Virus record (IMG/VR): IMGVR_UViG_3300023215_003041
DNA from: a virus
Direction: 5' to 3' (one strand)
Length of the DNA: 64,000 nucleotides
Below the pieces are notes generated by a model. It saw only the letters and a list, made by a program, of their open reading frames with translations. It did not search any database and had not been told where the DNA came from. Positions 1 through 64,000 of the stretch are shown piece after piece. Both the position numbers and the translations under genes were made by a program. Position 1 is the stretch's first letter. Each line of letters begins with the position of its first letter.

Positions 1-53
1 TGTCTAAGGTACACCAGTGTTTTCCAATCAAGTAAGAGAATGGAGCAGGTAAG

Positions 54-257
54 TTATTTCCGGTAGTTGGGGTCATTTTTATCTCTCAGTAAAGGATGCT
101 GGGGGTTTATTTCCCTCAGCGCATTTTCTAACAAAAGCACCCGTTCTATCTGGCTACTAATCTGTGTGATAAGCCGAGACTTATCACACAGGGAGCCACA
201 ACAGAATTCAGCTTCGGGTGTGTGTTGAACAATAACCCCAGGAATATGCGAACTCAT
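54..257 (-). CDS. hypothetical protein (67 aa)
   Basis: ORF overlapping the DNA polymerase stop (ATGA-type coupling); no recognisable motif. Confidence 0.5.
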   Translation of the reverse strand: MSSHIPGVIVQHTPEAEFCCGSLCDKSRLITQISSQIERVLLLENALREINPQHPLLRDKNDPNYRK

Positions 258-3121
258 GCTGCGGCCTCAACAGGATCATGTCCCATCAAATAAGCAACAA
301 CATTGTGCCGATACTCCACAGGGAGTTTCTTTCCTTCCATTGACTTAGGGACATACCCTTCAAGAGAAGGTGCTTCGTCCAACTCTATCTGTCCATAAGG
401 CGCGGTATCTGGATGGTAAGGTTCGAGTGTACGGCCTACTGAAACCGTTCCATCAAGCTTAAGCCAATTCACAAGGTCAGGGTGGTTACACATCACCTCG
501 AGAATGCGTTTGCCAAAGTCAATAGCTTGATCCCAACGAACACTAAACACTAATTCATCGTGAATAGGCATCAAGATATCGGCATCCCATTGTGTATCAG
601 GGGCGTTTATTTCATGCCAAAGTGTCAACATACTGCGTTTGGCGAGTGTAGCACAACCCCCTTGTATTTTAGCGTTTACGGCTTGGTTGAAGGCCCGTCT
701 TTGGATACGCTTCGCGATAGCCGCACCGAAACTAGAGAGTGTCGGGTCGTTGTACGCATTCCACTTCGCGGTAAAATTATAATACCAATCGTCGGTACCT
801 TCATATTTATAACGTCGGTGGCCATCGAAGATATCCACGTAACCTTGATAGCGTATCTCTTGCTGGGTGTTTATTCTCCACTGTTCCGCTACAGGGAACG
901 TTTGACGGTAGTTGTCTGTACCCTCCCACATTTGGTCTGAGGTCCAATTCAATTTATCTTGAACTGTCATTAACGACCCTGAGTACCAGTAGCCGAAGTT
1001 GGAAGGTTTACCCGCAGAGCCCCGCCACCATTTCGCGGCTTCATAGGGTTTTAGCTCTACGTTTTTTACAGGGTCCGTGAACACTTTCGAGTACTGTATC
1101 TTAAAGACCTCTAAGTCCTCACCTTCCAAATTCTTAACCGAACTAAGCATTTCTGCCGTAAACTCAGGGTAGTAAACGCGAAGTGCCGAGGTTGCTGCCC
1201 CTAAATGCAAATCGTCATAAGGTATCTGGCCATACGCTTTTTGGAAGTTAGGATCTTTACTTAACTCACCAATCAACACCAATTCAACCTGGGACCAATC
1301 CACAGCGACAATTAAATGGTCGTCTCTGTGAGGTAGAAAGAACCCACGAATATAAGTGGACTCGCCCCGTTTACTCAACTGCATCGGGTTAGGGTTCTCA
1401 GCGGCCATACGACGAGTGTTTAGCCTAGAACTGATTATTGGGTACATTCTCCCCGTCTCAGGGTCCGTCAATAGCAGGTAGTTAGTAATATATAACTTCA
1501 TGCGTTGTTCGGTCTGGGCTAATGCGTTTATCGCTTTTATTACCCGCTGTGCGGTTTCAACGGGGTACTCTTTAGCACAGTTCTCCGCTAACTCCTGCAA
1601 AACTTCTATAGGCAACTCGGTGAGTTGACCATAACGTTTCCACTCCTTGATCCACAACGCCGGTTCTGACCCTAATCGCTCCGCTAACTCCAGTAACTTA
1701 CCTCGAGCCTCCGCGTCGGTTTTAATATCACCTTTGATATAAACGAAAGGCAGCATCAATAAATCATGGAACAAGGTTCGCATCACCATGTAATGGGAGA
1801 AGTTCCCCCGCAAGTCGAGTTCCTTCTTCTTTAGCTTGAACTTTTCTTCTTCCATCCAAGGCAGCGACACCGGCCCCGCCGTAAGTGTGGCGAAATCGAA
1901 GTCCTCGACCGGCGCATCATAATGATCTAAGGCGTCGATATACTCAGCATACCCGTTCTTTAGAAACAAAATCTTGTCACGGTAGCGCTGATACGAAATC
2001 CCTTCTTTACCCACATACCATTTTGGTTGCTTCTGGTAGAGTCGGGGACTAGGGTCGTTAGAGAATTCAAGCTCTTGAAGAAGCTCACCCAGTTCTTTGA
2101 TACCCTCCACATAGTTTTTCCGCTCAACTTCCCGTCGGCTTAGAATGGCTTCTGTATTTACCCGCCAACCTTTTACCCAGCAATCCGAATAGATATAACA
2201 CATCGGGTTCTCTTGCTCGAAGAAGGTACGGATAACGGCGGGGTTCGTGTTCTGCATAAACTGACACAACCAATCATAAACCCGTACACACCAATAAGCA
2301 TCGTCGGCGCCATAGTGAAGAACTTCCTCGCCGGTTAACTGACCCATGTGTGCTCGGCCTAACAGCGCGTCTTTAAATGTCGTTTGTTTGTACCCGAAGA
2401 TACGCTCGGTTATCTGCTTAAGGTTGTACCCGTAGTTCAAAGACTTCACAAACCCGTTATAACTATGGTCGGCTTTTGACTCTTTACCCAAGACCTTTTG
2501 TATTAATTCCTGCTGGGCGGTGTCTAATTGCCTAAAGTCATTTACCCCCGCAAAGGTTCTGCGAATCTCAGGGATAAGCTTTTTTATCCCCATCAAATCC
2601 GATTGCCTGAACAAGTTAATGTCGTACTGGTCGGAATTGTACGCAGATACCGCCATTTGAAGGGTATCTACATAGTTCCAACCCAAGTCAATCCCCAGGC
2701 TCTTAAGACACATCGTTCTTTCAAACGGATAGTTGTGAATTATTTTAAGCGGGTTATCTGCAAGGAACTGAATAAAGTCCCTTGCTAACTCTGGTGCTAA
2801 TCGGTTTTCTTCGTCTGCATGGGCCATGTTGGCATAGTAGACGGTAGTCTCCCCTCGGATATACAACGAAAAGCCCGTGACGGTCGTTCTGTTAATATCA
2901 AAGACCAGTTTCTTAGGGTTCTTATAATCCTCGGCGTCTTTATTCAGTTTCATAAACTGATTCAATCCATCGTGCCGGTCCGCATCATGGGTTTCGATAT
3001 CGAAACCCACGGGTTGGTTCATCTGGTGAATTTTGGCTTTGATTTCCTCAAGAACGTGGGCGTTTCGAGCATCCACCAATTGCTCGACTAACCCCGTTCT
3101 CTCGTTAATTTGCGAGTACAT
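254..3121 (-). CDS. family A DNA polymerase with N-terminal 3'-5' exonuclease
   Basis: Exo motifs FDIET, HNYPFE, YGADDA; polymerase motif A VDWSQVE, motif B GKPSNFGYWY, motif C IHDELVF. Confidence 0.95.
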   Translation of the reverse strand: MYSQINERTGLVEQLVDARNAHVLEEIKAKIHQMNQPVGFDIETHDADRHDGLNQFMKLNKDAEDYKNPKKLVFDINRTTVTGFSLYIRGETTVYYANMAHADEENRLAPELARDFIQFLADNPLKIIHNYPFERTMCLKSLGIDLGWNYVDTLQMAVSAYNSDQYDINLFRQSDLMGIKKLIPEIRRTFAGVNDFRQLDTAQQELIQKVLGKESKADHSYNGFVKSLNYGYNLKQITERIFGYKQTTFKDALLGRAHMGQLTGEEVLHYGADDAYWCVRVYDWLCQFMQNTNPAVIRTFFEQENPMCYIYSDCWVKGWRVNTEAILSRREVERKNYVEGIKELGELLQELEFSNDPSPRLYQKQPKWYVGKEGISYQRYRDKILFLKNGYAEYIDALDHYDAPVEDFDFATLTAGPVSLPWMEEEKFKLKKKELDLRGNFSHYMVMRTLFHDLLMLPFVYIKGDIKTDAEARGKLLELAERLGSEPALWIKEWKRYGQLTELPIEVLQELAENCAKEYPVETAQRVIKAINALAQTEQRMKLYITNYLLLTDPETGRMYPIISSRLNTRRMAAENPNPMQLSKRGESTYIRGFFLPHRDDHLIVAVDWSQVELVLIGELSKDPNFQKAYGQIPYDDLHLGAATSALRVYYPEFTAEMLSSVKNLEGEDLEVFKIQYSKVFTDPVKNVELKPYEAAKWWRGSAGKPSNFGYWYSGSLMTVQDKLNWTSDQMWEGTDNYRQTFPVAEQWRINTQQEIRYQGYVDIFDGHRRYKYEGTDDWYYNFTAKWNAYNDPTLSSFGAAIAKRIQRRAFNQAVNAKIQGGCATLAKRSMLTLWHEINAPDTQWDADILMPIHDELVFSVRWDQAIDFGKRILEVMCNHPDLVNWLKLDGTVSVGRTLEPYHPDTAPYGQIELDEAPSLEGYVPKSMEGKKLPVEYRHNVVAYLMGHDPVEAAA

Positions 3122-3634
3122 TTACTCACCCTTTTTAGGCGGCAAAACGTAATCACCCTCTGCAAAGCTACCCGAGAGCTTAGTGACGGTAGGTGGTATT
3201 TTTTGGTTTGGCGGACCCACCGGTTTATCACGCGTCTCTACCTTAGATTCGGCGGCAGGTATCGGTTCATCAAATAGACGGGACAACTCCCCAAGTAGCC
3301 GCTGAATGCCGCCCTCGTTGCCCTTTACCGCGAGGTACGCGTCTTTCAACGGGAGTAGCCTTTCAGGGCTTATGTACCCCATCTTGTATAAGGCGTTCTT
3401 AACCCCTTCGTCTTGGAGAAAAACTATCCGCTTAGTGATTCCCGCAAACAGCGATTCTTGTTCAGGGGTAATGACTTGCTGTTCGATAATGTCTTTGTTG
3501 AACGAGGTTTTGACTCTAATGGCGTTACGGTAGTTATCCGACTCCGCTGCGGGTTTACATTCAGGCATCGAGGTGTCTGTACTCGCTTTAGGTAAAACTT
3601 CATCAACTTTTTGCATGGGTGGTACAAATGGCAT
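3122..3634 (-). CDS. hypothetical protein
   Basis: ORF; start moved to the ATG at 3634 that follows the conserved leader AGGAGATTGACG. Confidence 0.7.
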   Translation of the reverse strand: MPFVPPMQKVDEVLPKASTDTSMPECKPAAESDNYRNAIRVKTSFNKDIIEQQVITPEQESLFAGITKRIVFLQDEGVKNALYKMGYISPERLLPLKDAYLAVKGNEGGIQRLLGELSRLFDEPIPAAESKVETRDKPVGPPNQKIPPTVTKLSGSFAEGDYVLPPKKGE

Positions 3635-3645
3635 CGTCAATCTCC

Positions 3646-4761
3646 TTACATTAAAACTTCACGGTGACCATATGAGTTTAGGGCGCTAACTACACCTTCA
3701 TGCTCTAAAGCCTCTACTAACCTTGCTGCACGGCTGTAACCGATACGAAACTTACGTTGAAGGGTGGATACGTTGGCCTTACGCGTTTCAATTACAAAGG
3801 CTTTTGCTTCTTCGTAAAAAACGTCTTCGGGTTCGGGTTCGGGGTCGCAGGGTAGTTTAATTTCATGAGATAGCACTTCATCATCATCTAAATGAAAGGC
3901 TTCTTTTAGGCTCAGCGCTAAGGATAGAAGCCCATTAGCTCCGAGAAATATTTCTGACTCGAGACGGGCTTCCTGTTGGTCCTTAGGGATATCAGCGCTT
4001 TCTTCAATCAAGCGGTCAGAATACTTAATACGCTTAACCGAGCCATCTTCAACAAGCACCGCGGTTAACTGTTCGTCATAACTAACAGCAAGTTTCTGAA
4101 CGAGCTTGCCTGAGTCTAAACACAATTGAATTTCTTCTGAGTTTAGTTCCTGGTTCTTGGCTCTGATAACCGCCTTGGTTTCATCTGTGGCTTGAAGCTC
4201 AGTTTCTTCGAGTAATTCAAATTGGGTCGGGTGTCCATTCACAAGCCAGCTTGTTAGGTCTGAGGCTAGAGAGCGTCTTGCGAATGGGACAATAGGTAAA
4301 CTGCCTAAGGCTTTACGCAGCACGGCAAGAAAGATTTCAGCTTCACCATCACTCGACGCGTTTACGATTATTAGCTTGTGGCTCGGGATAATTGTTCCCA
4401 TTGTTGCAGTCTGGTCGGTAAAGGCTCGAGGTAAGAGCTGCGAGACAACTTGTTCTTTTAGGTCTGCCCGAGCTTTCTTACCTAACGGTGCGCCGGTTTC
4501 AGCTTCAAGTATCTTGGCACGGACTTCTACTTCACGGGCCACAACCCGCGCTGGGATTATCTTACTTTCTTTAAGTAGCTTGACCGTATAGAAGCCATTA
4601 ACCTCGTGGACCAACAACGAACCAATAACGGGAGAGAAACCTAAGGTCGCCATCGTGTGATCACCGCAAGGGTGGAAAGGGATATTTTCTAGGGCCTGGG
4701 TTAAGCCTGAGAAATCTACGTGCTTGGTTAGTAAATAAAATTTTGCGTTTTTAAAATACAT
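3646..4761 (-). CDS. rdgC: recombination-associated protein RdgC with C-terminal FtsK-gamma-like winged helix
   Basis: RdgC-type N-terminus (YFKNAKFY, FHPCG, TLGF, KIIPARVV, QLLPRAF, VQKLA); C-terminal YEEAKAFVIETRKANVSTLQRKFRIGYSRAARLVEALE resembles FtsK gamma; leader before ATG 4761. Confidence 0.9.
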   Translation of the reverse strand: MYFKNAKFYLLTKHVDFSGLTQALENIPFHPCGDHTMATLGFSPVIGSLLVHEVNGFYTVKLLKESKIIPARVVAREVEVRAKILEAETGAPLGKKARADLKEQVVSQLLPRAFTDQTATMGTIIPSHKLIIVNASSDGEAEIFLAVLRKALGSLPIVPFARRSLASDLTSWLVNGHPTQFELLEETELQATDETKAVIRAKNQELNSEEIQLCLDSGKLVQKLAVSYDEQLTAVLVEDGSVKRIKYSDRLIEESADIPKDQQEARLESEIFLGANGLLSLALSLKEAFHLDDDEVLSHEIKLPCDPEPEPEDVFYEEAKAFVIETRKANVSTLQRKFRIGYSRAARLVEALEHEGVVSALNSYGHREVLM

Positions 4762-4801
4762 CGTCAATTTCCTAGTTGTTTAGTTAGTTTCTTTGTAAAG
4801 A

Positions 4802-5014
4802 TTATTTCTTTTGTTTCGGGTTTTTTGCTCTAATATCACGAACCACAACATAAGCTAAGATGGCGGTATCTAGGACTGCGCCAATCGCCAGCCCTAGAAC
4901 TAAAGACTTCTCAAAGCCTAAATCCGTATAAAATTGAAGTGGGATAATCAAAGCTCCCGCCGTTAAGTACACCACTAAAACCATCGATAAAAGCTCTAAG
5001 ATTATATTTTTCAC
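4802..5014 (-). CDS. small membrane protein (two hydrophobic segments)
   Basis: 70-aa ORF with two hydrophobic stretches and a basic C-terminus. Confidence 0.6.
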   Translation of the reverse strand: MKNIILELLSMVLVVYLTAGALIIPLQFYTDLGFEKSLVLGLAIGAVLDTAILAYVVVRDIRAKNPKQKK

Positions 5015-5505
5015 TTTTCTTGCTCCTTACGTAGTTGTTCTATTTCCTCGTCTATACGGGTTTTCATGCAAAACTCAGGGTATTGCCTGTTGTATGTGAG
5101 AGGTGCAGAAAGCTTGTCAAGAACCTCAATCTTCTTCTCTATGGCGAATTTGTTTACATATTTATGGAATTCGTCACCACCACAGAAAAGCGTAAATAAA
5201 TCACTAAGCAAGTCCGTATACTCTTTTGAGTTGACTTCCATTTCATCTAAATCAAGAAACATGTTTCTAGCTACATCTATAAACTCTTTAAATTCCTTAA
5301 CATTAAGCTGTAACCTAGCAATACGCTTATTAGCCTTTGCTAAATCCTCTTTTACACACAAAAGGTCTTCGTGCAAGTTGTATGCTACTGAGCTGCTATC
5401 GCTTTCTGCTAAATTTTGAATTTCTTCGTTTGTTTTACCGTCTGACCACAAAGTCATTTTTTCCTGATCCTTGCCGTACGTTTTATCTACTTTAAAAACA
5501 ATCAC
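5011..5505 (-). CDS. hypothetical protein (coiled coil; C-terminus shared with neighbour)
   Basis: C-terminal NKFAIEKK..LRKEQ shared with 5502..5855. Confidence 0.65.
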   Translation of the reverse strand: MIVFKVDKTYGKDQEKMTLWSDGKTNEEIQNLAESDSSSVAYNLHEDLLCVKEDLAKANKRIARLQLNVKEFKEFIDVARNMFLDLDEMEVNSKEYTDLLSDLFTLFCGGDEFHKYVNKFAIEKKIEVLDKLSAPLTYNRQYPEFCMKTRIDEEIEQLRKEQEK

Positions 5506-5855
5506 TTTTTTTGCTCCTTGCGTAGTTGTTCGGCATACAGATTCATTGCTATTGCCATATGCATATCTATCGAAGTATTGGAGCGAAGCCAGTCTAGCGC
5601 CTCAACCTTCTTCTCTATTGCGAATTTGTTTAGTGCATCGACTGAAGACCCTTCTACAAAAGATTCATAAATATCGTCCGCCAGATGACACCTTGCATAA
5701 AGCTCACCGTCTTCTTGCATATCCAAAAGCGGCTCAATTCGCTTTGTGAGTAATTGATGTTGAAACTCCAGTTCAGCAACACGCTGTTCTAATTTCTCGT
5801 ATTCTTCATAATCTACATACGAACCCTCAGGGCTTTCTTCTAAACCACGACACAT
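5502..5855 (-). CDS. hypothetical protein, mosaic of neighbouring paralogs
   Basis: N-terminus identical to an internal segment of 6036..6842 through the 144-bp duplication. Confidence 0.55.
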   Translation of the reverse strand: MCRGLEESPEGSYVDYEEYEKLEQRVAELEFQHQLLTKRIEPLLDMQEDGELYARCHLADDIYESFVEGSSVDALNKFAIEKKVEALDWLRSNTSIDMHMAIAMNLYAEQLRKEQKK

Positions 5856-6413
5856 AGGGCTTCTATGGCAGATGCACTCTTGAGAGTGATTAGGATCGTA
5901 CTTTTCTTCATAGCGAATTACCTTCGGTCTGCTCTTGTTCAGACATCGTACCCCACTGCTCTTTGGTTACGTCTAAATCGGTACTACAAGTTGAACCCTC
6001 AGCATTTGTGCTAACAAAGAAGTGCATTGTTTTCATCACTCTTGCCCCTTGCGTAGTTGTTTTACTTTATGTTTAAGCTCCGCTACTTCTCTTACAAGCT
6101 TGTTGTTCCTATCGATAACAGACACGTTTTGACGCATACGAACGTGAGCTCTTTCGCATAAGCCATGTATCTCTGTGTTATCGGTTAAAAGTTTAACTCG
6201 AATAAACTCATCGAGTAGAAGATCGTTCTGGTCAGTTGATAAAGTAAGTTCTTTTTCCAACTCCGCACAACGCTGTTCTAATTTCTCGTATTCTTCATAA
6301 TCTACATACGAACCCTCAGGGCTTTCTTCTAAACCACGACACATAGGGCTTCTATGGCAGATGCACTCTTGAGAGTGATTAGGATCGTACTTTTCTTCAT
6401 AGCGAATTACCTT
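5781..6413. repeat. exact 144-bp direct repeat (5781-5924 and 6270-6413)
   Basis: Identical sequence ACGCTGTTCTAATTTCTCG...GCGAATTACCTT read at both positions. Confidence 0.95.
5908..6036 (-). CDS. small ORF (42 aa), possibly truncated by the duplication
   Basis: ATG overlaps the upstream TGA (TGATG); MKTMHFFVSTNAEGSTCSTDLDVTKEQWGTMSEQEQTEGNSL; stop lies inside the duplicated segment. Confidence 0.4.
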   Translation of the reverse strand: MKTMHFFVSTNAEGSTCSTDLDVTKEQWGTMSEQEQTEGNSL

Positions 6414-6842
6414 AATGTCGTGTGACTCATCAAGAGCGACACGGTAGCATCGTGTGAGTTCTTCAATACAAGCGTTAACCCCCTCATCATGTTTCTCTAA
6501 GGCGAATTTATTTTTATCTGACAAGTAGCTATCCAAGTTACTTAGAGTCCATTCCAACTCCTTCACTCGTTGCGTGAGCGCTTTATGAGAGTCAATAAAC
6601 GCCCCTACAAAACTCTGCCCTAAGGAGCCGATTTTTTCTTTGTCACAGTATTCCGTCATAGGGAGAAAAACTTGAACCCATTCGTCTTTAACTCGAGTAC
6701 TGTCCTGGACCTTGGCTTGTTGTTTTTTCAGGATTTCTATAGCCTTGTCCGCGGGTATTACAAAATCGTTCTCCCCCCATGCGATAGAATTTACTGGTAT
6801 AGCCGCTGCGTTTAATTCGAAATCTAATTCTTTTTCAGTCAT
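6036..6842 (-). CDS. hypothetical protein (coiled coil)
   Basis: 268-aa ORF with overlapping stop/start coupling. Confidence 0.7.
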   Translation of the reverse strand: MTEKELDFELNAAAIPVNSIAWGENDFVIPADKAIEILKKQQAKVQDSTRVKDEWVQVFLPMTEYCDKEKIGSLGQSFVGAFIDSHKALTQRVKELEWTLSNLDSYLSDKNKFALEKHDEGVNACIEELTRCYRVALDESHDIKVIRYEEKYDPNHSQECICHRSPMCRGLEESPEGSYVDYEEYEKLEQRCAELEKELTLSTDQNDLLLDEFIRVKLLTDNTEIHGLCERAHVRMRQNVSVIDRNNKLVREVAELKHKVKQLRKGQE

Positions 6843-7194
6843 TATCTTTTACCTTGGTAAGAACAACATCCCAGTCGTCAACCATTCCTGATTCATAATC
6901 CCGACTAATGTTCGTGGCTGTTAATTCATAAACCCCATCAGGCACTTCAAGAAAATTAATGGGGAGTTCTTCTGAGATATCATCGATAATATCCCTGACC
7001 CCAAGTTCACTCTTTCTTTTCAAAACTCTAAAGGTTTTGGAAAAAGCGAACCCATGTTTAGTTTCATACATATAAGTGGCTACACGGCCAATACAACGTG
7101 CTATCGGCTTCGGGTTATTTAGCCTTTGGGTAATACCTAAAAAATTTATTGAACTCACGCTACTTTCTCCTTCTCTAGTTGGTCGCTCTCCCAC
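6835..7194 (-). CDS. hypothetical protein (start uncertain)
   Basis: ORF in operon context. Confidence 0.55.
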   Translation of the reverse strand: MGERPTREGESSVSSINFLGITQRLNNPKPIARCIGRVATYMYETKHGFAFSKTFRVLKRKSELGVRDIIDDISEELPINFLEVPDGVYELTATNISRDYESGMVDDWDVVLTKVKDND

Positions 7195-7673
7195 TTCGAG
7201 AGGTAATCAAAGGCCCCGAGTTGTTCGTATATTTTTCCAAGGGTCTCTAAATCTAAGTCCTCAGTCTCATCGATAACGGGAATCGCCACCCAGGCCATAG
7301 TGACTACATGGAGGGGATTCTGCTTTTCTTTAAAGGCGACATGGGCTTCGTTGAGATAGTCATTCAATCGCTTGTCGGACTGGCGGTATCTCGATTTGAA
7401 ATAGTGGGGCTCACTAACCACGTATTCTTTTCCTGTCGGATCACGACAGACTACAGAACATTCGTAGTACCAGTTGAAACACCCCTTAGCGACACTCTCA
7501 GCAACGTCCTGTGAGACGTTGATTTCTTTACAAGTCTTGTAATCAATCAAGGTGAAGTACTTCGACTCACCCAGCACCATAGCGATAGCAAAATTCTTAA
7601 TTTTCTCGCGTACTACAATCTCTTGATACTTACGAGGGTTGTACTTCTTATTCCGTTTGGCTTTCTTTTTCAT
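7155..7673 (-). CDS. hypothetical phage protein with basic N-terminus
   Basis: 172-aa ORF starting MKKKAKRNKKYNPRK. Confidence 0.7.
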   Translation of the reverse strand: MKKKAKRNKKYNPRKYQEIVVREKIKNFAIAMVLGESKYFTLIDYKTCKEINVSQDVAESVAKGCFNWYYECSVVCRDPTGKEYVVSEPHYFKSRYRQSDKRLNDYLNEAHVAFKEKQNPLHVVTMAWVAIPVIDETEDLDLETLGKIYEQLGAFDYLSKWESDQLEKEKVA

Positions 7674-8280
7674 CAGTCAATTTCCGTTCTTTTACCTTCT
7701 TACTTCTGCGTCTAGTAGGTTTATCCCAGTTAAGGCGCCCGACGTTCGAGTCCACAAGCAAAATTCCAGCGGGGTCCCAACAGAACCAGGCATACTCGCA
7801 GCTATCACCCCCGCCACCACTAAAATCGGGTCTTGGTACCGCGACAACAATTTTGTCTGGAGGATTATCGGCCCAGAACTGTTCTCTTTTCTTGGTCCCT
7901 AACGCGTTAATACGCATTAGGAAGCATACGAACCCATGAGACTCAGCCTCGCTTCGTGCTTTAGTGACGAAGGCCTCGAATAGAGAGAAAGGGGGGTTGG
8001 TTACGATAATATCGAACTTAATCGCACTAAGGTCTGTCTCTAGGTAATTCAAACCTTCCTGAATTTCGCAGTAATACTTTTCGAAGTCCTGCGGTACCAA
8101 ATCGTAGATATTTCGTTTAGTGCCACGACACGGCTCTAGGAACCGTGCGGGGCGATTGTCATAAGACGCAAAGTGTCTAAGTGCATCCCAGTCGATATGC
8201 TTGAATAAAGCCTCAACAAGCGGTCTTGGGGTGGGGTAATCTTCGAACTCAGCGACCTTTTTATTTGTACTGCTCATCAT
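7648..8280 (-). CDS. DNA amino (N6-adenine-type) methyltransferase
   Basis: Motif I-like FLEPCRG, motif IV DIIVTNPPF, N-terminal EDYPTP. Confidence 0.85.
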   Translation of the reverse strand: MMSSTNKKVAEFEDYPTPRPLVEALFKHIDWDALRHFASYDNRPARFLEPCRGTKRNIYDLVPQDFEKYYCEIQEGLNYLETDLSAIKFDIIVTNPPFSLFEAFVTKARSEAESHGFVCFLMRINALGTKKREQFWADNPPDKIVVAVPRPDFSGGGGDSCEYAWFCWDPAGILLVDSNVGRLNWDKPTRRRSKKVKERKLTDEKESQTE

Positions 8281-8315
8281 CGTTCCTCAAAGGCGGGGCA
8301 AAAAGCCCCTACTAA

Positions 8316-9116
8316 CTAACCAATCGGGATCGCAAGTTCGCGGAAGATTTCATTCGCGGCAGCGGTATTCCTAACCCCTTTAATGGCTCCAGCGTTGAGC
8401 TCACCTTGAGGGACATGGAAGAAACCGATAATGCGCCAGAACTTATTTAGTTCGTCTCGAGACTGGATAAGCCGTTCGGCCATTGCCTTGCTAAAGCCCA
8501 GTTTAGTTTGAGCTTGTTCAACGGTGAGGTCTGTTTCCAGTTCGATAAATTCCTCAAGCAAACATTTCTGAGCATCATTCAGTTTTAGATAGGTGCCGTG
8601 GCCAAACCGAGATAATCCGGCTATGGAGTCTGACTTATCGCCAACCAGTGTTTTGTAGAGACGCATATCATCGGGTTTTAAGTCTTTAAGCGTTTCACTT
8701 ATATAGTCCATCGTTACCGTGTCGCTAAGAAGTTGTCGGTAATCTTGGTCGTTACTATCAATGAAGATTTGCGTTTCAGGATCTTTCGTTCTAACCAACT
8801 CCGCTATCACATCATCCGCTTCACGACCCTCACAGCGAATTTGCAAACAGTTGGAATGGGTGAGTAGTTCACGGAACTTATCCATAAACAAATAGAATTC
8901 ATCCGTAGAATCAGACTTAGCCTTGTAGTCAGGGTGTATGTCTTGGCGAGGCTTCTTGGCACCCTCACCATCCCAGACCCAAATAAGGACCCCGTTTGGT
9001 GGGTTCTCTACACAGGCTTGAATATAGGCGTGTATGGCCCATGCTGGACCTTCACTTTCGAACTTACGGCGGAGCAGGTTATTACCGTCGCAAAGGTGTA
9101 GTTTTTTGGTTGTCAT
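8316..9116 (-). CDS. 5'-3' exonuclease / flap endonuclease (PolI N-terminal or T5 D15 family)
   Basis: LCDGNNLL, EADDVIA, SNDQDYRQL, LVGDKSDSIAG motifs. Confidence 0.9.
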   Translation of the reverse strand: MTTKKLHLCDGNNLLRRKFESEGPAWAIHAYIQACVENPPNGVLIWVWDGEGAKKPRQDIHPDYKAKSDSTDEFYLFMDKFRELLTHSNCLQIRCEGREADDVIAELVRTKDPETQIFIDSNDQDYRQLLSDTVTMDYISETLKDLKPDDMRLYKTLVGDKSDSIAGLSRFGHGTYLKLNDAQKCLLEEFIELETDLTVEQAQTKLGFSKAMAERLIQSRDELNKFWRIIGFFHVPQGELNAGAIKGVRNTAAANEIFRELAIPIG

Positions 9117-9136
9117 ATCGTCAATTTCCAGAGGTT

Positions 9137-9163
9137 AAAAAGGTCGGCTTTAGCCGACCTTTT
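9137..9163. terminator. bidirectional intrinsic terminator
   Basis: AAAAAGGTCGGCT-TT-AGCCGACCTTTT. Confidence 0.7.
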
Positions 9164-9181
9164 AGAGTTAATTACAAGGTT

Positions 9182-10252
9182 TTACTGCGCTGGACCGATT
9201 AATTCGAATTCCAACACACCCCACGTAAAGCTAAGGTTCTTAGGCGCTACTGCTTGGTTTTTCACTTTAACAAGTACCCGTTGACCTAGAAGTCCGGCTT
9301 GTTTAACCTGGCTGTGGAACTCCTGCCAGTTATGCCAGCCGGTTTTCGCCGTGGTGTGGCCCAACATAATACCCGCTTGAGCAATCGTGGTGACTTGCCC
9401 ATCGGGTGCGGTGGCCACAATATCCTGGGTCAACTTCATAGGAAGTTGTACCGAGGGGTACGGGACGTTAGGTTTTTTCGGGTCTGTTGTGGTCCGGTAA
9501 GCGGTCATAACAGCATTTGCCCAAGGCTGGCCATCTGAACCCATTTCACCATCGTAGGTGTGAACGTAGTTAGTTTGGTCACCCGTTGGGGAAGCCACTA
9601 CCCAGCGAACCATTTGGCAAAGCATGTAACCAGAGTTCTCCGTCATATCAATTTCAACTTGAAAGGGTTGAAGAATTGATTGTGGAGCGCTACCCAACGT
9701 CATACCGTGATAGGAAGTCTTAACCCAGTCCTGAACCAATAGGTCTGAACTGCCCATGGTTTCCATTGTCATTTCTCGAGCACCTAAGTACTTAGCTAGC
9801 TCGGGAGGTAGATTCGCTGGAATATCCATGGCCGTGTTACCTTGCGGGTTTACTGCCATGGGTGTGTGTTGCTGAACGTGGTTTTGCGGTTGCTGAACGT
9901 GGTTTTGCGGTTGCTGAACGTGGTTTTGCGCTTGCTGAACGTGGTTTTGCGGTTGCTGGTAACCTTCTTGGTTCTGTGTTTGCTGAACGTGGTTTTGCGG
10001 TTGCTGAACGTGGTTTTGCGCTTGCTGAACGTGGTTTTGCGGTTGCTGGTAACCTTCTTGGTTCTGTGTTTGCTGAACCTGAGGGTTAGCTTGCTGCTGG
10101 TAACCTTCTTGGTTATTAACCACCTGAGGGTTAGCTTGCTGCTGGTAACCTTCTTGGTTGTTAACTACCTGAGGGTTAGCTTGTTGGTGTTGTTGAGTCG
10201 CATTAGCGTTGTTTTGTGCTTCTGCGATCATTTGATCAATTTTATTACTCAT
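9182..10252 (-). CDS. hypothetical protein with Q/N-rich tandem-repeat N-terminus
   Basis: Repeats QQANPQVVNNQEGY and QQPQNHV; start at ATG 10252 after the leader; lies between exonuclease and helicase genes. Confidence 0.75.
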   Translation of the reverse strand: MSNKIDQMIAEAQNNANATQQHQQANPQVVNNQEGYQQQANPQVVNNQEGYQQQANPQVQQTQNQEGYQQPQNHVQQAQNHVQQPQNHVQQTQNQEGYQQPQNHVQQAQNHVQQPQNHVQQPQNHVQQHTPMAVNPQGNTAMDIPANLPPELAKYLGAREMTMETMGSSDLLVQDWVKTSYHGMTLGSAPQSILQPFQVEIDMTENSGYMLCQMVRWVVASPTGDQTNYVHTYDGEMGSDGQPWANAVMTAYRTTTDPKKPNVPYPSVQLPMKLTQDIVATAPDGQVTTIAQAGIMLGHTTAKTGWHNWQEFHSQVKQAGLLGQRVLVKVKNQAVAPKNLSFTWGVLEFELIGPAQ

Positions 10253-10390
10253 ATCGTCGATATCCAAATTGTTAGATTATTGATTATTGATTAATTACTG
10301 TTTGTTTGGCTTTCGCCCCTCGCTTTTCTCCGAGGTCATATATACCAAGCCTTTGAGGCGGTATAGATGATAACCTTAGGCTAAAATTGG

Positions 10391-10669
10391 TTAGCTGTCA
10401 AGTAAACCAGCTTCCCGTGTCTCAATTTCTTTTTTAGCCCGTTGGATTAGGTTCTCTAATTTCTCCACCGTGTCTTTTGCCTGTGTCAAAGCCCTACGCT
10501 TTTCACTATCAGTTTCTGAATTATAACTCTGAATCATTTTCAGTAGTGCGTATTCTGTGACCAGTTCTTCTTGGGTTTCAGCATTGGCGAAGCTTTTCTC
10601 TATAAGCTCGAGATTTGCTTCCAGAATAAACAGCACAAAAGGGAGTAAGTCGTCTTTATTTGTCAGCAT
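10391..10669 (-). CDS. hypothetical protein
   Basis: ORF; start at 10669 has a GGAG SD. Confidence 0.6.
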   Translation of the reverse strand: MLTNKDDLLPFVLFILEANLELIEKSFANAETQEELVTEYALLKMIQSYNSETDSEKRRALTQAKDTVEKLENLIQRAKKEIETREAGLLDS

Positions 10670-10759
10670 TTTGTCTCTCCTGTACGGTAGCAAAATACTG
10701 GCCACTCTCTAAGGCATAGTGAATAGCAACAGCGAGTCTTGTTAGTTTCATAAAAATCC

Positions 10760-12244
10760 TTATGCGGCTTGCATGATAGGGGTTACTAAGTCAACCGTTA
10801 CACCATTTTCAACTTGGGTTCGGTCATTCGATTTGTTTAATAGCTTTTTAGCAACGTGCAATTCCAGTCCACCTCGATACACAAGCAATGTGATCTTAAC
10901 GGGCTTTTCACGAACACCCCGTAAAGCTCGACGGTAGTTCTGAATAAAGGTGGTATCTTGCCAGTCAAAAGACATAAAAATAATGTGGTCTACATGCCCC
11001 CAGTTGAAACCCACTCCGGCCACCTCAGGGCTACAAATCAACACATCAATTTCACCGTTACGAAATCTATGGTCGATTTCACCACGACGAGACACAATAC
11101 TACCGTTAATAAACTCGGCCTTAAGCCCCAACCTTTCACAAATTTTCTTATATCGAGCGTGGGCCGTAACCACGACTTCAAAAATAATTAAAGGTTCTCC
11201 AGTGAACTTATGTGTCTCAAGATGCTGTATTAAGTGTGCGTCCTTACCATCCGACTCATTCTGGGCCAACCCGTATTCGTCAGGGGATTGCATAATTTTA
11301 AAGCACCGCTGCAGAGCCACAGCCTCGTTCTCAGCTTCCAAGAAATCATCGTCCAGCTCAGTTATGCCGCGTTGTTTAATCTCCGTAAACGCTTTGGCCT
11401 GAGAGGGCGACATAGTACACATTTCCGCATGGATTGATTTCTTTTCTTTCCCATACGCATCTTCATAGGTAATACGGCGGCTGTGACGGTCAATCAGCAT
11501 TTTCAACCGGTCATGGTTCTTCCACATAAACGGGTTCCCATACTCGTCTAACATGGCATGCCATAACATAAAGTTGTTGTAGGTGGGATAATACAGTGGA
11601 TTAATCAGTTTCAATCCTGGGTAAGCCGAACTTAACCGGCCATTGATATAGGTCCCCGTTAATACTAATAAATCCCCACCTCGAGCCATATACTGATACA
11701 TATTGTGGGTTCGTCGAGGCCCGTTGAACTCCCCAGGTTTATTGTATTTAGGCTCACCGTGGGTACTGAATCCTAAATGCCATTCATCCCCGCATAGATG
11801 GTAGGTGTCGGGATAGCGCTTAATGATCTCGTTATAGTTATTTGCAAACGAGTCAAACCCCATCATAAAGACTTTCGTTTCACGATTAGCAAACTGCTTT
11901 TCTCTTTGCTTAGGGGTACCATCTATAATAATAACTTGGTGAGGCTCGAGGTTAGACCACAACAATAACTCGTGGTAGTTCTTTACCAGTAGTGATTTAG
12001 GCATTGTCCAAATCACACGCCCTTCTTGTGTGTGATGGTAAACCCAGAGACAACCAACAGGTGTTTTACCGGTGCCGGCTTCTGAAAGATTCAGGCTACG
12101 TTTCTCAGCTAATGAGAAACCCAGATGGTCTATTTGATAATCACGTAAGGAGAGCGAACCCCGCTTATCATAAACATCATTCATATCAAACCAAGTGGCA
12201 TTAGCTGGCTGTTTTGGTATTGTCGCGTGCTTCATTCTGGCCAT
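10760..12244 (-). CDS. superfamily 2 (SNF2-like) helicase
   Basis: Walker A EAGTGKT, Walker B GDEWH, motif III LTGT, motif V AGVGFN, motif VI QNYRRALR. Confidence 0.85.
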   Translation of the reverse strand: MARMKHATIPKQPANATWFDMNDVYDKRGSLSLRDYQIDHLGFSLAEKRSLNLSEAGTGKTPVGCLWVYHHTQEGRVIWTMPKSLLVKNYHELLLWSNLEPHQVIIIDGTPKQREKQFANRETKVFMMGFDSFANNYNEIIKRYPDTYHLCGDEWHLGFSTHGEPKYNKPGEFNGPRRTHNMYQYMARGGDLLVLTGTYINGRLSSAYPGLKLINPLYYPTYNNFMLWHAMLDEYGNPFMWKNHDRLKMLIDRHSRRITYEDAYGKEKKSIHAEMCTMSPSQAKAFTEIKQRGITELDDDFLEAENEAVALQRCFKIMQSPDEYGLAQNESDGKDAHLIQHLETHKFTGEPLIIFEVVVTAHARYKKICERLGLKAEFINGSIVSRRGEIDHRFRNGEIDVLICSPEVAGVGFNWGHVDHIIFMSFDWQDTTFIQNYRRALRGVREKPVKITLLVYRGGLELHVAKKLLNKSNDRTQVENGVTVDLVTPIMQAA

Positions 12245-12548
12245 GGTTGTAAGTTAACCTAAGTAAATTTAACAAGTTAATTGTCGCCTCTTGATTTTCT
12301 CCTTTTTCAAGCAAGCCGATAATCTCGGAGAGTTGTTCCTTAATGTCTGGGAACACTTGGTCTAATGGGTAATCGGCCTCTTTCAATACTTGAAGTAGAA
12401 AAACCATCGACGTTTCTTTAGATCCTGAAAGGGTGTTAGAGATTGTCGAGGGGCTACACTTGAGTTTCTTAGCCAACGTTTCTTGACGAATCCCTTTTTC
12501 GCGTAGTGAGTGCTTCAACAACGCGAGACGCTGTGCAAAATTCAACAT
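12201..12548 (-). CDS. XRE/Cro-type HTH regulator
   Basis: LREKGIRQETLAKKLKCSPSTISNTLSG. Confidence 0.75.
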   Translation of the reverse strand: MLNFAQRLALLKHSLREKGIRQETLAKKLKCSPSTISNTLSGSKETSMVFLLQVLKEADYPLDQVFPDIKEQLSEIIGLLEKGENQEATINLLNLLRLTYNHGQNEARDNTKTAS

Positions 12549-12582
12549 ATATTTTTTCTCTTTTTGTCAAATCCGAAGGAGG

Positions 12583-13275
12583 TTAGGCTACTTTTTCGAA
12601 GGAACGAGTTCCTTTGCAGTATTTCGACAGCACGTAACTGCCTAGATGCTCTAAAGGCAAACTAATTAAGTCCTGCAACGTCGTAAGACTACTGAGATTC
12701 GTTTCCAATCGTTCGATATGTTTGGGGATAACAATTTTAGGATCACCGCAAAAAATAACGGTTCTCGGGGAAGTTTTCGCAATTGTAGCTAGCCTCAATA
12801 CCGTATCGCTATCGTGAGGCGTTAAGTCTACAAACACCATCGGGTGAATATTCGTCATACCGAGGTGCTTGGCCGCATGGCCTTTGTTAACAGCAAACAA
12901 AGGTTTTACCCAAGTATGTAGAGGAGAGTTTAAACGCTCTAAACAAGCCAGCCAGTTCGCCGCCTCCGGCAGCTTAGTTTCATCCAAGAAATAAGTTTTA
13001 CCATTAGGAATAGGTAGCATCGTTTGAACCAGCGGGTCAGTGACCACGCGGTTAAATTTGCGTAAATGGATTTTGCTTAGTTCTCGAGTGGCAAGATTAA
13101 CATTGATATTGTGTGAGCACTGGTTCTTAAGGTGCTTAACCGTGAGGTTTGATTTACGGTTTAACCCTATAAATTCCCAGCCATAAGGGCAAACGTCTTG
13201 ATAAAGATAGGAGACACCATCGTCGTCGTGGATACCATAGTACCCGAGTGGCGCTCCCTGAGTTAGCATTGTCAT
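12583..13275 (-). CDS. hypothetical protein
   Basis: 230-aa ORF with the conserved leader. Confidence 0.7.
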   Translation of the reverse strand: MTMLTQGAPLGYYGIHDDDGVSYLYQDVCPYGWEFIGLNRKSNLTVKHLKNQCSHNINVNLATRELSKIHLRKFNRVVTDPLVQTMLPIPNGKTYFLDETKLPEAANWLACLERLNSPLHTWVKPLFAVNKGHAAKHLGMTNIHPMVFVDLTPHDSDTVLRLATIAKTSPRTVIFCGDPKIVIPKHIERLETNLSSLTTLQDLISLPLEHLGSYVLSKYCKGTRSFEKVA

Positions 13276-13300
13276 CGTCGATATTCCAATTTGTAGGTAA

Positions 13301-13597
13301 TTAAAAATTAATTTTGAGAATATTTATTACCGTTGTGTTAAAAAATTTTGCCAGAATTTGTAAGTCTGTCAAGGTAATTTCTTTTGTTCCTCGGCGTAGT
13401 CGGCTAAAGCTACTTTCAGCCATCCCCAACTTTTGTCTAAGGGTCTCACCTTTATCTGAAAGGTTGAACGTTACATGAAAGTCTATCCGCATTGCGATAG
13501 CCTTGTGTTGTTCTGAAATAACCTCGAGCTGGAGCGAACAAGGCTCCAGCTCGGGGGCCTTACGGTCCTGTGAACTCACTTGTAAGACTCGGTGCAT
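13301..13597 (-). CDS. HTH-like protein (start uncertain)
   Basis: LRQKLGMAESSFSRLRRGTKEITL...LAKFF resembles XRE HTH. Confidence 0.5.
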   Translation of the reverse strand: MHRVLQVSSQDRKAPELEPCSLQLEVISEQHKAIAMRIDFHVTFNLSDKGETLRQKLGMAESSFSRLRRGTKEITLTDLQILAKFFNTTVINILKINF

Positions 13598-13829
13598 CTA
13601 ACCCTGTTTTGTAGTAGTAATCTAAGCGTTTTTGCATAGCGGTGATTTCCTCAATAAGTTTAGCGGGGAAGGGGGTTGGATAAGAATACTCTTTAGCAGC
13701 CTTATTGCACTTTTCTATATCTGATAAGAGTTTTTCTAAATCCGCTTTACCATTAAGGTTGTTTAGCTTATTCAGCTCAGCTTGGACTTTTTTGAGTAAC
13801 CCCAAATAATCGTCCTTAGCAGTAATCAT
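13560..13829 (-). CDS. hypothetical protein
   Basis: 89-aa ORF with GGAG SD. Confidence 0.6.
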   Translation of the reverse strand: MITAKDDYLGLLKKVQAELNKLNNLNGKADLEKLLSDIEKCNKAAKEYSYPTPFPAKLIEEITAMQKRLDYYYKTGLDAPSLTSEFTGP

Positions 13830-13849
13830 AATTGTCTCCAGTGGTTTTA

Positions 13850-14524
13850 CTAATCGATAGACAGTATCGTTTGCAAATCTCTATGCCTTGCTTGTACCCG
13901 AGAGCCCGTTACTGATGAAAAGTGATCCTTTGGTAGTTTGTATTTCCTTGTAAAGTACCGACAGTATTCCTCTCGTTTTACAATATAGTGATGATAGTTA
14001 TTCGACTTAATATCCTCAGGATTACGTTCACCATAAACCGTTTCAAAATAAGTATAAACCGAGTCAGGCAGATGCCAGAAACGCGAAGGGTAATGGTACA
14101 TTGGGTTTGCCCAATTTCGCGCCTCAGCATCCATTGTTTTTTGTTTTCCTGGGGGCCAAGTTGGATACGTTATTAATAAATAGTCTGGGTAAACTAAACA
14201 CCACATTAATTTACTTAAAGTGATAAAAACTTTATGCCCTTTTATATTTAATAAGACCCTAGCCCCATCTATTTCAGTATTTAAAGGCCCCCAATTTACT
14301 ACGTGAGAAAAATCTTCACGAGCCAAACGTAGCTCTTTCTCCCAATTAAACTCGGGGAACTTATTCTCAATATAAGCGTACAGCTTCTTATAAATGAGGT
14401 TTACAAAAGGGGCGTCGAACGACTTGTCCCAATAGAATAAACTACGTTGCAACCGGAAGATATTTTCTCTACGCAGTTGGGCCACTATAAATCCTCGCGA
14501 ATCCGAGAGTTTGTAATATGGCAC
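13850..14524 (-). CDS. hypothetical protein
   Basis: 224-aa ORF, aromatic-rich. Confidence 0.6.
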   Translation of the reverse strand: MPYYKLSDSRGFIVAQLRRENIFRLQRSLFYWDKSFDAPFVNLIYKKLYAYIENKFPEFNWEKELRLAREDFSHVVNWGPLNTEIDGARVLLNIKGHKVFITLSKLMWCLVYPDYLLITYPTWPPGKQKTMDAEARNWANPMYHYPSRFWHLPDSVYTYFETVYGERNPEDIKSNNYHHYIVKREEYCRYFTRKYKLPKDHFSSVTGSRVQARHRDLQTILSID

Positions 14525-15660
14525 GGCTTACCTTCTTTGGTGTAGCCAAAAGAGAAAACCGTTAGCTTTTTGCCAATATTCTGATGGCCGTTTACTGCAT
14601 GGTGGTGTTTCTCTTTAGCATCCCCTGGCGCCGTAACATCAAACAACTTACCATCGAGCGTCTTACAAATATAGATACCTACTTCGGTACCTAGGCGCTT
14701 GTTAGGCTTACCTTTGCGAACCCCAACAATTTCAAACTCGGCATCTTTCTCGTCTTTTCTTTTCATCAGAGAAGAACTTCGCTTGTCGGTTTCGTAGTGG
14801 GCATGGCCATGGCGGATCATCGTCCCTTCATAACCATTTTGAGTCCAAGCCGCGTGATATCGGTCTATCCCAGCTTGGTCTATGACTTGGTAACAAGCCG
14901 TTAGACAGAGCGTAGGGTACTCACCTTCGGTAATAAGTTCATCTAGAACATCAAAGCGGACTCCATAAGGTGCCTCTAAAACGATATCGTAGATATTGTA
15001 TGAGAGATACTTACTGTCCTGCTGGGGTTTCTTTATCAGGCTGGATATATTTTCAAAGGCCTTACCATGGCAATACAACTCACCATCCAAAGTTTCACCA
15101 CCCCAGCGACCACTATCCGCAAGCTTCTGCAGCGCTGCCATAATATGGTGAACGATTATCGGTTTTCCACCTCTAGAATAGAGAAACACTTTCCCGTCTT
15201 GAAGTGTGGCGAGGCAACGATGCCCATCCATCTTCGGTTGAACATGTACTGGGAATTGCCAGTTCTTAACTTTCTCGACCGGCTGGGCCAACATAGGTTT
15301 CACTAACCCTAATGCGTTAGTTACGTTGGCCCCTTCTTCCGGTTTTTCTTCAACGTAGCCTTTATCAAGCTGTTTCTTAACCTTGCTCTGAGCTTCAAAC
15401 ACAGCTTGCATAATAGGGGTTGTTTCATTACTGCGGCCAATATTTTTACCCTCGGTGTATTCCGTGAGGGTTTCAACACCTTTACCACCCAAAACTTTAC
15501 ATGCCGTAACAAGCATGGTGGCTGTTGCATCAGGGTTGAGGGTTACGGAGATATGCCAAGAGCCAATTTTGCCCGTGGAATGTACTTTATAGAGTAGTTG
15601 TTCAAAGCGAACATCAGCGTCACAAGGGGTATTTACTGCGGTTTTCGCGGGGATATTCAT
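14485..15660 (-). CDS. ATP-dependent DNA ligase
   Basis: Motif I QPKMDGHR, motif III LDGELY, motif IV EGTMIR, motif V LMKRK; start at ATG 15660 after the leader. Confidence 0.92.
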   Translation of the reverse strand: MNIPAKTAVNTPCDADVRFEQLLYKVHSTGKIGSWHISVTLNPDATATMLVTACKVLGGKGVETLTEYTEGKNIGRSNETTPIMQAVFEAQSKVKKQLDKGYVEEKPEEGANVTNALGLVKPMLAQPVEKVKNWQFPVHVQPKMDGHRCLATLQDGKVFLYSRGGKPIIVHHIMAALQKLADSGRWGGETLDGELYCHGKAFENISSLIKKPQQDSKYLSYNIYDIVLEAPYGVRFDVLDELITEGEYPTLCLTACYQVIDQAGIDRYHAAWTQNGYEGTMIRHGHAHYETDKRSSSLMKRKDEKDAEFEIVGVRKGKPNKRLGTEVGIYICKTLDGKLFDVTAPGDAKEKHHHAVNGHQNIGKKLTVFSFGYTKEGKPCHITNSRIREDL

Positions 15661-15887
15661 ATCGTCAATTTCCAAATTTTAAGTTAAGCCCAGTGGGCAA
15701 GTAATAAGCTACGCCTACAACTAAATAAATTCAAGTCGAAAACGTAACAGAAGGATAAAATATTTAGTTTTAAGTAACTATTTATTCGCTATTAAAAATA
15801 TTCTTTAAATACTTTAACTTTTACATTACACTAAATTCGACCTTGGAGGTCACTATCTATAAGAATAAGTAAAATGGCTGATAAATA

Positions 15888-16220
15888 ATGGAGTATGCCA
15901 TGTTAAGAAGATACGATGAAACTATTGAGCTTGATTGGGAATTAGAACGCCGCCGAACTACAGCACGAAAATTTAAAAGTATGCGGCGACGTTACGCATT
16001 AACTCAAGAAGAACTCGCCCTTGCTGCTGACGTTCATAAAAATACTATTTCTAACGCCGAACGCTACGGTCGAATATCCCCCGAAGAATTCTATCGATAC
16101 CAACAAATCGCAAAGCAAGCACATAAGGATAAATCCGAGGGTGTCTTACTCAACAAAATTATCTTATCGGATATTTCCTTCGCCGATTTCAAGGAATTTC
16201 TCGCGACCTTCTTAGATTGA
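15888..16220 (+). CDS. XRE-family HTH transcriptional regulator
   Basis: MRRRYALTQEELALAADVHKNTISNAER; the only clear rightward gene in 1-37945. Confidence 0.8.
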   Translation: MEYAMLRRYDETIELDWELERRRTTARKFKSMRRRYALTQEELALAADVHKNTISNAERYGRISPEEFYRYQQIAKQAHKDKSEGVLLNKIILSDISFADFKEFLATFLD

Positions 16221-16222
16221 CC

Positions 16223-17068
16223 TTAATAGAGAACTGGTAACGTTGTTACCAGTTCATTTCTTTTCAGAAGTGGGACTTGGTTTTTGACCCAAACTTTGAT
16301 CTTCTCTAAACGTTCCGCTACCCGTGTTTTCTTATGCGCTACAACTTCGGATAGCGCCTGTTCAAGCGCCCAACCTTCACCCTCAGGACCGTAGAAACCC
16401 CAACAAGAATCATCGATATCTCCGGTGGCACTTTCGATAACATAACCATACACATTCCCCTCGAGAGCCGAGGCATAGGTTTCCACTTCCCCCTCAAGAT
16501 ACTTATAGCATTGCTGGATACGCTTTTCAGTGAGTCGCTTGAAGCCATATTCCTTACGGGCTTTTTCTTTACTGACATAGATAAAACCCACTTGGCCAGA
16601 GTCCCAGGCACAAGAGAAACCACCCGTATTCATCGTGATACCTGAATGGTCGTATAGGTAGAGGGGAAGCATCAGAAAGTACTTTTCCAATCGAGACTCG
16701 ATTTTAGCTTGTACTTGCTGGTTAAAATCGGCTAAGCCTTCGGCATTGCAACGGGTCTTAGGCCACTGGTTCTCAAAGCGTTCGAGAATTTCTTCAAAAC
16801 CAGGTTCGACTTCTTCAATCATCCCTATTTGATATTCCTGAGGGGTGATACTGGGTTGCTCATCCCCTAGATTATAGTTGCGGTGCCAGCAAACCATCGT
16901 GCCTACGTTATCCCACTCGCGGGGACTTTCATAGTGATCGTCTCGCTCTATCTTGATAACGATATCTTTGATGTGAGTCTCAGACTCACCAATAGTATCT
17001 AGGTTTGAGAAGGGGATATTTAAAGCTTTGCAGTGCTTTTCTAAAGCATTTTTCAGTTCAGTATTCAT
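16223..17068 (-). CDS. conserved hypothetical phage/MGE protein
   Basis: LPLYLYDHSGITM...WDSGQVGFIY...SCWGFYG; conserved leader. Confidence 0.75.
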   Translation of the reverse strand: MNTELKNALEKHCKALNIPFSNLDTIGESETHIKDIVIKIERDDHYESPREWDNVGTMVCWHRNYNLGDEQPSITPQEYQIGMIEEVEPGFEEILERFENQWPKTRCNAEGLADFNQQVQAKIESRLEKYFLMLPLYLYDHSGITMNTGGFSCAWDSGQVGFIYVSKEKARKEYGFKRLTEKRIQQCYKYLEGEVETYASALEGNVYGYVIESATGDIDDSCWGFYGPEGEGWALEQALSEVVAHKKTRVAERLEKIKVWVKNQVPLLKRNELVTTLPVLY

Positions 17069-17146
17069 CGTCGATTTCCAAATTGTAAGTTAATTACCGT
17101 GGTGGGGTATTCCCCACCAAGAAAATAGCCTAGTATTTATTCTCTC

Positions 17147-17359
17147 TTACTGTCCTTTGAAGGACTCATTAAGAAGATTCTCCCAGGTTAGGGTTAAGTT
17201 GTTTTGATAAAGAATTTTGTGTTGGATACCACTTTCAATTTCATAGCAAGCCGCACCGTTAATTGTGCCGACGGTTTTGCTTCGTCTAAAAGTAAGTCCT
17301 TGGTCTTTTGCCAGTTTACGGCACTCCTTTATAACTTCATTAGATGATAATTTTTGCAT
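17147..17359 (-). CDS. hypothetical protein (70 aa), separated from its SD by the insertion
   Basis: ATG 17359; the reconstructed empty site restores AAGGAAAATAAGATG. Confidence 0.65.
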   Translation of the reverse strand: MQKLSSNEVIKECRKLAKDQGLTFRRSKTVGTINGAACYEIESGIQHKILYQNNLTLTWENLLNESFKGQ

Positions 17360-17401
17360 CTTATTTTCGGGTATTCGGAAAAGAGTGTGTATTGACAAAA
17401 A

Positions 17402-17425
17402 TAGGCATTAGCTAAACTAATGCCT
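17402..17425 (-). terminator. hairpin downstream of aca2 (probable terminator)
   Basis: AGGCATTAG-CTAAA-CTAATGCCT followed on the minus strand by ATTTTT. Confidence 0.6.
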
Positions 17426-17432
17426 TGCTATA

Positions 17433-17792
17433 TCAAGATATAGTTTCCTCTTCACGCCACTTATCAGCCTCACTTTCGCAAAGCAAAGCGGTAGCCACTG
17501 ACTGAGCCAAGCGCCATTTTAATTCGTTCCCCGTACCGCCAGCGGTTTTATATTCATAAAATGAGTCAAAGTAGCAATAATTAGGATCGGCTTTATCAAA
17601 CTCTATTTGCAAGCGCTCTAAGCGAGTAAGGGCGAGCATTTGGATTACCCTAGAAACATCGTTTGGTATAGATCTATCACCCTTTTCCCATCGTTGCCAC
17701 GTTCTTGGCTCACACTCACCAATGAGTTGAGCTGCTTCACTCACTTCGAGGAACAATAAGCGTCTAAGCTGTTTTAGTTCGTTATTTGTCAT
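17433..17792 (-). CDS. aca2: anti-CRISPR-associated repressor Aca2 (HTH, DUF1870-like)
   Basis: MTNNELKQLRRLLFLEVSEAAQLIG...WQRWEKG...WRLAQSVA closely matches Aca2 as recalled; lies directly downstream of acrIF9. Confidence 0.88.
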   Translation of the reverse strand: MTNNELKQLRRLLFLEVSEAAQLIGECEPRTWQRWEKGDRSIPNDVSRVIQMLALTRLERLQIEFDKADPNYCYFDSFYEYKTAGGTGNELKWRLAQSVATALLCESEADKWREEETIS

Positions 17793-17835
17793 AATAAAAC
17801 TCCAAAATAAAAGGGGCTTATTAGCCCCAAGAAAA

Positions 17836-18042
17836 TTACTGGCAATCAACCCAGCGCTTGCCGTCCTCTTTATAAGCCAACCACAATCCATTTACTGTTT
17901 CTATACGCATTACAGTACCATGGAAACACTGATTTTTTGATGCAATACGCTTAGCTTGAGATAGTGAAGTTGTCTCGATTTGAGTGCCTTCACGTTCTGA
18001 ATTGATGTTTTGAACTTCTTTGATGATGTATGCAGTTTTCAT
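17836..18042 (-). CDS. acrIF9: type I-F anti-CRISPR protein AcrIF9 (68 aa)
   Basis: MKTAYIIKEVQNINSEREGTQIETTSLSQAKRIASKNQCFHGTVMRIETVNGLWLAYKEDGKRWVDCQ is near-identical to the Vibrio AcrIF9 sequence as recalled; acr-aca2 gene order. Confidence 0.9.
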   Translation of the reverse strand: MKTAYIIKEVQNINSEREGTQIETTSLSQAKRIASKNQCFHGTVMRIETVNGLWLAYKEDGKRWVDCQ

Positions 18043-18094
18043 ATGTATCTCACTTTCTTGAGTTGATTCGAACCAGTTCCGAACCGTTGAATAT

Positions 18095-18123
18095 ATTATG
18101 GTCGGATTCGCGACCGATTGCAA
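18095..18123 (-). promoter_or_regulatory. sigma70 promoter of acrIF9-aca2 with an inverted-repeat operator in the spacer
   Basis: TTGCAA-17 nt-CATAAT; spacer holds GGTCG-CGAATC-CGACC (18100-18115). Confidence 0.8.
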
Positions 18124-18248
18124 GTGTTAATTTGAAATTATTTTAACTTATCCGATACACACTCTTTTCCGAATACCCTTATTTTCCTTTTAAGTTAAAT
18201 TCTTTTCTAGCCGACGATCGTGGCCCGTGTTGGGGTGTTAGTTATTGA

Positions 18249-18695
18249 TTAATACTGAACTTCGATATCGTACTCATGAATATGAGCAACAGAACCGTCT
18301 GCAAATGTGATATTGATAGCGTCATTCTTGCCGCCCTCACTATCCTCCCAAACAATACCCTCCACCTTTACAACAGTTACATTATTACGAGTTGCAATGG
18401 CTTTGATTATGTCCTTATTCTTATCGCTCATTTCATGTGATAAGCCCGAAGCTAGAAAAGTATCGTTACCTTCATCTTTCTTAAAAGATACCGCTTGAGG
18501 CTGTTCACCCTCTGGGACCCCAGCGTATGAAAGAGCAATATCACTTAGTTCATCCAAATCCGTTTCAGAGTAAATTGCATTGTTAACTGCGTTAGATGCG
18601 GCTTTTTGTTCTTGCTCATCTGTATACACAAATTTATCAACGATTTGCTCAATAATGTCAGTAGTTACAGTGTTTCCGTTTACGATATTAGTCAT
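18249..18695 (-). CDS. acidic hypothetical protein (anti-defence candidate)
   Basis: 148 aa, D/E-rich; SD AAGGAAATC. Confidence 0.7.
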   Translation of the reverse strand: MTNIVNGNTVTTDIIEQIVDKFVYTDEQEQKAASNAVNNAIYSETDLDELSDIALSYAGVPEGEQPQAVSFKKDEGNDTFLASGLSHEMSDKNKDIIKAIATRNNVTVVKVEGIVWEDSEGGKNDAINITFADGSVAHIHEYDIEVQY

Positions 18696-18779
18696 TTTGA
18701 TTTCCTTTTTTTAAGTTAAATTCCTTTATGGCCAATTCACCGGCCATAAAGGCTATAATGTGTTACTCAGATAGTTTTA

Positions 18780-19133
18780 TCAATCCTGCGTTACTTCCTG
18801 CGTCGCCTCCCAAGCCTCAAGCACTCTCAGGCGCAGCGCTTCTGGTATCTCTATCTTACGACTACAGCTCGTGATATATGTAAGTGGAATCATATTTTCG
18901 GTAAATACGAATAGAGCGTTTTCTCCACGGCGGCGAGCCATAGCAGCACCAGCCATATCCTTCGGGGTATCGATAAATACCACCTCCGCATCGATATCCT
19001 TTAAGTGTGCTTTTAAAAACACCACCAAGCTAGGGTTCAGCAAACTTATGTAGGCTCGAACGCAATGAGGTTCGAACGTGTTATTGATTTTTCTTACAAT
19101 TGCTTTTTTGTCCTTGTCTGAAATATTCATCAC
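18780..19133 (-). CDS. hypothetical protein
   Basis: ORF coupled to the upstream gene. Confidence 0.65.
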   Translation of the reverse strand: MMNISDKDKKAIVRKINNTFEPHCVRAYISLLNPSLVVFLKAHLKDIDAEVVFIDTPKDMAGAAMARRRGENALFVFTENMIPLTYITSCSRKIEIPEALRLRVLEAWEATQEVTQD

Positions 19134-19567
19134 TCACCATCCCATGCCCAGTTACGTGCCTCGGGGCACACTTCTTCACGGGATACGGCATTGTCGGTGT
19201 AATTGCTAAACCATTCGGTCAGCGCATCTTCGTCCAGTTCGGCTAGCGCGTCCCAGTCATAGACTGTGGTGCTGTGGTGCTCCAAATAGTACCCGTGTTC
19301 GGCAATATACTCTTTACAGTGGTCAATCCATTCTTCCCAGTCTGAAATCCAGTCCATTTCTTCAAACCCTATACCCCAGCTACCTACGGGGTTCCCATCT
19401 ATACTGTGCAACGTGTCATTAAGCCCTTCAATGGGGGCGCCGGATTCAAGACTACCAATTACTTCTTTAAGTAATCTTACAATTTCCCAAGTGGCATTCT
19501 CGGTTGTATCAAAAGCCGCATCACCACTCTCGATATTTAATTCAAATTCTGCATTTGCTATTCGCAT
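19130..19567 (-). CDS. acidic hypothetical protein
   Basis: ATG 19567 after the leader; D/E/W-rich. Confidence 0.7.
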   Translation of the reverse strand: MRIANAEFELNIESGDAAFDTTENATWEIVRLLKEVIGSLESGAPIEGLNDTLHSIDGNPVGSWGIGFEEMDWISDWEEWIDHCKEYIAEHGYYLEHHSTTVYDWDALAELDEDALTEWFSNYTDNAVSREEVCPEARNWAWDGE

Positions 19568-19623
19568 CGTCAATCTCCAAATTTTAGTTAATTAAAAAGT
19601 GGTGGGGTGTTCCCCACCAAAGG

Positions 19624-20241
19624 TTAAGCTACATACCGAACAATTTTTGTGTAAACCTTACACGTGTTAAAGGTGTCACTAGGTAACGTCTCTACTTCCT
19701 CATAGCTTGGGTGGTCGAAAGACGTTGGTACCACTGCAACTAGAACCCCTGTGAATCGGAGTAACTTGCGTGCCGCCTCCATATGCGCTTTTACCTTTTT
19801 GAAAGGCGGGTTCATTATGATTTTTTCATAGCGATACCCGTTGTTGTAACGCGCCTCGGCCCAGCTTAGAAAATCTTCGTGGAAGATACGCGGGGTAACC
19901 CCTTCACAATCCCCCATAGCAAAACGAGACAGCAACGATTGAACTAAGGAATTGTCTTGTTCCACAACGGTTATTAGGTCCGCGTCGTGACCCCCAGCTT
20001 TTACCGCTTGAACCAAATTCCCAGTCCCCGCCGAAGGCTCAAGAACCTGATCGTCCGGTTCAAGCTCTAAGAGTTCCACCATACGTTCGGCCACCGCACT
20101 TGGGGTAACGTGACATTCCGTTGAGGCATGCACAATTACCGGTTTCGGGGTGTCCGTAAACTCGATAGGCTCGAGCTCGACTTTCGAGGGAGGTGCTACG
20201 AATTTAGGCTTGTTGGGACGGATATAAATTGACTTATCCAT
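19624..20241 (-). CDS. N6-adenine-type methyltransferase (small domain)
   Basis: VLEPSAGTG motif I, IIMNPPF motif IV. Confidence 0.85.
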   Translation of the reverse strand: MDKSIYIRPNKPKFVAPPSKVELEPIEFTDTPKPVIVHASTECHVTPSAVAERMVELLELEPDDQVLEPSAGTGNLVQAVKAGGHDADLITVVEQDNSLVQSLLSRFAMGDCEGVTPRIFHEDFLSWAEARYNNGYRYEKIIMNPPFKKVKAHMEAARKLLRFTGVLVAVVPTSFDHPSYEEVETLPSDTFNTCKVYTKIVRYVA

Positions 20242-21632
20242 TAGGCGTTCTCCACTTCCTTAGTCACATACTCAATCGAGGTTGAGTTCGGCAACGCATG
20301 ACGTTTCGAATCGGTGAGATAAACCGCCACCCATTCACCCTTCCAATAGTCCGCACCCTCGGGGACAATTCGACAAACCTTAGCTCGGAACTGGCCACAT
20401 ATACTAGGCCTAACACCACGCTGCTCGCTGTGCATTGCTGAATATTCCGCTTTCGTCATTGAGGTAATAGGATACTTATTAACATTACCCCACATTTTCA
20501 CCGTTATGCTTTTTACTTCTTCCGGTGACAGGTTAAGAATTGGCGGGGCCTTTGGCTTAGGCGCCGGAACTTCATACCCAACGTTATACATCAAGTCGCG
20601 CCAGTCTTTCGTATCCATTTCGAGCGTTGACCCAGTGCCAATATGAATCGGTAAGTCGTTCTCACACTCGACAATCCAACCAAAGTCGGACTTCGTGGCT
20701 TTGGGTTTATCCGCGCCATGGGTTCTAAGGAACGTCTGTAATACGGGGCCCGTGACTTTACCGGTGTAGTAATCGACTTCACCTAATTGAGCCCGTTCGT
20801 AAGTAAGACGGTTCAAGATATGGTTTATCTTGCGGTGTAACTTCGGGTCATTCTTACGCTTCTGGCCCAGCGCGATATTATCGTCGATAATTTCAGCCAG
20901 CGGTTTACTCTCGTTACGAATATGGTCTAACGTATCTGGAACACAAATATCCCAACGAAAGTTCGCGATTTTGAAAGCGAAAGCCCGTTGGCGTTCCGCA
21001 TCCTCGAAACCCTTACAGCGTTCCCAAAGCGAAAGACAATCCCCCGCGGCATGTAATTCTCGTTGCTTCTTACGCAAGTCCGTCAGTAGGGTTTTAATAC
21101 GTCGCTCGATAACATCAGGGCGGTTTTTGTGATTAGCATGTGCAACGGTACCCATCATCTTCCAGTTCCAATAACGAACCGCTGAACTCGCTTCCTTGGC
21201 GCGTTCCTCGTTACGCTCTTGCGCTTTCTGGGTCTTTTCCATTTTCCGCTGGCTGTGGTGGCCTAATAGAATAGGTTGATCACCAAACGACATATTGTTC
21301 GCCGCCGCACTGAAACCCCGCGCTTCATCCGCTCGCTTCTCAGCCAACGCTTTTAGTCGCTCAGCTTTGGCCTCGGCACGTTCCGCCATCGTGGTATCTT
21401 CGGGCTCGATCGTACCAGCCAAACGAATACATAAATCTTCGGCTTCGGGGGACCACGAGGGTTTAACAAACAGCTCTTGCTTAGGCGCCCAACCAAAACC
21501 TTGAGCTTTCAGCTCGTCGTAGAGGTCTTTGTCTAGGCGATTGAGGGGGTAGATACGCAACTTGTTGTCCTCAGGGGAGTAAGTGGCGCGTTCGATATCT
21601 TCGTGCTTTGCCGCAATAGTTTGATTAGTCAT
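20241..21632 (-). CDS. DUF3560-domain protein
   Basis: MAERAEAKAERL...GDQPILLGHHSQRK; typically paired with a methyltransferase on phages and plasmids; ATG 21632 after the leader. Confidence 0.75.
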   Translation of the reverse strand: MTNQTIAAKHEDIERATYSPEDNKLRIYPLNRLDKDLYDELKAQGFGWAPKQELFVKPSWSPEAEDLCIRLAGTIEPEDTTMAERAEAKAERLKALAEKRADEARGFSAAANNMSFGDQPILLGHHSQRKMEKTQKAQERNEERAKEASSAVRYWNWKMMGTVAHANHKNRPDVIERRIKTLLTDLRKKQRELHAAGDCLSLWERCKGFEDAERQRAFAFKIANFRWDICVPDTLDHIRNESKPLAEIIDDNIALGQKRKNDPKLHRKINHILNRLTYERAQLGEVDYYTGKVTGPVLQTFLRTHGADKPKATKSDFGWIVECENDLPIHIGTGSTLEMDTKDWRDLMYNVGYEVPAPKPKAPPILNLSPEEVKSITVKMWGNVNKYPITSMTKAEYSAMHSEQRGVRPSICGQFRAKVCRIVPEGADYWKGEWVAVYLTDSKRHALPNSTSIEYVTKEVENA

Positions 21633-21688
21633 ATCGTCAATTTCCAAATTGTAAAGTTAATTAAAAGCGGTGGGGGACTCCCCACCGG

Positions 21689-21916
21689 TTAGTTCTCGTC
21701 TATAAAGTCATCAGGGTCAGCAGTCACTTTCAACTGCACTTCAACACGCTTACCTTTGTGTTCGATTGTGGCTAACAAAACTTCAACGTCCACGCCATTT
21801 TCGTCGATATAGTCTTCGGTTAACTCACCAACAAGATTGTTAAAATGCTCGGACTCCGAACAAATTATTTGTCCGGCACTCACATCGTATCCAGGGTTTT
21901 CACAATGGTTTTTCAT
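21689..21916 (-). CDS. small acidic hypothetical protein
   Basis: 75-aa ORF. Confidence 0.6.
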   Translation of the reverse strand: MKNHCENPGYDVSAGQIICSESEHFNNLVGELTEDYIDENGVDVEVLLATIEHKGKRVEVQLKVTADPDDFIDEN

Positions 21917-22716
21917 GCCGCCACCTGTTTAGTTCTGCCATACGTTTTATGGCGGAGTTCTCGATACCCGCTACTAACCAAAATATTCTTAGTCTCGGAA
22001 GTGATAGACCACGTAGAACAGAACTCGGTGCGTAACCCGATACCCTGATAGTCTTTACGTGGAGCCCCAGCATTTATCATCCGGTCAACCACGAGCAAGT
22101 CGTGGGGGTAGCCTTTAACGAACCATTCGATTTTATTGCCAAATTCGGTCAATATATCTTCGAAAAACAACATGCCGGTATCTCTGGCCAGCGTGTCTTT
22201 AGCAATGACAAAACTGTATAGCGAAGCCAGGAATACATCCGCGTTTGCAATATCGCCACCCCAGCGCCAGTCGTTGTCTGGGTGTCGAGGGTCACGGGAC
22301 TGGCTTAAAATTGCTCTGTGAGGGTTAGCACTCAACATTAAGTCGGTTAAAGCTTTCGGTAGACTGACACCTCGGGGGACAATAAATTTCTTACTGCTTT
22401 GATGGAGCTTTACGCGCCACTTGCGAGCCGTGCGGTGGGCTAAGTCAATAAGCTTTTCACTCATCATTTGTAGCTTTTCTTCCCAGCTTAAAACTAAATA
22501 CTGGTCGGAGAATACGCTAACGGCTTGTTTGAGCTGGAAGTCAAAATCGTGTCTTAGCTTGTCGTGAAGGTCTTCAACGGTACCGGTACCATCTGAACCA
22601 AATCGGGAGGTGTTATCTTCTAAGAACTTCACAAAGCGGGGTTGCGTAATCGCGTCAGCAATTACAAATAGCATCGTGGCCGTAGCCTGTTTGTTGATAC
22701 GTTTAATATCCGTCAT
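21913..22716 (-). CDS. hypothetical protein
   Basis: ATG 22716 after the leader. Confidence 0.7.
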   Translation of the reverse strand: MTDIKRINKQATATMLFVIADAITQPRFVKFLEDNTSRFGSDGTGTVEDLHDKLRHDFDFQLKQAVSVFSDQYLVLSWEEKLQMMSEKLIDLAHRTARKWRVKLHQSSKKFIVPRGVSLPKALTDLMLSANPHRAILSQSRDPRHPDNDWRWGGDIANADVFLASLYSFVIAKDTLARDTGMLFFEDILTEFGNKIEWFVKGYPHDLLVVDRMINAGAPRKDYQGIGLRTEFCSTWSITSETKNILVSSGYRELRHKTYGRTKQVAA

Positions 22717-22775
22717 ATCGTCAATTTCCAAATTTTAAGTTAATTAAAAGTGGTGGGGAACACCCCACCATTACA

Positions 22776-23054
22776 CTACGCTTTTTCAGGGCGATCGAAC
22801 TTCTCACCGCAATAACAGCAATGGCTCGCAAGTATAGTGATAGAATCTTTCTTAAGATTCTTTTGCGGCGTACCGTCACGCTTCAAAGGACGGTAAGAAT
22901 ACTCAATCTTTGGGCTGGTTGGGGCGTATTCACCTTTGGCCAGCATATACGCTCGGCCTTGCCAGTCGGCTTCAAAGTCTTGAACGTTGTCCGGCAATTG
23001 CTCTTTAACATGCTCGGTTACTTTTTCCATTGTTTCTTCAAAACAGTTACACAT
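22776..23054 (-). CDS. hypothetical protein with Cys motifs (CNC...CCYC)
   Basis: 92-aa ORF with the leader. Confidence 0.7.
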   Translation of the reverse strand: MCNCFEETMEKVTEHVKEQLPDNVQDFEADWQGRAYMLAKGEYAPTSPKIEYSYRPLKRDGTPQKNLKKDSITILASHCCYCGEKFDRPEKA

Positions 23055-23072
23055 ATCGTCAATTTCCTAATT

Positions 23073-23324
23073 TTAGTTGTTTGCCATAGCGACTTGATCG
23101 CTATCATAAGTCGTAGACTCGTACCAAGCGTAATGCTTGAAACAATCGCTACTATAATCACGCTGCCAAACCCGACCGTTAGCATCTTTAATTAAGTACG
23201 GTATTCGACGACGTTTACACATAGCATCAGCGTGTTCTTGCGCTTTTTCTATCGACGGAGCGAAGAAATAGCTAGAACGCTGAACACCATTGTATTTATC
23301 AGGGTAACGTAGTTCGTATTTCAT
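23073..23324 (-). CDS. hypothetical protein
   Basis: 83-aa coupled ORF. Confidence 0.6.
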   Translation of the reverse strand: MKYELRYPDKYNGVQRSSYFFAPSIEKAQEHADAMCKRRRIPYLIKDANGRVWQRDYSSDCFKHYAWYESTTYDSDQVAMANN

Positions 23325-23653
23325 CCCACTACCTCACTTAACCCCAATTCCTCAGACGTTACCGTCTCTACCCAACCATCATCGTAATCAAGGAACCCGA
23401 TTTTGAATTCTGTGCCACCTGAACTCTGGTAACTAACCGTACCTTTTGGGTCTAACTTTCGTAGGGTGTCCGCCAACGAACTTAAAGACAGACCGCCAAA
23501 ATTTGGGGCCGGTCGGTATATCCCAATTTCGTCTAAACCTACCGTTAAAAGTACACCCTCGAAAGTTTCGATTGGACTCACCGAGCCCAGATGCGCATTG
23601 TTAAAAACACACTCCTGACTCGCCACAATGTCTAACAGTTCTTCAACTTTCAT
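23321..23653 (-). CDS. hypothetical protein
   Basis: 110-aa coupled ORF. Confidence 0.6.
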   Translation of the reverse strand: MKVEELLDIVASQECVFNNAHLGSVSPIETFEGVLLTVGLDEIGIYRPAPNFGGLSLSSLADTLRKLDPKGTVSYQSSGGTEFKIGFLDYDDGWVETVTSEELGLSEVVG

Positions 23654-24547
23654 TTACGCCACCAATTTTTTACTTTGTTGAAAATAGCGGTACAACTCAC
23701 CACCAACCCATTCGCTTTTCGGCACTGACACACCATTCCCAATCTGGCGATACGCCGCCGTTGAAGATACGGGGAAGGTAAACCAATCTGGAACACCTTG
23801 AAGCCTCGCATACTCTCGAACCGAGTAAGGCCGGACACCTCGAGGGAATCGCTTATCCGCCACTAAGCGGGTCGATTTATCTTTGGCGTAATGGGCTATA
23901 CACGTTGGCGCTAAATCACCTTTCGTGGGGTCGCTGATAATCGGAAGGTCACGATATTTACCCGTCATTCGCGCCTCGATAGCGCTAGGTAAGGTGACGT
24001 CGGGGTCCTGTTCCACTATCTCGGCTAACGTCACTGGCCGACAGTGCTTAGGAGGGCGAACTTCAAATCGATTACGCGTCCCAAAGATAATCAGTCGGTC
24101 CCTTCGCTGGGGGAGCCAATGCTGGGACTGAACCGGACAAAATACGTGAACATAATAGTCCGGCAATTTCGTCATGGCCTCCATCACCAGCGGGAACGCT
24201 CGCATTCCTGGCACATTCTCTACCACATAAGCATCGGGCTTTCTTATCGCTAAGTGGCGTAAAGCGTGAAGGAATAAATCGTCACCGGTTCTAACCCCGT
24301 GGATATCCCCAATCGTTGAATACTTGGTGCAAGGGTAGGTGAATACCATTGCATCACATTCCTCTTGGTTTAATACCAGTTCTTCGGTCAAGTCACATTG
24401 CTGAACATGATTGCCAATATTGGCGCGGTAAGTTTTCACCGCGTCTTTATCAATCTCAAACGCTTGATTGATAGTAAGACCAGCATTAATCAGCCCAATA
24501 TCCATCAGGCCAGCACCACAAAAATAACTGTTTACGTTAATTTGCAT
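23654..24547 (-). CDS. C5-cytosine DNA methyltransferase
   Basis: YFCGAG motif I, TYPC catalytic PC, ENVPG, QRRDRLI, RQIGNGV. Confidence 0.92.
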   Translation of the reverse strand: MQINVNSYFCGAGLMDIGLINAGLTINQAFEIDKDAVKTYRANIGNHVQQCDLTEELVLNQEECDAMVFTYPCTKYSTIGDIHGVRTGDDLFLHALRHLAIRKPDAYVVENVPGMRAFPLVMEAMTKLPDYYVHVFCPVQSQHWLPQRRDRLIIFGTRNRFEVRPPKHCRPVTLAEIVEQDPDVTLPSAIEARMTGKYRDLPIISDPTKGDLAPTCIAHYAKDKSTRLVADKRFPRGVRPYSVREYARLQGVPDWFTFPVSSTAAYRQIGNGVSVPKSEWVGGELYRYFQQSKKLVA

Positions 24548-24569
24548 CGTCAATTTCCAAATTTAAGAG

Positions 24570-25115
24570 TTAATTTTCTAAACTACTTTCGCGATTCCTA
24601 CGGCGCTTTCTCTCCTCGTACATATACTTCTTGGCTTGTTTGTCGCAGAACTCATTTACCGCTGAACGTTTATTGCCATACCCACTATGACCTTTAACCC
24701 ACTTCCACTTTATGTACTTAAGTTTCAAGTGTTTTAAGTTCTTACCCATAACAGGTTTTAGTTTTCTGATTGCTCCTTGGCAATCCGACTGGATTACTAG
24801 AACTTTTCCCTCCCAGTTAAAATCCGTGTTAAACCACTTACTGTTTTGTGCGTGGGTTAATGTATAGATAACGGCACAAATCTCAGCTTCTTCCGCGTTA
24901 TTACATTGGTCAAGAACCCCCCCTACGCGAAAGGTTCTAGGAGGGAATCCAAATTTCACCCAACCGCCAAAACCTCCAGCTTTTGTTTTGGGGCAGAAAC
25001 TAGCATCACAGAACAATGTAATAAATAAATCTCTATTGTCAGGTTTAGTTCCCGAGTGAGTAACAATAGGTGTTCTTTCAGTTACATCCCAAGGAGGGGT
25101 ATCCGATTCAATCAT
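24570..25115 (-). CDS. ribonuclease HI-like protein
   Basis: LFCDAS, NNAEEAE, IQSDCQ, KWVKGH, NEFCDKQAK catalytic pattern. Confidence 0.85.
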   Translation of the reverse strand: MIESDTPPWDVTERTPIVTHSGTKPDNRDLFITLFCDASFCPKTKAGGFGGWVKFGFPPRTFRVGGVLDQCNNAEEAEICAVIYTLTHAQNSKWFNTDFNWEGKVLVIQSDCQGAIRKLKPVMGKNLKHLKLKYIKWKWVKGHSGYGNKRSAVNEFCDKQAKKYMYEERKRRRNRESSLEN

Positions 25116-25135
25116 CGTCAATTTCCTAAGTTAAT

Positions 25136-26158
25136 TTAATCGTCTCTAAGTAAGTCAGAAACTTGTTTTACCTTTCTGGCATAATTAGCATAGTGCTCAA
25201 GACTTGGGACCTGTGCAATCGGCTCAAGCGACATTACCTCAGCCAGCGTATCGCTATTTTTTCGAAGCCAATCCAAAAGAACCTCACGCTTTCGAGCATC
25301 TGTAGCCGCTTTTGTTACACTTGGCGTCATTAAGAGAGGTAAATCATCTACGTTAAGCTTTTCTAATACGTTATTCTCTTTCGCTATACTCATAACGTGT
25401 CCCAGTGTGTTAGCAATAGCCTCCACACTATCTTCATCTAAGGGGCCGACCTTGAATTGCGGGGTAACACGATATTCACCCTCGGGTATCAACAGACAGA
25501 ACTCATCCCAAATTTCGAGAAACTGCTTATCTAGCAGAGCTACACGCTCATCGGCAGTGAACGCACTGGCCTGTTGAGGACCTGCCTGTTGAGGACCTGC
25601 CTGTTGAGGACCTGCCTGTTGAGGACCTGCCTGTTGAGGACCTGCCTGTTGAGGACCTGCCTGTTGAGGACCTGCCTGTTGAGGATATTGCTTCGGTTCC
25701 GAACGACGTTTGTGGAAACTAAGATCTTTACCGTTAATCACAAATATTTCACTACGAACCATTGAAAGAATATCTAAATATGATTCGGCAAAATCATACC
25801 CACTAAAAGCTACAGGTAGCGTGTCCTTGTGTTCTTGGTGGGCATGGTAAATGTAGAAACCTAGTTCAACATCCGCCTCGTTGGTGAATGCTTGAATAAT
25901 TGCATTCGCTGTCTCAGGACAAGTGATAGGGATCTCCGTTGATAACCGGTACTGTGTTATTTCTTCTACCGCTAACAGAGTTTCGTAACTGCCAGTTGTT
26001 GCAACAGTGGGTTTCTCAGCAAGTACCTTCTTCAACCATTCCTCGTGAGAAACAGTTAAATTTTTGAGCGCACTCTCAAGTTTTTCCTTGTTCCAAATAA
26101 TAATTTTGGCCGCAACAACCGCGCCATTTCCTAATTTCAGACCTTTTTTCATAGTCAT
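25136..26158 (-). CDS. hypothetical protein with PQQAG repeat linker
   Basis: ATG 26158 after the leader. Confidence 0.7.
   Translation of the reverse strand: MTMKKGLKLGNGAVVAAKIIIWNKEKLESALKNLTVSHEEWLKKVLAEKPTVATTGSYETLLAVEEITQYRLSTEIPITCPETANAIIQAFTNEADVELGFYIYHAHQEHKDTLPVAFSGYDFAESYLDILSMVRSEIFVINGKDLSFHKRRSEPKQYPQQAGPQQAGPQQAGPQQAGPQQAGPQQAGPQQAGPQQASAFTADERVALLDKQFLEIWDEFCLLIPEGEYRVTPQFKVGPLDEDSVEAIANTLGHVMSIAKENNVLEKLNVDDLPLLMTPSVTKAATDARKREVLLDWLRKNSDTLAEVMSLEPIAQVPSLEHYANYARKVKQVSDLLRDD
25569..25685. repeat. 15-bp tandem repeat (about 8 copies, GCCTGTTGAGGACCT)
   Basis: Perfect units, in frame (GPQQA). Confidence 0.95.
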
Positions 26159-26203
26159 CGTCAATTTCCTAAGTTAATTGAAAGGGGGGGGGAATTCCTC
26201 CCC

Positions 26204-26455
26204 CTAGAATAAGTTACTTTTAACCGCTTCACGGTTATGACAGTCAGAGCAAACCTTCTTGCTCGTACCCATCAACTCCAGCTCGGACTTAATTGCCCGT
26301 AGTCGAGAGTCGCTAATCTTCGACTGGCATTTAGCACAATAAAAATCATTGTTTTTCGGGACGAGTTTTGAGGTTGATGCTAACTCTTTAAGCATGCTAT
26401 TCATCGTGCAAATCCCTTTGAAAGTCCAAACGCCCAGAGCGAATTTCAACTTCAA
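26204..26455 (-). CDS. small Zn-finger-like protein (CxxC...CxxC; start uncertain)
   Basis: CAKC and CSDC motifs. Confidence 0.5.
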   Translation of the reverse strand: MKLKFALGVWTFKGICTMNSMLKELASTSKLVPKNNDFYCAKCQSKISDSRLRAIKSELELMGTSKKVCSDCHNREAVKSNLF

Positions 26456-26594
26456 CCGTGACCGAAAACTTTTCAGCTAAAGAGGTTCCAAAGTTCTCCG
26501 CTTGGTGAACGTTAGAGGCCATACACTCAGCGGCACAATGATTCACGCGCTTACCGCGTCGTTCATCGAATATAACTATTGTGTAATATTGCAT
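26397..26594 (-). CDS. hypothetical protein
   Basis: Start moved to ATG 26594, which has a GGAG SD. Confidence 0.5.
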   Translation of the reverse strand: MQYYTIVIFDERRGKRVNHCAAECMASNVHQAENFGTSLAEKFSVTVEVEIRSGRLDFQRDLHDE

Positions 26595-26604
26595 GTGCCG
26601 CTCC

Positions 26605-26832
26605 CTATTTCTTCGAACGCGCTCGAAACGCTTTACGTTTCTTTGCCGCTCGACGTTGGATAGCTGCACTCCCTTTAGGCTTTTTACGCCCTGCATAGTC
26701 TACCTTTGGGGCATACTTCTTAGCTAGGTTGATAGACTCGAGGTGTAAGGATTTTACTTTCTCACCCCACGCCCCTGAGACTGACCCCCCAAGTCCCATT
26801 ATACTCGCCGCTAGTAATAGAGTTTTGTTCAC
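26605..26832 (-). CDS. small basic hypothetical protein
   Basis: GTG start with AAGGAG SD. Confidence 0.6.
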   Translation of the reverse strand: MNKTLLLAASIMGLGGSVSGAWGEKVKSLHLESINLAKKYAPKVDYAGRKKPKGSAAIQRRAAKKRKAFRARSKK

Positions 26833-26857
26833 AGGTGTTTCTCCTTCTTATCGTCGA

Positions 26858-27118
26858 TTAATCGTTAGGTTCTAGGTCTAAATACAACTGCCAGCGGAAG
26901 CCGGCCGAGGTTACAAAAAACAACAGTTGGCCCGTTTGGTCGCAATAAGCCTCATCGGTGCAGGGCTTGAAATCACAACCCCGAAAATAAATCTTTTCAA
27001 ACTCGGCTATTGCCGTAACCCTGTCGTGATAAATCTTCAGGGGCCAGAAACTAAGAGCCTCATTATCCGGTCTACGACACACAATCATATGTACGTTCTT
27101 ATTCTTCTTCTTAGGCAT
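26858..27118 (-). CDS. hypothetical protein
   Basis: 86-aa ORF. Confidence 0.55.
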   Translation of the reverse strand: MPKKKNKNVHMIVCRRPDNEALSFWPLKIYHDRVTAIAEFEKIYFRGCDFKPCTDEAYCDQTGQLLFFVTSAGFRWQLYLDLEPND

Positions 27119-27986
27119 CCGAGTAATCCTCCAATCGTTCGTTCCAGTCCTCGGTGTAAAGCGAAAAGCAGATTGCTTGTAAGGCCGTATCGTCAGACAG
27201 ACTCACAGCTTTACCAGCCCCACCACAATCGGCATCGAGTGCTCGACTCAATTCATCAGCATCACGGATAGTCAGAACCGCAATAAACGCGGGTTCCTCA
27301 GGATCATCAGGCTCAACCCAAGTCAGATTTCCCATGATGTAGTCGTGAATAGTGTATTTACCTTTTACGAAGTTCATCCAACCCCATTCCGCATCATCTA
27401 ACACGTACTCAATAGGGGTACCCGAGCTTAACTTCTCGGGTATCTCATAGAACGCGATATCTTTATCCGCCAATATCTGCGGTGAGGTGTATCGGTGAGG
27501 TTGTGGCTGTCTTCTTTCTTTTACTCCCACGCGGCCATTTAACAACAGGTCGAGCATATGCTTCATAAACGCCAAAGCGTCGGCCGCGGCAGGTTCCACC
27601 TCTAGTAGATGATTGAACCGTTGGGATTCAGGAGGAAGATACGTTTCTGCCGCCGCGTGTCTTAGAAAGCGTGACCCCGCGACAATCGCATCCGCGACCT
27701 TGCCTATTTCATGGTGTAAAGCCCAATAAACACGCTCCGCCGCCATTCTCGAGCAGAATTCCTCGGTGTCGATACCTATGAAATTCTGAATTTCTGGTGT
27801 TACGGCCCCATAGCCAACGACACAAGCCGGAGTACCGCAGGTGTGAATATCTTTCGCGTCATTAGCTACCATTTCACTGTCAAAATAAACAACCATATTC
27901 AAAGGCAACTCAGCCTTAACCACTTCCTCCATGGTTTCTATTAAGAGTTGAAGCAGTGGAAAAGGGTTTTTCTGTTCAGTTTTCAT
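27111..27986 (-). CDS. hypothetical protein (paralog of 29884..30357)
   Basis: Shared IHTCGTPACVVGYGAV motif; leader. Confidence 0.7.
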   Translation of the reverse strand: MKTEQKNPFPLLQLLIETMEEVVKAELPLNMVVYFDSEMVANDAKDIHTCGTPACVVGYGAVTPEIQNFIGIDTEEFCSRMAAERVYWALHHEIGKVADAIVAGSRFLRHAAAETYLPPESQRFNHLLEVEPAAADALAFMKHMLDLLLNGRVGVKERRQPQPHRYTSPQILADKDIAFYEIPEKLSSGTPIEYVLDDAEWGWMNFVKGKYTIHDYIMGNLTWVEPDDPEEPAFIAVLTIRDADELSRALDADCGGAGKAVSLSDDTALQAICFSLYTEDWNERLEDYSDA

Positions 27987-28029
27987 ATCGTCAATTCCCA
28001 AATTTTAGTGGTGGGGAACTCCCCACCAG

Positions 28030-28593
28030 TTAGTAAAAGCCCAGTTCACCCTCGCTATCGTCAATCAACCAACGACGCATCGGGAACGTGATATAAATAC
28101 CGCGATTCGCACCGGCGCTTTCACCCCAGAACCAATAGTTCGCGTCAACAAACCCGTCGGGTTTTAACTCGATAGAATCAAGCTTCTCGTGCCAATGGAA
28201 GTAGCCCCCAGACACACTCATACTTAATGCGCCAGTCTCACCCACCTTAGGCCGGTGAAGGTGAGGCCCAGCGTTCATACAAATCGCTCGACTTGACCCA
28301 TACTCACGGCAGATAAGCGCCTTTTCGTAAACCCGCCCATTCTTACAAATAACCCGAACACGATGCCCAGGTATTGCACGGGCATTTACGTTGCTGCAAG
28401 TCTGCAACGCTTGGCGATACATATACCAGTTATCCAGAACCGCTCGGTTGAAAGAGCCAACATAGGTAAGGTTTGAGCGTACAATCTTGAATAGGTCGCA
28501 CAACTCGGTAAACCCAAAACTACCCCTTGGCACACGATAGCTATTCAAAATACGCCCCGTCTCATCTACCGCGATATCGTGAAAAAGACTCAT
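28030..28593 (-). CDS. hypothetical protein, possibly DUF4121-like
   Basis: SVSGGYF...YWFWGESAGANRG; family assignment tentative. Confidence 0.6.
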   Translation of the reverse strand: MSLFHDIAVDETGRILNSYRVPRGSFGFTELCDLFKIVRSNLTYVGSFNRAVLDNWYMYRQALQTCSNVNARAIPGHRVRVICKNGRVYEKALICREYGSSRAICMNAGPHLHRPKVGETGALSMSVSGGYFHWHEKLDSIELKPDGFVDANYWFWGESAGANRGIYITFPMRRWLIDDSEGELGFY

Positions 28594-29078
28594 ACGTCCA
28601 CAGCCTCCGCCCACGCTTTTTCGAACTCGGCTTTCGAATAGCCGCGAAGGCCACCAAAATCGTAACGATGTAAAATCTCGTCTTTAGTGAACTCGCAATC
28701 GTTGATTTGATAGCAAAGCCGACGGGTAACGTCATACATCAACACACCTCGTCGCGCCCCTCCCGAGAGGGCAATATACTCATACTCGACAGCACGGATA
28801 ATCTGACCCTCCGGCCCGTAGTGACGACCCGTGTTCCACTCCATACGGCGCATTTTTTCAGGTTCGGGTTTCACTTCCTCGGGCCAGCAAGACCACGATG
28901 TTTCCGTCGGGCCGTAACCCTTCTGTCGGTCTATCTCACACGTAGGCATATCCGCAGCAACATGATTGCCATAGGCTTCTGCAATCTCATAATCACAGGC
29001 CTTCACGTTGGGTAAAACAAGCTGTCGGCCCGTGTCGCTTTCTTCAAGCACGATTTTAAATTCTTTCAAATCATTCAT
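28590..29078 (-). CDS. hypothetical protein
   Basis: ATG 29078 after the leader. Confidence 0.65.
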   Translation of the reverse strand: MNDLKEFKIVLEESDTGRQLVLPNVKACDYEIAEAYGNHVAADMPTCEIDRQKGYGPTETSWSCWPEEVKPEPEKMRRMEWNTGRHYGPEGQIIRAVEYEYIALSGGARRGVLMYDVTRRLCYQINDCEFTKDEILHRYDFGGLRGYSKAEFEKAWAEAVDV

Positions 29079-29138
29079 CGTCAATTTCCAAGTTTTAAGT
29101 TAATTTCAGTGGTGGGGAACTCCCCACCAGTTTCGCCG

Positions 29139-29327
29139 CTACTTCATTCGGGCTTTTGACGCACGTTCAGCCTCGATACGCTGCTGTATTTCCTCGCGGT
29201 GTACAGAAACTTCTCGGGGAGCATTAACACCCACGCGAACTTGATTCCCATGTACCCCCAGGATAGACACCGTAACATTGTCACCAATAACAACAGCTTC
29301 ACCGATACGTCTGGTTAGTATTAACAT
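29139..29327 (-). CDS. csrA: carbon storage regulator CsrA/RsmA homolog
   Basis: [47 protein letters not shown] is the canonical CsrA signature. Confidence 0.95.
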
Positions 29328-29352
29328 TTACTTATTCCTTTTAAGTTAAGAT

Positions 29353-29541
29353 TTACTGGTTTTTATTCGATGATTTCGGCTCGTCAGACTCAACAAAGTC
29401 ACAATAAACCGGCCCTTCATCGGAGGCCATAAAATCAATTTCAGGGTCGGTTGCAAACTCGCAGTGCTCAACGCTTTTGTAACCATCCCCGAGCAGAGTC
29501 CCGCCACACTTTTTACAAACGGGACGGTGGGATTCAAGCAT
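29353..29541 (-). CDS. small Cys-containing hypothetical protein
   Basis: ATG 29541 with GAGG SD; CKKC motif. Confidence 0.55.
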   Translation of the reverse strand: MLESHRPVCKKCGGTLLGDGYKSVEHCEFATDPEIDFMASDEGPVYCDFVESDEPKSSNKNQ

Positions 29542-29887
29542 GTTCCACCTCGCATTCTTCGTCGTTAGGGATAGGCCAATACCCAAAATCAGAACCATCC
29601 CCCTCGTTAGCACCAAAGTAATAACCCTCCGGCGCTTGGTGTTCTAAAATATCGAACAGTTCTTCAAGCTTGTACCCCGCTTCTTCACTGTCCCACCATT
29701 CGCTCTCGTCGCCCTCATCCACCACCCAAGCGGGGATAAAACCGAAAGGCCCCAAAATCAATTGGGTATACTCAGCATCCGCATATCGACGGACAGCCTC
29801 GAGGAACGCGGGGATTAAATCTTGGCGGCGGTGGGTAGCCTGAATAAGCGTACCCAGTTCAATATCAATATCTTGGTCGTTTTTCAT
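29534..29887 (-). CDS. acidic hypothetical phage protein
   Basis: QDLIPAF...GYYFGANEGDGSDFGYW. Confidence 0.7.
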   Translation of the reverse strand: MKNDQDIDIELGTLIQATHRRQDLIPAFLEAVRRYADAEYTQLILGPFGFIPAWVVDEGDESEWWDSEEAGYKLEELFDILEHQAPEGYYFGANEGDGSDFGYWPIPNDEECEVEHA

Positions 29888-30357
29888 ACGTTTTGTTCCT
29901 CCGCCTCAAGTTCACGAACCTTAAACGCCAGCACATGCTTCATGTACTTCAATGTCTCCGCTGGAGAAGGTTCATCCTTGTGAAGATGCTCAAAATCCAG
30001 GTCGGTCTCTGGTAGTTCGTCCGCCGCATGTAGGTGTCTTTCGTAAGCTATGCTACAAAAGATTGAATATCCCAAATCGCCAAGTTCATCTAGCAAAATC
30101 TCCGCAATATCCTCAGCGGTTTCGGCAGCACGAAAATGGAGGATATCAACCTTTAGGTGTTTTTGAATTTTAGGATCTACCGCACCATAACCAACGACAC
30201 AGGCAGGGGTCCCGCAAGTGTGGATATCCTCCGCTTGGTCTGCGATTCCATAGTCGTAGTAGAAGTCCTTCATATGGAACGGCAACTCAAACGAAACCAC
30301 TTCTTCCATCGTGTCAATCAAGAGACACAATAAAGGGAATTTTTCAGACGCGTTCAT
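29884..30357 (-). CDS. hypothetical protein (paralog of 27111..27986)
   Basis: FPLL.LLI.TMEEVV...IHTCGTPACVVGYGAV. Confidence 0.65.
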   Translation of the reverse strand: MNASEKFPLLCLLIDTMEEVVSFELPFHMKDFYYDYGIADQAEDIHTCGTPACVVGYGAVDPKIQKHLKVDILHFRAAETAEDIAEILLDELGDLGYSIFCSIAYERHLHAADELPETDLDFEHLHKDEPSPAETLKYMKHVLAFKVRELEAEEQNV

Positions 30358-30842
30358 AGCAACCCCCGTTGAGCCATGGATACACAAGGGCAACCCTGAC
30401 CATTGCCCACGACAACATGGTCGAGTAACGCCACATTGATAACCGTCAGCGCTTCTCGGATTTCTCGGGTAATAGCAATATCAGCCTGACTCGGGGTAGG
30501 TTCGCCTGAGAGGTGGTTGTGCGCCAAGATTACCGCCGCAGCATTGTACTCAAAAACCTTGCGGATAATCTCGCGAGGATAGACCGCCGACGAATTAATC
30601 GTCCCCTCAAACAGAATTTCACTGCCCAACACACCATGCTGAGTGTCAAGAAAGATACACAAGAAACGTTCACGCTCACGCCCCACCAATTGCAAGGCGC
30701 AATAATCCATCGCCGCCCCCGAGTCGTTTAACTGTTTACGGCTGTAGAAGTTGGGTTGTTTCTCACGAAGGATATTTAATGCACGAGTGATAGCCCGTTT
30801 TTCGGCAGGGCTGTAAGTGCCACAAGCGGTTAGATTAGTCAT
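30354..30842 (-). CDS. radC: RadC-family JAB/MPN protein
   Basis: ERFLCIFLDTQH, GTINSSAVYPREI, ILAHNHLSG, SQADIAIT, LLDHVVVG. Confidence 0.9.
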   Translation of the reverse strand: MTNLTACGTYSPAEKRAITRALNILREKQPNFYSRKQLNDSGAAMDYCALQLVGRERERFLCIFLDTQHGVLGSEILFEGTINSSAVYPREIIRKVFEYNAAAVILAHNHLSGEPTPSQADIAITREIREALTVINVALLDHVVVGNGQGCPCVSMAQRGLL

Positions 30843-30966
30843 ACGTCAATTTCCAAATTTTAAGTTAATTTCCTAAAAAACTGCGTTACGAGTCGTAAAT
30901 ACACATCAAGAGTGTCGATTCTCGCAACGCAGCGCAACACAGCGAAGACTTCTCGCTTAATTAGTC

Positions 30967-31362
30967 CTAACCTATAGCCTTCTCCATTGCACCGGCTGAG
31001 GATGCGATAGAGGACGCGCAAGAAATCCCGCAATTGAACCCAAATTCCGCAATGGTTTGCACCAGTTGAAACGAGATATCCAGTTCCACCGCAAGGCGTT
31101 CCATTCGACGATGCATTTCGCCAAGGTCGGCGGTGCCAGGCAATGCCTCAGGTTTACGATACAACCCGATTAACATTTCGATTTGTTTGGCTTTCATGCC
31201 CATCACGGTATCCATGACGACACGTTGCGTTTTCGCGAGGCTATCGCCAAGCGGGGTGTTCACGGCTCGAGGGGTGGGGTTAGAGTCAGTACCGGCAGTA
31301 GGCTCATGGGGTATTGCGTCGGGTGAGGTGTGTTCGGTTGAACGGTTAGCGTTCGAGTTCAT
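30967..31362 (-). CDS. hypothetical protein
   Basis: ATG 31362 after a leader variant. Confidence 0.65.
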   Translation of the reverse strand: MNSNANRSTEHTSPDAIPHEPTAGTDSNPTPRAVNTPLGDSLAKTQRVVMDTVMGMKAKQIEMLIGLYRKPEALPGTADLGEMHRRMERLAVELDISFQLVQTIAEFGFNCGISCASSIASSAGAMEKAIG

Positions 31363-31410
31363 AGCGTCGATTTCCTTCAAGTTAATTTCAAGGGTTGCCC
31401 CTTAAGTCGA

Positions 31411-31440
31411 GTTATACGGTGGGGAGTTCCCCACCGTCAA
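31411..31440 (-). promoter_or_regulatory. sigma70 promoter whose spacer is the 18-bp palindrome
   Basis: TTGACG-GTGGGGAACTCCCCACCG-TATAAC. Confidence 0.7.
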
Positions 31441-31923
31441 GTAAAAATTCAATTTCACCTGAAAAATCACATTTACCCTGTGTCTCCAAGTGTTTTTCGT
31501 AAACCGGTCGCGACAGTGGTGCACTGTCCAAAATCCAAATTTCTCCACACGCAAAAGTCGTTTGGTGGATCACTGCGCCTTGCAGCAAAGAGCAAGGAGG
31601 ATTTCGCTTAATACTTTTATTTAAACCTTAAGTATGTTTTAAAAAGTAACGAAGCTTTTTAAAAGTTTAAGTTAGTATTTTTGTTCCCAGTAAAATATAT
31701 AAATGTACATTATATAACGATAGTTTGTGGGAACATTTTTTGAAATAGGGTCGTAGCCCAATAAACCTACGGCATTGCGACTGGGTGCCGCGGTTACCTC
31801 GGTTACGCGTAACTGTACAAAATTTGCACAGCTACAGGCCGCATTCTTCCGTTTCGAGATTTGCGAAAAATGGCCAAGAAAGTTTATGGGAACAGAAAGT
31901 CTAAGTATTTGTATTTTAGTTAT

Positions 31924-32226
31924 TTATTTTAGTCTTAATCTTTCTTTTGAGGCTTTCGTGTTAGTTCTGTCAAAAAGTTTATGGGAACACGCGTTAACTG
32001 GGCTTGGATTCGCCCTTTGAGTGTCTGTTTTTGCTTTTCTAAGTAGAGTGGCGGCCTCACAAACTAGTAGGATGTTATGCTGCTCAGGGTAGGTTTCAGG
32101 GTCTAGGTTTGAGAGTTGTTCTAGCGTAATACCACCCATTTCAGGTAACCCAATGATGTAGTTTAACCCCCCGTATTCGAGTTCAAATAACCCCGTCGTT
32201 TTCTGATAATTTACACGTAATGCCAT
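31924..32226 (-). CDS. hypothetical protein
   Basis: Conserved leader before ATG 32226. Confidence 0.6.
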   Translation of the reverse strand: MALRVNYQKTTGLFELEYGGLNYIIGLPEMGGITLEQLSNLDPETYPEQHNILLVCEAATLLRKAKTDTQRANPSPVNACSHKLFDRTNTKASKERLRLK

Positions 32227-32499
32227 CGTCGATTCTCCAGTTTTTTGCCTCTTGTGGTGGGGAGTTCCCTACCACTTAGGCGGTTAAATGTGCCACCCTG
32301 TAAGCCTGAAAATGCTTTACAAGGTTTGGCACGGGTTCTATATTCTCATGCGAGAAGCTTGGATAGAGGGTTTATATTTGAAATCGGCGCTGCTCCAATT
32401 TCCGCAATGTCAAACCTCAAGCCGAATTTTTCGTTCTTTTTCTTAGAACGATAATCCACCCGCAAGCCCAAATCATTCTACTAATTAGAATGTTCAAGC

Positions 32500-32712
32500 C
32501 TACTTTTCGTTACCTGGGACTTTTTTCGCGGCTTCACGATTGGCTTTAGCGCCAAAAACCACCAGCAAAAGCAGTGGCACCCCTGCAAAGCTAGACACAT
32601 CCACCAGCGCCATCATTTCACGGCCATAAACCACCAGCGCGAGACCCGCCACCAGCAAAAACAGGTGAATAAACGCCCCCAGTACCATTACTATTTTTCT
32701 ACCTAATTCCAT
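32500..32712 (-). CDS. small membrane protein
   Basis: Two hydrophobic segments; ATG 32712 after the leader. Confidence 0.65.
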   Translation of the reverse strand: MELGRKIVMVLGAFIHLFLLVAGLALVVYGREMMALVDVSSFAGVPLLLLVVFGAKANREAAKKVPGNEK

Positions 32713-33132
32713 CGTCAATTTCCTTCTCGTTTCACGTTTCTCGTTTCTTGGTTTGCGGGTTGGTGGGGAGTTCCCCACCAGCAACCCTTTAGTGTAATCT
32801 CGCTAAAATTTCTTGAACACGCGGATCTTCTAATACCCCTTCCATTTCCACGTTATACATAGTTGTTACCCCAAGGTGTTCCTGGGGGGAGCCCCAGTTA
32901 AACCGAGCGATACAACGAAGGTTATGCTCCCAGAATCGCTTAAGTTGCGCCGTAGTCCCAACCACTTCGGTTTGTTTTCGACCTTCACCAGCGGCACTAC
33001 CATAAAGAGTTTGCTTTATAAAAAAGCCCTTACTTTGTCGAGCTAAATTCTTAGGTATTTTCATCGTCAATTTCCTTCTCGTTTCACGTTTCTTGGTTTG
33101 CGGGTTGGTGGGGAGTTCCCCACCAGCAACCC
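32710..33132. repeat. 78/71-bp direct repeats (32710-32787, 33062-33132) bracketing one gene
   Basis: Identical apart from one 7-bp unit; each contains palindrome plus leader. Confidence 0.92.
32789..33064 (-). CDS. hypothetical protein (91 aa)
   Basis: ATG 33064 after the leader (MKIPKNLARQ...). Confidence 0.65.
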   Translation of the reverse strand: MKIPKNLARQSKGFFIKQTLYGSAAGEGRKQTEVVGTTAQLKRFWEHNLRCIARFNWGSPQEHLGVTTMYNVEMEGVLEDPRVQEILARLH

Positions 33133-33261
33133 CGCGACAGTGAGCCGTACCGCGTGACTCAAATTCTCTTTGCGCGCAAATTACCCCACGTGCTAACCCC
33201 TCAACCCTAGAGCCAAGAGCCACACCGCACACGTTATAAAAAAAAAAACCTACGTACATGT

Positions 33262-33299
33262 ACACACACACACACACACATACACACACACACACACAC
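33262..33299. repeat. (AC)n dinucleotide microsatellite next to an A-run
   Basis: About 19 AC units with one T interruption, preceded by A11 at 33238-33248. Confidence 0.95.
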
Positions 33300-33360
33300 C
33301 CACGCCTATACGCGGCTATACTGGTTTTTCCTAGCTGTCAACAAAAATTTTGCAAAATTA

Positions 33361-33398
33361 AAAAAGCGATTAAACCCCGTAAGGCTTAATCGTTTTTT
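33361..33398. terminator. bidirectional intrinsic terminator
   Basis: AAAAAGCGATTAAACCCC-GTAA-GGCTTAATCGTTTTTT. Confidence 0.7.
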
Positions 33399-33437
33399 CA
33401 ATTTGTAATGGTGGGGAACACCCCACCACCTACCCGC

Positions 33438-34265
33438 TTACTTTTCCATCTGTGCTAGGATATCGGCGCGGACTGATTCAGCGAGCTTGTGCATTTCACC
33501 CCCCACCATAGCGCGGTATTTTTTCGGTAGACCACCGGCGTCCAGTTGTTCCATGTGATCATTCACTAGCGCTTTCACATGGCTTTCAACTTTTGCAAGC
33601 ATTTGGGTTAATGCCTTGTGCACGTTGGTATCTGCGGCGCGTTGTGCCTCGCCCTTGTCGGCATTATCCTTAGCATTGGCCGTTGTGCTTTTTGGCGTTT
33701 CAGCCTTGGTTTCAGCCTTGGTTTCTGCCTTGGTTTCATCCTTGGTTTCAGCCTTGGTTTCAGCCTTGGTTTCTGCCTTGGTTTCATCCTTAGGCAAATA
33801 ACCCCCTAAAAATTCGAGCCATTCTTTTCTGTTAACAGGTGCGCCCATCTCGCCGTATATATCAGCGTCCAAAATGCGATCGGCTAGCTGTGCAAAAGTG
33901 CCTTTAAATTCCAGCGCCTTAAGGCTGTCAAAAAACTTGGTGAAATATTGGCGATTCTCGCTTACATATTTTGCGTAGTCCTTCCAGAAACCTTTCGCCT
34001 GTTGATATAAGCGACTAGTGTCACGGTTGGTACGGGTGCGCTGGTTAGCCGGTACGCCGTATAAATCTAAACAGGTGGCGGTATCAATTCCTTTTTCCAT
34101 GTTGTGCGCCGTAGCAATGCAAGCAATAGCCATTTTCACAGCGGGGACGCGTTTAGCGTTTTTATCCGCCGTAGTTAACACGGTAGCGAATTGGTTTAAG
34201 TCGAATGCCTTAGGTGCAGTGGTGGCAGTGGTGTTTTTTGGTGCTGGTTTGGTTGATGTAGTCAT
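33438..34265 (-). CDS. hypothetical early protein with ETKA repeat linker
   Basis: 275 aa; 12-bp tandem repeats about 33698-33793; first gene after the 34960-34320 noncoding region. Confidence 0.75.
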   Translation of the reverse strand: MTTSTKPAPKNTTATTAPKAFDLNQFATVLTTADKNAKRVPAVKMAIACIATAHNMEKGIDTATCLDLYGVPANQRTRTNRDTSRLYQQAKGFWKDYAKYVSENRQYFTKFFDSLKALEFKGTFAQLADRILDADIYGEMGAPVNRKEWLEFLGGYLPKDETKAETKAETKAETKDETKAETKAETKAETPKSTTANAKDNADKGEAQRAADTNVHKALTQMLAKVESHVKALVNDHMEQLDAGGLPKKYRAMVGGEMHKLAESVRADILAQMEK

Positions 34266-34458
34266 TTGTCGATTTCCTTAAAAGTTAATTGTTAGTGGTG
34301 GGGACTTCCCCACCGGTTAGAGCAGTAAAACGGGTGTTGCTCGAACGTGATTCACTATATAAGGGGGGGTGGTTTTTATGCAAGAAAATGGCTTGATATA
34401 GTGGGGTTGCCCCAACACTCCACCTGAAAAATTTTTGGGATTTTGGGAGGTAGTATCT

Positions 34459-34520
34459 AAACCCTCAATCCTAGAAACTAGAAACTCAACCCTAGAAACT
34501 CAACCCTAGAAACTAGAAAC
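34459..34520. repeat. heptamer array CTAGAAA x5 (spacing 7, 14, 14, 7)
   Basis: Copies at 34471, 34478, 34492, 34506, 34513 interleaved with CTCAACC. Confidence 0.85.
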
Positions 34521-34559
34521 AAAAGTGAGGAACGCGGGACTGGGGTGGTGGCCTAAAAG

Positions 34560-34590
34560 AAAACCCTCAGCTTTTTGAGCTGAGGGTTTG
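34560..34590 (-). terminator. intrinsic terminator
   Basis: AAACCCTCAGCT-CAAAA-AGCTGAGGGTTT followed by TCTTTT on the minus strand. Confidence 0.75.
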
Positions 34591-34735
34591 AGACAATTAT
34601 TTGCCTTAGGCGTTAATTGTAGATTTCCGAAACAATTAAACAACATGGTCAAGTGTCTTGGAACGTTCGTCGATTTCCTGATTGTGGTGCCTGATAAACC
34701 CCTGATTATTTTGGGGTCTCTCGGCGACGTAGACT

Positions 34736-34764
34736 AAAGTATAGGATTTGGTCTGGTTGGTCAA
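34736..34764 (-). promoter_or_regulatory. putative sigma70 promoter
   Basis: TTGACC followed by TATACT (15-nt spacer) or TACTTT (17-nt spacer). Confidence 0.5.
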
Positions 34765-34959
34765 CGGGGTAAAAAGCGCAAATAAGGTTCGGCCTATATT
34801 ACCAATACGTCAAATTGGACTGGGGGTAACACAGGAAAATTGTGCAAAGTAAAGAGAAAACATAGGCTACAGAGGGGGTGAGTGTAACCCAAAAAAGGCA
34901 AGAAAATTTTTTGTAAAAATGTGAACTTTTTTTCTTGCCTTTCAGTAGGTGTTTATTAA

Positions 34960-37455
34960 TTAGCCGTTCAAATTAACTTCCAAGCCGTAATATTGGATAA
35001 CTAATCTATTTTTTGAATCACGGCCTAAGACTTGAAGAAATTGATAGAGGTTACTGAGCTCTTTAGTTCTTCGATAAAAGTCGCCTTCGTCTACAGCGGC
35101 ACCGTTTTTAAATTCTTTAACGGAGGCACAATAAAGCGTATACAAATCTCGGCCGGAAATTGCGTTAAGTGTTTTTAGTTCCTCAAGCAACTCATCTTTT
35201 GGGAGTGACTTAAGTACCGCCATCATCGAATCGTCACTGAGAGAAATGTACCCTGAGGCCTCAAAGAAAAACCGGACATTGTTATTCATCTGGCCAAGCT
35301 GGCGCGTCAACTCCTGATGGGATTCGGGTAAGGTGTAATCTCTTTGGCTAATCAATCGGGGGTAGGCCTGAATTGCCCACGAGATAATTTTGTCTTTTTC
35401 AGCCGAGACGATTTTATTGCCGATATCTAGCACCCTTTGCTCTTGAGGGATAGGGTGTTTCATATCCAATATTAACCATCTACGGGTGAACCCTTCTGAG
35501 AAATCTTTGGTTTTTGGTAGATGGTTAGACGCGAACCAGTGGGTCGCTTGCGGGTGTAGCGTCACATGTTGGCTGGCGGTTTTCTTTAAGGTTATCTCCG
35601 TGCCATCAACGATATCTTTGAAACGTTGGCTATTTATTTTTTCGTCTTCTGAAAGTTCCCCACACAAGTTAAGTAATTTATTAGTGAGCGCGGCCAAAGA
35701 GTCGTTATCGTGCCATTTGTTAGGGGGCAGTGATACGCGTTTTTGTACAGGGATGAGTCCCCGTATGATGTTCAGGATTTGGCTTTTGCCTGACTTTGGG
35801 GTGCCATGTAGCAATATGGCTCGTTGAAAAAGGGTACCGGTATTGAAGAACGTGGAGGCCATGGCTTCTTGCAGCGCTAAAATACTGTCTTCATCATGTG
35901 GCCACAATTGATTTAAAAATCGGCCAAAGCGTTTTGGCGGATTAAGCTGTTCTGGGTCAAACGTGAATGGCAACGTATAGGTTAATCCCATATCTGGATC
36001 ATGCGGAAGCAATTGTAGACTAGGGCTAACAAACCCGTTGTTGAAGTTAACTCCGGTGGAGCTGACACGACGCAGGGGTAGGGCAAGTTTGTTTTTCACT
36101 GCCGTAAGAATGGCATTCATGTTTCGAGTCCCTTTAAGCGTGAAGCTTGACGGGAAGTAGGTGTTTATGATGTTAGTAATTTCATAATCTTCTAAAGGGC
36201 GCCAGTGTGTTCCCTCCCAGCGAAACAAATGCTGGGCATCTACCCCCGAATCGAATCGATGTTCGGTTTGACTGGTGAGAAAATTAACAACGTTGTGAAC
36301 GATGGCCGGCAGATTAACAACCCCTTTCGCTTGGAGTCGCAATTTGTTTATTTGGCTCTCCATTTTGCTCATGTTCAGTTTCATTCCCGACTGTCGAGAG
36401 ATATATCGCTTAAGCTGGTCGGACTCGAGTTTAGTGATGGTGAACGAACGGGCGATTTCTTCCATAGCACGTTGGCATGCAGCAAGCATTTTGGTCTCAT
36501 CCCCGATAGCCTCGGACATTTGTTCGAAAACATACTCTTGTAACTGGCTATAATTTAATTGTGCGTCCTTTTTGGTGAACGGAATCGCGTACTTTTCCTT
36601 CAAGGTACTACCTATTTGCTTGTCCCAAGCGGGAGGGAGCTTAAGGTTGTAAGTAATACGCATTTGATAGATAAGTGAGAAAAAAGCTTGAAAATAGGCC
36701 TGTTTTTGATGATTTGGCGGGATTTCGTCAAAATTTTGACAAAAACTATCATAAAGTGCATCAATCTCTTGCAAAATGGGCAAAAGTGTCGTGTTTTCTT
36801 CACAATTGAATAAAAAATCGAAGCAAAAATGTGTGAGGTAGCTACGTATTTTTACGTCCAACTGTGTGAGAGTGTGTAATTGTTCGTTGGATTCAGCTTT
36901 ATAGGGCTCTTTTTGAACCTCAATGTTGGGTAGAATATCTTCAACCAGCGTCACAATATCACTCGGGTTATATACCGGTAAGTTATCCACCATTTCTTGG
37001 GTCGGTATCTGCGTATGATTATTTAGTACGATACAAGTATCTTCGGCGAGAAACGAAAGTAACGACCCGTCGTGGCCGGTGCCAAAGAGGGTGAAGGAAG
37101 CTATATCATTTAGGGTTGCATCCGAGGGGATCTTAAAAATTAAATAGTGCATGTTCGCGGATGAAACTACCCAGCAATTGGAGGGCATGCTTTGAGTTAA
37201 CGCCAATTTCAAGTCACTTTGCTGTTGCGTTAAGGCCAGCGCCCCCAGGGCATGTTCGGGTTGTTTTTCTAAAGGCAGGCCTAAAAGAATACCGCAGAGT
37301 TTATCTGCGTGAACCGATTGCCAATTCTTTTGATGTAGTGACTGGGTGGCAAGGGCAATTTTATCTTGAGGTATGGCCGGAAGTTTTGAGCGTTTGAATA
37401 ACGGGATAGTTGGGACACCTACCGTAAATAGTGATTTAGATAGTGATGTGTACAT
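34960..37455 (-). CDS. primase-helicase (P4/D5-like SF3 helicase with N-terminal primase-like domain)
   Basis: Walker A LLHGTPKSGKS, KLLNLCGEL, HWFASNHLP, GFTRRWLIL; D5_N-like region LLPHDPDMGLT. Confidence 0.85.
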   Translation of the reverse strand: MYTSLSKSLFTVGVPTIPLFKRSKLPAIPQDKIALATQSLHQKNWQSVHADKLCGILLGLPLEKQPEHALGALALTQQQSDLKLALTQSMPSNCWVVSSANMHYLIFKIPSDATLNDIASFTLFGTGHDGSLLSFLAEDTCIVLNNHTQIPTQEMVDNLPVYNPSDIVTLVEDILPNIEVQKEPYKAESNEQLHTLTQLDVKIRSYLTHFCFDFLFNCEENTTLLPILQEIDALYDSFCQNFDEIPPNHQKQAYFQAFFSLIYQMRITYNLKLPPAWDKQIGSTLKEKYAIPFTKKDAQLNYSQLQEYVFEQMSEAIGDETKMLAACQRAMEEIARSFTITKLESDQLKRYISRQSGMKLNMSKMESQINKLRLQAKGVVNLPAIVHNVVNFLTSQTEHRFDSGVDAQHLFRWEGTHWRPLEDYEITNIINTYFPSSFTLKGTRNMNAILTAVKNKLALPLRRVSSTGVNFNNGFVSPSLQLLPHDPDMGLTYTLPFTFDPEQLNPPKRFGRFLNQLWPHDEDSILALQEAMASTFFNTGTLFQRAILLHGTPKSGKSQILNIIRGLIPVQKRVSLPPNKWHDNDSLAALTNKLLNLCGELSEDEKINSQRFKDIVDGTEITLKKTASQHVTLHPQATHWFASNHLPKTKDFSEGFTRRWLILDMKHPIPQEQRVLDIGNKIVSAEKDKIISWAIQAYPRLISQRDYTLPESHQELTRQLGQMNNNVRFFFEASGYISLSDDSMMAVLKSLPKDELLEELKTLNAISGRDLYTLYCASVKEFKNGAAVDEGDFYRRTKELSNLYQFLQVLGRDSKNRLVIQYYGLEVNLNG

Positions 37456-37459
37456 TTGG

Positions 37460-37945
37460 CTACTCCTGATTAAGCTTCAATTTCATTTCGTCCACGAACT
37501 CGGAAAGCTGAGACGGGTCTAGGTAGCGCTCCATCATGTCGAGAATAAATGTTTTGAATACACCGAACTGCTTAATACCTGAGGCCCTTTCCTGTACGTC
37601 GAGTATTTTCTCCATTAGTGACACCATGGTTCTAAAGGTGCTTGTCATTTCACTGGTATCACGGGCGTTTAAGTCCGACTTAAAATTTTTCATATCTCGA
37701 TAAAGTTGAAGCGCTTCAATCTCGAAGTCCGGCACCTCGTTAGGGTCCTCAACGTCCGAAGCGGTTACGGAGGTTGCTTTTGGTGCTGATTCAAAGAGGC
37801 TTTTTAGAAGGTCAATATCGGGGCCAGAGTATGGACAATCTTCATCGTTGAGATATTCGGGGTCTGACTCAATGAGCTTTTTCCACGTGTTAAGTGTGGT
37901 ACGTAGAGCAGGGGATAATTCAGGATAAAATTTTGGCTGTTGCAT
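37460..37945 (-). CDS. hypothetical protein, possible terminase small subunit
   Basis: 161 aa, helical, divergent from terL; conserved leader; function inferred from position only. Confidence 0.55.
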   Translation of the reverse strand: MQQPKFYPELSPALRTTLNTWKKLIESDPEYLNDEDCPYSGPDIDLLKSLFESAPKATSVTASDVEDPNEVPDFEIEALQLYRDMKNFKSDLNARDTSEMTSTFRTMVSLMEKILDVQERASGIKQFGVFKTFILDMMERYLDPSQLSEFVDEMKLKLNQE

Positions 37946-37989
37946 CGTCGATTCCTCTTTAATTATAGGTTAAATATCATACCGCAATA

Positions 37990-38018
37990 TTGCCTGTATA
38001 GTCCGTAAAGCGTATTCT
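37990..38018 (+). promoter_or_regulatory. sigma70 promoter for terL
   Basis: TTGCCT-17 nt-TATTCT. Confidence 0.6.
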
Positions 38019-38057
38019 TTAGCGAAAATAGACTAATTGACGATAATTGAGGTGGCC

Positions 38058-39845
38058 GTGGCTAACCAATTCCTCTTGGATTTGTATTCGACCGCTGAGG
38101 GGCGATATAACCGTGACTCTGCGGATATGACTCACGGCGAATGGATGTGTGCTAATACGTCCTTGAACAAACGCCCCTTTAGTTTCGACCGATACCCCTT
38201 CCAGAAACAAATTGCCGATGATATGCACCCTAGTTTGGATTGTATTAAGCCCTCACAGGTTGGCCTAACAGAAATCCAGATACGTAAAGCGCTTGCGATA
38301 TTGAGCCGAATTCCCAATACGTCACTTATCTATACGATGCCCAACGAGAGAATGTTTAAACGTATCTCAAAGGCCCGTATTCAACCATTGATAAATTTCG
38401 ATAAAGCGTTTCGTCAAGAAAGCGGGGATAAGACCAAGCAATCAATGGACTTAATGCGCGTGGGCACCAGTTTTTTGTATGTGACCGGTTCAGCGGAGGC
38501 CGATGCCACGAGTATCAATGCGGATTTTGTTTTTAACGATGAAATCGATTTAACCGACCCTGCTATGCTCTCGTTGTTTAACTCTCGTCTGCAGGGTTCA
38601 GACCATCGTATTAATCAGCGGTTTAGCACCCCCACTTATGAAGGGGTTGGGGTTGATCGAGGTTACAAGCGAAGTGACCAACATGAATACGTGATTAAGT
38701 GCCGGTGCTGCAACCATTACCAGATACCCGTTTTCAGTCGGGCTTTTGTAGCGGTGGATGGGTTGCCGGATGATTTAGAGAAGTTTGAAGATATCAGCGA
38801 TGCGTTAATCGATTCGGGCCAGATTGATATTCTATCGGCCAAAGTCGTGTGTGAGAAATGTCGTAAGCCCTTAAATCTTGCGGACTATGAAAACCGTGAA
38901 TGGGTAGCGAAATATCCCTCTCGAGTCTTAAACCGTGGTTATAGAGTCCGAACGTTTTCTACTCACCGATTAGATCCTCAGTATTGTTTTGCGCAGCTCT
39001 TAGACTACAAAGCGAACGATAATTTAAAAGGCTTTTACAATACGGTAAAGGGAGAACCGTACAATAACGAGGACCAAAAGTTATCCTTAAGCCAGATAAA
39101 GATGGTGATGGGAAGTCCTGCGATACCTAAACCACGGTCAGGGGAACCTCACTTTATAGGAATTGATGTGGGTGTCACATGTCATATCGTTGTTGGTAGT
39201 GGCGTAGAACCTAGAAAGATGCGAATTATTTTAGCCACATCCTGCCATATCGATCAATTAAACGGGCTTGTGAAAAAGCTTGATGAACAATACAACTTTG
39301 TTGGGGGTGGGGTAGATAGATATCCTTACACGCCCACCAGTAACGGGCTACGGGAAGGTAGCTTTGGTCGTATTATGCCTGTGCATTATCATGGTAGTAA
39401 GGAAGTTGTCGAGGATAAGAACGCGTTAGGTGATGTGGATTATATCAAGGTTAATCGAACGGATATGTTAGACCATGTGGCCACAGGTATTAGAAACCTT
39501 ACGTGGTCTATTGAGGGTTATACCAGCAACAAAGAAAAAATAGAATCGCACCTTCAAGATATGATACGCGAGGAAGTGGAAGAAGCTCAAGCCGTATGGG
39601 TGAAGCTTTCAGGGAAAGATCACTTTTTTCATGCAATGGCGTATCTTTGTGCCGGTGTCTCTTACAAAATTATTAAAGATGGCCTAGAAGGTTGGACCAA
39701 CGTGAATACTGATATATCAGGCGTCACTCAAGGGGGCGGCGGGGTCCTTTTAGGCAACACGGAAATGGATATTTTTGGCACAACCAATTTAATCGGGTAT
39801 TCTGGGGCGAATGCGCGAGATAAGATAATTCGCCGACATAAATAA
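38058..39845 (+). CDS. terL: terminase large subunit (GpA-like)
   Basis: KPSQVGLTE Walker A, FNDEID Walker B, STPT, Zn-ribbon CxxC pairs, GIDVG nuclease, DHFFHA; GTG 38058 with GAGG SD. Confidence 0.88.
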   Translation: MANQFLLDLYSTAEGRYNRDSADMTHGEWMCANTSLNKRPFSFDRYPFQKQIADDMHPSLDCIKPSQVGLTEIQIRKALAILSRIPNTSLIYTMPNERMFKRISKARIQPLINFDKAFRQESGDKTKQSMDLMRVGTSFLYVTGSAEADATSINADFVFNDEIDLTDPAMLSLFNSRLQGSDHRINQRFSTPTYEGVGVDRGYKRSDQHEYVIKCRCCNHYQIPVFSRAFVAVDGLPDDLEKFEDISDALIDSGQIDILSAKVVCEKCRKPLNLADYENREWVAKYPSRVLNRGYRVRTFSTHRLDPQYCFAQLLDYKANDNLKGFYNTVKGEPYNNEDQKLSLSQIKMVMGSPAIPKPRSGEPHFIGIDVGVTCHIVVGSGVEPRKMRIILATSCHIDQLNGLVKKLDEQYNFVGGGVDRYPYTPTSNGLREGSFGRIMPVHYHGSKEVVEDKNALGDVDYIKVNRTDMLDHVATGIRNLTWSIEGYTSNKEKIESHLQDMIREEVEEAQAVWVKLSGKDHFFHAMAYLCAGVSYKIIKDGLEGWTNVNTDISGVTQGGGGVLLGNTEMDIFGTTNLIGYSGANARDKIIRRHK

Positions 39846-39860
39846 TTTGGGAAATCGACG

Positions 39861-41321
39861 ATGGCCGAAACAATTTTAAATAAGTTGAAAGTAATAGTAC
39901 CTAATCGGTTTAAGCCGAAGGGGAATACTCAAACGGCGACATATAACGCCGAAAACAACACCGAAGTCCTATCGCTCCCAGATTATCGAGAACACCTAGA
40001 GGACCTTATTTCTACGCGGACGGAAAAAACGTCGCAAGAATTAGTGTTGAATTTGGTTAAGTCAGACCCCGATGCCTCGGCGGCGCTAGGCGCGTATCTT
40101 ACCACCGCGGGGAGCTCTACCCCTTATCTTATCGTCCGTGACCCCGATGGCGCTATTGACCGTGACGGGGCTAAAATCGTGAATGAATTAATCGAGGCCT
40201 TGGAAACGCGTCGAGATTATTCAAAAGGTTATATACGTAAAAAGACGCTCCGAGAACTTGCCGAAGAATTCCGCTATATGTTGTTGGCCCGTGGGGGTAT
40301 TGGGTGTGAAACGGTGTTTGGCGACCAGTTAGAATTAACCGAACTTAGGCAAGTTGATATGGGGAGTATCCGCTGGCAAGAGAAAGAGCCTGGGAAGATG
40401 ATACCTTGGCAAGATCAAGGGGGTGGTGACCCGATAAAAATGGATATCCCAACATTCTTCATTGCATGGTACCGGAAACCGCCTACGGAAGCTTACGGCC
40501 ATAGCCCCTTTATCAGTGCGATTAATACCATGGCAGCACGACAACAGGTGATTAACGACTTATACCGTATCATGCAGGTAACAGGCTTTCCTCGTATTAC
40601 CATTAAGGTTTTAGAAGAAGTCCTTGTTAGAAATGCCCCCGCGGATGCGCGAGCGGATATTAGTAAGATGCGTCAGTATATCTCGCAGAGCCGACAAAGT
40701 ATTGCCACTCAGTTCGCATCAATTCGCCCAGACCAACCAATAGCCCACACGGACAGTTCTGAAATTGGTATGCTGAATGAAAAGAACCCCGCCACAGGAC
40801 TCAAGATACAAGAAGTTATCGACACGTTGAACGCGCAGAATCAAGCGGGATTAAAAACTATGGCCACGGTATTAGGTCGCGGGGAATCTGGGGTTAATAC
40901 GGCAACGGTTGAAGCGAACCTGTTTGCGAAGAATGCTGACAGCTTAAATGAGCCTATCGGTGAAATACTCGGAAGTATGCTAACCATGGCCTTACGGCTA
41001 CAAGGGTCAGAAAGTCGAGTTATCGTTCGCTACCCGAATATCGATTTGCGTTCGGAACTAGAGCTCGAAGCGCAATTAAATCTAAAAGCGAACCGGTTAA
41101 GAGTCGATTTAAGTGACGGGTTAATTACCGACGACGACTATCATATTGCAATGTACCGACGTATTCGACCGGATGCGGTACCAGAGTTAACGGGTACCGG
41201 TTTTGCGAATATAAAAATGGACGTAGATGAGGAAAAAGTTTCCCCGAATTCTGACCCCGCAGGTCGCTCCGTAAGTAGAGCCTCAGATAAGAGCAGCAAG
41301 TCTAAAGCAAACCAGAGTTAA
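39861..41321 (+). CDS. portal protein
   Basis: 486 aa, directly after terL; inferred from size and synteny. Confidence 0.7.
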   Translation: MAETILNKLKVIVPNRFKPKGNTQTATYNAENNTEVLSLPDYREHLEDLISTRTEKTSQELVLNLVKSDPDASAALGAYLTTAGSSTPYLIVRDPDGAIDRDGAKIVNELIEALETRRDYSKGYIRKKTLRELAEEFRYMLLARGGIGCETVFGDQLELTELRQVDMGSIRWQEKEPGKMIPWQDQGGGDPIKMDIPTFFIAWYRKPPTEAYGHSPFISAINTMAARQQVINDLYRIMQVTGFPRITIKVLEEVLVRNAPADARADISKMRQYISQSRQSIATQFASIRPDQPIAHTDSSEIGMLNEKNPATGLKIQEVIDTLNAQNQAGLKTMATVLGRGESGVNTATVEANLFAKNADSLNEPIGEILGSMLTMALRLQGSESRVIVRYPNIDLRSELELEAQLNLKANRLRVDLSDGLITDDDYHIAMYRRIRPDAVPELTGTGFANIKMDVDEEKVSPNSDPAGRSVSRASDKSSKSKANQS

Positions 41322-41340
41322 GGTTAATTTTTAATCGGAC

Positions 41341-41369
41341 TTGGCAACGTGATTAAAAAGTCCTAATAT
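41341..41369 (+). promoter_or_regulatory. sigma70-type promoter for head genes
   Basis: TTGGCA-17 nt-TAATAT. Confidence 0.55.
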
Positions 41370-41396
41370 AATCGAAAATATGGATGGAAATCGACG

Positions 41397-42566
41397 ATGG
41401 CTAAACGGCTAACTCTCACCGAGCGTATCAAAGCGCTAATCACCGAAGCAGCGGGTGATGAAATAGACTTTTCTCAAATTGCAGCGTATGAATCCGTTGC
41501 GGCTTCCACTCGCCCGATTAACCAACCCCATACAGCTTACCATGGCGCAATAATGACAGAAGGATTTCTGTCTCAGATGGCCACCGCCTACAAAGAAGAA
41601 AGTGTTCCTATTCAGGTAATGCACAACGGCCAGATGCTTCCGGTAGGTAAAGTATTTGCCGCTGAGACGTTTTCTGCCGACGAGGGGCATACCGACTTAA
41701 ACGTATTATTCTATGTCGATGCTAATAGTCAGTATGCGCGGGATATTGATCTCGCTATTCTTGATGAAGTTTCCATCGGCGCGGCTTCCACCCACGCTTA
41801 TTGTTCCGAGTGTAGTTTCGACTACATGGAAGAAGGTAACGAAATGAGTTTTTGGTACCGTGAATGTGACAACGGACACCAAATAGGTAAAGACGGGGTT
41901 CATTTACGTCTTACGGAATTACGCGCATGGAAAGAATTATCGCTGGTCAATAAAGGGGCCAGCAATAAACCGAAGATACTTGGCTCTGCCAAGCAACGTT
42001 TGGGCAAAGACGCATATAACCAGCTTGCCGCTTCACATAGTAACCCCGAAGCGGTTCAGTTTAGTTATTTGGCTTGCTCACCTACTCAAAGTGAAACAAC
42101 AGGTGAAACTATGGATTTATCAGCACTAAGTAATCAAGTTTCTACGTTGTCCGCAGCTAATGGCAAGCTGGAATTAAAACTGGAAACGGCTGAATCGGCG
42201 TTAGAAGCGTCTCAGACGGAAGTTGCCAAGCTCAAAGGACAAATAGAAACTTTAGAAGCACAAGTCGAAGCCGGTTCAGACTCGAAGTTAAAAACTGAGC
42301 TTACGGAAGCGAAAACAAGCCTTGAGGCCGCGAAAAAAATCGTTGGTTGTTTTGACGAACAACTTAAGGTTGCCGCAGTGGCCGCAGGGTTGGAATTCTC
42401 TGAGGATGCTACGGCGGACGAGAAAATAGAGCTTTTGAAAAAGGCTCAAATTAAACTGGCAGCTATTCCTCGCGGTGGCGTCTCTCAAGGTGCTGGCGCA
42501 CCGGAAGACGACAATATTCGTGTTGTATCTGCCGCGCATAACAGTGCGTTTGTTTCTAATCGATAA
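41397..42566 (+). CDS. prohead protease-scaffold protein
   Basis: N-terminal QVMH...PVGK, DEVSIG, ELSLV..GA protease-like motifs; C-terminal coiled coil. Confidence 0.7.
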   Translation: MAKRLTLTERIKALITEAAGDEIDFSQIAAYESVAASTRPINQPHTAYHGAIMTEGFLSQMATAYKEESVPIQVMHNGQMLPVGKVFAAETFSADEGHTDLNVLFYVDANSQYARDIDLAILDEVSIGAASTHAYCSECSFDYMEEGNEMSFWYRECDNGHQIGKDGVHLRLTELRAWKELSLVNKGASNKPKILGSAKQRLGKDAYNQLAASHSNPEAVQFSYLACSPTQSETTGETMDLSALSNQVSTLSAANGKLELKLETAESALEASQTEVAKLKGQIETLEAQVEAGSDSKLKTELTEAKTSLEAAKKIVGCFDEQLKVAAVAAGLEFSEDATADEKIELLKKAQIKLAAIPRGGVSQGAGAPEDDNIRVVSAAHNSAFVSNR

Positions 42567-42577
42567 GGGGAAAAGTC

Positions 42578-42970
42578 ATGCAAATTGGCCAATTACAACA
42601 TAAGGGTATCCGTACTGAATCCGCGGCAGCATCATTCTATCTGGATACGAGTATTACAGGGTATTCCGACATTGGTAAACCCGTGAGTATTACGGATGAT
42701 TTTACCGTAGGCTTTGGTGCCGACGGTGCTGAAATTATAGGTTACCTCGAGTCTTATGAAGATCGTATTACCGAGACTGTAAAGATGGGGGGGGTTAATT
42801 GGCATATGTGCGCGGAGTTCACGTACACCGGAACAGACCCCACAGCAGGTTCCCATGTGGTTGCGGATGGCGCGGGTAACGTAAAACTTGCGGGAGCTGG
42901 CGCAGGTTTAAATACTCTTGTGTGTGCTGTAGACACCACGAACAAAGTGGTTTCAATAATTTTCCGTTAA
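42578..42970 (+). CDS. head decoration / cement protein
   Basis: 130 aa, beta-rich, between protease and major capsid. Confidence 0.6.
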   Translation: MQIGQLQHKGIRTESAAASFYLDTSITGYSDIGKPVSITDDFTVGFGADGAEIIGYLESYEDRITETVKMGGVNWHMCAEFTYTGTDPTAGSHVVADGAGNVKLAGAGAGLNTLVCAVDTTNKVVSIIFR

Positions 42971-43021
42971 GTCGGGAATGATTGAACCAACTCTTTAGAA
43001 TTTACAATTTGGAGATCGACG

Positions 43022-44233
43022 ATGCAGGCACAAAACCTAAGTCAGATTAAACGCGCCCCTTTAGCGGTAGTACTAAATGGAATTGACAGCGACGACCAAG
43101 AAGTCTCTCGCCGTGCAGGGGTAAGGCTAGTTCAAGAAGCCAAAAAGTACGGCATCAATGTCCGTGATTACTTAAACCTTTCGGTTGATGTACACGCGTC
43201 TAACGATGAGAAAGCTGGTAAGCATTTCCGTCTAGGTAACGGTCAATATATGACTGGCTATCAAGCGGCTATTGTGGACCTTAACCTCCCGTTTAAAAAC
43301 GCGTTTGAAGAAGGTATCACCCTCCAAGCCGCGGCGGATACTTTTAGTGCTCGCCCTGGGTCCCGAGCGCTATTCCCCGAAGTTATCGACGATATGCTTC
43401 AATGGAATAGTCGCCAAGATATGTTTGAGTCTACGGCCCCGATGGTTGCCCAAACCCGAACTATTTCAGGTACCGAACTTATCACTACGGCTATTTTTGA
43501 CGACCAAGGCGAGTTGAATACGTCGCCTCTAGCAGAATTAGCCAACATTCCGATGCAGACTATCACCAGCTCTGATAAATCCGTCCGATTCTTCAAGCAT
43601 GGTTCAGGTATTCGTACTTCGTATGAATTTGAGCGTCGTGTCAGCCTTGATATCTTAACCCCTTATGCGGCTCGTATTGCGCGTAATAAAGAAATCAGCA
43701 AAGTGAAAATGGCGACCAACCTGTTAATTAACGGGGATGGTGTACATGGTGCTGCCGAGGTTGTTGCCGCGTCAGATTATAAGAACTGGGACGTAACAGG
43801 GGGTAAATCGCTTAAAGACAACTATGTTGCTTTAGCCGATTTCTTTGCTCGTCGTGCGCGTAAAGGTACCCCTGTAGACATTATCGTGGGCAACTACGAT
43901 ATGTGGCTAGAAATGTTCTTAATGTTCTTGCCAACGCAACCTAACGGTAAGTCAACGGCGGAAGTCCTACAAGAAAGAGGTGGCCCTAAGGTTGCCTTGA
44001 TGATGGATTTCCTTAACGGCGTGAACTTCCATATTTCGAGCTCTGCGCCAACCGGAAAACTTATCTGCTATTCAAAAGCGGATACGTTAGAAGAATTGAT
44101 CGAAGCAGGGTCGGTTCTGTCTGAGTCTGAAACCGCGATTAAGAACCAGTCAATTACTTACGTGAAAACTGAAAACTCCGGTTATCGCCTCGTTTACGGC
44201 GACACACGTGTCGTTTTCGACACCCTGGCATAA
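43022..44233 (+). CDS. major capsid protein
   Basis: 403 aa, synteny, best-matching leader, followed by a terminator. Confidence 0.78.
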   Translation: MQAQNLSQIKRAPLAVVLNGIDSDDQEVSRRAGVRLVQEAKKYGINVRDYLNLSVDVHASNDEKAGKHFRLGNGQYMTGYQAAIVDLNLPFKNAFEEGITLQAAADTFSARPGSRALFPEVIDDMLQWNSRQDMFESTAPMVAQTRTISGTELITTAIFDDQGELNTSPLAELANIPMQTITSSDKSVRFFKHGSGIRTSYEFERRVSLDILTPYAARIARNKEISKVKMATNLLINGDGVHGAAEVVAASDYKNWDVTGGKSLKDNYVALADFFARRARKGTPVDIIVGNYDMWLEMFLMFLPTQPNGKSTAEVLQERGGPKVALMMDFLNGVNFHISSSAPTGKLICYSKADTLEELIEAGSVLSESETAIKNQSITYVKTENSGYRLVYGDTRVVFDTLA

Positions 44234-44242
44234 CCAACGATG

Positions 44243-44263
44243 GCGCCCTTCGGGGCGCTTTTT
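44243..44263 (+). terminator. intrinsic terminator after the major capsid gene
   Basis: GCGCCC-TTCG-GGGCGC-TTTTT. Confidence 0.9.
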
Positions 44264-44274
44264 AGGAGACTAGA

Positions 44275-44727
44275 ATGAAAAATATACTCGTAGAAACCAC
44301 GGGCGCCTTTATGCTGATGACACGTTTTGGGGAAGTGAGCGCATTTCGCCCTAGTGTGATAAAGCATTCTCAAGAGATAAACCAGTTTGTTTCTCAAGAC
44401 CAAATCAAGGTTTTGCACAAGGAGCTCCCTGAGAATGCGGACGATGCAGGGTTTTATTCCTTTTATAAAGCCCATGATAAGGACTGGGAAGCGGCCCTAG
44501 AGAACTATATCCATTCGTTAGAAGGTACTGGCGAAGATAGTTTGGACTATGCCACTAAGGACGGTGCTACTAAGGACGATGCCACTAAGGACGGTGCTAC
44601 TAAGGACGATGCTACTAAGGACGGTGCTACTAAGGACGATGCCACCAAGGACGGTGCCACCAAGGACGGTGCTACTAAGCCAACCACTAGGAAAACTGGG
44701 ACTCAAGCCACTAAAGCTCAGTCTTAA
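44275..44727 (+). CDS. hypothetical virion-associated protein with ATKD(G/D) repeats
   Basis: AGGAG SD; 15-bp tandem repeats 44551-44679. Confidence 0.7.
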   Translation: MKNILVETTGAFMLMTRFGEVSAFRPSVIKHSQEINQFVSQDQIKVLHKELPENADDAGFYSFYKAHDKDWEAALENYIHSLEGTGEDSLDYATKDGATKDDATKDGATKDDATKDGATKDDATKDGATKDGATKPTTRKTGTQATKAQS

Positions 44728-44736
44728 GGTGTAACC

Positions 44737-45423
44737 ATGATAACAGTCTCAAATAATGATCCTTTACCGCTGTCTGAGTTTCAAATAGGGGATTACATTT
44801 TTACGCCGGACTTTGGGACTGTAGATATTCGCATCACGGATAGTAAGGGTGTAGTAGTTCATGAAACGAGTGTGTCCTTCGATGCTGATTTTAGCATCCC
44901 TCAAGACCTCCTGACAGTCAGCGGCAGTGAGGTTTTGAGTTTTTTTAAGCTTACCGTAAAGTTTAGTAGTGAAAATAGATTACGTATTCTCACAGATATT
45001 ATTCGTGTTTATACGGAGATACTTATTACCGTACAACCCTCACAGGTTAGGACGTTGTTAGGGTTATTCTCAGAAGAACTTCCTGATGAAGAAATAGATT
45101 TTATTGGCTCCTACAGTGAGTTGGTAGAAGATATTGGTGAAACGTTCTTAGAAGACACCAGCGCAAGAATAAATAAATTAATACTATTGCATGAAGCTAT
45201 GCGTCACGCCGTATCCCTCGAGTTAAAAACGTTGAAGTCTAACGAGCTAGACGACACGAAGAAATCACGTCTCTCGAGCATCAACATCCCCGCATTGCAG
45301 AAAAAAATAGAATCTCAATATTGGGCCCATAAGCTAACGTTTGAGGGTGTAGACCCGCTACCAGAAGAAAACCTTATTGAGTTCATTACTCGAACAGACC
45401 CGTTCACGGGTGAAGACTCATGA
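44737..45423 (+). CDS. putative head-tail adaptor
   Basis: Synteny only. Confidence 0.5.
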   Translation: MITVSNNDPLPLSEFQIGDYIFTPDFGTVDIRITDSKGVVVHETSVSFDADFSIPQDLLTVSGSEVLSFFKLTVKFSSENRLRILTDIIRVYTEILITVQPSQVRTLLGLFSEELPDEEIDFIGSYSELVEDIGETFLEDTSARINKLILLHEAMRHAVSLELKTLKSNELDDTKKSRLSSINIPALQKKIESQYWAHKLTFEGVDPLPEENLIEFITRTDPFTGEDS

Positions 45424-45903
45424 ATATCTTTACCAAGTATCGTTGTGGCAATCGAGTGGTGGAAGCGAAAGCGACTTCTCCTTCTGATAAACTTTACACT
45501 TTGGTCCCCACCCGAGCACTCATTCATATCCCCAAGCGTTACGGTTTAAAGGGGGGGGGATGTAATAAGCAAACCCGAGGGACGTTCTTGGTTGCTGGCC
45601 GAGCATCATAGCTATGGCCATAATGATGTTTTTGTGGGTTTAGCCATAAATTATAGTGTTAAGGTTGTTTATTCAATACGTTTAAAACATCCAGTGACCG
45701 GTCTGGAGACAAATGGTTTTTCTCCAAAAGCTAAGACCTACGACTGTGTTAAAGAAGTTCAAACTCCCGAAGAAGTGAAAGGGTTAACAGTAAGTAAAGA
45801 AGTTTATTACTTTGCGGCCCCCATCCCAAAAGATTGCAAAATAGACGGTAAGCCAGTATTAAAAGTAATTTTTTCCTCCGGCATCTATCGCGTTGAGGTG
45901 TAA
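45420..45903 (+). CDS. putative head-closure protein split by a frameshift at a G9 run
   Basis: ORFs 45420..45611 and 45592..45903 join into one frame if the G9 at 45551-45559 is G8. Confidence 0.6.
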
Positions 45904-45905
45904 TC

Positions 45906-46823
45906 ATGTCGGTTACGGCGGATTTTCAAGCCCAGTTCGAAGCCCTTGTTACAGGATTAACCGAAGGGGAAACGGCCTTTGTTCGAAGTGAAATAGAGAC
46001 TGCAACAGTCGAATTCTTAAAGAATGTCTTTACCTCCCTCGCCGGAGTGTTAAATAGTATGTCGAAAACCGCCAAGGTAATTCAATACCCTCCGAATGCC
46101 TTTGGGTATGGTGGTAAAAGTTCACCTATTAGCCCACGGTGGCAGATTAGGAAAAACAAGGATTTTAATAAACCCCCCTTAACCGATGAGCCCTATCTGT
46201 TTCGATGGCAGAATGAGATTGATGGTCCTAGAAAAGAAACCTCGTTGGTGAATTTACTTACCCGCTTGGGGGGAGATGATGATGTAGGCGCGGAACTTTA
46301 CACGGGTTTAGGTGGCTTGACACTATCACCCATTGCGTCGGGCGCTAAGTCCTTAAAGTCGGGGCTTAGAGTTTCAGGATGGACGGGAAAAGCTTACAAC
46401 CCTAAGACCAAAGAATATGTCTCATGGAAAGATGCCGTAGACCCTGCGGTAAATCATTACCTTCGGCAAGGAGCTTTACAGGCCAAGAACGGGGTGAAAA
46501 TACGTACGGATAACCGTGTAACGGTTGAGGGTCGAAGCGGCTGGATATCGATACAAAGGGCCGTAGTTGAAGGTTTAGTAAGTGCGGGGATCTCGGTTTC
46601 CTATCTTGCCAAACTTAATACTTTTACAGGGGCTAATTCCACCTATGACGATTTAGCGGATTTGATGGGAGAATTAGGCATACTTACCGAAAAAGAAAAT
46701 TTTAAGATTGGTTTCCTTCACAAATATAACCACGCGATATTGTTACCATATTTCGGTGGGTTGCTGGCCGGAACGGGTAAAGATTCGCTTACCGGTTATC
46801 TACAACGAGAGGGTGTCCTTTAA
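45906..46823 (+). CDS. putative neck / tail-completion protein
   Basis: 305 aa; synteny. Confidence 0.5.
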   Translation: MSVTADFQAQFEALVTGLTEGETAFVRSEIETATVEFLKNVFTSLAGVLNSMSKTAKVIQYPPNAFGYGGKSSPISPRWQIRKNKDFNKPPLTDEPYLFRWQNEIDGPRKETSLVNLLTRLGGDDDVGAELYTGLGGLTLSPIASGAKSLKSGLRVSGWTGKAYNPKTKEYVSWKDAVDPAVNHYLRQGALQAKNGVKIRTDNRVTVEGRSGWISIQRAVVEGLVSAGISVSYLAKLNTFTGANSTYDDLADLMGELGILTEKENFKIGFLHKYNHAILLPYFGGLLAGTGKDSLTGYLQREGVL

Positions 46824-47282
46824 ATGGCCCAATATATAAATATACAAAGCTCAGTACTGCGATTTTGCAAAGATAGTGCGGGTATTTTGAAAACACTTAC
46901 AGGGAGTAATTTCGAGAGCTTAAACCTTGACGCGTTTTCTAACGAGGATGATTTACCCGACGGTGATCTTATTGGGATAGAGAACTTGGCAATGCAATCA
47001 GCGTCGGATTCCTCACCTTTGGACTCGTTATCCGCATCCGTAACCCTAAGTACAGTTTCGGACATAAACAATATGCGCTTAAGTAAAGCCATAGATTATA
47101 TCTATGAATGCTTAAGACCCACAAAATCCTTTATTCTTTATGATGAATCAACCGCCGCTAGGCTGGGCCAAATTACGTGTGTAAGAATGACCCAGATACT
47201 ACCAGTACAGGACGGGAAGAATGGAAGGGTGTTTCAATCAGTTATTTTTCAAGCGTCCGCGCTGGATGAGTCACAAAACTGA
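46824..47282 (+). CDS. putative tail terminator protein
   Basis: 152 aa just upstream of the tail tube gene. Confidence 0.5.
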   Translation: MAQYINIQSSVLRFCKDSAGILKTLTGSNFESLNLDAFSNEDDLPDGDLIGIENLAMQSASDSSPLDSLSASVTLSTVSDINNMRLSKAIDYIYECLRPTKSFILYDESTAARLGQITCVRMTQILPVQDGKNGRVFQSVIFQASALDESQN

Positions 47283-47590
47283 GTTAAACCTAAATGTCTA
47301 AGACTTGTACAAACAGCAATTTGAAAAGCCTGTGGACGGGTGTATAGTGTTCTTTGGCAGTACTTATCCAGACGTTCCAGTGATTTTTTCTGGAGTCTTA
47401 AAGTAAAGCTTTTAGATGATTCCGACATAGGGACAGACCGCATATCTATAGGACTTAAGTTATTGTCCAAAAAGTGGTCTAATAAAGCCCTTAATTTATC
47501 AGCGCTCGATTCTCCATCAATAGGAGCTTGAGCGGCGGTAATTAAAATGTTCGTGGGTGTGATGATTGTTATTGGTGTTAATTTTGCCAT
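47249..47590 (-). CDS. putative ribbon-helix-helix DNA-binding protein, antisense within the tail operon
   Basis: Strong SD GAAGGAGG; KSFTLRLQKKSLERLDKYCQ...RPQAFQIAV is RHH-like. Confidence 0.6.
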   Translation of the reverse strand: MAKLTPITIITPTNILITAAQAPIDGESSADKLRALLDHFLDNNLSPIDMRSVPMSESSKSFTLRLQKKSLERLDKYCQRTLYTRPQAFQIAVCTSLRHLGLTQFCDSSSADA

Positions 47591-47645
47591 GATTCATCCT
47601 CCTTCAACAAGGTATCAATAGTAACCTAAAATTTGGAGATTGACG

Positions 47646-48476
47646 ATGGCTGGTGAAGCTAAAACCACTAATTTTATGTTGGGTACTGCCACAGTAATGA
47701 TTGGTAAACCCGAAGAATTATACGACCTTAACCCAGAACAACATTCGGTTGGTCTAGTTAAGAATTTCACAATCGAATCGCAAAAAGAAAGTACCGACCT
47801 TCCTCAAGGCCGTACTAACGAGATTGCGTTCTCTATTACCACGGGATCTACTACCCGAGGTACCTTTGAAATGTACGAATACACCGAGCAAAACTTAGCC
47901 TATGCGTTAGGTTTAGACGGTGGTGAGCTGGTTGAAGTTACCGGCGATGCCCATGTGCTATCGGCTGAGGCTTCATTTGCTTCGGGGACTGCAACCCTAC
48001 AGCTTATTGACGGTGTTGGCCAAAATGTGGAAGTCGGTAATACGGTAAGTGTTCGTGATGAAGTATCTGAAAATATTGTTATTGCGAAGGTTACGGACGT
48101 TACTGGTATTTCGGAGGGTACCGCGACAACGGCCACGATTGAACTAACAATCCCTGATAGCGATTCTACTCAGACCTTAGCCGCGGGTTCTTATGTCTCG
48201 GTAGTTAATGTCCTGGACTTAGGCTCAACCTCCGACGAGCTTCGTTACGCAGCAAAAGTTATCGGGCAGCTCGCTAATGGTATTTGGGTTACCTTCCTTA
48301 TCCCTAAATTCCGTGTGAGTTCTGGACTAACGATGGCCTTTGGTACGGACAACTTCGGGAATATCCCTTTTGAGTTCACGCCGATTCGTGTTAACCCTAC
48401 AGACCCGTACTATGCGGAGTTTAAAGGTAAAACGGGTAAAATGCTTAAAGATTCGGTTAAGGCCCCTCTAAGCTAG
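47646..48476 (+). CDS. major tail tube protein
   Basis: LGTATVMIG...VGLVKNFTIE...FEMYEYT; followed by a terminator and chaperone genes. Confidence 0.75.
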   Translation: MAGEAKTTNFMLGTATVMIGKPEELYDLNPEQHSVGLVKNFTIESQKESTDLPQGRTNEIAFSITTGSTTRGTFEMYEYTEQNLAYALGLDGGELVEVTGDAHVLSAEASFASGTATLQLIDGVGQNVEVGNTVSVRDEVSENIVIAKVTDVTGISEGTATTATIELTIPDSDSTQTLAAGSYVSVVNVLDLGSTSDELRYAAKVIGQLANGIWVTFLIPKFRVSSGLTMAFGTDNFGNIPFEFTPIRVNPTDPYYAEFKGKTGKMLKDSVKAPLS

Positions 48477-48500
48477 GTCTATTGGGCCAATAATATAACT

Positions 48501-48522
48501 AAGGCCCTTCGGGGCCTTTTTT
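48501..48522 (+). terminator. intrinsic terminator
   Basis: AAGGCCC-TTCG-GGGCC-TTTTTT. Confidence 0.9.
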
Positions 48523-48535
48523 AAGGAAATCGACG

Positions 48536-48892
48536 ATGAGTGACGCACTGAAAACCACTTTTATTATCAAGATTAATGATAGTGAAAAAGAAGTATTTAT
48601 GAGCTTTGCCCTCTTAAATACTATTACAGGTTATTTCGAAAACCCTGAACAATTGAGTGAAATTTTTCTTAACCCCCAGGTTAGGGAAAGTATCTTGGTT
48701 GAACTCTTGTCTGAACGAAACCCCACGGGGCGGATAACTAAGCAACTTAATACGTCAAGCTTACTTATTGACCCTAACGACGTATTGGATTTGCTTGAAT
48801 GGGTGGCGGAGCACGTTGAAAATTTTTTTACTCAGGCCTTCAAGAAGGCCAATCAAAGATTGAAAGCGAAGATGAAAGCCCCGAATGCTTAG
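48536..48892 (+). CDS. tail assembly chaperone (gpG-like)
   Basis: Between tail tube and tape measure; in-phase T TTT TTT at 48823-48829. Confidence 0.75.
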   Translation: MSDALKTTFIIKINDSEKEVFMSFALLNTITGYFENPEQLSEIFLNPQVRESILVELLSERNPTGRITKQLNTSSLLIDPNDVLDLLEWVAEHVENFFTQAFKKANQRLKAKMKAPNA

Positions 48893-49197
48893 AAATCTTC
48901 AATAGTTGGTACTTGAAATTAAGTTTCGAAGAACGTTTGTGTTTCGTTTTTGAAACGGCACCTAGCCGGTTGCCTGAAATATTTTGGAGCTATACCGACC
49001 ACGATATAAAAACCCAAACAAAACTCAAACTCGGGTTACGGGTCGTCACTATGACACAAGAATATGTGACGTTATTAAATGCTGCGGGAGCTATTTTCGG
49101 GGGCGGCAATTCGAAAGGAACTAAGGCCACACCCAAAGGTCGCATACCAAAAGACGAAAATGAGGCTATGGCTCTGGCTCAAGCAGTGTTCAGCTAA
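48536..49197 (+). CDS. frameshifted tail chaperone (gpGT-like, -1 PRF)
   Basis: The -1 frame is open from 48829 through 49197. Confidence 0.7.
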
Positions 49198-49215
49198 CAA
49201 TCAGGGGAATCGACG

Positions 49216-52200
49216 ATGGCTAAAGGTAGCTCCGCATCTAATACTATCCGTAAAACACTTCTAAACTTCACCATTGACGGTAACTCACAAAAGCAAATCG
49301 AATCGCTAGTTAAGGAATTTGAAAAACTCGAGCGGGTGACGAAAAGCTCGAGTAAGCAGTTGCAGGGGTATTTGGCTCAGATCCCCGATACTCCCGCGGG
49401 TCGTGAAAAGCTTGCTTCAAATGCTAAGAACGAAGTCAACACCCAGCGTAAAATTCTCCAAGAAAATGAGAAGAATGCTAAGGCGATACTTGACCAACTG
49501 GCCCTCACTATTGGTAAAGGGTTAAATCCTCAGCAACAGCAACAGTTGTTAAAAGGGCTAAATACGGCAATGGGTGAAATCACCGGCCGATTTACGAAAC
49601 AAGCCCAAGAGCAAGCTAAAAAAATGGCTGCGTCTCTGGATACTTATTACAAGAAACAATTTGATAGCAACCCCACGATTAAGCGTCGCCGCCAGATTGA
49701 CCCTAATGCGGTTCGTGATTACAACCAGCGAGATTTAGCGAATGCTTTGGCCAGTCAGCGTATTTTTAGAAAAGGGGCGAGTGAGGCTTTAAAAGATGCG
49801 CAACGGTTGGGTGACACCGAGGCCATCGCGAGATTCAAAAAGAAATTACAGAGTTTGGACGCGGGTCTTACTGCGGCTGAAAAGCAGTTAAAGAAATTTG
49901 AAACTACCGCCAGCGAGGCCGCTAAACAATCAACCAAGGTACGTAAAGAGGCGGAGCGTAAAACGCTTGCTGACTACCGTAGGGAGGCGCTACGCCTTGA
50001 CCCCACGGTTCCTAAGACAGATCCATTACGAAAAGACGCCTTACGGTCGCTAACTCGGGACCAAATCCAAGTTGAGATAGATAAGAATAAGGTTTTAAAA
50101 CGCGCTGCGGACTCGGCTTTAAAACAAGGGTTGACGGCAGGTGACACCTCTTTAATACGGGATAGTAGCAAAGCCTTAAAAGAACTTAAGCATAGTACCA
50201 AAGAAGCTAAAGAACAGCTTTCCCAGCTAACTATTGAGAGTCGTAAAGCGGCAGATGCCGAGAAAAAAGCTCAGCAAAAAGCGGCGTCTCTGGATACCTA
50301 TTACAAGAAACAATTTGATAGCAATCCCGCGATTAAGCGTCGCCGCCAGATTGACCCTAATGCGGTTCGTGATTACAACCAGCGAGATTTAGCGAATGCT
50401 TTGGCCAGTCAGCGTATTTTTAGAAAAGGGGCGAGTGATGCTTTAAAAGACGCGCAACGGTTGGGTGATACGGACGCTATCCCTAAATTCAAAAAGAACT
50501 TACTACGTTTAGATGCCGGTATTGCTGCGGCTGAAAAGCAGTTAAAGAAATTTGAAGATACGACCAGAGAGGCCGCTAAACAATCAAACAAGGCACGTAA
50601 CGAGGCGGAGCGTAAAACTCTTGCGGACTACCGTAGGGAGGCGCTACGTCTTGATCCCACTGTCCCTAAGACAGACCCGTTGAGAGGGGGTAGTTTACGC
50701 TCTCTCACTCGAGATCAAATCCAAGTTGAGCTGGATAAAAATAAAGTCTTAAAAGGTGCGGCAGATAAAGCTTTAAAGCAAGGGTTGGACACAGGTAACA
50801 CAGCATTAGTAAGGGATAGTAGCAAAGCCTTAAAAGAACTTAAGAAAAGTACCAACGAAGCTAAAGAACAACTTAAGGCCCTTACCAGACAAAGCCGTGA
50901 AGCCGAACAGCTAGAACGGGAGAAAATTAAGGGAGCTAAAGCTAAGGCCCCTGTCACTGAGCAGCAACGCGTAAACCGAAGAATTGAACAGATACAGCAA
51001 GCGAGAACAAACCAACGTCTCGATGGGGGTGCTCAGTTATTTCGAAACCAAGGGCAACTTCTACGTAACTATGCGGTTATGGGTGCGGGTATCGGAGGGA
51101 TTACGACCTCGGCGATATTCTCCACCGAGCTTGACCGGCAGTTTAAGCAGCTCCAGTCGATAGTTAACCTTACCAATGTGGAAATGGAAGAACTTTCGAC
51201 AAATCTTATTGATGTGTCGGAGAAAACGAAGTTTACGGCTACCGAGGTTGCGGATGCGGCGATTACACTGGGTCAGGCCGGTTTAGGTCAAAAGGATATT
51301 CAAAATGCGATAGAGGGCGTTACACTCTTTGCTACCGCCGTAGGTTCAGATTTAAAAAGCGCCGTAGACCTCGCCACGTCCACGCTGGGGGTATTTAATA
51401 AAGATAGTTCTCAGATGCTTAATATCGTGGACAAAATGACGACCGCGGTAAACAACTCGAAACTAAACCTCGACAAACTGACTTTAGGTTTGCAGTACTC
51501 GGGTAACCTTGCGGCTCAGTCGAATGTGACCTTTGAAGAAACAGTCTCGGCGTTAGGTGCAATGGCCAACTCAGGGATTAGAGCGGGTTCAACGTTGGGC
51601 ACAGGTTTACGTCAAATAATTATTTCGTTACAGAAGCCCTCAGACACATTTATACGAACGGTTCAGGCCTTAGGTATTTCAATGTCTGATCTTGATATCA
51701 CTGCCCATGGTTTAATCCCTGTGATGCGAACTCTCGCAGAGCGAGGGTTTACCGTTCGTGACGCCATGGAGAGTATGGAAGTTCGGGCAGCATCAGCCTA
51801 CGGGGCCTTTGCCAACAACATTGAAGTTGCGGAGGAATTAAGCGAACAAATGCGTATTGGTGGTTCTTCGGCGCGAGCGAACGAAACCCAGATGGGTGCG
51901 TTGTCTAACCAGTTAGCGCGATTAAGCTCTATCAGTAAGTCGATTGTTTATGAGTCTCTTGAACCCCTCTTAGATGTTATAACCGGTTTAACTGAAACCA
52001 CGGCGGACTTTTTATCCGTGGTACGTGATTTAGGCCCCGCGCTAAGTGTGCTGGCGGTTCCTGCGTCAATCTTCGGTAGCTTACTGGCTTCACGTAGCGT
52101 ACTGAGTCTTGGTGCGGGTTTGTTGGGTGGGGTGGAAATGCTCACAGGGGGCGGCAAAAAGGGAAAATCTAAAGGTAATATTTTCTCTCGTCTTATCAAT

Positions 52201-55200
52201 GTCGCGAAAGGCCGTGGTGTAGGCCGTGCTGTAGGTTTAGCAGCCCGTGCTATACCTGGGGTGGGTACTGCTACCCTGTTAGGTACTGGTGCCGTGTATG
52301 GGTACCAATACTTAGATGGTCGTCAACGAGCAAATGATCGTGTTGATAATACTCAGGCGAGGCTTAATCAAGGCCAAGCTGAAACAAAAGCCTACCAAGA
52401 CCAACTTAAGAAAGTTGGTGGGACGATTGACACACTTATACTTAAGCAACATAACCTCGCGGATAATGATGCTCTGCAGCGTGAGATTCGTCGGTTAAAT
52501 GATGAATTCCGCCAGCAAGGTCTCTATATCGATTCCTCGGTGGATAGCTACGATAAACTCATTGCGAAAATGCTTGAGTTCGAAACGTCTACGCGCAACG
52601 GTGTTAATTATCTGCAGAAAAATAACCGTCGCTTTTACCTAGAAAACAGTGAAGCTAAGCGTTCTGAGATTTTTTCAACAGGGTGGTTTGATTCTGATGC
52701 CGAGCGATTACTTACTGGACAAACAAACCCTTTGGCCAATGGCCAGAACTCCCAGCGTAATGCTGCAACGTCAAGACGCCGAGGACAAAATGCGGGGGTT
52801 TCTAATTTTTACAATAAAATAATTGCTTCGGTACTGCCTACGTTCTTTGAGGATTTGCAGGAAATTAATGATGAAATAAAGAATGTTGATTTGACAAAGG
52901 AAGGGGCGCTGTCGCAAGTAAAAAAGGCGAGAAGTAAAACGCGGGAACTTGAAGGTGAGCTCACCCGTATCCTAAACCAATCGCCGGAGCAGTTAGATGC
53001 CCTTATGGGGCAGTTTAAGCTTGAGGGTAAGGCGCGAGAAAACGCCGAGAAATATATCGAGGACCTTGCAGCGGCCATGCTATCTCGGGCCAATGTTCTT
53101 TTGGATATAGAAACGAATCAAAAAGAGTGGGATAGCTTAGATCCTGAGAAGATAGAAGGCGACCGCGAACTGTCGGAGTTTATATTAACGAGGCGTCGTG
53201 ACGGGCTCAATGGGATTGCTGATATTTCTCAGGATATCGAAGGGTTATTTAAGGAAGATGAAAACCACGAGACGAGTGATTATTTAGACACGTTCAAAAA
53301 GGTACGAGATATCGTAAGAGACCGTCTTACCCAGCTTGTAGAGCATGAAGCTGAGACGATTTCCGAGTTAACCGAACGGGGTGTGGCTAATCCTCGTCTG
53401 GTTCTTCAAGAGCAAGGATACTTTCAGGCTCAAGGGAATGCTCGGGGCCGGTTAGAAAAGTACTTACAATCTGCGGCACTTTCGGCGAGACCGGATGCTA
53501 ACCTAACGTACCCCGCTCGGTTAGCTGAATTGGATAAAGAAATTGAGGTTTTGAAAGAACGGCTGCGTCAAGTTACCGACCGAGATACGTCCGACGAAAT
53601 AAAGAACAAGCTTAAAACACTGAACACAGAACGCGAAACGGTTGCGAATGAGCAAGACACTTTATTTGCAGCCATCGATGGCAATTCTCCGGTTTCGGTA
53701 GCCCAGCGTGATAGAGAATTAAAGGCCCGTATCAAATTCGCTAATGAGCAGTTTGATGCCCTTCAAGAAAAGACCCTAATTAGGGAGAGCTTTGAACAAT
53801 CACTCTTAGCAAAAGAGAACATCGACCCTCGCCAGTTTAGGCTTTTAGGGGATGATGATGAATTGTCTCGGTTGTTGTCTGATGTGGTTAATGAACAACG
53901 CACCAGTATTTCTAACCAGTTAAAAGAGGTGCGCCTTTCGGCGGAGGAACTTCGTAGGCTCTCGGAGGATAAGCTGCGTGAGTCAAATGAGTATGTTGCT
54001 ATTGCTGAAAATGACGGGTATACCGACGAGACGCGGGAAAGGGCCTCAGGGATTGCGAACGAACTTAAGACCCAAGCCACGGAGCTCGAGCGCTCGGCAA
54101 TTGAGTTAGAAGAACAAGGGGTACTAACAGCCAAAGAGGCGCTTGCGGATTTTGCGGAGTATCTTAAAAGAACGATTATTGACAACCCTGATTTAACAGG
54201 GGGCCGGAGTTCGATAAAGGCCACGAAGGCGGTCGAGAGCATTGAGTCTGAAACCTTGTCGCTAGACTCAAATCTTATTGATTTGTCCCAAGCCTCGAAA
54301 GATGCAGATTTAAGCCTACGCGACTTCCGTATGAAAATGGAGGACGTCACTCGAGCTATATCTATGAGTCCTTATGAGACGGACAAATACAATAAAGTTG
54401 GGGCTGCGATATATGGTCGTTCTTATAGACCATTAAACGGTACCGGTGTAGATGAAAACTATGCCGGAGCCAACGAAGGGTCTCTAGGGTCTAGCTTGAG
54501 TAACGCGGGGCAGTACGTTGTTGATGATGTAAATAAGCATTATCGAAGCTACGATATGCTTAAGCAAATGACCCTAGAGGCGACCGAGGCCGCTAAAGGG
54601 TTAGGACAGGCATTTGGTGATACCTTCACGGATTTAGTTACAGGGGCACAAAGTGGTGAAAATGCTATTCGTAGTTTAGGCGCCAGTATCTTAACCCAGA
54701 TGGCCAATATTGCTTCACAAGCTGTTGCGAACCAACTGATCAGTTCAATATTTTCTATGATAGGTTTGGGTGGTGGTGCCGCGAACGTAGGAGGGATGGC
54801 TTCAACGGGGGCGGTAGGTAACTTGGCGGGGCTTCGCTTTACAGGGGGGCCAATCCTTGCGGGTTCTTATAAGGTTGGTGGTTTGATTACGGCGGGGATG
54901 GATACCCGAGATTCCACTTATGCGAAAGTGAGCCGAGGTGAGTTTATTTTACGTAAACCCTCGGTGGATGCCCTAGGGATTGAAAACGTTCGGGCGCTTA
55001 ACTCGGTGGACAAATCCACGATTAAACAAAAAGAAGCGTCCACACTTAAAGCGAAAGAAACTATTTCCCAAATAAGTTCCACGGAATCGGGGGAGGTAAA
55101 TGTGTATGTTATGTCGGAGAAAGCACAACCCCAGTTAGGCCCGAATGACGTTAAAGTAATTATTGGCGACGACATTGCTAGAGACGGGGAAATCGCCACG

Positions 55201-55236
55201 TTAATAGCATCAATTCCTAGAGGTAAGAACAAATGA
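49216..55236 (+). CDS. tape measure protein (2006 aa)
   Basis: Long helical protein; TP901-type segment (SEKTKFTATEVADAAITLGQAG, LGAMANSGIRAGSTLGTGLRQ). Confidence 0.9.
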   Translation: MAKGSSASNTIRKTLLNFTIDGNSQKQIESLVKEFEKLERVTKSSSKQLQGYLAQIPDTPAGREKLASNAKNEVNTQRKILQENEKNAKAILDQLALTIGKGLNPQQQQQLLKGLNTAMGEITGRFTKQAQEQAKKMAASLDTYYKKQFDSNPTIKRRRQIDPNAVRDYNQRDLANALASQRIFRKGASEALKDAQRLGDTEAIARFKKKLQSLDAGLTAAEKQLKKFETTASEAAKQSTKVRKEAERKTLADYRREALRLDPTVPKTDPLRKDALRSLTRDQIQVEIDKNKVLKRAADSALKQGLTAGDTSLIRDSSKALKELKHSTKEAKEQLSQLTIESRKAADAEKKAQQKAASLDTYYKKQFDSNPAIKRRRQIDPNAVRDYNQRDLANALASQRIFRKGASDALKDAQRLGDTDAIPKFKKNLLRLDAGIAAAEKQLKKFEDTTREAAKQSNKARNEAERKTLADYRREALRLDPTVPKTDPLRGGSLRSLTRDQIQVELDKNKVLKGAADKALKQGLDTGNTALVRDSSKALKELKKSTNEAKEQLKALTRQSREAEQLEREKIKGAKAKAPVTEQQRVNRRIEQIQQARTNQRLDGGAQLFRNQGQLLRNYAVMGAGIGGITTSAIFSTELDRQFKQLQSIVNLTNVEMEELSTNLIDVSEKTKFTATEVADAAITLGQAGLGQKDIQNAIEGVTLFATAVGSDLKSAVDLATSTLGVFNKDSSQMLNIVDKMTTAVNNSKLNLDKLTLGLQYSGNLAAQSNVTFEETVSALGAMANSGIRAGSTLGTGLRQIIISLQKPSDTFIRTVQALGISMSDLDITAHGLIPVMRTLAERGFTVRDAMESMEVRAASAYGAFANNIEVAEELSEQMRIGGSSARANETQMGALSNQLARLSSISKSIVYESLEPLLDVITGLTETTADFLSVVRDLGPALSVLAVPASIFGSLLASRSVLSLGAGLLGGVEMLTGGGKKGKSKGNIFSRLINVAKGRGVGRAVGLAARAIPGVGTATLLGTGAVYGYQYLDGRQRANDRVDNTQARLNQGQAETKAYQDQLKKVGGTIDTLILKQHNLADNDALQREIRRLNDEFRQQGLYIDSSVDSYDKLIAKMLEFETSTRNGVNYLQKNNRRFYLENSEAKRSEIFSTGWFDSDAERLLTGQTNPLANGQNSQRNAATSRRRGQNAGVSNFYNKIIASVLPTFFEDLQEINDEIKNVDLTKEGALSQVKKARSKTRELEGELTRILNQSPEQLDALMGQFKLEGKARENAEKYIEDLAAAMLSRANVLLDIETNQKEWDSLDPEKIEGDRELSEFILTRRRDGLNGIADISQDIEGLFKEDENHETSDYLDTFKKVRDIVRDRLTQLVEHEAETISELTERGVANPRLVLQEQGYFQAQGNARGRLEKYLQSAALSARPDANLTYPARLAELDKEIEVLKERLRQVTDRDTSDEIKNKLKTLNTERETVANEQDTLFAAIDGNSPVSVAQRDRELKARIKFANEQFDALQEKTLIRESFEQSLLAKENIDPRQFRLLGDDDELSRLLSDVVNEQRTSISNQLKEVRLSAEELRRLSEDKLRESNEYVAIAENDGYTDETRERASGIANELKTQATELERSAIELEEQGVLTAKEALADFAEYLKRTIIDNPDLTGGRSSIKATKAVESIESETLSLDSNLIDLSQASKDADLSLRDFRMKMEDVTRAISMSPYETDKYNKVGAAIYGRSYRPLNGTGVDENYAGANEGSLGSSLSNAGQYVVDDVNKHYRSYDMLKQMTLEATEAAKGLGQAFGDTFTDLVTGAQSGENAIRSLGASILTQMANIASQAVANQLISSIFSMIGLGGGAANVGGMASTGAVGNLAGLRFTGGPILAGSYKVGGLITAGMDTRDSTYAKVSRGEFILRKPSVDALGIENVRALNSVDKSTIKQKEASTLKAKETISQISSTESGEVNVYVMSEKAQPQLGPNDVKVIIGDDIARDGEIATLIASIPRGKNK
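49627..50874 (+). repeat. internal tandem duplication in the tape measure gene (594-bp units, 654-bp period)
   Basis: 49627-50220 vs 50281-50874; both encode AASLDTYYKKQFDSNP...AKEQL. Confidence 0.9.
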
Positions 55237-55619
55237 GCTTAGAAGTTTTTGACTTTCCGTATCACAAGGTTTCTTATTCGTATCGTGAACGTTCCTCTAG
55301 GATCACGCTCGGTAATGATTGGGAGTATGTAACCAAGCCCTCAACGCCAGTATCTCGATTATTTAAGCTGTCGTTTGAAGCTATGAAATCTTTTGAAACA
55401 CCTCAAACTTTATCGCCGATGGAACGTAGATATAGTATTGATCACTTAGATGATTTTTACCAAAGACATGAACTTTGGAGTGAATTTTTATACAACCATC
55501 ATAGGTTTGGAAATGTCGTGGTTCGTTTTGATTCACCGTTACAAGTCCCTGAGGGCTATACCGAAGGTGATGGGGTATCACTCCCTTTTATTGTCACATT
55601 AAGAGAGATTCCACTTTAG
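55233..55619 (+). CDS. distal tail protein (lambda gpM-like)
   Basis: 128 aa directly after the tape measure gene. Confidence 0.6.
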   Translation: MSLEVFDFPYHKVSYSYRERSSRITLGNDWEYVTKPSTPVSRLFKLSFEAMKSFETPQTLSPMERRYSIDHLDDFYQRHELWSEFLYNHHRFGNVVVRFDSPLQVPEGYTEGDGVSLPFIVTLREIPL

Positions 55620-55655
55620 TCTTTAGTATAAAATTTATTTTTCGATATATTTTTA

Positions 55656-55684
55656 TTGACAAGTGAATCAAAAACACCTAATCT
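55656..55684 (+). promoter_or_regulatory. sigma70 promoter of the small RNA
   Basis: TTGACA-17 nt-TAATCT with an AT-rich upstream element. Confidence 0.75.
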
Positions 55685-55690
55685 TGAAGT

Positions 55691-55770
55691 CGGTTAGCAG
55701 CCCACGTGGCTCCTAATTATCGTCGATTTCCAAATTAACGCCCTAGCTTTTAGCTAGGGTGTTCTATTTT
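55691..55770 (+). ncRNA. candidate trans-acting antisense sRNA complementary to the conserved leader
   Basis: 5' hairpin 55692-55718, single-stranded AUCGUCGAUUUCCAAAUUA 55719-55737, terminator hairpin 55738-55762 plus U-rich tail; no ORF. Confidence 0.72.
55738..55770 (+). terminator. intrinsic terminator of the sRNA
   Basis: ACGCCCTAGCT-TTT-AGCTAGGGTGT-TCTATTTT. Confidence 0.7.
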
Positions 55771-55838
55771 GGCGCTTGAAAAATATTCAATCCTTTATTG
55801 TTTTCGGTATACTGAGGCAAATTTAAAGGAAATCGACG

Positions 55839-56327
55839 ATGAAAGAACTCTCTAACGAGGTGCGGTCTCAACGACATTCTTTGACCCCCGACGAACTAAC
55901 TACCTACCTACAATTAGAGATAGATGATCCTGATGGCGCTCCCGTCGTTATCCGACTTACGGATAAGAAAACCACCGACTGGAATGGAGTTACATGGGTT
56001 AAATCACCTTTCCAGCTTTCAGGGGTTTCTAAAAATTCAAGCAGCGAACGAAATCGGCCAAGTCTAACGTTACCGAATGAAGGCGGCATTTATAGTTACT
56101 ATATAAATCGAAGCTTGCTGGAAGATGCAATTGTAACTCGTTATAAAGCTATGCCCCATGAGTCGGCCAGTTCCCTTGTTTCTAAGCACGTATATTACGT
56201 ATCTCACCCGAGTAATATCGCGGGGGACCTACTTACTCTGCAATTGCGCCGGTTATCGGATGCCAACAAATATCAAATCCCCCCGAACCGGTATACTCAA
56301 CCCGAGTTTAGTACGGTGATAGTATGA
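55839..56327 (+). CDS. minor tail protein (gpL-like)
   Basis: RPSLTL...LEDAIVTRY; synteny. Confidence 0.6.
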   Translation: MKELSNEVRSQRHSLTPDELTTYLQLEIDDPDGAPVVIRLTDKKTTDWNGVTWVKSPFQLSGVSKNSSSERNRPSLTLPNEGGIYSYYINRSLLEDAIVTRYKAMPHESASSLVSKHVYYVSHPSNIAGDLLTLQLRRLSDANKYQIPPNRYTQPEFSTVIV

Positions 56328-56809
56328 TGAATGACTTAACCCCTTATCTTGGTCGCCCTTATGAGCAAGGTATTGTTGATTGCTTTACCGTGGTGCAAGA
56401 CTTTTATAAAGACAAGTATCAAATATTGGTGCGCAACTACGCACGTCCGGCCAATTGGGCAGGGGTCCCAGGCCTCGACTTCTTTACCGATAAGTTTGAA
56501 GCCGAAGGTTTCGAGGATACGGGTAACTCCGCACATCGTGTTCGTTATGGTGACGTTCTTATGATGCGTATCGCTGGAAGCGAGGTTGTAAATCATGTGG
56601 CGATATATGTGGGACGTCAAAAGATCCTACACCATTTGGAAGGTCGTTTAAGTGAGGTTGTTGATTATAGTCCCCGCTGGCGTAACCGTGTAGTGAAAGT
56701 AGTCCGTCATAATCAGATAGAAACGATGCTAACTGCCGAAGTATTTCGTAATCTTCATAAAGGACTCCCTGCCCACTTAAAAGCGAAGCTAAGGGGTAAA
56801 ACGATATGA
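56324..56809 (+). CDS. NlpC/P60 tail-tip protein (gpK C-terminal-like)
   Basis: GRPYEQGIVDCF, GDVLMM, NHVAIYVG, ILHHL. Confidence 0.85.
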   Translation: MMNDLTPYLGRPYEQGIVDCFTVVQDFYKDKYQILVRNYARPANWAGVPGLDFFTDKFEAEGFEDTGNSAHRVRYGDVLMMRIAGSEVVNHVAIYVGRQKILHHLEGRLSEVVDYSPRWRNRVVKVVRHNQIETMLTAEVFRNLHKGLPAHLKAKLRGKTI

Positions 56810-57141
56810 AGGAACTGAAACAATATTGGGGCTCTGAGTTCGAGCGTTGTGGTTTCATCTTAAAATCAGGGGAGATTGTCGAGGTTACTAATATCGCTAA
56901 CAACCCTGAAAAAGAATTTCAGGTCTCAGATGAGGACTTCGAAAAATATTACGCCGACACTGTGGCGTCATGGCACACTCACACGGATACTTTTTCAAAT
57001 CTAAGCTTGTCGGATTATTATACTTTTTTAGCTCTACCTGAATGGAAGCATTGGATAGTCTCTCAACATAAAACCGTTCAATTTTATGTCGAGGGTAAAG
57101 ACGTATTTGTAGGGGAGGTTATCCCACATGGTGACGATTAA
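56806..57141 (+). CDS. JAB/MPN tail-tip protein (gpK N-terminal-like)
   Basis: ERCGFI, WHTHT...SLSD. Confidence 0.8.
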   Translation: MKELKQYWGSEFERCGFILKSGEIVEVTNIANNPEKEFQVSDEDFEKYYADTVASWHTHTDTFSNLSLSDYYTFLALPEWKHWIVSQHKTVQFYVEGKDVFVGEVIPHGDD

Positions 57142-57907
57142 ATTAGTAGGTTTTAATAAGAAAATCCCTCAAGAGATAAAAACCGAAGCTACGAGCTATC
57201 GTGAAGCTTTAGAGGCTTTAAAGATGCAAGAAGGTTTTAACCCTAGAACGTCTAAAGTTCGTTACGTGTGTGAAATCCCTGAGGTAAAATCAATTATTGA
57301 CTTAGATGAACCTGTAGCTAATGGCCTATTAACCTTGAAGCGAAAGCAAACCCTCAATACGTTGCGGGGCTTTCAAGGTAGTGGTGAAAGTAACGGATGG
57401 GTTAAAGTGATTGTAGGCGTCGTTTTAATTGCCGTGGCTGTTTATATGCCCACGGTTTCAGCGGGGTTCGCTGCGCTAGGTTCTGCTGGGATGGTAAATC
57501 TTAATCTTCTTATAGGAAGCGTAGGGCTAGCGTTTATTTCTGGGGGTATTGCGCAAGAATTATTACCGGAAGTAGGTGGGGGTAGTGAAACCGAGGACTC
57601 GAGTAACACGGCCACGTCTTATCCCAACACCGTAGCCTCAGGGACTACAAGGGCAATGATATTTGGGAAGCACCGCTTTGGCGGACATTTATTTCAATTC
57701 AATATTGAGAGCGTTCGAGGAAATTCCGCTACCATCCGAGAGTTTACGGATGTAATATGGGATGATATTAGTGAGAATAAGCGTGATTCGTGGCTAACTC
57801 TTTATTACAACAGTGAATCAAATCAAGTTGGCCAAACATATTACACAGGGGCGCAAACGGTTTATAAGGATGGAATTCGTTCTCCTAATAATCCAAATAA
57901 CCCTTAA
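57128..57907 (+). CDS. tail assembly protein (gpI-like)
   Basis: Ubiquitin-like N-terminus, central hydrophobic Gly/Ala stretch, GTTRAMIFG. Confidence 0.7.
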   Translation: MVTIKLVGFNKKIPQEIKTEATSYREALEALKMQEGFNPRTSKVRYVCEIPEVKSIIDLDEPVANGLLTLKRKQTLNTLRGFQGSGESNGWVKVIVGVVLIAVAVYMPTVSAGFAALGSAGMVNLNLLIGSVGLAFISGGIAQELLPEVGGGSETEDSSNTATSYPNTVASGTTRAMIFGKHRFGGHLFQFNIESVRGNSATIREFTDVIWDDISENKRDSWLTLYYNSESNQVGQTYYTGAQTVYKDGIRSPNNPNNP

Positions 57908-57948
57908 GCCTTAAATAATTTAATTTATCGACGATATTAGGAACTTAA

Positions 57949-60900
57949 GTGGCTAATAACCAATTTAAGGGAACCGGTGGTGGTGGCGGAAGTAGCGCCT
58001 CTAACCAAGAAGATAATCTCTTTTCTACAGACGCTTTTGAATTTGTCCTAGGGATTTCCGAGGGGCCTATTGGTGGTATTGTCGGGGATACCCCTGAGGA
58101 AAAGTTACAAAATATATTTGTCGATGATGTACCGGTTTTTAATAGCATAAATGAGTCTAATTTCGATAACTCGAGTCTGATGATTCGTTTTGAAAATGGC
58201 ACTCCACTTAGCGCTAAAGAGGATGCCGAGGAAGGTCAGACTCCTATTTGGTTTTGCTTAGGTGGGCAAAATATTACGCAGCAAGTTTCCAGCAATCTCG
58301 CCTATGCCAGCCCCGTAACAAGAACTACCGTCCCAACTACGAAAGGTTTTGATGAGATAGAGCTGCGTTTTATCGTTTCTCAACTCGTTAAATATACGGA
58401 TGAAGGGTCGAAGAATAATACTTTATCTCTCGAGATAGCTTACAAAAATATTTTAGATAGTGAATGGACGATCAAAAACGTCTCTTTTACAGGTAAAACC
58501 ACGATTAGCCCTTTTGTAAAAGTGCATAATATCGTGATGCCTCGCACAAAACCTGAGGACCAGTTTGAAATACGTGTTAAGCGATTATCTCAAGATTCAA
58601 CAGATGAAGACATTGCCGAAGTTAACTGGGCCTCCTATGAATTACTCACGAAGACAGGGGACGCTTACACCGATAATGGTGTTGAGTATGACGACCCAGA
58701 CCTTGAGTACCACCCAGGGCTTTCGATGCTGCATGTTGCGGGAGTTTTAGGCCAGCAACTTACATCCATCCCCACCGTAAATGCTAATTACTATGGGCTT
58801 GAGTGCGCTATCCCGAGCAATTACGATCCCATCACTAAAACCTATGACGAAACAGAGGTTTGGAATGGCCAATTTAAAGCAAAGAAACATTGGACAGATA
58901 ACCCTTTTTGGATTGCTTATGAATTGGTGACTAATCTCGACTGGGGTATGGTTCGTTACAACCCTCGAGTGAAGATAAATCGCTATTCGGTTTATCGTAT
59001 GGCTAAGTACGCTGACGGTTACGACCTTCACACAGATGAAAAGAATTTAACTAACCCGATAACGGGTGAGCAACAGGCCGCACGTTATACCTTCAATATT
59101 GTGTTAACCAGCCCAAAAAACGGATGGGATATCCTACGGTATGTGTTGGGAAGTGCTTTTGCTCGACCGATAGAAACAGACTTAGGGGAAATAAAATTTC
59201 TTGCGGATTTACCCGAAGCCCCTGTGGCCACAATCACCCCCGAAATGTGTGTGTCTTCCTCAGGGGGGAGTCCTTACAATTACAATTTCTCGGCGATATC
59301 TGAAAGACACAACGCGCTAACCTCAAGTTACATTGATGCGTCGATGGATTATCAAGAGCAGTATGTCTCAGAGATAAGAGACGAGGACTCAATCAATAAA
59401 TACGGGCTTAACCCTTACGAATTTGAAGCCGTAGGCGCTACTGATATTTGGGAAGTTAAGCGTCGTATGACTTTTTATCTTTCCTCCGTCACCACAGAAA
59501 CGCGAACGATATCTTTTAGTAGTACTTTACAAGGTATGGCGTTTGAGCCCATGGATATTATCAACATCGTTGATCCTGTTGCTGGATACGCATATTCCGG
59601 TCGAGCGGTGAAGCTGGAGACTAAAGCTATAACACTACGTGACCCTGTGTATTTTGATGAGGCTGGGGTTTACAACGTTACGGTTATGGGGACTAGCGAG
59701 GACTATAGTTACACCACGCAAATTTCTTCCTCAAACCTAGATCAACCTATTTACCGGTTAAAAATACAAGGCTTTTTACCCGATTTATCACAGTTCAATC
59801 GCTATCCTCCCGTGGTTATTTCCGCGTCGGAAGAAGGTCAGATAATTGGTCTTCCTAAACCTTATCGGATATTAAAATGCAGTGAAAATACGTCGATAAA
59901 AGGGGTATATGATTTTGTTTGCCAAGAGGTGAATCTTAATAAACACGTCGATGCGGATAACCTGATAATTTCGGAAGCGCCCCAACACTCATTTCTATTA
60001 AAGCCTCAAGTTCGTAAAGTAACGAATTTACGGATTGTTGATGAAGAACATTTACAGTTGCGTGGATTAGAGCAAATAAATTTATGGGTTGCTTGGGATA
60101 TCGTTGCACCTTTACCGCCTGGGGGTTACTTCGAGATTAAGATTAAAGAGGAATCTACGAATGGTCGCGAGTATATTTCTAAAACCGTTAACCAATACTT
60201 TGAAATACAGAACGTAAAAATTGGGGACGTCCGTATTGAGGTTCGCAGTGTGCAGGGAGATACCCAGAGCGCATGGACAACCTTAGACTGGGTGACCACG
60301 ATGGTACTGTCTGCAGATATGAAAGACCAAGGGGTATCCCCTGAAATCAGTATTAAATACGAGAACTACACCCTTACGATAGAAAGCAAGGTTATGTATC
60401 AGTTTGGGGAACTGGATATTCAACAGATAGACCTCTTAGAAACCAGTAGCGTTCAAGGTATACAGTTCAACATCCACAATGATTTAGACCCTGAGAATAG
60501 GCCTTTATTATTTACCAAAATAGGTAAATCTACGCTTCAAGTTACCAAAAGTGATTTTGAAATTGCGGTCTCCGGCGGGGAACTTCCTAGTAATTTATAT
60601 ATAACGGCTAGGGTTATTGACCTTGCAGGGGGAACTTACCCTAATTTATTAGAAAGTCCTCTATCATTTCTGGTTAGTACCCCTGTGGCGGCGATTACGA
60701 ATCTTAGCTACGAGTATGTTGATTCAGATGAAACACCGCACTTATTGACGTGGGACGATAACAATTACGCCTATCAAGTAATAATCTATAAGCCTGATGG
60801 GCGCACGATACAGGATTCTTACCAGACTTATTCAGCTAGCCAAGCCTTCGGGTTTCTTAAGGCTGAGACTGGCTATGTGGCGTCCGTGGCGGGGGTATCT

Positions 60901-62679
60901 TCAACATTGAAGTATGGGACACCTACAAAAATAACTTTTAATGTTAGTGCGCCCCCAACCCCAGAGGACGACCCGACGATCCTTAATCAAGAAGGGGTAA
61001 TAACTCTTACCCCACCTAAGGTCTCGGTAAACACGTCTTACTATGAATTCAAATATCATTCTGAGAATGTCATTAGTGATGCGGCGGATTACTCGAATGG
61101 TGACTCAATAACCTTATATGCCCAACGCGCCGGACAATCATTCCATATCTGGTATAGGTTATCCTCTCGGGAGGGATTCGGAATTTGGCGCCATCATAAT
61201 GTAATAGCGGAAAAAGCCTTCACGCCGGATGTTGACGAGATATTTGATGGTATTGTTAATAAAGAAGATACCCCTTGGGGAGCTTCGCTAAGCCAGAGAT
61301 TATCGACTATTGCTGCGGACCTTGAGGTATGGAGTGAACAACAGGGCGAACTTGGACAAAATTATTCTACGTTGCAATACAACGTTTCGGGCCTAGTTTC
61401 AGAAAACCAATTACGTGCGCTCGATATACTAGCGATTAAGGAAAAAGTTGGGGATACGAGTGTTCAAGCTCAGATAACGGAATTTAAAAATGTCCAGATA
61501 GGCTACGAAGATGCGCAAGGAAATTGGGTTGAAGGTGCGGCCTTTGCCCAAGCTTTTAGTGAAGCAAAAATTCTTAATAGTTCAGGTGATTACGTAACCG
61601 CGTTCTCATACTTCCATGCGATTGAAGATGCTTTAGGAGAGTTATCGGGACGCATTGAATTTGCGATAGATGCTAATGGGCATGTGACCGGTATATTTAT
61701 TGACGGTAGTGAGTCAGCATCAAGAATAACATTTCAATCTCAAAATACTTCTTGGGTCGATCTGCAAGGCAATATCGTCTTAGGTGTTAATTCCTCTACC
61801 AACGAGCTTGAATTCCATGGGAGCGGGACCTTTTCAGGGGCCTTAAAATCCCCAACATATGAAATGATTGGTGATGAATATATGAAAGTGGAGAGAGCAG
61901 CCCCTTTCGGGCCGGATAACCTACGATTATGGAAGGGGCCTGTTATTTTAGGACCAAATAATGAACCCGACTACGCCAATCTCACTAAATCTAATGGTGT
62001 TGCTTGGGAAGATGAGGATGGCTTTGAATTCAAAGGTGGTGGTCTTACTTTATCTGGAGTGCTGGAAACCAGCGCCCTTCGGGTAGGTTCAGGGTTAATG
62101 ATTTCAGACGCCAATAAGACCGCCCCAATCATTGTTATGAGTATGGCTAATTCACGCTCGAACGCACAAGTATTTAGGTCGCTAACAAGTAATAAATTTG
62201 TGGGTCCTACATATGAGCGTGAAGAAGGGCAGATATACGACAACTGGCGGTTAGTTAACTATAAAAGTGATTTGTGGTTAAAGGTGTTGTGCGTTAAACA
62301 TGCTGGAAATAACAAGCCGATGACCGTTGAAGTAAAAACTTTTTACACAATGGTAGATACAGCACATCCGGCCCACAATACGTGGGAAACCATAAGTAGC
62401 ATTTCGGTTGACTATTCATACGATTACGGGACGTTATACATGCCATATGTTTACACAACGCGAGAGGAGCCGTGGGAAACCCTCAGTGTTCAAGTAACGG
62501 CGAACAGTACGGATAGCGCAGGGAAACCCTTGTCTTTGTCGCTAGAAATTCAAGCGTTTAATAACGTTTCAAGCCCTAGAACAGAACACACAATTACAGG
62601 GGACACATACGAACCCGAAGACACCCAGCCAACAGTGCCAGGGATACCGTGGTGGAAAACTGGCCATCCAGGGCCGTAG
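57949..62679 (+). CDS. central tail fibre / host-specificity protein (gpJ-like)
   Basis: GISEGPIGG, WTDNPFW, RYTFN, FEAVGAT; FN3-like middle; 1576 aa. Confidence 0.88.
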   Translation: MANNQFKGTGGGGGSSASNQEDNLFSTDAFEFVLGISEGPIGGIVGDTPEEKLQNIFVDDVPVFNSINESNFDNSSLMIRFENGTPLSAKEDAEEGQTPIWFCLGGQNITQQVSSNLAYASPVTRTTVPTTKGFDEIELRFIVSQLVKYTDEGSKNNTLSLEIAYKNILDSEWTIKNVSFTGKTTISPFVKVHNIVMPRTKPEDQFEIRVKRLSQDSTDEDIAEVNWASYELLTKTGDAYTDNGVEYDDPDLEYHPGLSMLHVAGVLGQQLTSIPTVNANYYGLECAIPSNYDPITKTYDETEVWNGQFKAKKHWTDNPFWIAYELVTNLDWGMVRYNPRVKINRYSVYRMAKYADGYDLHTDEKNLTNPITGEQQAARYTFNIVLTSPKNGWDILRYVLGSAFARPIETDLGEIKFLADLPEAPVATITPEMCVSSSGGSPYNYNFSAISERHNALTSSYIDASMDYQEQYVSEIRDEDSINKYGLNPYEFEAVGATDIWEVKRRMTFYLSSVTTETRTISFSSTLQGMAFEPMDIINIVDPVAGYAYSGRAVKLETKAITLRDPVYFDEAGVYNVTVMGTSEDYSYTTQISSSNLDQPIYRLKIQGFLPDLSQFNRYPPVVISASEEGQIIGLPKPYRILKCSENTSIKGVYDFVCQEVNLNKHVDADNLIISEAPQHSFLLKPQVRKVTNLRIVDEEHLQLRGLEQINLWVAWDIVAPLPPGGYFEIKIKEESTNGREYISKTVNQYFEIQNVKIGDVRIEVRSVQGDTQSAWTTLDWVTTMVLSADMKDQGVSPEISIKYENYTLTIESKVMYQFGELDIQQIDLLETSSVQGIQFNIHNDLDPENRPLLFTKIGKSTLQVTKSDFEIAVSGGELPSNLYITARVIDLAGGTYPNLLESPLSFLVSTPVAAITNLSYEYVDSDETPHLLTWDDNNYAYQVIIYKPDGRTIQDSYQTYSASQAFGFLKAETGYVASVAGVSSTLKYGTPTKITFNVSAPPTPEDDPTILNQEGVITLTPPKVSVNTSYYEFKYHSENVISDAADYSNGDSITLYAQRAGQSFHIWYRLSSREGFGIWRHHNVIAEKAFTPDVDEIFDGIVNKEDTPWGASLSQRLSTIAADLEVWSEQQGELGQNYSTLQYNVSGLVSENQLRALDILAIKEKVGDTSVQAQITEFKNVQIGYEDAQGNWVEGAAFAQAFSEAKILNSSGDYVTAFSYFHAIEDALGELSGRIEFAIDANGHVTGIFIDGSESASRITFQSQNTSWVDLQGNIVLGVNSSTNELEFHGSGTFSGALKSPTYEMIGDEYMKVERAAPFGPDNLRLWKGPVILGPNNEPDYANLTKSNGVAWEDEDGFEFKGGGLTLSGVLETSALRVGSGLMISDANKTAPIIVMSMANSRSNAQVFRSLTSNKFVGPTYEREEGQIYDNWRLVNYKSDLWLKVLCVKHAGNNKPMTVEVKTFYTMVDTAHPAHNTWETISSISVDYSYDYGTLYMPYVYTTREEPWETLSVQVTANSTDSAGKPLSLSLEIQAFNNVSSPRTEHTITGDTYEPEDTQPTVPGIPWWKTGHPGP

Positions 62680-62692
62680 GGAGGGGTAATCA

Positions 62693-64000
62693 ATGAGTGC
62701 ATATGAATTTTTCTTAACAGACGTAACCTTTACCGAGGGTGACGCAGTAGCACAAATAAATAACGCCGAGAGTGCTTTTGGTGCTATTGAAGGTAGTCAG
62801 GTATTTGTTGCCGGTGTAGATATACCGGAAACGTTGGTTACAGTGAATAACACTGCTAGGACGATTACGCTTAGCCGACCATGGCCGCGTGACAATGCGC
62901 AAAATGTAGAAGTAAAGATAAGCCCCGTTGCCAGTGCCGCGGCGCAAATGAGTGCCTTAACCGCGAATCGAGAACTATTTAACTCCTTTAACGAAAGCGC
63001 TGTAGATTTAGTTGAAACCTATGAAAATGCGGTAGCAACAATAACAGCGCAACCCAGTGTTCGGGCATTTGAAGGGTACGTTGACACTGGGGATTTTTCT
63101 GCGGGTACTTATGCAACAAAGGATATTGTTAAAAGCGCAAATGGTAAAACGTATATCTGTATAGACGGTTACACTGCTGACTCAAATAGCCCACAACCTG
63201 AAAACGACACGGTGCATTGGTTTACGTGGCAAGGGGTTACGTTTGACCGCTTAAATTACGTAGACTTCGGGCTGTTTGGACACAAGGATGTAGGGGGGAT
63301 AGTAAGTTATTTCTTTGGTACTCTACCTTCGGAAAAAATAGATAACCAAGCAGCATTTGAAAAGTGTAGAGATTTCGCTATTGCGATTGGCTGTAAGACA
63401 ATCTATATCCCCGAAGGTTGTTGGTATTTCAATATTGATAATAATCCTATTGAAATATTTACTACGCTCAACATTGTTGGAGCGGGGCGCGAGTTAACGC
63501 AGCTATTTGCGAATTTCTCTAATCACCCGTGGCCGATTGACCAGCGAACCGCGTTATTTCATTTCTCAGGGTGTAGGGGTAGCATTAAAGAATTCCACAT
63601 ACGTTCTAACTCATATTTTGGAGTCGGGCTATTGTTTACCGGTACAGTAGGCGATAACCAAAAAATGTGGCTGCATCGTGTCGCTGTGTATTCGTGCCGC
63701 TGGGGGGTTAACGTGCCAGAGGGTGAGTGCATTAACCAAATGTCGATAGAGGAATGTCGATTCGATGGTAACTATTTTTCTGGTTGGCGGTTGGTGTCGT
63801 TTGGTAACGGGCAGGCATACGCGCACCATGCACCCATTCATTTCCGCAACGTTATATTAAACGGTAATGGCCCAACAGCATTCGCAAGATCTGCGGTTTA
63901 TACTAATGACGCAGGTGAACAAATACCCGTTGCTACCGCTGAAAATCAGACTGGCACCCAGATGCTATTCAAAGGCTTCGCTAACGTTCAATTTATTGGC
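62693..64000 (+). CDS. tail spike / fibre, partial (runs off the window)
   Basis: Frame open from ATG 62693 (absent from the supplied track because no stop); DNQAAFEKC...IYIPEGCWY...IVGAG beta-helix cap signature; CBM5/12-like segment KDIVKSANGKTYICIDGYT...HW. Confidence 0.8.
   Translation, partial: MSAYEFFLTDVTFTEGDAVAQINNAESAFGAIEGSQVFVAGVDIPETLVTVNNTARTITLSRPWPRDNAQNVEVKISPVASAAAQMSALTANRELFNSFNESAVDLVETYENAVATITAQPSVRAFEGYVDTGDFSAGTYATKDIVKSANGKTYICIDGYTADSNSPQPENDTVHWFTWQGVTFDRLNYVDFGLFGHKDVGGIVSYFFGTLPSEKIDNQAAFEKCRDFAIAIGCKTIYIPEGCWYFNIDNNPIEIFTTLNIVGAGRELTQLFANFSNHPWPIDQRTALFHFSGCRGSIKEFHIRSNSYFGVGLLFTGTVGDNQKMWLHRVAVYSCRWGVNVPEGECINQMSIEECRFDGNYFSGWRLVSFGNGQAYAHHAPIHFRNVILNGNGPTAFARSAVYTNDAGEQIPVATAENQTGTQMLFKGFANVQFIG

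Follow-up and report, generated by a model that had tools for sequence, protein, structure and literature searches.

Three genes of this phage, encoding the large terminase (terL), a gpJ-like tail protein and a 75-aa product, have the box common to the phage's start sites placed ahead of an ordinary ribosome-binding site, and this box-first layout matches the hairpin half of a small RNA (sRNA) predicted to be encoded at 55692-55770 (+), so that the RNA could cover all three start sites. The reading we prefer, to which we give a probability of roughly 0.45 on the basis of modelled pairing, is that the window (the whole stretch of 64,000 nucleotides analysed here) uses two layouts of one shared start leader, both of which may be coverable by one trans-acting small RNA whose 5′ hairpin would open on the box-first leaders. 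The main-class layout, which the window has at about 25 genes, opens with an A/T-rich SD module (AATTTGGAA-like), followed by the 9-nt box AT(C/T)GACGAT and then ATG, the last two bases of the box being the first two of the ATG. In the box-first layout the same box is followed by A(A)TT and an SD, with the start codon 13-20 nt past the box. Taken over both layouts, the complement of the leader is common to about 30 genes on both genome arms. The box-first leaders and their genes are as follows:

26841-26858, minus strand: box-first leader of the 75-aa gene (p75), with box, AAGA and AGGAG; GTG at 26832
26605-26832, minus strand: 75-aa gene, whose product has a hydrophobic N-terminus and a basic tail; homologs in G002 and G005
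38036-38067, plus strand: box-first leader of terL, with box 38036-38044, AATT+GAGG 38045-38052, GTG 38058 and GCUAACC 38061-38067
38058-39845, plus strand: large terminase gene (terL), matching annotated terminase large subunits by tblastn
57927-57961, plus strand: box-first leader of the gpJ-like gene, with box 57927-57935, ATTAGGA 57936-57942, GTG 57949 and UAACC 57957-57961
57949-62679, plus strand: gene for the central tail fibre/host-specificity protein (gpJ-like), phrog_31, E = 8.7e-106

The best tblastn match of terL is to Pseudoalteromonas phage KB12-38 (53.8%), and the product of the 75-aa gene, which has no PHROG match, is by its sequence probably a small membrane protein. All three genes do start with GTG, as originally predicted (26832 on the minus strand, 38058 and 57949): tblastn alignments to five relatives open at residue 1, and an alternative TTG within the box, in-frame in the window, falls out of frame in G005. 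The further idea that GTG defines the class was rejected, since it fails in relatives, which use ATG for X1, X2, X3 and p133, and for gpJ in lineages C and D.

The candidate sRNA unit consists of four parts:

55656-55684, plus strand: sigma-70-like promoter (TTGACA, 17 nt, TAATCT)
55692-55718, plus strand: 5′ hairpin of the minimum free energy (MFE) fold; its 3′ arm, 55710-55718, is CUCCUAAUU (the ‘second register’) and its 5′ arm opens GGUUAGC
55719-55736, plus strand: single-stranded seed, with the anti-box AUCGUCGAU and then UUCCAAAUU, the anti-SD-module of main-class leaders
55737-55770, plus strand: intrinsic terminator called by a terminator scan, with a 12-pair stem and a U-rich tail

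This intergenic unit is much better conserved than its flanking genes (66-70% identical) and is syntenic in seven further lineages, including the cultured phage KB12-38, lying about 2.2 kb upstream of gpJ; comparative evidence of this kind points to an RNA unit that is real and conserved. In lineages A-G and KB12-38 the -35 hexamer of the promoter is invariant and the -10 reads TA(A/G/C)T(A/C)T, the two being spaced by 16-17 nt of variable sequence and ending 7 nt ahead of the 5′ hairpin; a consensus promoter scan of the window did not call this promoter because its -10 fits the consensus at only 3/6 positions. Each of the six versions of the sRNA that were folded (6/6) has a 5′ hairpin, leaves the anti-box open and forms a terminator, with the same 5′ hairpin architecture built from differing inner stems in six lineages and a predicted unpaired probability of about 0.9 or higher for the seed. 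A MAFFT alignment of the sRNAs across lineages aligned the anti-box alone and was too poor for a pair-count test, so the conservation of the hairpin rests on these independent folds. The anti-box is invariant except for one G/A position and, in KB12-38, a T replacing C. The terminator, present in all lineages, differs from that of relatives at two pairs, one with a compensatory change and the other changed from C:G to U:G. Stem changes are compensatory or G:U, and in the 5′ hairpin the C to U substitutions keep their pairs (G:U) on the plus strand only. As is characteristic of trans-acting sRNAs, the candidate has a Rho-independent terminator at its 3′ end and, according to the fold, an accessible seed complementary to the starts of unlinked mRNAs. 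Rfam cmscan of 55400-56000 at E up to 10 returned no family, just three chance-level eukaryotic matches; a DNA search of a phage collection with 55200-58200 gave no match, nor did viral contigs scanned for the single protein of the neighbouring 162-aa gene, and scanning bacterial genomes with a 20-mer produced one hit, in Parasediminibacterium, close to the number that chance gives for a 20-mer in 596 Gb.

The original prediction had proposed a second pairing register, in which an 18-mer of the 5′ half of the sRNA is complementary to sequence upstream of the three genes. The 18-mer is present at 55710-55727 (+), and each site is where it had been placed: the p75 site at 26841-26858 (-) matches the reverse complement of the 18-mer at 16/18 positions, the terL site at 38036-38052 (+) differs from it by a single C-to-T change, which G:U pairing tolerates, and by a shift of one base at the SD, and the gpJ site at 57927-57942 (+) matches with one A missing. 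When no gaps and up to 3 mismatches are allowed, the 18-mer has two occurrences, itself and the p75 site, where 0.02 would be expected. Both strands were also scanned by duplex energy with the 18-nt 5′ half, and here p75 (-23.8), gpJ (-21.1) and terL (-18.5) rank 1, 2 and 4 after the self-match. As regards the concern that such matches are common in shuffled sequence, none of 8 dinucleotide shuffles reached -21.1, the gpJ value, so that none came up to either of the top two sites, whereas 4/8 held a site at -18.5 or better; the terL site is therefore not exceptional by raw energy alone and stands out by sitting exactly on the translation start. Most of the match signal comes from the already known 9-nt box, which at up to 1 mismatch has 71 matches against 11.7 expected.

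Pairing energies were taken from co-folding with the hairpin left free or held closed, because whole 65-nt targets run through duplexfold produced long-range structures that were unrealistic; kinetics, proteins and ribosomes do not enter into MFE co-folding. With the hairpin free, the p75 leader is predicted at -20.6 (-12.6/-13.6 closed; gain -7/-8 kcal/mol), the terL leader at -22.3 (-10.0/-10.9 closed; gain -11.4/-12.3 kcal/mol) and the gpJ leader at -23.8 (-11.0 closed; gain -12.8 kcal/mol). The predicted box-first totals with the hairpin free equal those of the main-class leaders (n = 24; -19.8 on average, sd 3.0), whose own gain averages -0.7 with a minimum of -4.0. Natural SD-bearing start regions without the box (n = 25) gain -1.6 on average, with a minimum of -6.1, and 0/100 shuffles reach the observed box-first gains, so that the net gain of -7 to -13 kcal/mol for the three leaders exceeds every control (shuffles, natural starts and main-class leaders). 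Two parts of the earlier proposal, that these leaders can pair beyond the single-stranded seed of the sRNA and that such pairing needs the 5′ hairpin to open, are thus borne out in the models.

The 18-nt register itself fares less evenly as the basis of pairing. The gain of p75 does depend on the 9 nt past the box, whereas for terL and gpJ the 18-nt match by itself nets about -3 kcal/mol, and most of the predicted gain comes from the 5′ end of the sRNA pairing with the start codon and codons 2-4, a match that had been overlooked; in terL it is GCUAACC (38061-38067) that is complementary to the 5′ end of the candidate sRNA. Shuffling +10..+31 lowers the gain to -3.5 for terL, with 2/100 shuffles reaching the observed value, and to -3.2 for gpJ, with 0/100. 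Nor can the match be taken, as had been argued, as independent support from outside the main leader consensus: CUCCUAAUU near-repeats UUCCAAAUU and is the complement of the generic RBS module of the phage, and is therefore not independent sequence. Likewise, the SDs do lie where the CUCCU of the sRNA would pair, but CUCCU:SD pairing is confounded with the need for an SD.

The variable anti-box base is A in relatives, and their leaders all have T (33/33, 33/33, 33/33 and 29/29), whereas in the window the anti-box base is G and the leaders are mixed, 9 with C and 16 with T. Lineage D has one A fewer between GGA and the box in its leaders and likewise in its sRNA, and the seed of KB12-38 fits that phage's own, different leader consensus GGATTGACA. 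The seeds of lineages C and D agree with the genome consensus and not with the deviant leader of the next gene, which argues for trans action. By sequence comparison, the sRNA seed tracks the leader consensus of each lineage. The box-first layout also recurs at orthologous genes in relatives, and genomes of the A/B clade retain the gain at gpJ (5/5), X1 (4/4), X2 (4/4), terL (4/5) and p75 (4/5); the p75 register, though, is not kept, because the SD of p75 in relatives lies 3 nt nearer the box. In the distant lineage C the 3′ arm of the hairpin differs (ACUCAAUC and beyond), and that lineage's own terL, gpJ and 133-aa (p133) leaders match it, with gains of -8.4 to -11.4, whereas the sRNAs of lineages C, D and F on A/B targets give a gain of about 0. 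Little or no gain was found in lineage D (0 to -2.8), lineage G (-2.5), leader X3 (about -1) and the terL of G005 (0.0).

In the mechanism we propose, the anti-box lies in the single-stranded centre of the sRNA with an anti-SD-module on each side, so that either leader layout would be coverable. Main-class leaders would pair through the open seed. With box-first leaders, the anti-box would provide the toehold from which the duplex spreads into the 3′ arm of the 5′ hairpin, and at terL and gpJ it would extend further, to the freed 5′ arm, covering the SD, the start codon and the first codons. Ribosome binding would be blocked, possibly followed by decay. That the sRNA is made, that it acts in trans, that its hairpin opens in the cell and that the effect is repression are all steps that we infer, and it counts against the model that one sRNA would need to match at least 30 abundant mRNAs in amount. 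Among related systems, multi-seed bacterial sRNAs such as GcvB (R1/R2) and Spot 42 use separate segments for separate target sets, and in toehold-mediated strand displacement a single-stranded toehold beside a stem permits invasion of the hairpin. The seeds of multi-seed sRNAs are normally unstructured and their targets are host genes, whereas here the second segment would lie inside the RNA's own 5′ hairpin and its targets would be the terminase and tail-tip genes of the phage itself.

The arrangement could instead be a by-product of shared modules, an explanation that we consider unlikely even though it accommodates several of the observations. The hairpin would stay closed as a stabilising 5′ cap and pairing would involve only the box and its immediate flanks; the 3′ arm would resemble an anti-SD-module through descent of the gene from a leader unit that had become inverted (SD module, box, SD module), and box-first leaders would carry the SD module simply for ribosome binding. 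Consistent with this, the minus strand of the sRNA locus reads as a complete leader unit with SD and start codon, generic type-1 modules placed past the box give an equal gain (the SD modules of 27 main-class leaders, swapped in, leave terL and gpJ with the same gain), pairing with the hairpin closed is still predicted at about -10 to -13 kcal/mol, and the gain is missing from lineages D and G, leader X3 and the terL of G005. What it does not lead one to expect is that most of the terL and gpJ gain comes from complementarity past the module, to the 5′ arm of the sRNA, or that the different arm of lineage C again matches three of its own leaders; a closed hairpin would also leave box-first binding about 9 kcal/mol weaker than that of main-class leaders. 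Also considered was a minus-strand ORF of 3 codons (SD, 4 nt, GTG/ATG/TTG, two codons, TAA), but it was rejected, as it is absent in lineages C and D and its variable base falls in the hairpin loop.

More improbable is the view that there is no trans regulation at all, the unit being either a cis-acting anti-RBS in a read-through 5′ leader of the next gene (55839) or, if the box is a protein or ribosome site, an inverted copy that persists as relic or decoy. The unit does always lie directly upstream of the same minor-tail gene, with a main-class leader 105 nt downstream, and the G/C of the window and A/T of the relatives form a compensatory pair with that neighbouring leader. Set against this are the strong terminator and second promoter-like element between the unit and the next gene, the better fit of the lineage C and D seeds to the genome-wide consensus than to the neighbour's leader, and the lineage-specific complementarity to the distant terL and gpJ leaders, which would be unexpected; as for the protein version, a single-strand RNA-binding protein specific for the sense box cannot bind an antisense copy. 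That three start regions resemble the RNA's 5′ half by chance is very improbable, for in spite of the shuffled windows that equal terL in raw energy, the sites rank 1, 2 and 4 genome-wide and all lie on starts, no shuffle in 100 attains their gains, and orthologous genes in relatives have the same layout.

Trans action by hairpin opening, if true, matters beyond the three genes, as the second binding mode would be the best available argument for action on distant genes rather than in cis on the neighbour only, and the pairing can be tested without touching the SD, by setting the 5′ arm of the sRNA against synonymous changes in terL codons 2-4. A wider proposal, possible but held more loosely, is that across a roughly 80-kb marine siphophage family that includes KB12-38, one sRNA may cover most of the phage's own gene starts by two modes (open seed; toehold hairpin opening at terminase, tail tip and small membrane proteins), with RNA and leaders co-evolving into a private translation code per lineage. 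This would amount to a phage-wide riboregulon, and the cultured KB12-38 makes the idea testable at the bench.

Among known phage regulators, T4 RegA is a protein that globally represses many phage mRNAs at their initiation regions through loosely defined AU-rich sites; the candidate regulator here is an RNA with an exact complement. Another is the c4 antisense RNA of phages P1 and P7 (immI), a phage sRNA that pairs around the RBS of a phage mRNA and blocks translation, whose function needs a folded structure and whose specificity varies from one related phage to another as RNA and target change together (PMC12197685). Matched changes between related phages are seen here too (anti-box G/A against leader C/T, the lineage D indel, the KB12-38 seed and the lineage C arm). 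Unlike c4, which acts on one operon (ant), the complement here is common to about 30 genes in two layouts, and the candidate RNA has its own predicted promoter and no Rfam family match. A role of the sRNA in prophage immunity is also not favoured, as the phage encodes a DNA polymerase, a helicase and a primase of its own, its relatives have terminal repeats, and neither an integrase nor an immunity region was found among the phage genes and proteins tested.

The nearest analogue at the level of the leaders is the SAS/ESAS system of cluster K mycobacteriophages, in which a short conserved SD-containing sequence is present at many starts and for which an RNA or protein of phage or host has been proposed as binding partner (PMC3203893). 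The SAS is a 13-bp sequence, GGGATAGGAGCCC, a few bp (typically 3-7) upstream of the start codon (PMC3203893), whereas the box AT(C/T)GACGAT overlaps the ATG; sequence and hosts are unrelated and the SAS is confined to non-structural genes, which makes it an analogue only. The SAS has no reported partner RNA, but the leaders of this phage have a candidate one that co-varies with them. A riboregulon, if true, would account for the start region being kept identical in dozens of genes, which has stayed unexplained for the mycobacteriophage SAS. In several K1 genomes one SAS copy lies in the opposite orientation (PMC3203893).

The coding strand carries 36 copies of the box AT(C/T)GACGAT, and the genes behind them have two leader layouts. 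In the main class (~27 genes), an A/T-rich Shine–Dalgarno (SD) module (AATTTGGAA-like) precedes the box, and the ATG begins with the box's last two bases; in the box-first leaders of terL, a gpJ-like gene (gpJ) and a 75-residue protein gene (p75), the box is followed by A(A)TT, an SD, and a start codon 13–20 nt past the box. The minus strand of the predicted sRNA locus reads SD module, box, SD module, and the RNA therefore consists of anti-module CUCCUAAUU, anti-box AUCGUCGAU and anti-module UUCCAAAUU. The original prediction matched the 5′ half of this RNA to the three box-first leaders, and all four sequences were found where it had placed them:

55710-55727 (+), 18-mer of the predicted sRNA, reference for the three matches
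26841-26858 (-), p75 site, 16/18 identical to the reverse complement of the 18-mer; GTG start at 26832 (-)
38036-38052 (+), terL site, a single C-to-T change plus a shift by one base at the SD; GTG start at 38058
57927-57942 (+), gpJ site, one A missing; GTG start at 57949

The GTG starts also hold, with protein alignments to five relatives beginning at residue 1 and an alternative TTG within the box out of frame in relative G005; since many of the box-first genes of relatives begin with ATG, GTG is not a property of the class. When both strands were scanned with the 18-nt half, the three sites ranked 1, 2 and 4 after the self-match, most of the signal being supplied by the 9-nt box, which is heavily enriched (71 matches vs 11.7 expected). 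An in-gene site without an exact box (23360-23386, minus strand), for which a duplex of −20.1 kcal/mol with many G:U pairs is predicted against the 5′ half of the sRNA, is probably chance.

Predicted co-fold energies (kcal/mol) of the 75-nt RNA with 65-nt targets, run free and with the 5′ hairpin forced shut; gain is the difference
Box-first leaders (3): closed −10.0 to −12.6; free −20.6 to −23.8; gain −7 to −13
Main-class leaders (n = 24): closed mean −19.1; free mean −19.8, sd 3.0; gain mean −0.7, minimum −4.0
Natural SD-bearing starts lacking a box, placed behind the box of terL (n = 25): free mean −10.6; gain mean −1.6, minimum −6.1

Hairpin opening is thus predicted to lift the three box-first leaders to main-class binding energy, in keeping with the original premise that pairing here needs an open hairpin. 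With the downstream 31 nt shuffled, the observed gain was reached in 0/100 cases at each of the three sites; together with the natural SD starts, this shows that the modelled complementarity exceeds the contribution of an SD. The most likely reading, to which we assign a probability of about 45%, is that the predicted RNA covers translation starts and that on box-first leaders the anti-box would serve as a toehold from which the duplex extends into the 5′ hairpin, concealing the start codon together with the SD and the first codons.

The sites had also been taken as independent sequence support for the sRNA, and here the claim fails. Substituting SD modules from 27 main-class leaders for the nine nucleotides behind the box gave mean gains of −10.7 for terL (observed −11.4), −12.4 for gpJ (−12.8) and −3.9 for p75 (−7.0). 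This makes CUCCUAAUU the complement of the generic ribosome-binding module of the phage, and its CUCCU part is inseparable from the need for an SD. That the matches are a by-product of shared modules, the hairpin remaining closed, is the most serious of the alternatives and a less likely one. The p75 gain does depend on the nine nucleotides that follow the box. At terL and gpJ, the 18-nt match by itself yields little more than the cost of opening the hairpin. Shuffling positions +10 to +31 reduced the gain to −3.5 at terL (observed value reached in 2/100) and to −3.2 at gpJ (0/100). The remaining energy comes from a predicted pairing, absent from the original prediction, of the sRNA 5′ end GGUUAGC with codons 2–4 of terL (38061-38067) and with UAACC in gpJ (57957-57961).

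Relatives of ~80 kb were obtained by a leader-pattern scan of IMG/VR, and further lineages with a gpJ N-terminus alignment (A1). Sister-clade genomes carry 5–6 box-first genes each, namely terL, gpJ, p75 and three outside the window (X1, X2, X3). At gpJ, 5/5 genomes retain the gain, as do 4/4 each at X1 and X2 and 4/5 each at terL and p75; it is 0.0 at G005 terL and was never seen at the X3 leader. The relatives' p75 SD lies 3 nt nearer the box, so the p75 register shifts. Most can be learned from lineage C (G001). Here the hairpin arm differs in sequence, and a run of 13 nt is common to the complement of that arm and the lineage's own gpJ leader; the terL leader is similar, and in a 133-aa gene an 11-nt run plus bases after the ATG match. 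Cognate gains are −8.4 to −11.4, and the sRNAs of lineages C, D and F gain ~0 on targets of the A/B clade. Lineage D gpJ has eight contiguous extra pairs, two of them G:U, with a net gain of only 0 to −2.8 because the hairpin is very stable; lineage G gains −2.5, and in lineages E and F the gpJ leader is main class.

It is improbable that the element acts in cis on its neighbouring gene or that a protein site explains it. In lineages C and D that gene does have a leader, a deviant one, and the seed is closer to the genome consensus, which favours action in trans. Seed and leaders also agree elsewhere: in relatives the anti-box has A and the leaders only T (33/33, 33/33, 33/33, 29/29), in the window the anti-box has G and the leaders are mixed (9 C, 16 T), and in lineage D one A next to GGA is missing in leaders and sRNA alike. 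Chance is hardly credible, although a site equal to terL's appeared in half of eight dinucleotide shuffles; sites at the level of p75 and gpJ, the top two, appeared in none (0/8). The observation is confirmed and its interpretation partly supported, the predicted RNA being a candidate antisense RNA of a phage with a second and unusual class of targets, which it would bind by opening its own hairpin.

The intergenic unit is far more conserved than its flanking genes (66–70% identical). Among relatives the −35 never changes and the −10 has the form TA(A/G)T(A/C)T, with a variable spacer; the terminator shows one compensatory pair change, and C-to-U changes preserve pairs as G:U in the plus-strand RNA only. 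A unit of the same build lies ~2.2 kb upstream of gpJ in every further lineage found, and six folded versions retain the 5′ hairpin, open anti-box and terminator despite differing hairpin sequences. A consensus scan called the window's terminator and left its promoter uncalled because the −10 matches at 3/6 positions only; no Rfam family matches the RNA. Because DNA polymerase, helicase and primase genes are present in the phage and terminal repeats in two relatives, a lytic-cycle role is more likely than prophage immunity.

In the nearest cultured phage, Pseudoalteromonas phage KB12-38 (terL 53.8% identical), the unit lies in an unannotated 168-nt gap (MF098558.1 13765-13933; L178), and its seed fits that phage's own, different leader consensus GGATTGACA. 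About half of KB12-38 genes carry a GGATTGAC leader. In the literature, KB12-38 turned up in two papers, neither concerned with regulation, and this RNA and leader in none. In its mode of action the predicted RNA comes closest to the c4 antisense RNA of P1 and P7, which blocks a ribosome-binding site in a structure-dependent manner, acts on one operon, and shows matched differences between related phages (PMC12197685); the predicted RNA is not a member of the c4 family. The leader common to these genes is similar to the start-associated sequences (SAS) of cluster K mycobacteriophages, whose function is unknown and for which an RNA or protein partner was proposed (PMC3203893). Anaya, Adephagia, Angelica and CrimD each have a single inverted SAS copy (PMC3203893), which by analogy could be an antisense RNA gene.

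Past the sRNA terminator and ahead of the next gene, 55776-55813 contains a palindrome (TTGAA, 5 nt, TTCAA) and, behind it, TATACT. Both are conserved, being nearly invariant among relatives, and have the look of an operator and a promoter serving the distal tail genes. On the minus strand, 55698-55709 holds an SD, 4 nt, a start codon (GTG in the window, ATG or TTG in relatives), two codons and TAA; this mini-ORF is absent from lineages C and D and is thus probably a hairpin-loop coincidence. An orphan main-class leader, complete and in sense orientation but followed by no ORF (34666-34674, minus strand), is kept with its downstream sequence in four relatives (G002 37171, G003 9396, G004 49345, G005 37354) and could be a decoy for the predicted sRNA. 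Upstream of p75, 26859-26905 (minus strand) holds a terminator-like hairpin and, preceding the box, a 28-nt block identical in relatives. A promoter may lie here, and transcription from it could begin within the box; if so, that mRNA would be without the toehold. In a further relative, G007 (IMGVR_UViG_3300035698_011202), three boxes interleaved with GTGTGACACC repeats occupy ~100 nt of non-coding DNA (43878-43984), with a gene behind the third only. Its terL homolog is a single 746-aa open frame (34138-36351, minus strand; loci L165/L166) in which the similarity to the terL of the window breaks off after residue 71 and resumes ~150 residues later; the additional stretch may be an intein or inserted domain.

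Follow-up and report, generated by a model that had tools for sequence, protein, structure and literature searches.

In this study, we analysed a 64,000-nt stretch of viral DNA (IMG/VR record IMGVR_UViG_3300023215_003041, hereafter the window) and identified, in a protein-free gap of its tail region, a candidate gene for a small RNA (sRNA) whose unpaired 19-mer seed is exactly complementary to GGAAATYGACGAT(A)TG, a leader found ahead of about 35 genes, distributed over both arms of the genome. The explanation we consider likely is that this anti-leader sRNA acts in trans and blocks translation initiation on the leader-bearing genes, with a probable role in lysogens as a threshold or as a layer of immunity. 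Base-pairing regulatory RNAs are a known kind of regulator; what is new, and supported as far as sequence, comparative and public transcript data reach, is the organisation of such an RNA and its targets as a phage-wide leader regulon.

The window represents most of the ~80–90-kb genome of a siphovirus and has a G+C content of 44.8%. The leftward arm (1 to ~38,000) encodes a family-A DNA polymerase, a D5-type primase-helicase, a ligase, RadC, CsrA and Aca2, and within its span lies a divergently oriented HTH_3 gene (15888–16220, + strand) that is a candidate CI-type repressor. The rightward arm encodes the large terminase, a portal-position gene, the capsid and tail tube, a tape measure of 2006 aa and a lambda-like tail-tip module, the last including a gpM-like tail gene (55233–55619), a gpL-like minor tail gene (55839–56327), an NlpC/P60 gpK-like gene (56324–56809) and a gpJ-like gene (57949–62679). 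Among named phages, the nearest relative is Pseudoalteromonas phage KB12-38, whose large terminase (TerL) has 53% identity to that of the window, while remoter relatives are the Achromobacter phages JWF and 2-1, Caulobacter phage Seuss, Xylophilus phage Lumi and a group of Acinetobacter phages. Both an integrase and an excisionase were found in KB12-38 and in four ~80-kb IMG/VR relatives (G001–G004), and on this basis the phage group is considered temperate.

The candidate sRNA locus and the leader of operon-leading genes

Between the gpM-like gene and the gpL-like gene, the gap at 55620–55838 contains a promoter followed by a 5' hairpin, an unpaired stretch of 19 nt and a terminator. The initial annotation had described the same elements (TTGACA-17-TAATCT, hairpin, 19-mer, terminator), and each was found in its place on re-reading. 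All are on the + strand. The promoter (55656–55684), which is indicated by its sequence, its conservation and the starts of transcript contigs, has a −35 of TTGACA (55656–55661), a 17-nt spacer and a −10 of TAATCT (55679–55684), and the contig starts place the probable transcription start at 55691. The 5' hairpin predicted by folding (55692–55718) has a 6-bp outer stem, a 4-bp inner stem and a 5-nt loop, and is followed by the single-stranded anti-leader seed, ATCGTCGATTTCCAAATT(A) (55719–55737), which reverse-complements the leader consensus exactly. The intrinsic terminator (55737–55771) has a 12-bp stem with a 3-nt loop (stem 55737–55763) and a U-rich tail (55764–55771). Beyond it, ahead of the gpL-like gene, there is a second promoter-like site recognised by its conservation (55786–55813, + strand; TTCAAT, 16 nt, TATACT), and then the gpL-like gene's own copy of the leader with its ATG (55828–55841, + strand), the core of which matches the seed over 13–14 nt.

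RNAfold of 55691–55772 produced a hairpin, an open seed and a terminator at −31.2 kcal/mol (z = −5.25), with 0 of 200 shuffles being as stable, which agrees with the earlier description of the 19-mer as unstructured between two hairpins. The sRNA promoter was not called in a consensus promoter scan of the window because its −10, TAATCT, agrees with the consensus at 3/6 positions only; the relatives have TAGTAT or TAATAT. The same scan called the terminator on the + strand with 12 pairs. Searches of the window returned 0 matches in Rfam at gathering score and 0 tRNA or tmRNA genes with ARAGORN.

The leader core GGAAATYGACGAT is located directly before the ATG or A-ATG of operon-leading genes, and the leader takes in a weak Shine-Dalgarno (GGA), the spacer and the start codon's first base(s). 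It is thus an asymmetric motif of ~13 nt no more than a few nucleotides from the ATG that goes beyond the needs of a ribosome-binding site (RBS). When up to three mismatches were allowed, the 18-mer leader had 21 matches compared with 0.22 expected by chance, and 36 leader sites were followed by ATG; the 13-nt core with at most one mismatch occurred 27 times, inverted copy included. The 19-mer at 55719–55737 is the sole copy in the window with the opposite orientation, and at least six more leaders lie just outside the window's left end. When the seed was run against the whole genome with RNAduplex, about 35 sites with energies of −20 to −29 kcal/mol were identified, every one of them at a start codon, with the non-leader background starting near −18 kcal/mol, and the targets at or below −20 kcal/mol fall on both arms. 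The 30 genes counted in the initial annotation were, by both the RNAduplex and the ATG-linked counts, a fair and even conservative estimate.

About 27 of the leader copies (3632–37956, − strand) belong to early and replication genes, at whose starts they are located (e.g. 17066, 15660, 21632, 22716, 24545 and 29076). Structural targets on the + strand include the leader of the major capsid gene (leader 43006–43024; gene 43022–44233, whose Pfam Phage_capsid_4 match is weak), which pairs continuously with the seed at −27.3 kcal/mol, and that of the gene in the tail-tube position (leader 47630–47648; gene 47646–48476), at −25.8 kcal/mol. The claim that these two leaders pair with the seed with only G:U wobbles holds, over 19–20 nt.

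Rather than repressing these targets, an RNA acting in trans might form a leader duplex that guides processing or stabilisation, such as maturation of polycistronic transcripts by RNase III or protection of 5' ends, or it might activate or coordinate translation as an adaptor. The duplex length required by RNase III is well established, and the duplexes of 19–20 bp are long enough for this enzyme. Moreover, the leaders sit directly after inter-cistronic hairpins or palindromes, the genes that bear them have the GGA Shine-Dalgarno only, whereas operon-internal genes have ordinary AAGGAG-type sites, and the targets include bulk products (capsid and tail tube) for which silencing late in infection would be unwanted. 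However, the pairing spans both the Shine-Dalgarno and the start codon, an arrangement that blocks initiation in characterised cases, the leaders have no structure that would need to be opened, and the palindromes upstream of them are self-contained. On balance, we regard a non-repressive role of this kind as unlikely.

Transcription from the locus

The locus is contained in public marine metatranscriptomes, and the runs that support its transcription (X25, X26 and X27) represent three samples from one study. Contigs in these runs start at 55691, 55691 and 55697, respectively, 55691 being the seventh base after the −10, and across the three runs depth changes from 0, 0 and 5–7 upstream to 51, 9 and 21.5 downstream. 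A fourth run has an increase in depth from 12 to 82 across the locus, and in runs X26 and X27 the sequence from 55691 onward was all that was detected within a stretch of 2.4 kb. These data support an active promoter at the predicted site. The contigs are unstranded, with flat depth along each, and standard libraries lose RNAs of 80 nt; we assigned the contigs to the + strand because of the position of the promoter and the G:U pairs of the stems described below.

The contigs continue past the terminator to 56013–56045, inside the gpL-like ORF, and therefore a read-through RNA of at least 320–355 nt exists and termination is incomplete. The ~80-nt + strand RNA proposed in the initial annotation is matched at its 5' end by unstranded contigs that start at the predicted +1, and these contigs extend through the terminator to ~56045.

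The read-through RNA could be a 5' untranslated region (UTR). If that were its whole function, the RNA from 55691 would be the 5' UTR or attenuator of the gpL-like tail-tip operon, its anti-leader would hide the operon's own RBS, and all other matches to the seed would be a by-product of the leaders being alike. The course of the contigs, from 55691 across the terminator and into the gpL-like ORF, accords with this possibility, as does the minimum free energy (MFE) fold of the read-through RNA (55691–55880), in which the seed pairs with the local gpL leader and buries the start site (z = −4.6). The spacing of anti-leader and local leader is also constant in all close relatives: each of the four ~80-kb relatives has exactly one opposed leader pair, 109–111 nt apart, like that in the window (55719/55828). 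Nevertheless, the seed of the window matches the genome-wide consensus leader over 19 nt versus the 13–14-nt core of the adjacent gpL leader, and the KB12-38 seed likewise fits the consensus, GGATTGACAATATG, and not the local leader, GGATTGACTATG. Action in trans is favoured because, in both phages, the seed is a better match to the genome-wide consensus than to the leader beside it. Three other observations sit poorly with an exclusively local role. The gpL-like gene has the second promoter-like site between it and the terminator, with TATACT and its flanking bases before the gpL leader conserved in all close relatives; the contigs end within the ORF at about 56045, hence no full-length mRNA was seen; and the distant relatives Lumi, Achromobacter 2-1, Seuss and Mystique have no gpM-like/gpL-like gap and so express the gpL-like gene without one. 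A role confined to the tail-tip operon is, in our assessment, decidedly unlikely.

Conservation and co-variation in related phages

The whole unit is kept at the equivalent position in 13 distinct relatives. A leader scan of IMG/VR identified the four complete ~80-kb relatives, with about 36 leaders each, and others (clade B contigs, L049/L050, L055, L057 and L058) were reached via the gpL-like protein, so that this set comprises relatives found only through the TerL or gpL proteins and the leader motif itself. The 13 distinct gap sequences align with a conserved −35 of TTGAC(N), a −10 of TAnnnT at 16–17 nt across a spacer of variable sequence, 7–8 nt to the hairpin, a hairpin with a conserved stem and variable loop, and then the seed. 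Pairing in the terminator stem is maintained in the relatives via changes of U-A to C-G and of C-G to U-G. Six lineages, KB12-38 among them, retain the promoter, the hairpin, the open seed and the + strand terminator together as one unit, and the MFE fold of every homologue has the three-part shape with the seed unpaired. Across seven distinct homologues, 98.6% of stem cells were paired compared with 33–51% when the partners were slid; intramolecular covariation among these seven near-identical sequences was not significant, as 206 of 500 shuffles reached the observed score. Both stems contain G:U pairs that are valid solely on the + strand, with pairs (2,28), (3,27) and (11,19) of the 5' hairpin becoming C/A mismatches on the − strand, and therefore the + strand RNA is likely to be the functional molecule.

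Further searches for the locus were negative beyond this set. There was no match to the locus by blastn in 50,697 phage records, gpL-based scans of viral and metagenome contigs returned clade B only and no new lineages, and nothing was found in a gpL-based scan of GTDB genomes or when viral contigs were scanned with a single protein. With the hairpin motif, a scan of viral contigs identified the known contigs only, plus a chance match in coding DNA (L072). The initial annotation had named as damaging to its proposal any related phage that keeps the leader and lacks the complementary locus, and no such phage was found. The one distant genome scanned, Xylophilus phage Lumi (first 50 kb), had neither: it contained no leader, and no 11-mer was repeated in more than four copies compared with 12–16 in the marine clade. 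In the sequences sampled, among which the distant phages are represented by those 50 kb of one genome, the leader and the anti-leader locus appear to occur together or not at all. A separate proposed 'sponge' unit (34560–34764) was not detected by blastn in clade B, where only the neighbouring iteron region is conserved, and we leave it out of the conserved system.

Co-variation of leader and seed, which had been suggested as a check on the proposal, is present in four lineages. In the window, the Y position of the leaders is C at 17 sites and T at 18, and the G of the seed pairs with both; in clade B all leaders have T and the seed has A. In L057, whose gpL is 58% identical, TGACGATG is preceded by GAGAAT in three of the four clearest leaders and by GTGAAT in the other, and the seed is CATCGTCAATTCT, with ATTCT facing the leader's GAGAAT; relative to clade B (GGAAAT/ATTTCC) this represents two compensatory substitutions. 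KB12-38 has the leader GGATTGACA and the seed TGTCAATCC, a 2-nt deletion and an altered 3' end being present in leader and seed alike. About 25 KB12-38 genes have this shorter type of leader, AATTTGGATTGACA, and the syntenic gap, which is 167 nt in length and has no alignable flanking sequence, retains the order of TTGACT-17-TACTAT, TGTCAATCCAAATA and then an unrelated terminator hairpin with a T-run. Among variant leaders, the transitions that keep seed pairing (A>G, C>U) are more frequent than those that disrupt it in the window (27 v 7), G001 (15 v 7) and KB12-38 (12 v 2), with the bias in the window being mostly from the Y position, without which the counts are 9 v 7 (p = 0.4). The co-variation of an inverted copy could instead reflect concerted evolution of repeats and not selection for pairing.

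That repeats can homogenise is one of the grounds for supposing that the locus has no RNA function at all. The 19-mer would then be an orphan inverted leader cassette that arose by rearrangement and has been kept alike by recombination, or a DNA site for a leader-binding protein, and the promoter would drive the tail genes. Viewed on the − strand, the hairpin followed by a leader does resemble the usual inter-genic cassette, and in clade B it is followed by a mini-ORF of three codons with an AGGAG site. This mini-ORF was rejected since it is not conserved in L049, L055 or L057, and on the minus strand of the window's gap (55620–55838) there is no conserved ORF and no start codon after the inverted leader. 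In addition, a mere cassette fits poorly with a promoter/hairpin/seed/terminator unit kept in six lineages, in KB12-38 despite its differing flanks, with stem G:U pairs valid on one strand only and with a transcript 5' end at the predicted +1. Neither do the leaders show any sign of being promoter −35 boxes: −10-like hexamers were found 16–18 nt downstream of them in 17%, 7% and 4% of cases versus a background of 5–7%, and the idea that they belong to intragenic promoters was rejected. Altogether, we consider it very unlikely that the locus is without an RNA function.

Possible partners, parallels and proposed biological role

The unit co-occurs with a gene for a ProQ-like protein, as it does with the integrase. 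Such a protein is annotated in KB12-38, Pfam PF04352 is matched there and in G001 (E = 4e-13, above gathering score), and tblastn identified a ProQ-like gene in G001–G004. In the window's own phage, a ProQ/FinO-domain gene is located at 10720–11226 of contig L063, which is tied to the window by an identical DNA polymerase; this position is 5.4 kb past the window's left end, and the gene is preceded by a degenerate leader, GGGAATCGGATG. FinO/ProQ-domain proteins recognise a terminator hairpin together with its 3' tail, and in the RocC/RocR system such a protein serves a single sRNA by which several mRNAs are repressed in trans (PMC9977716). Judged by its fold, the 3' module of the phage sRNA, a terminator hairpin with a U-rich tail, is of the kind that these proteins recognise.

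It is highly improbable that the leader is read mainly by a protein, either the phage CsrA (at GGA) or the ProQ-like protein, with the anti-leader RNA as a secondary modulator or antagonist: the CsrA of the window is genuine (Pfam E = 1.9e-23), the GGA of the leader is at the Shine-Dalgarno position and every lineage has a ProQ-domain gene, but CsrA is absent from the relatives examined (G001–G004 and KB12-38), all of which keep the leader and the sRNA, the anti-leader has no GGA and hence would be no CsrA sponge, and the known mode of FinO/ProQ proteins is directed to sRNA terminators and not to short linear leaders (PMC9977716). Because of its absence from every relative, CsrA was rejected as the conserved reader of the leader and is considered an accessory gene.

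Returning to a trans-acting repressor, the mechanism we propose is as follows. The sRNA gene in the gpM-like/gpL-like gap would be transcribed rightward from a host sigma-70-type promoter with its start at 55691, giving a product of ~80 nt (5' hairpin, exposed 19-nt seed and intrinsic terminator) plus a read-through fraction. The sRNA would pair in trans with the leaders of about 35–40 operon-leading genes and stop binding of the 30S subunit, and the leader/sRNA duplex may then be cleaved. Pairing would probably be helped by the phage ProQ/FinO-domain protein and/or by host Hfq. In lysogens, the sRNA would silence leaky or incoming leader transcripts, resulting in tight lysogeny and homo-immunity, while massive lytic transcription would titrate the sRNA out. 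What our analyses show is the anatomy of the locus, the 5' end of its transcript, its conservation, its co-variation with the leader and its co-occurrence with the ProQ and integrase genes, whereas we infer the pairing in trans in vivo, the repression and the chaperone; the role in lysogeny is suggested because the phages are temperate, a host-type promoter lies within the late region, and the locus provided the sole signal in its stretch in two samples. Regulation by sRNAs is known to show threshold behaviour, and a single sRNA gene could not achieve stoichiometric repression of about 35 abundant lytic mRNAs during lytic growth. On the read-through RNA, the seed would sequester the neighbouring gpL-like start in cis, which fits the same lysogeny logic because a tail-tip protein is unwanted from a lysogenic transcript.

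The initial annotation knew of no described phage system like this one, and the literature we searched, including a 2025 review of phage sRNAs (PMC12197685), gave nothing equivalent, in that no phage RNA against a shared leader of many phage genes is described there. The closest mechanistic likenesses are to RocC/RocR of Legionella pneumophila and FinO/FinP of F-like plasmids, which also combine a terminator hairpin with an exposed seed, pair at the 5' UTR or RBS of their targets and have a FinO/ProQ-domain protein from the same genetic element or regulon. RocR, moreover, acts in trans on several mRNAs and represses their translation (PMC9977716). Unlike in those systems, the RNA here is phage-encoded and would have about 35–40 targets and not one to four, the targets are the element's own genes, virion genes included, and the target box is a near-identical leader of 13–19 nt that includes the start codon; the ProQ-like partner is putative.

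There are also parallels among the phages themselves. P4 CI is a temperate-phage immunity RNA that pairs with its complementary sites at or near an RBS, and hetero-immunity is defined by co-varying pairs of RNA and target. The same is true of the c4 RNA of the temperate phages P1 and P7 (PMC12197685). Each of these RNAs is processed from the operon that it controls, one operon in each case (ant and the P4 alpha operon), whereas the anti-leader RNA has a stand-alone promoter–terminator gene in a tail module and dozens of dispersed targets; expression in lysogens of the c4/P4 CI type is only suggested here. The location of the anti-leader gene resembles that of STnc6030 of Salmonella prophage BTP1, sar of P22 and OOP of lambda, which are non-coding RNAs from within or near late genes. 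Phage RNAs of the STnc6030 type base-pair with the mRNA of the phage and can give rise to superinfection exclusion (PMC12197685). They are, however, cis-antisense RNAs that are fully complementary to one overlapping gene, while the anti-leader RNA overlaps no opposite-strand gene and has a short seed with many distant targets.

The closest parallel to the leader, by analogy only, is the start-associated sequence (SAS) of Cluster K mycobacteriophages, an asymmetric motif of 13 bp a few bases before the ATG of 10–19 genes, whose conservation exceeds what an RBS requires and which has a single opposite-orientation copy per K1 genome, away from gene starts (PMC3203893). The puzzle of the SAS dates from 2011, and its role is still unexplained in the literature of 2024–2025. 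Its consensus, GGGATAGGAGCCC, and its mycobacterial host are unrelated to those of the leader, it has a full AGGAG, it precedes non-structural genes only and no anti-SAS RNA has been proposed, whereas the leader described here is also on structural genes. In phage Anaya, the inverted SAS copy is on the transcribed strand of a 385-bp non-coding gap, with no clear frame of promoter, hairpin and terminator seen around it, and we treat it as a lead and not a finding.

Explanations of phage gene expression usually invoke cascades of transcription, and the phage sRNAs known to us have either one phage gene or genes of the host as their targets. In the present case, one RNA appears able to reach most of the operon-leading genes of a phage via a leader shared by their start sites. 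More speculatively, and with doubt outweighing confidence on our part, leader/anti-leader pairs might constitute an RNA 'translational immunity code' of temperate phages, in which one sRNA and a phage ProQ/FinO chaperone would place nearly the whole proteome under a titratable threshold. The seed/leader variants of the window, clade B, L057 and KB12-38 would then define immunity groups in the manner of repressor/operator pairs, and the same logic may explain the SAS of Cluster K. As KB12-38 and its host are in culture, a direct test is possible. If the proposal is true, it would mean that a temperate phage can have a genome-wide post-transcriptional switch or immunity layer, that leader/seed pairs represent a natural orthogonal set for translation control, and that a hypothesis open to testing is available for other start-associated repeats of phages that lack an explanation.

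Further leader copies and promoter-like sites

The start region of the gpJ-like gene, which begins with GTG, spans 57915–57951 of the window (plus strand) and ~12040–12104 of the related contigs L055 and L057, and it includes a leader core (ATCGACGAT or AATTGACGAT). This core is placed ~17–20 nt before the GTG and the Shine-Dalgarno sequence is separate from it, so the core is retained even where it is not itself the ribosome-binding site. A sense copy of the leader that lacks a start codon (~34666–34680) was identified within a promoter-terminator unit in the intergenic region adjoining the primase gene (34266–34959, minus strand). That unit is followed by iteron-like repeats (GTTTCTAG/GGTTGAG, ~34460–34525), and blastn conservation of the region in clade B, a group of further relatives, is limited to the iteron half. 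In the tail operon, a conserved promoter-like site, TTCAAT-16-TATACT (55786–55813, plus strand), is situated between the terminator of the sRNA and the gpL-like gene, and its TATACT is invariant across all close relatives.

Regulatory and accessory genes

A gene for a ProQ/FinO-domain protein of 168 aa is located ~5.4 kb outside window position 1, on a contig of the same phage (L063:10720–11226), and homologs were found in the four ~80-kb relatives G001–G004 and in Pseudoalteromonas phage KB12-38. Upstream of it is a degenerate leader, GGGAATCGGATG, whose sequence would permit only weak pairing with the sRNA seed. The phage CsrA (29139–29327, minus strand; Pfam PF02599, E = 1.9e-23) is absent from G001–G004 and KB12-38, which makes it an accessory gene confined to this lineage. 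The sole clearly divergent gene of the leftward arm encodes an HTH_3 (Xre/CI-like) protein of 110 aa (15888–16220, plus strand), a candidate prophage repressor. Its clade B counterpart is 66–69% identical and has a leader-like GAAAATTGACGAT at the 5' end of its gene. An Aca2/YdiL-like protein (17433–17891, minus strand; PF08965, E = 8e-16) supports the reading of an acr-aca cassette and suggests that the host carries a type I-F CRISPR system. The accessory-gene block contains two (AC)9 microsatellites separated by 2 nt (33262–33299).

A counterpart repeat and a possible analogue in other phages

KB12-38 (L011/L035) has ~16 copies of a palindromic GGGGTAACGTTACCCC-type repeat within its first 50 kb, which is the counterpart of the inter-genic GGTGGGG-N4-CCCCACC palindromes of the window. 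Mycobacterium phage Anaya (Cluster K) has a single reverse-oriented copy of the start-associated sequence (SAS), to which the leader has been likened, at L061:39871–39883 (record positions 59870–59882), on the transcribed strand inside the 385 bp of non-coding DNA that separate gp96 from gp97. This reverse copy could represent an anti-SAS RNA, a possible Cluster K analogue of the sRNA locus in the window.
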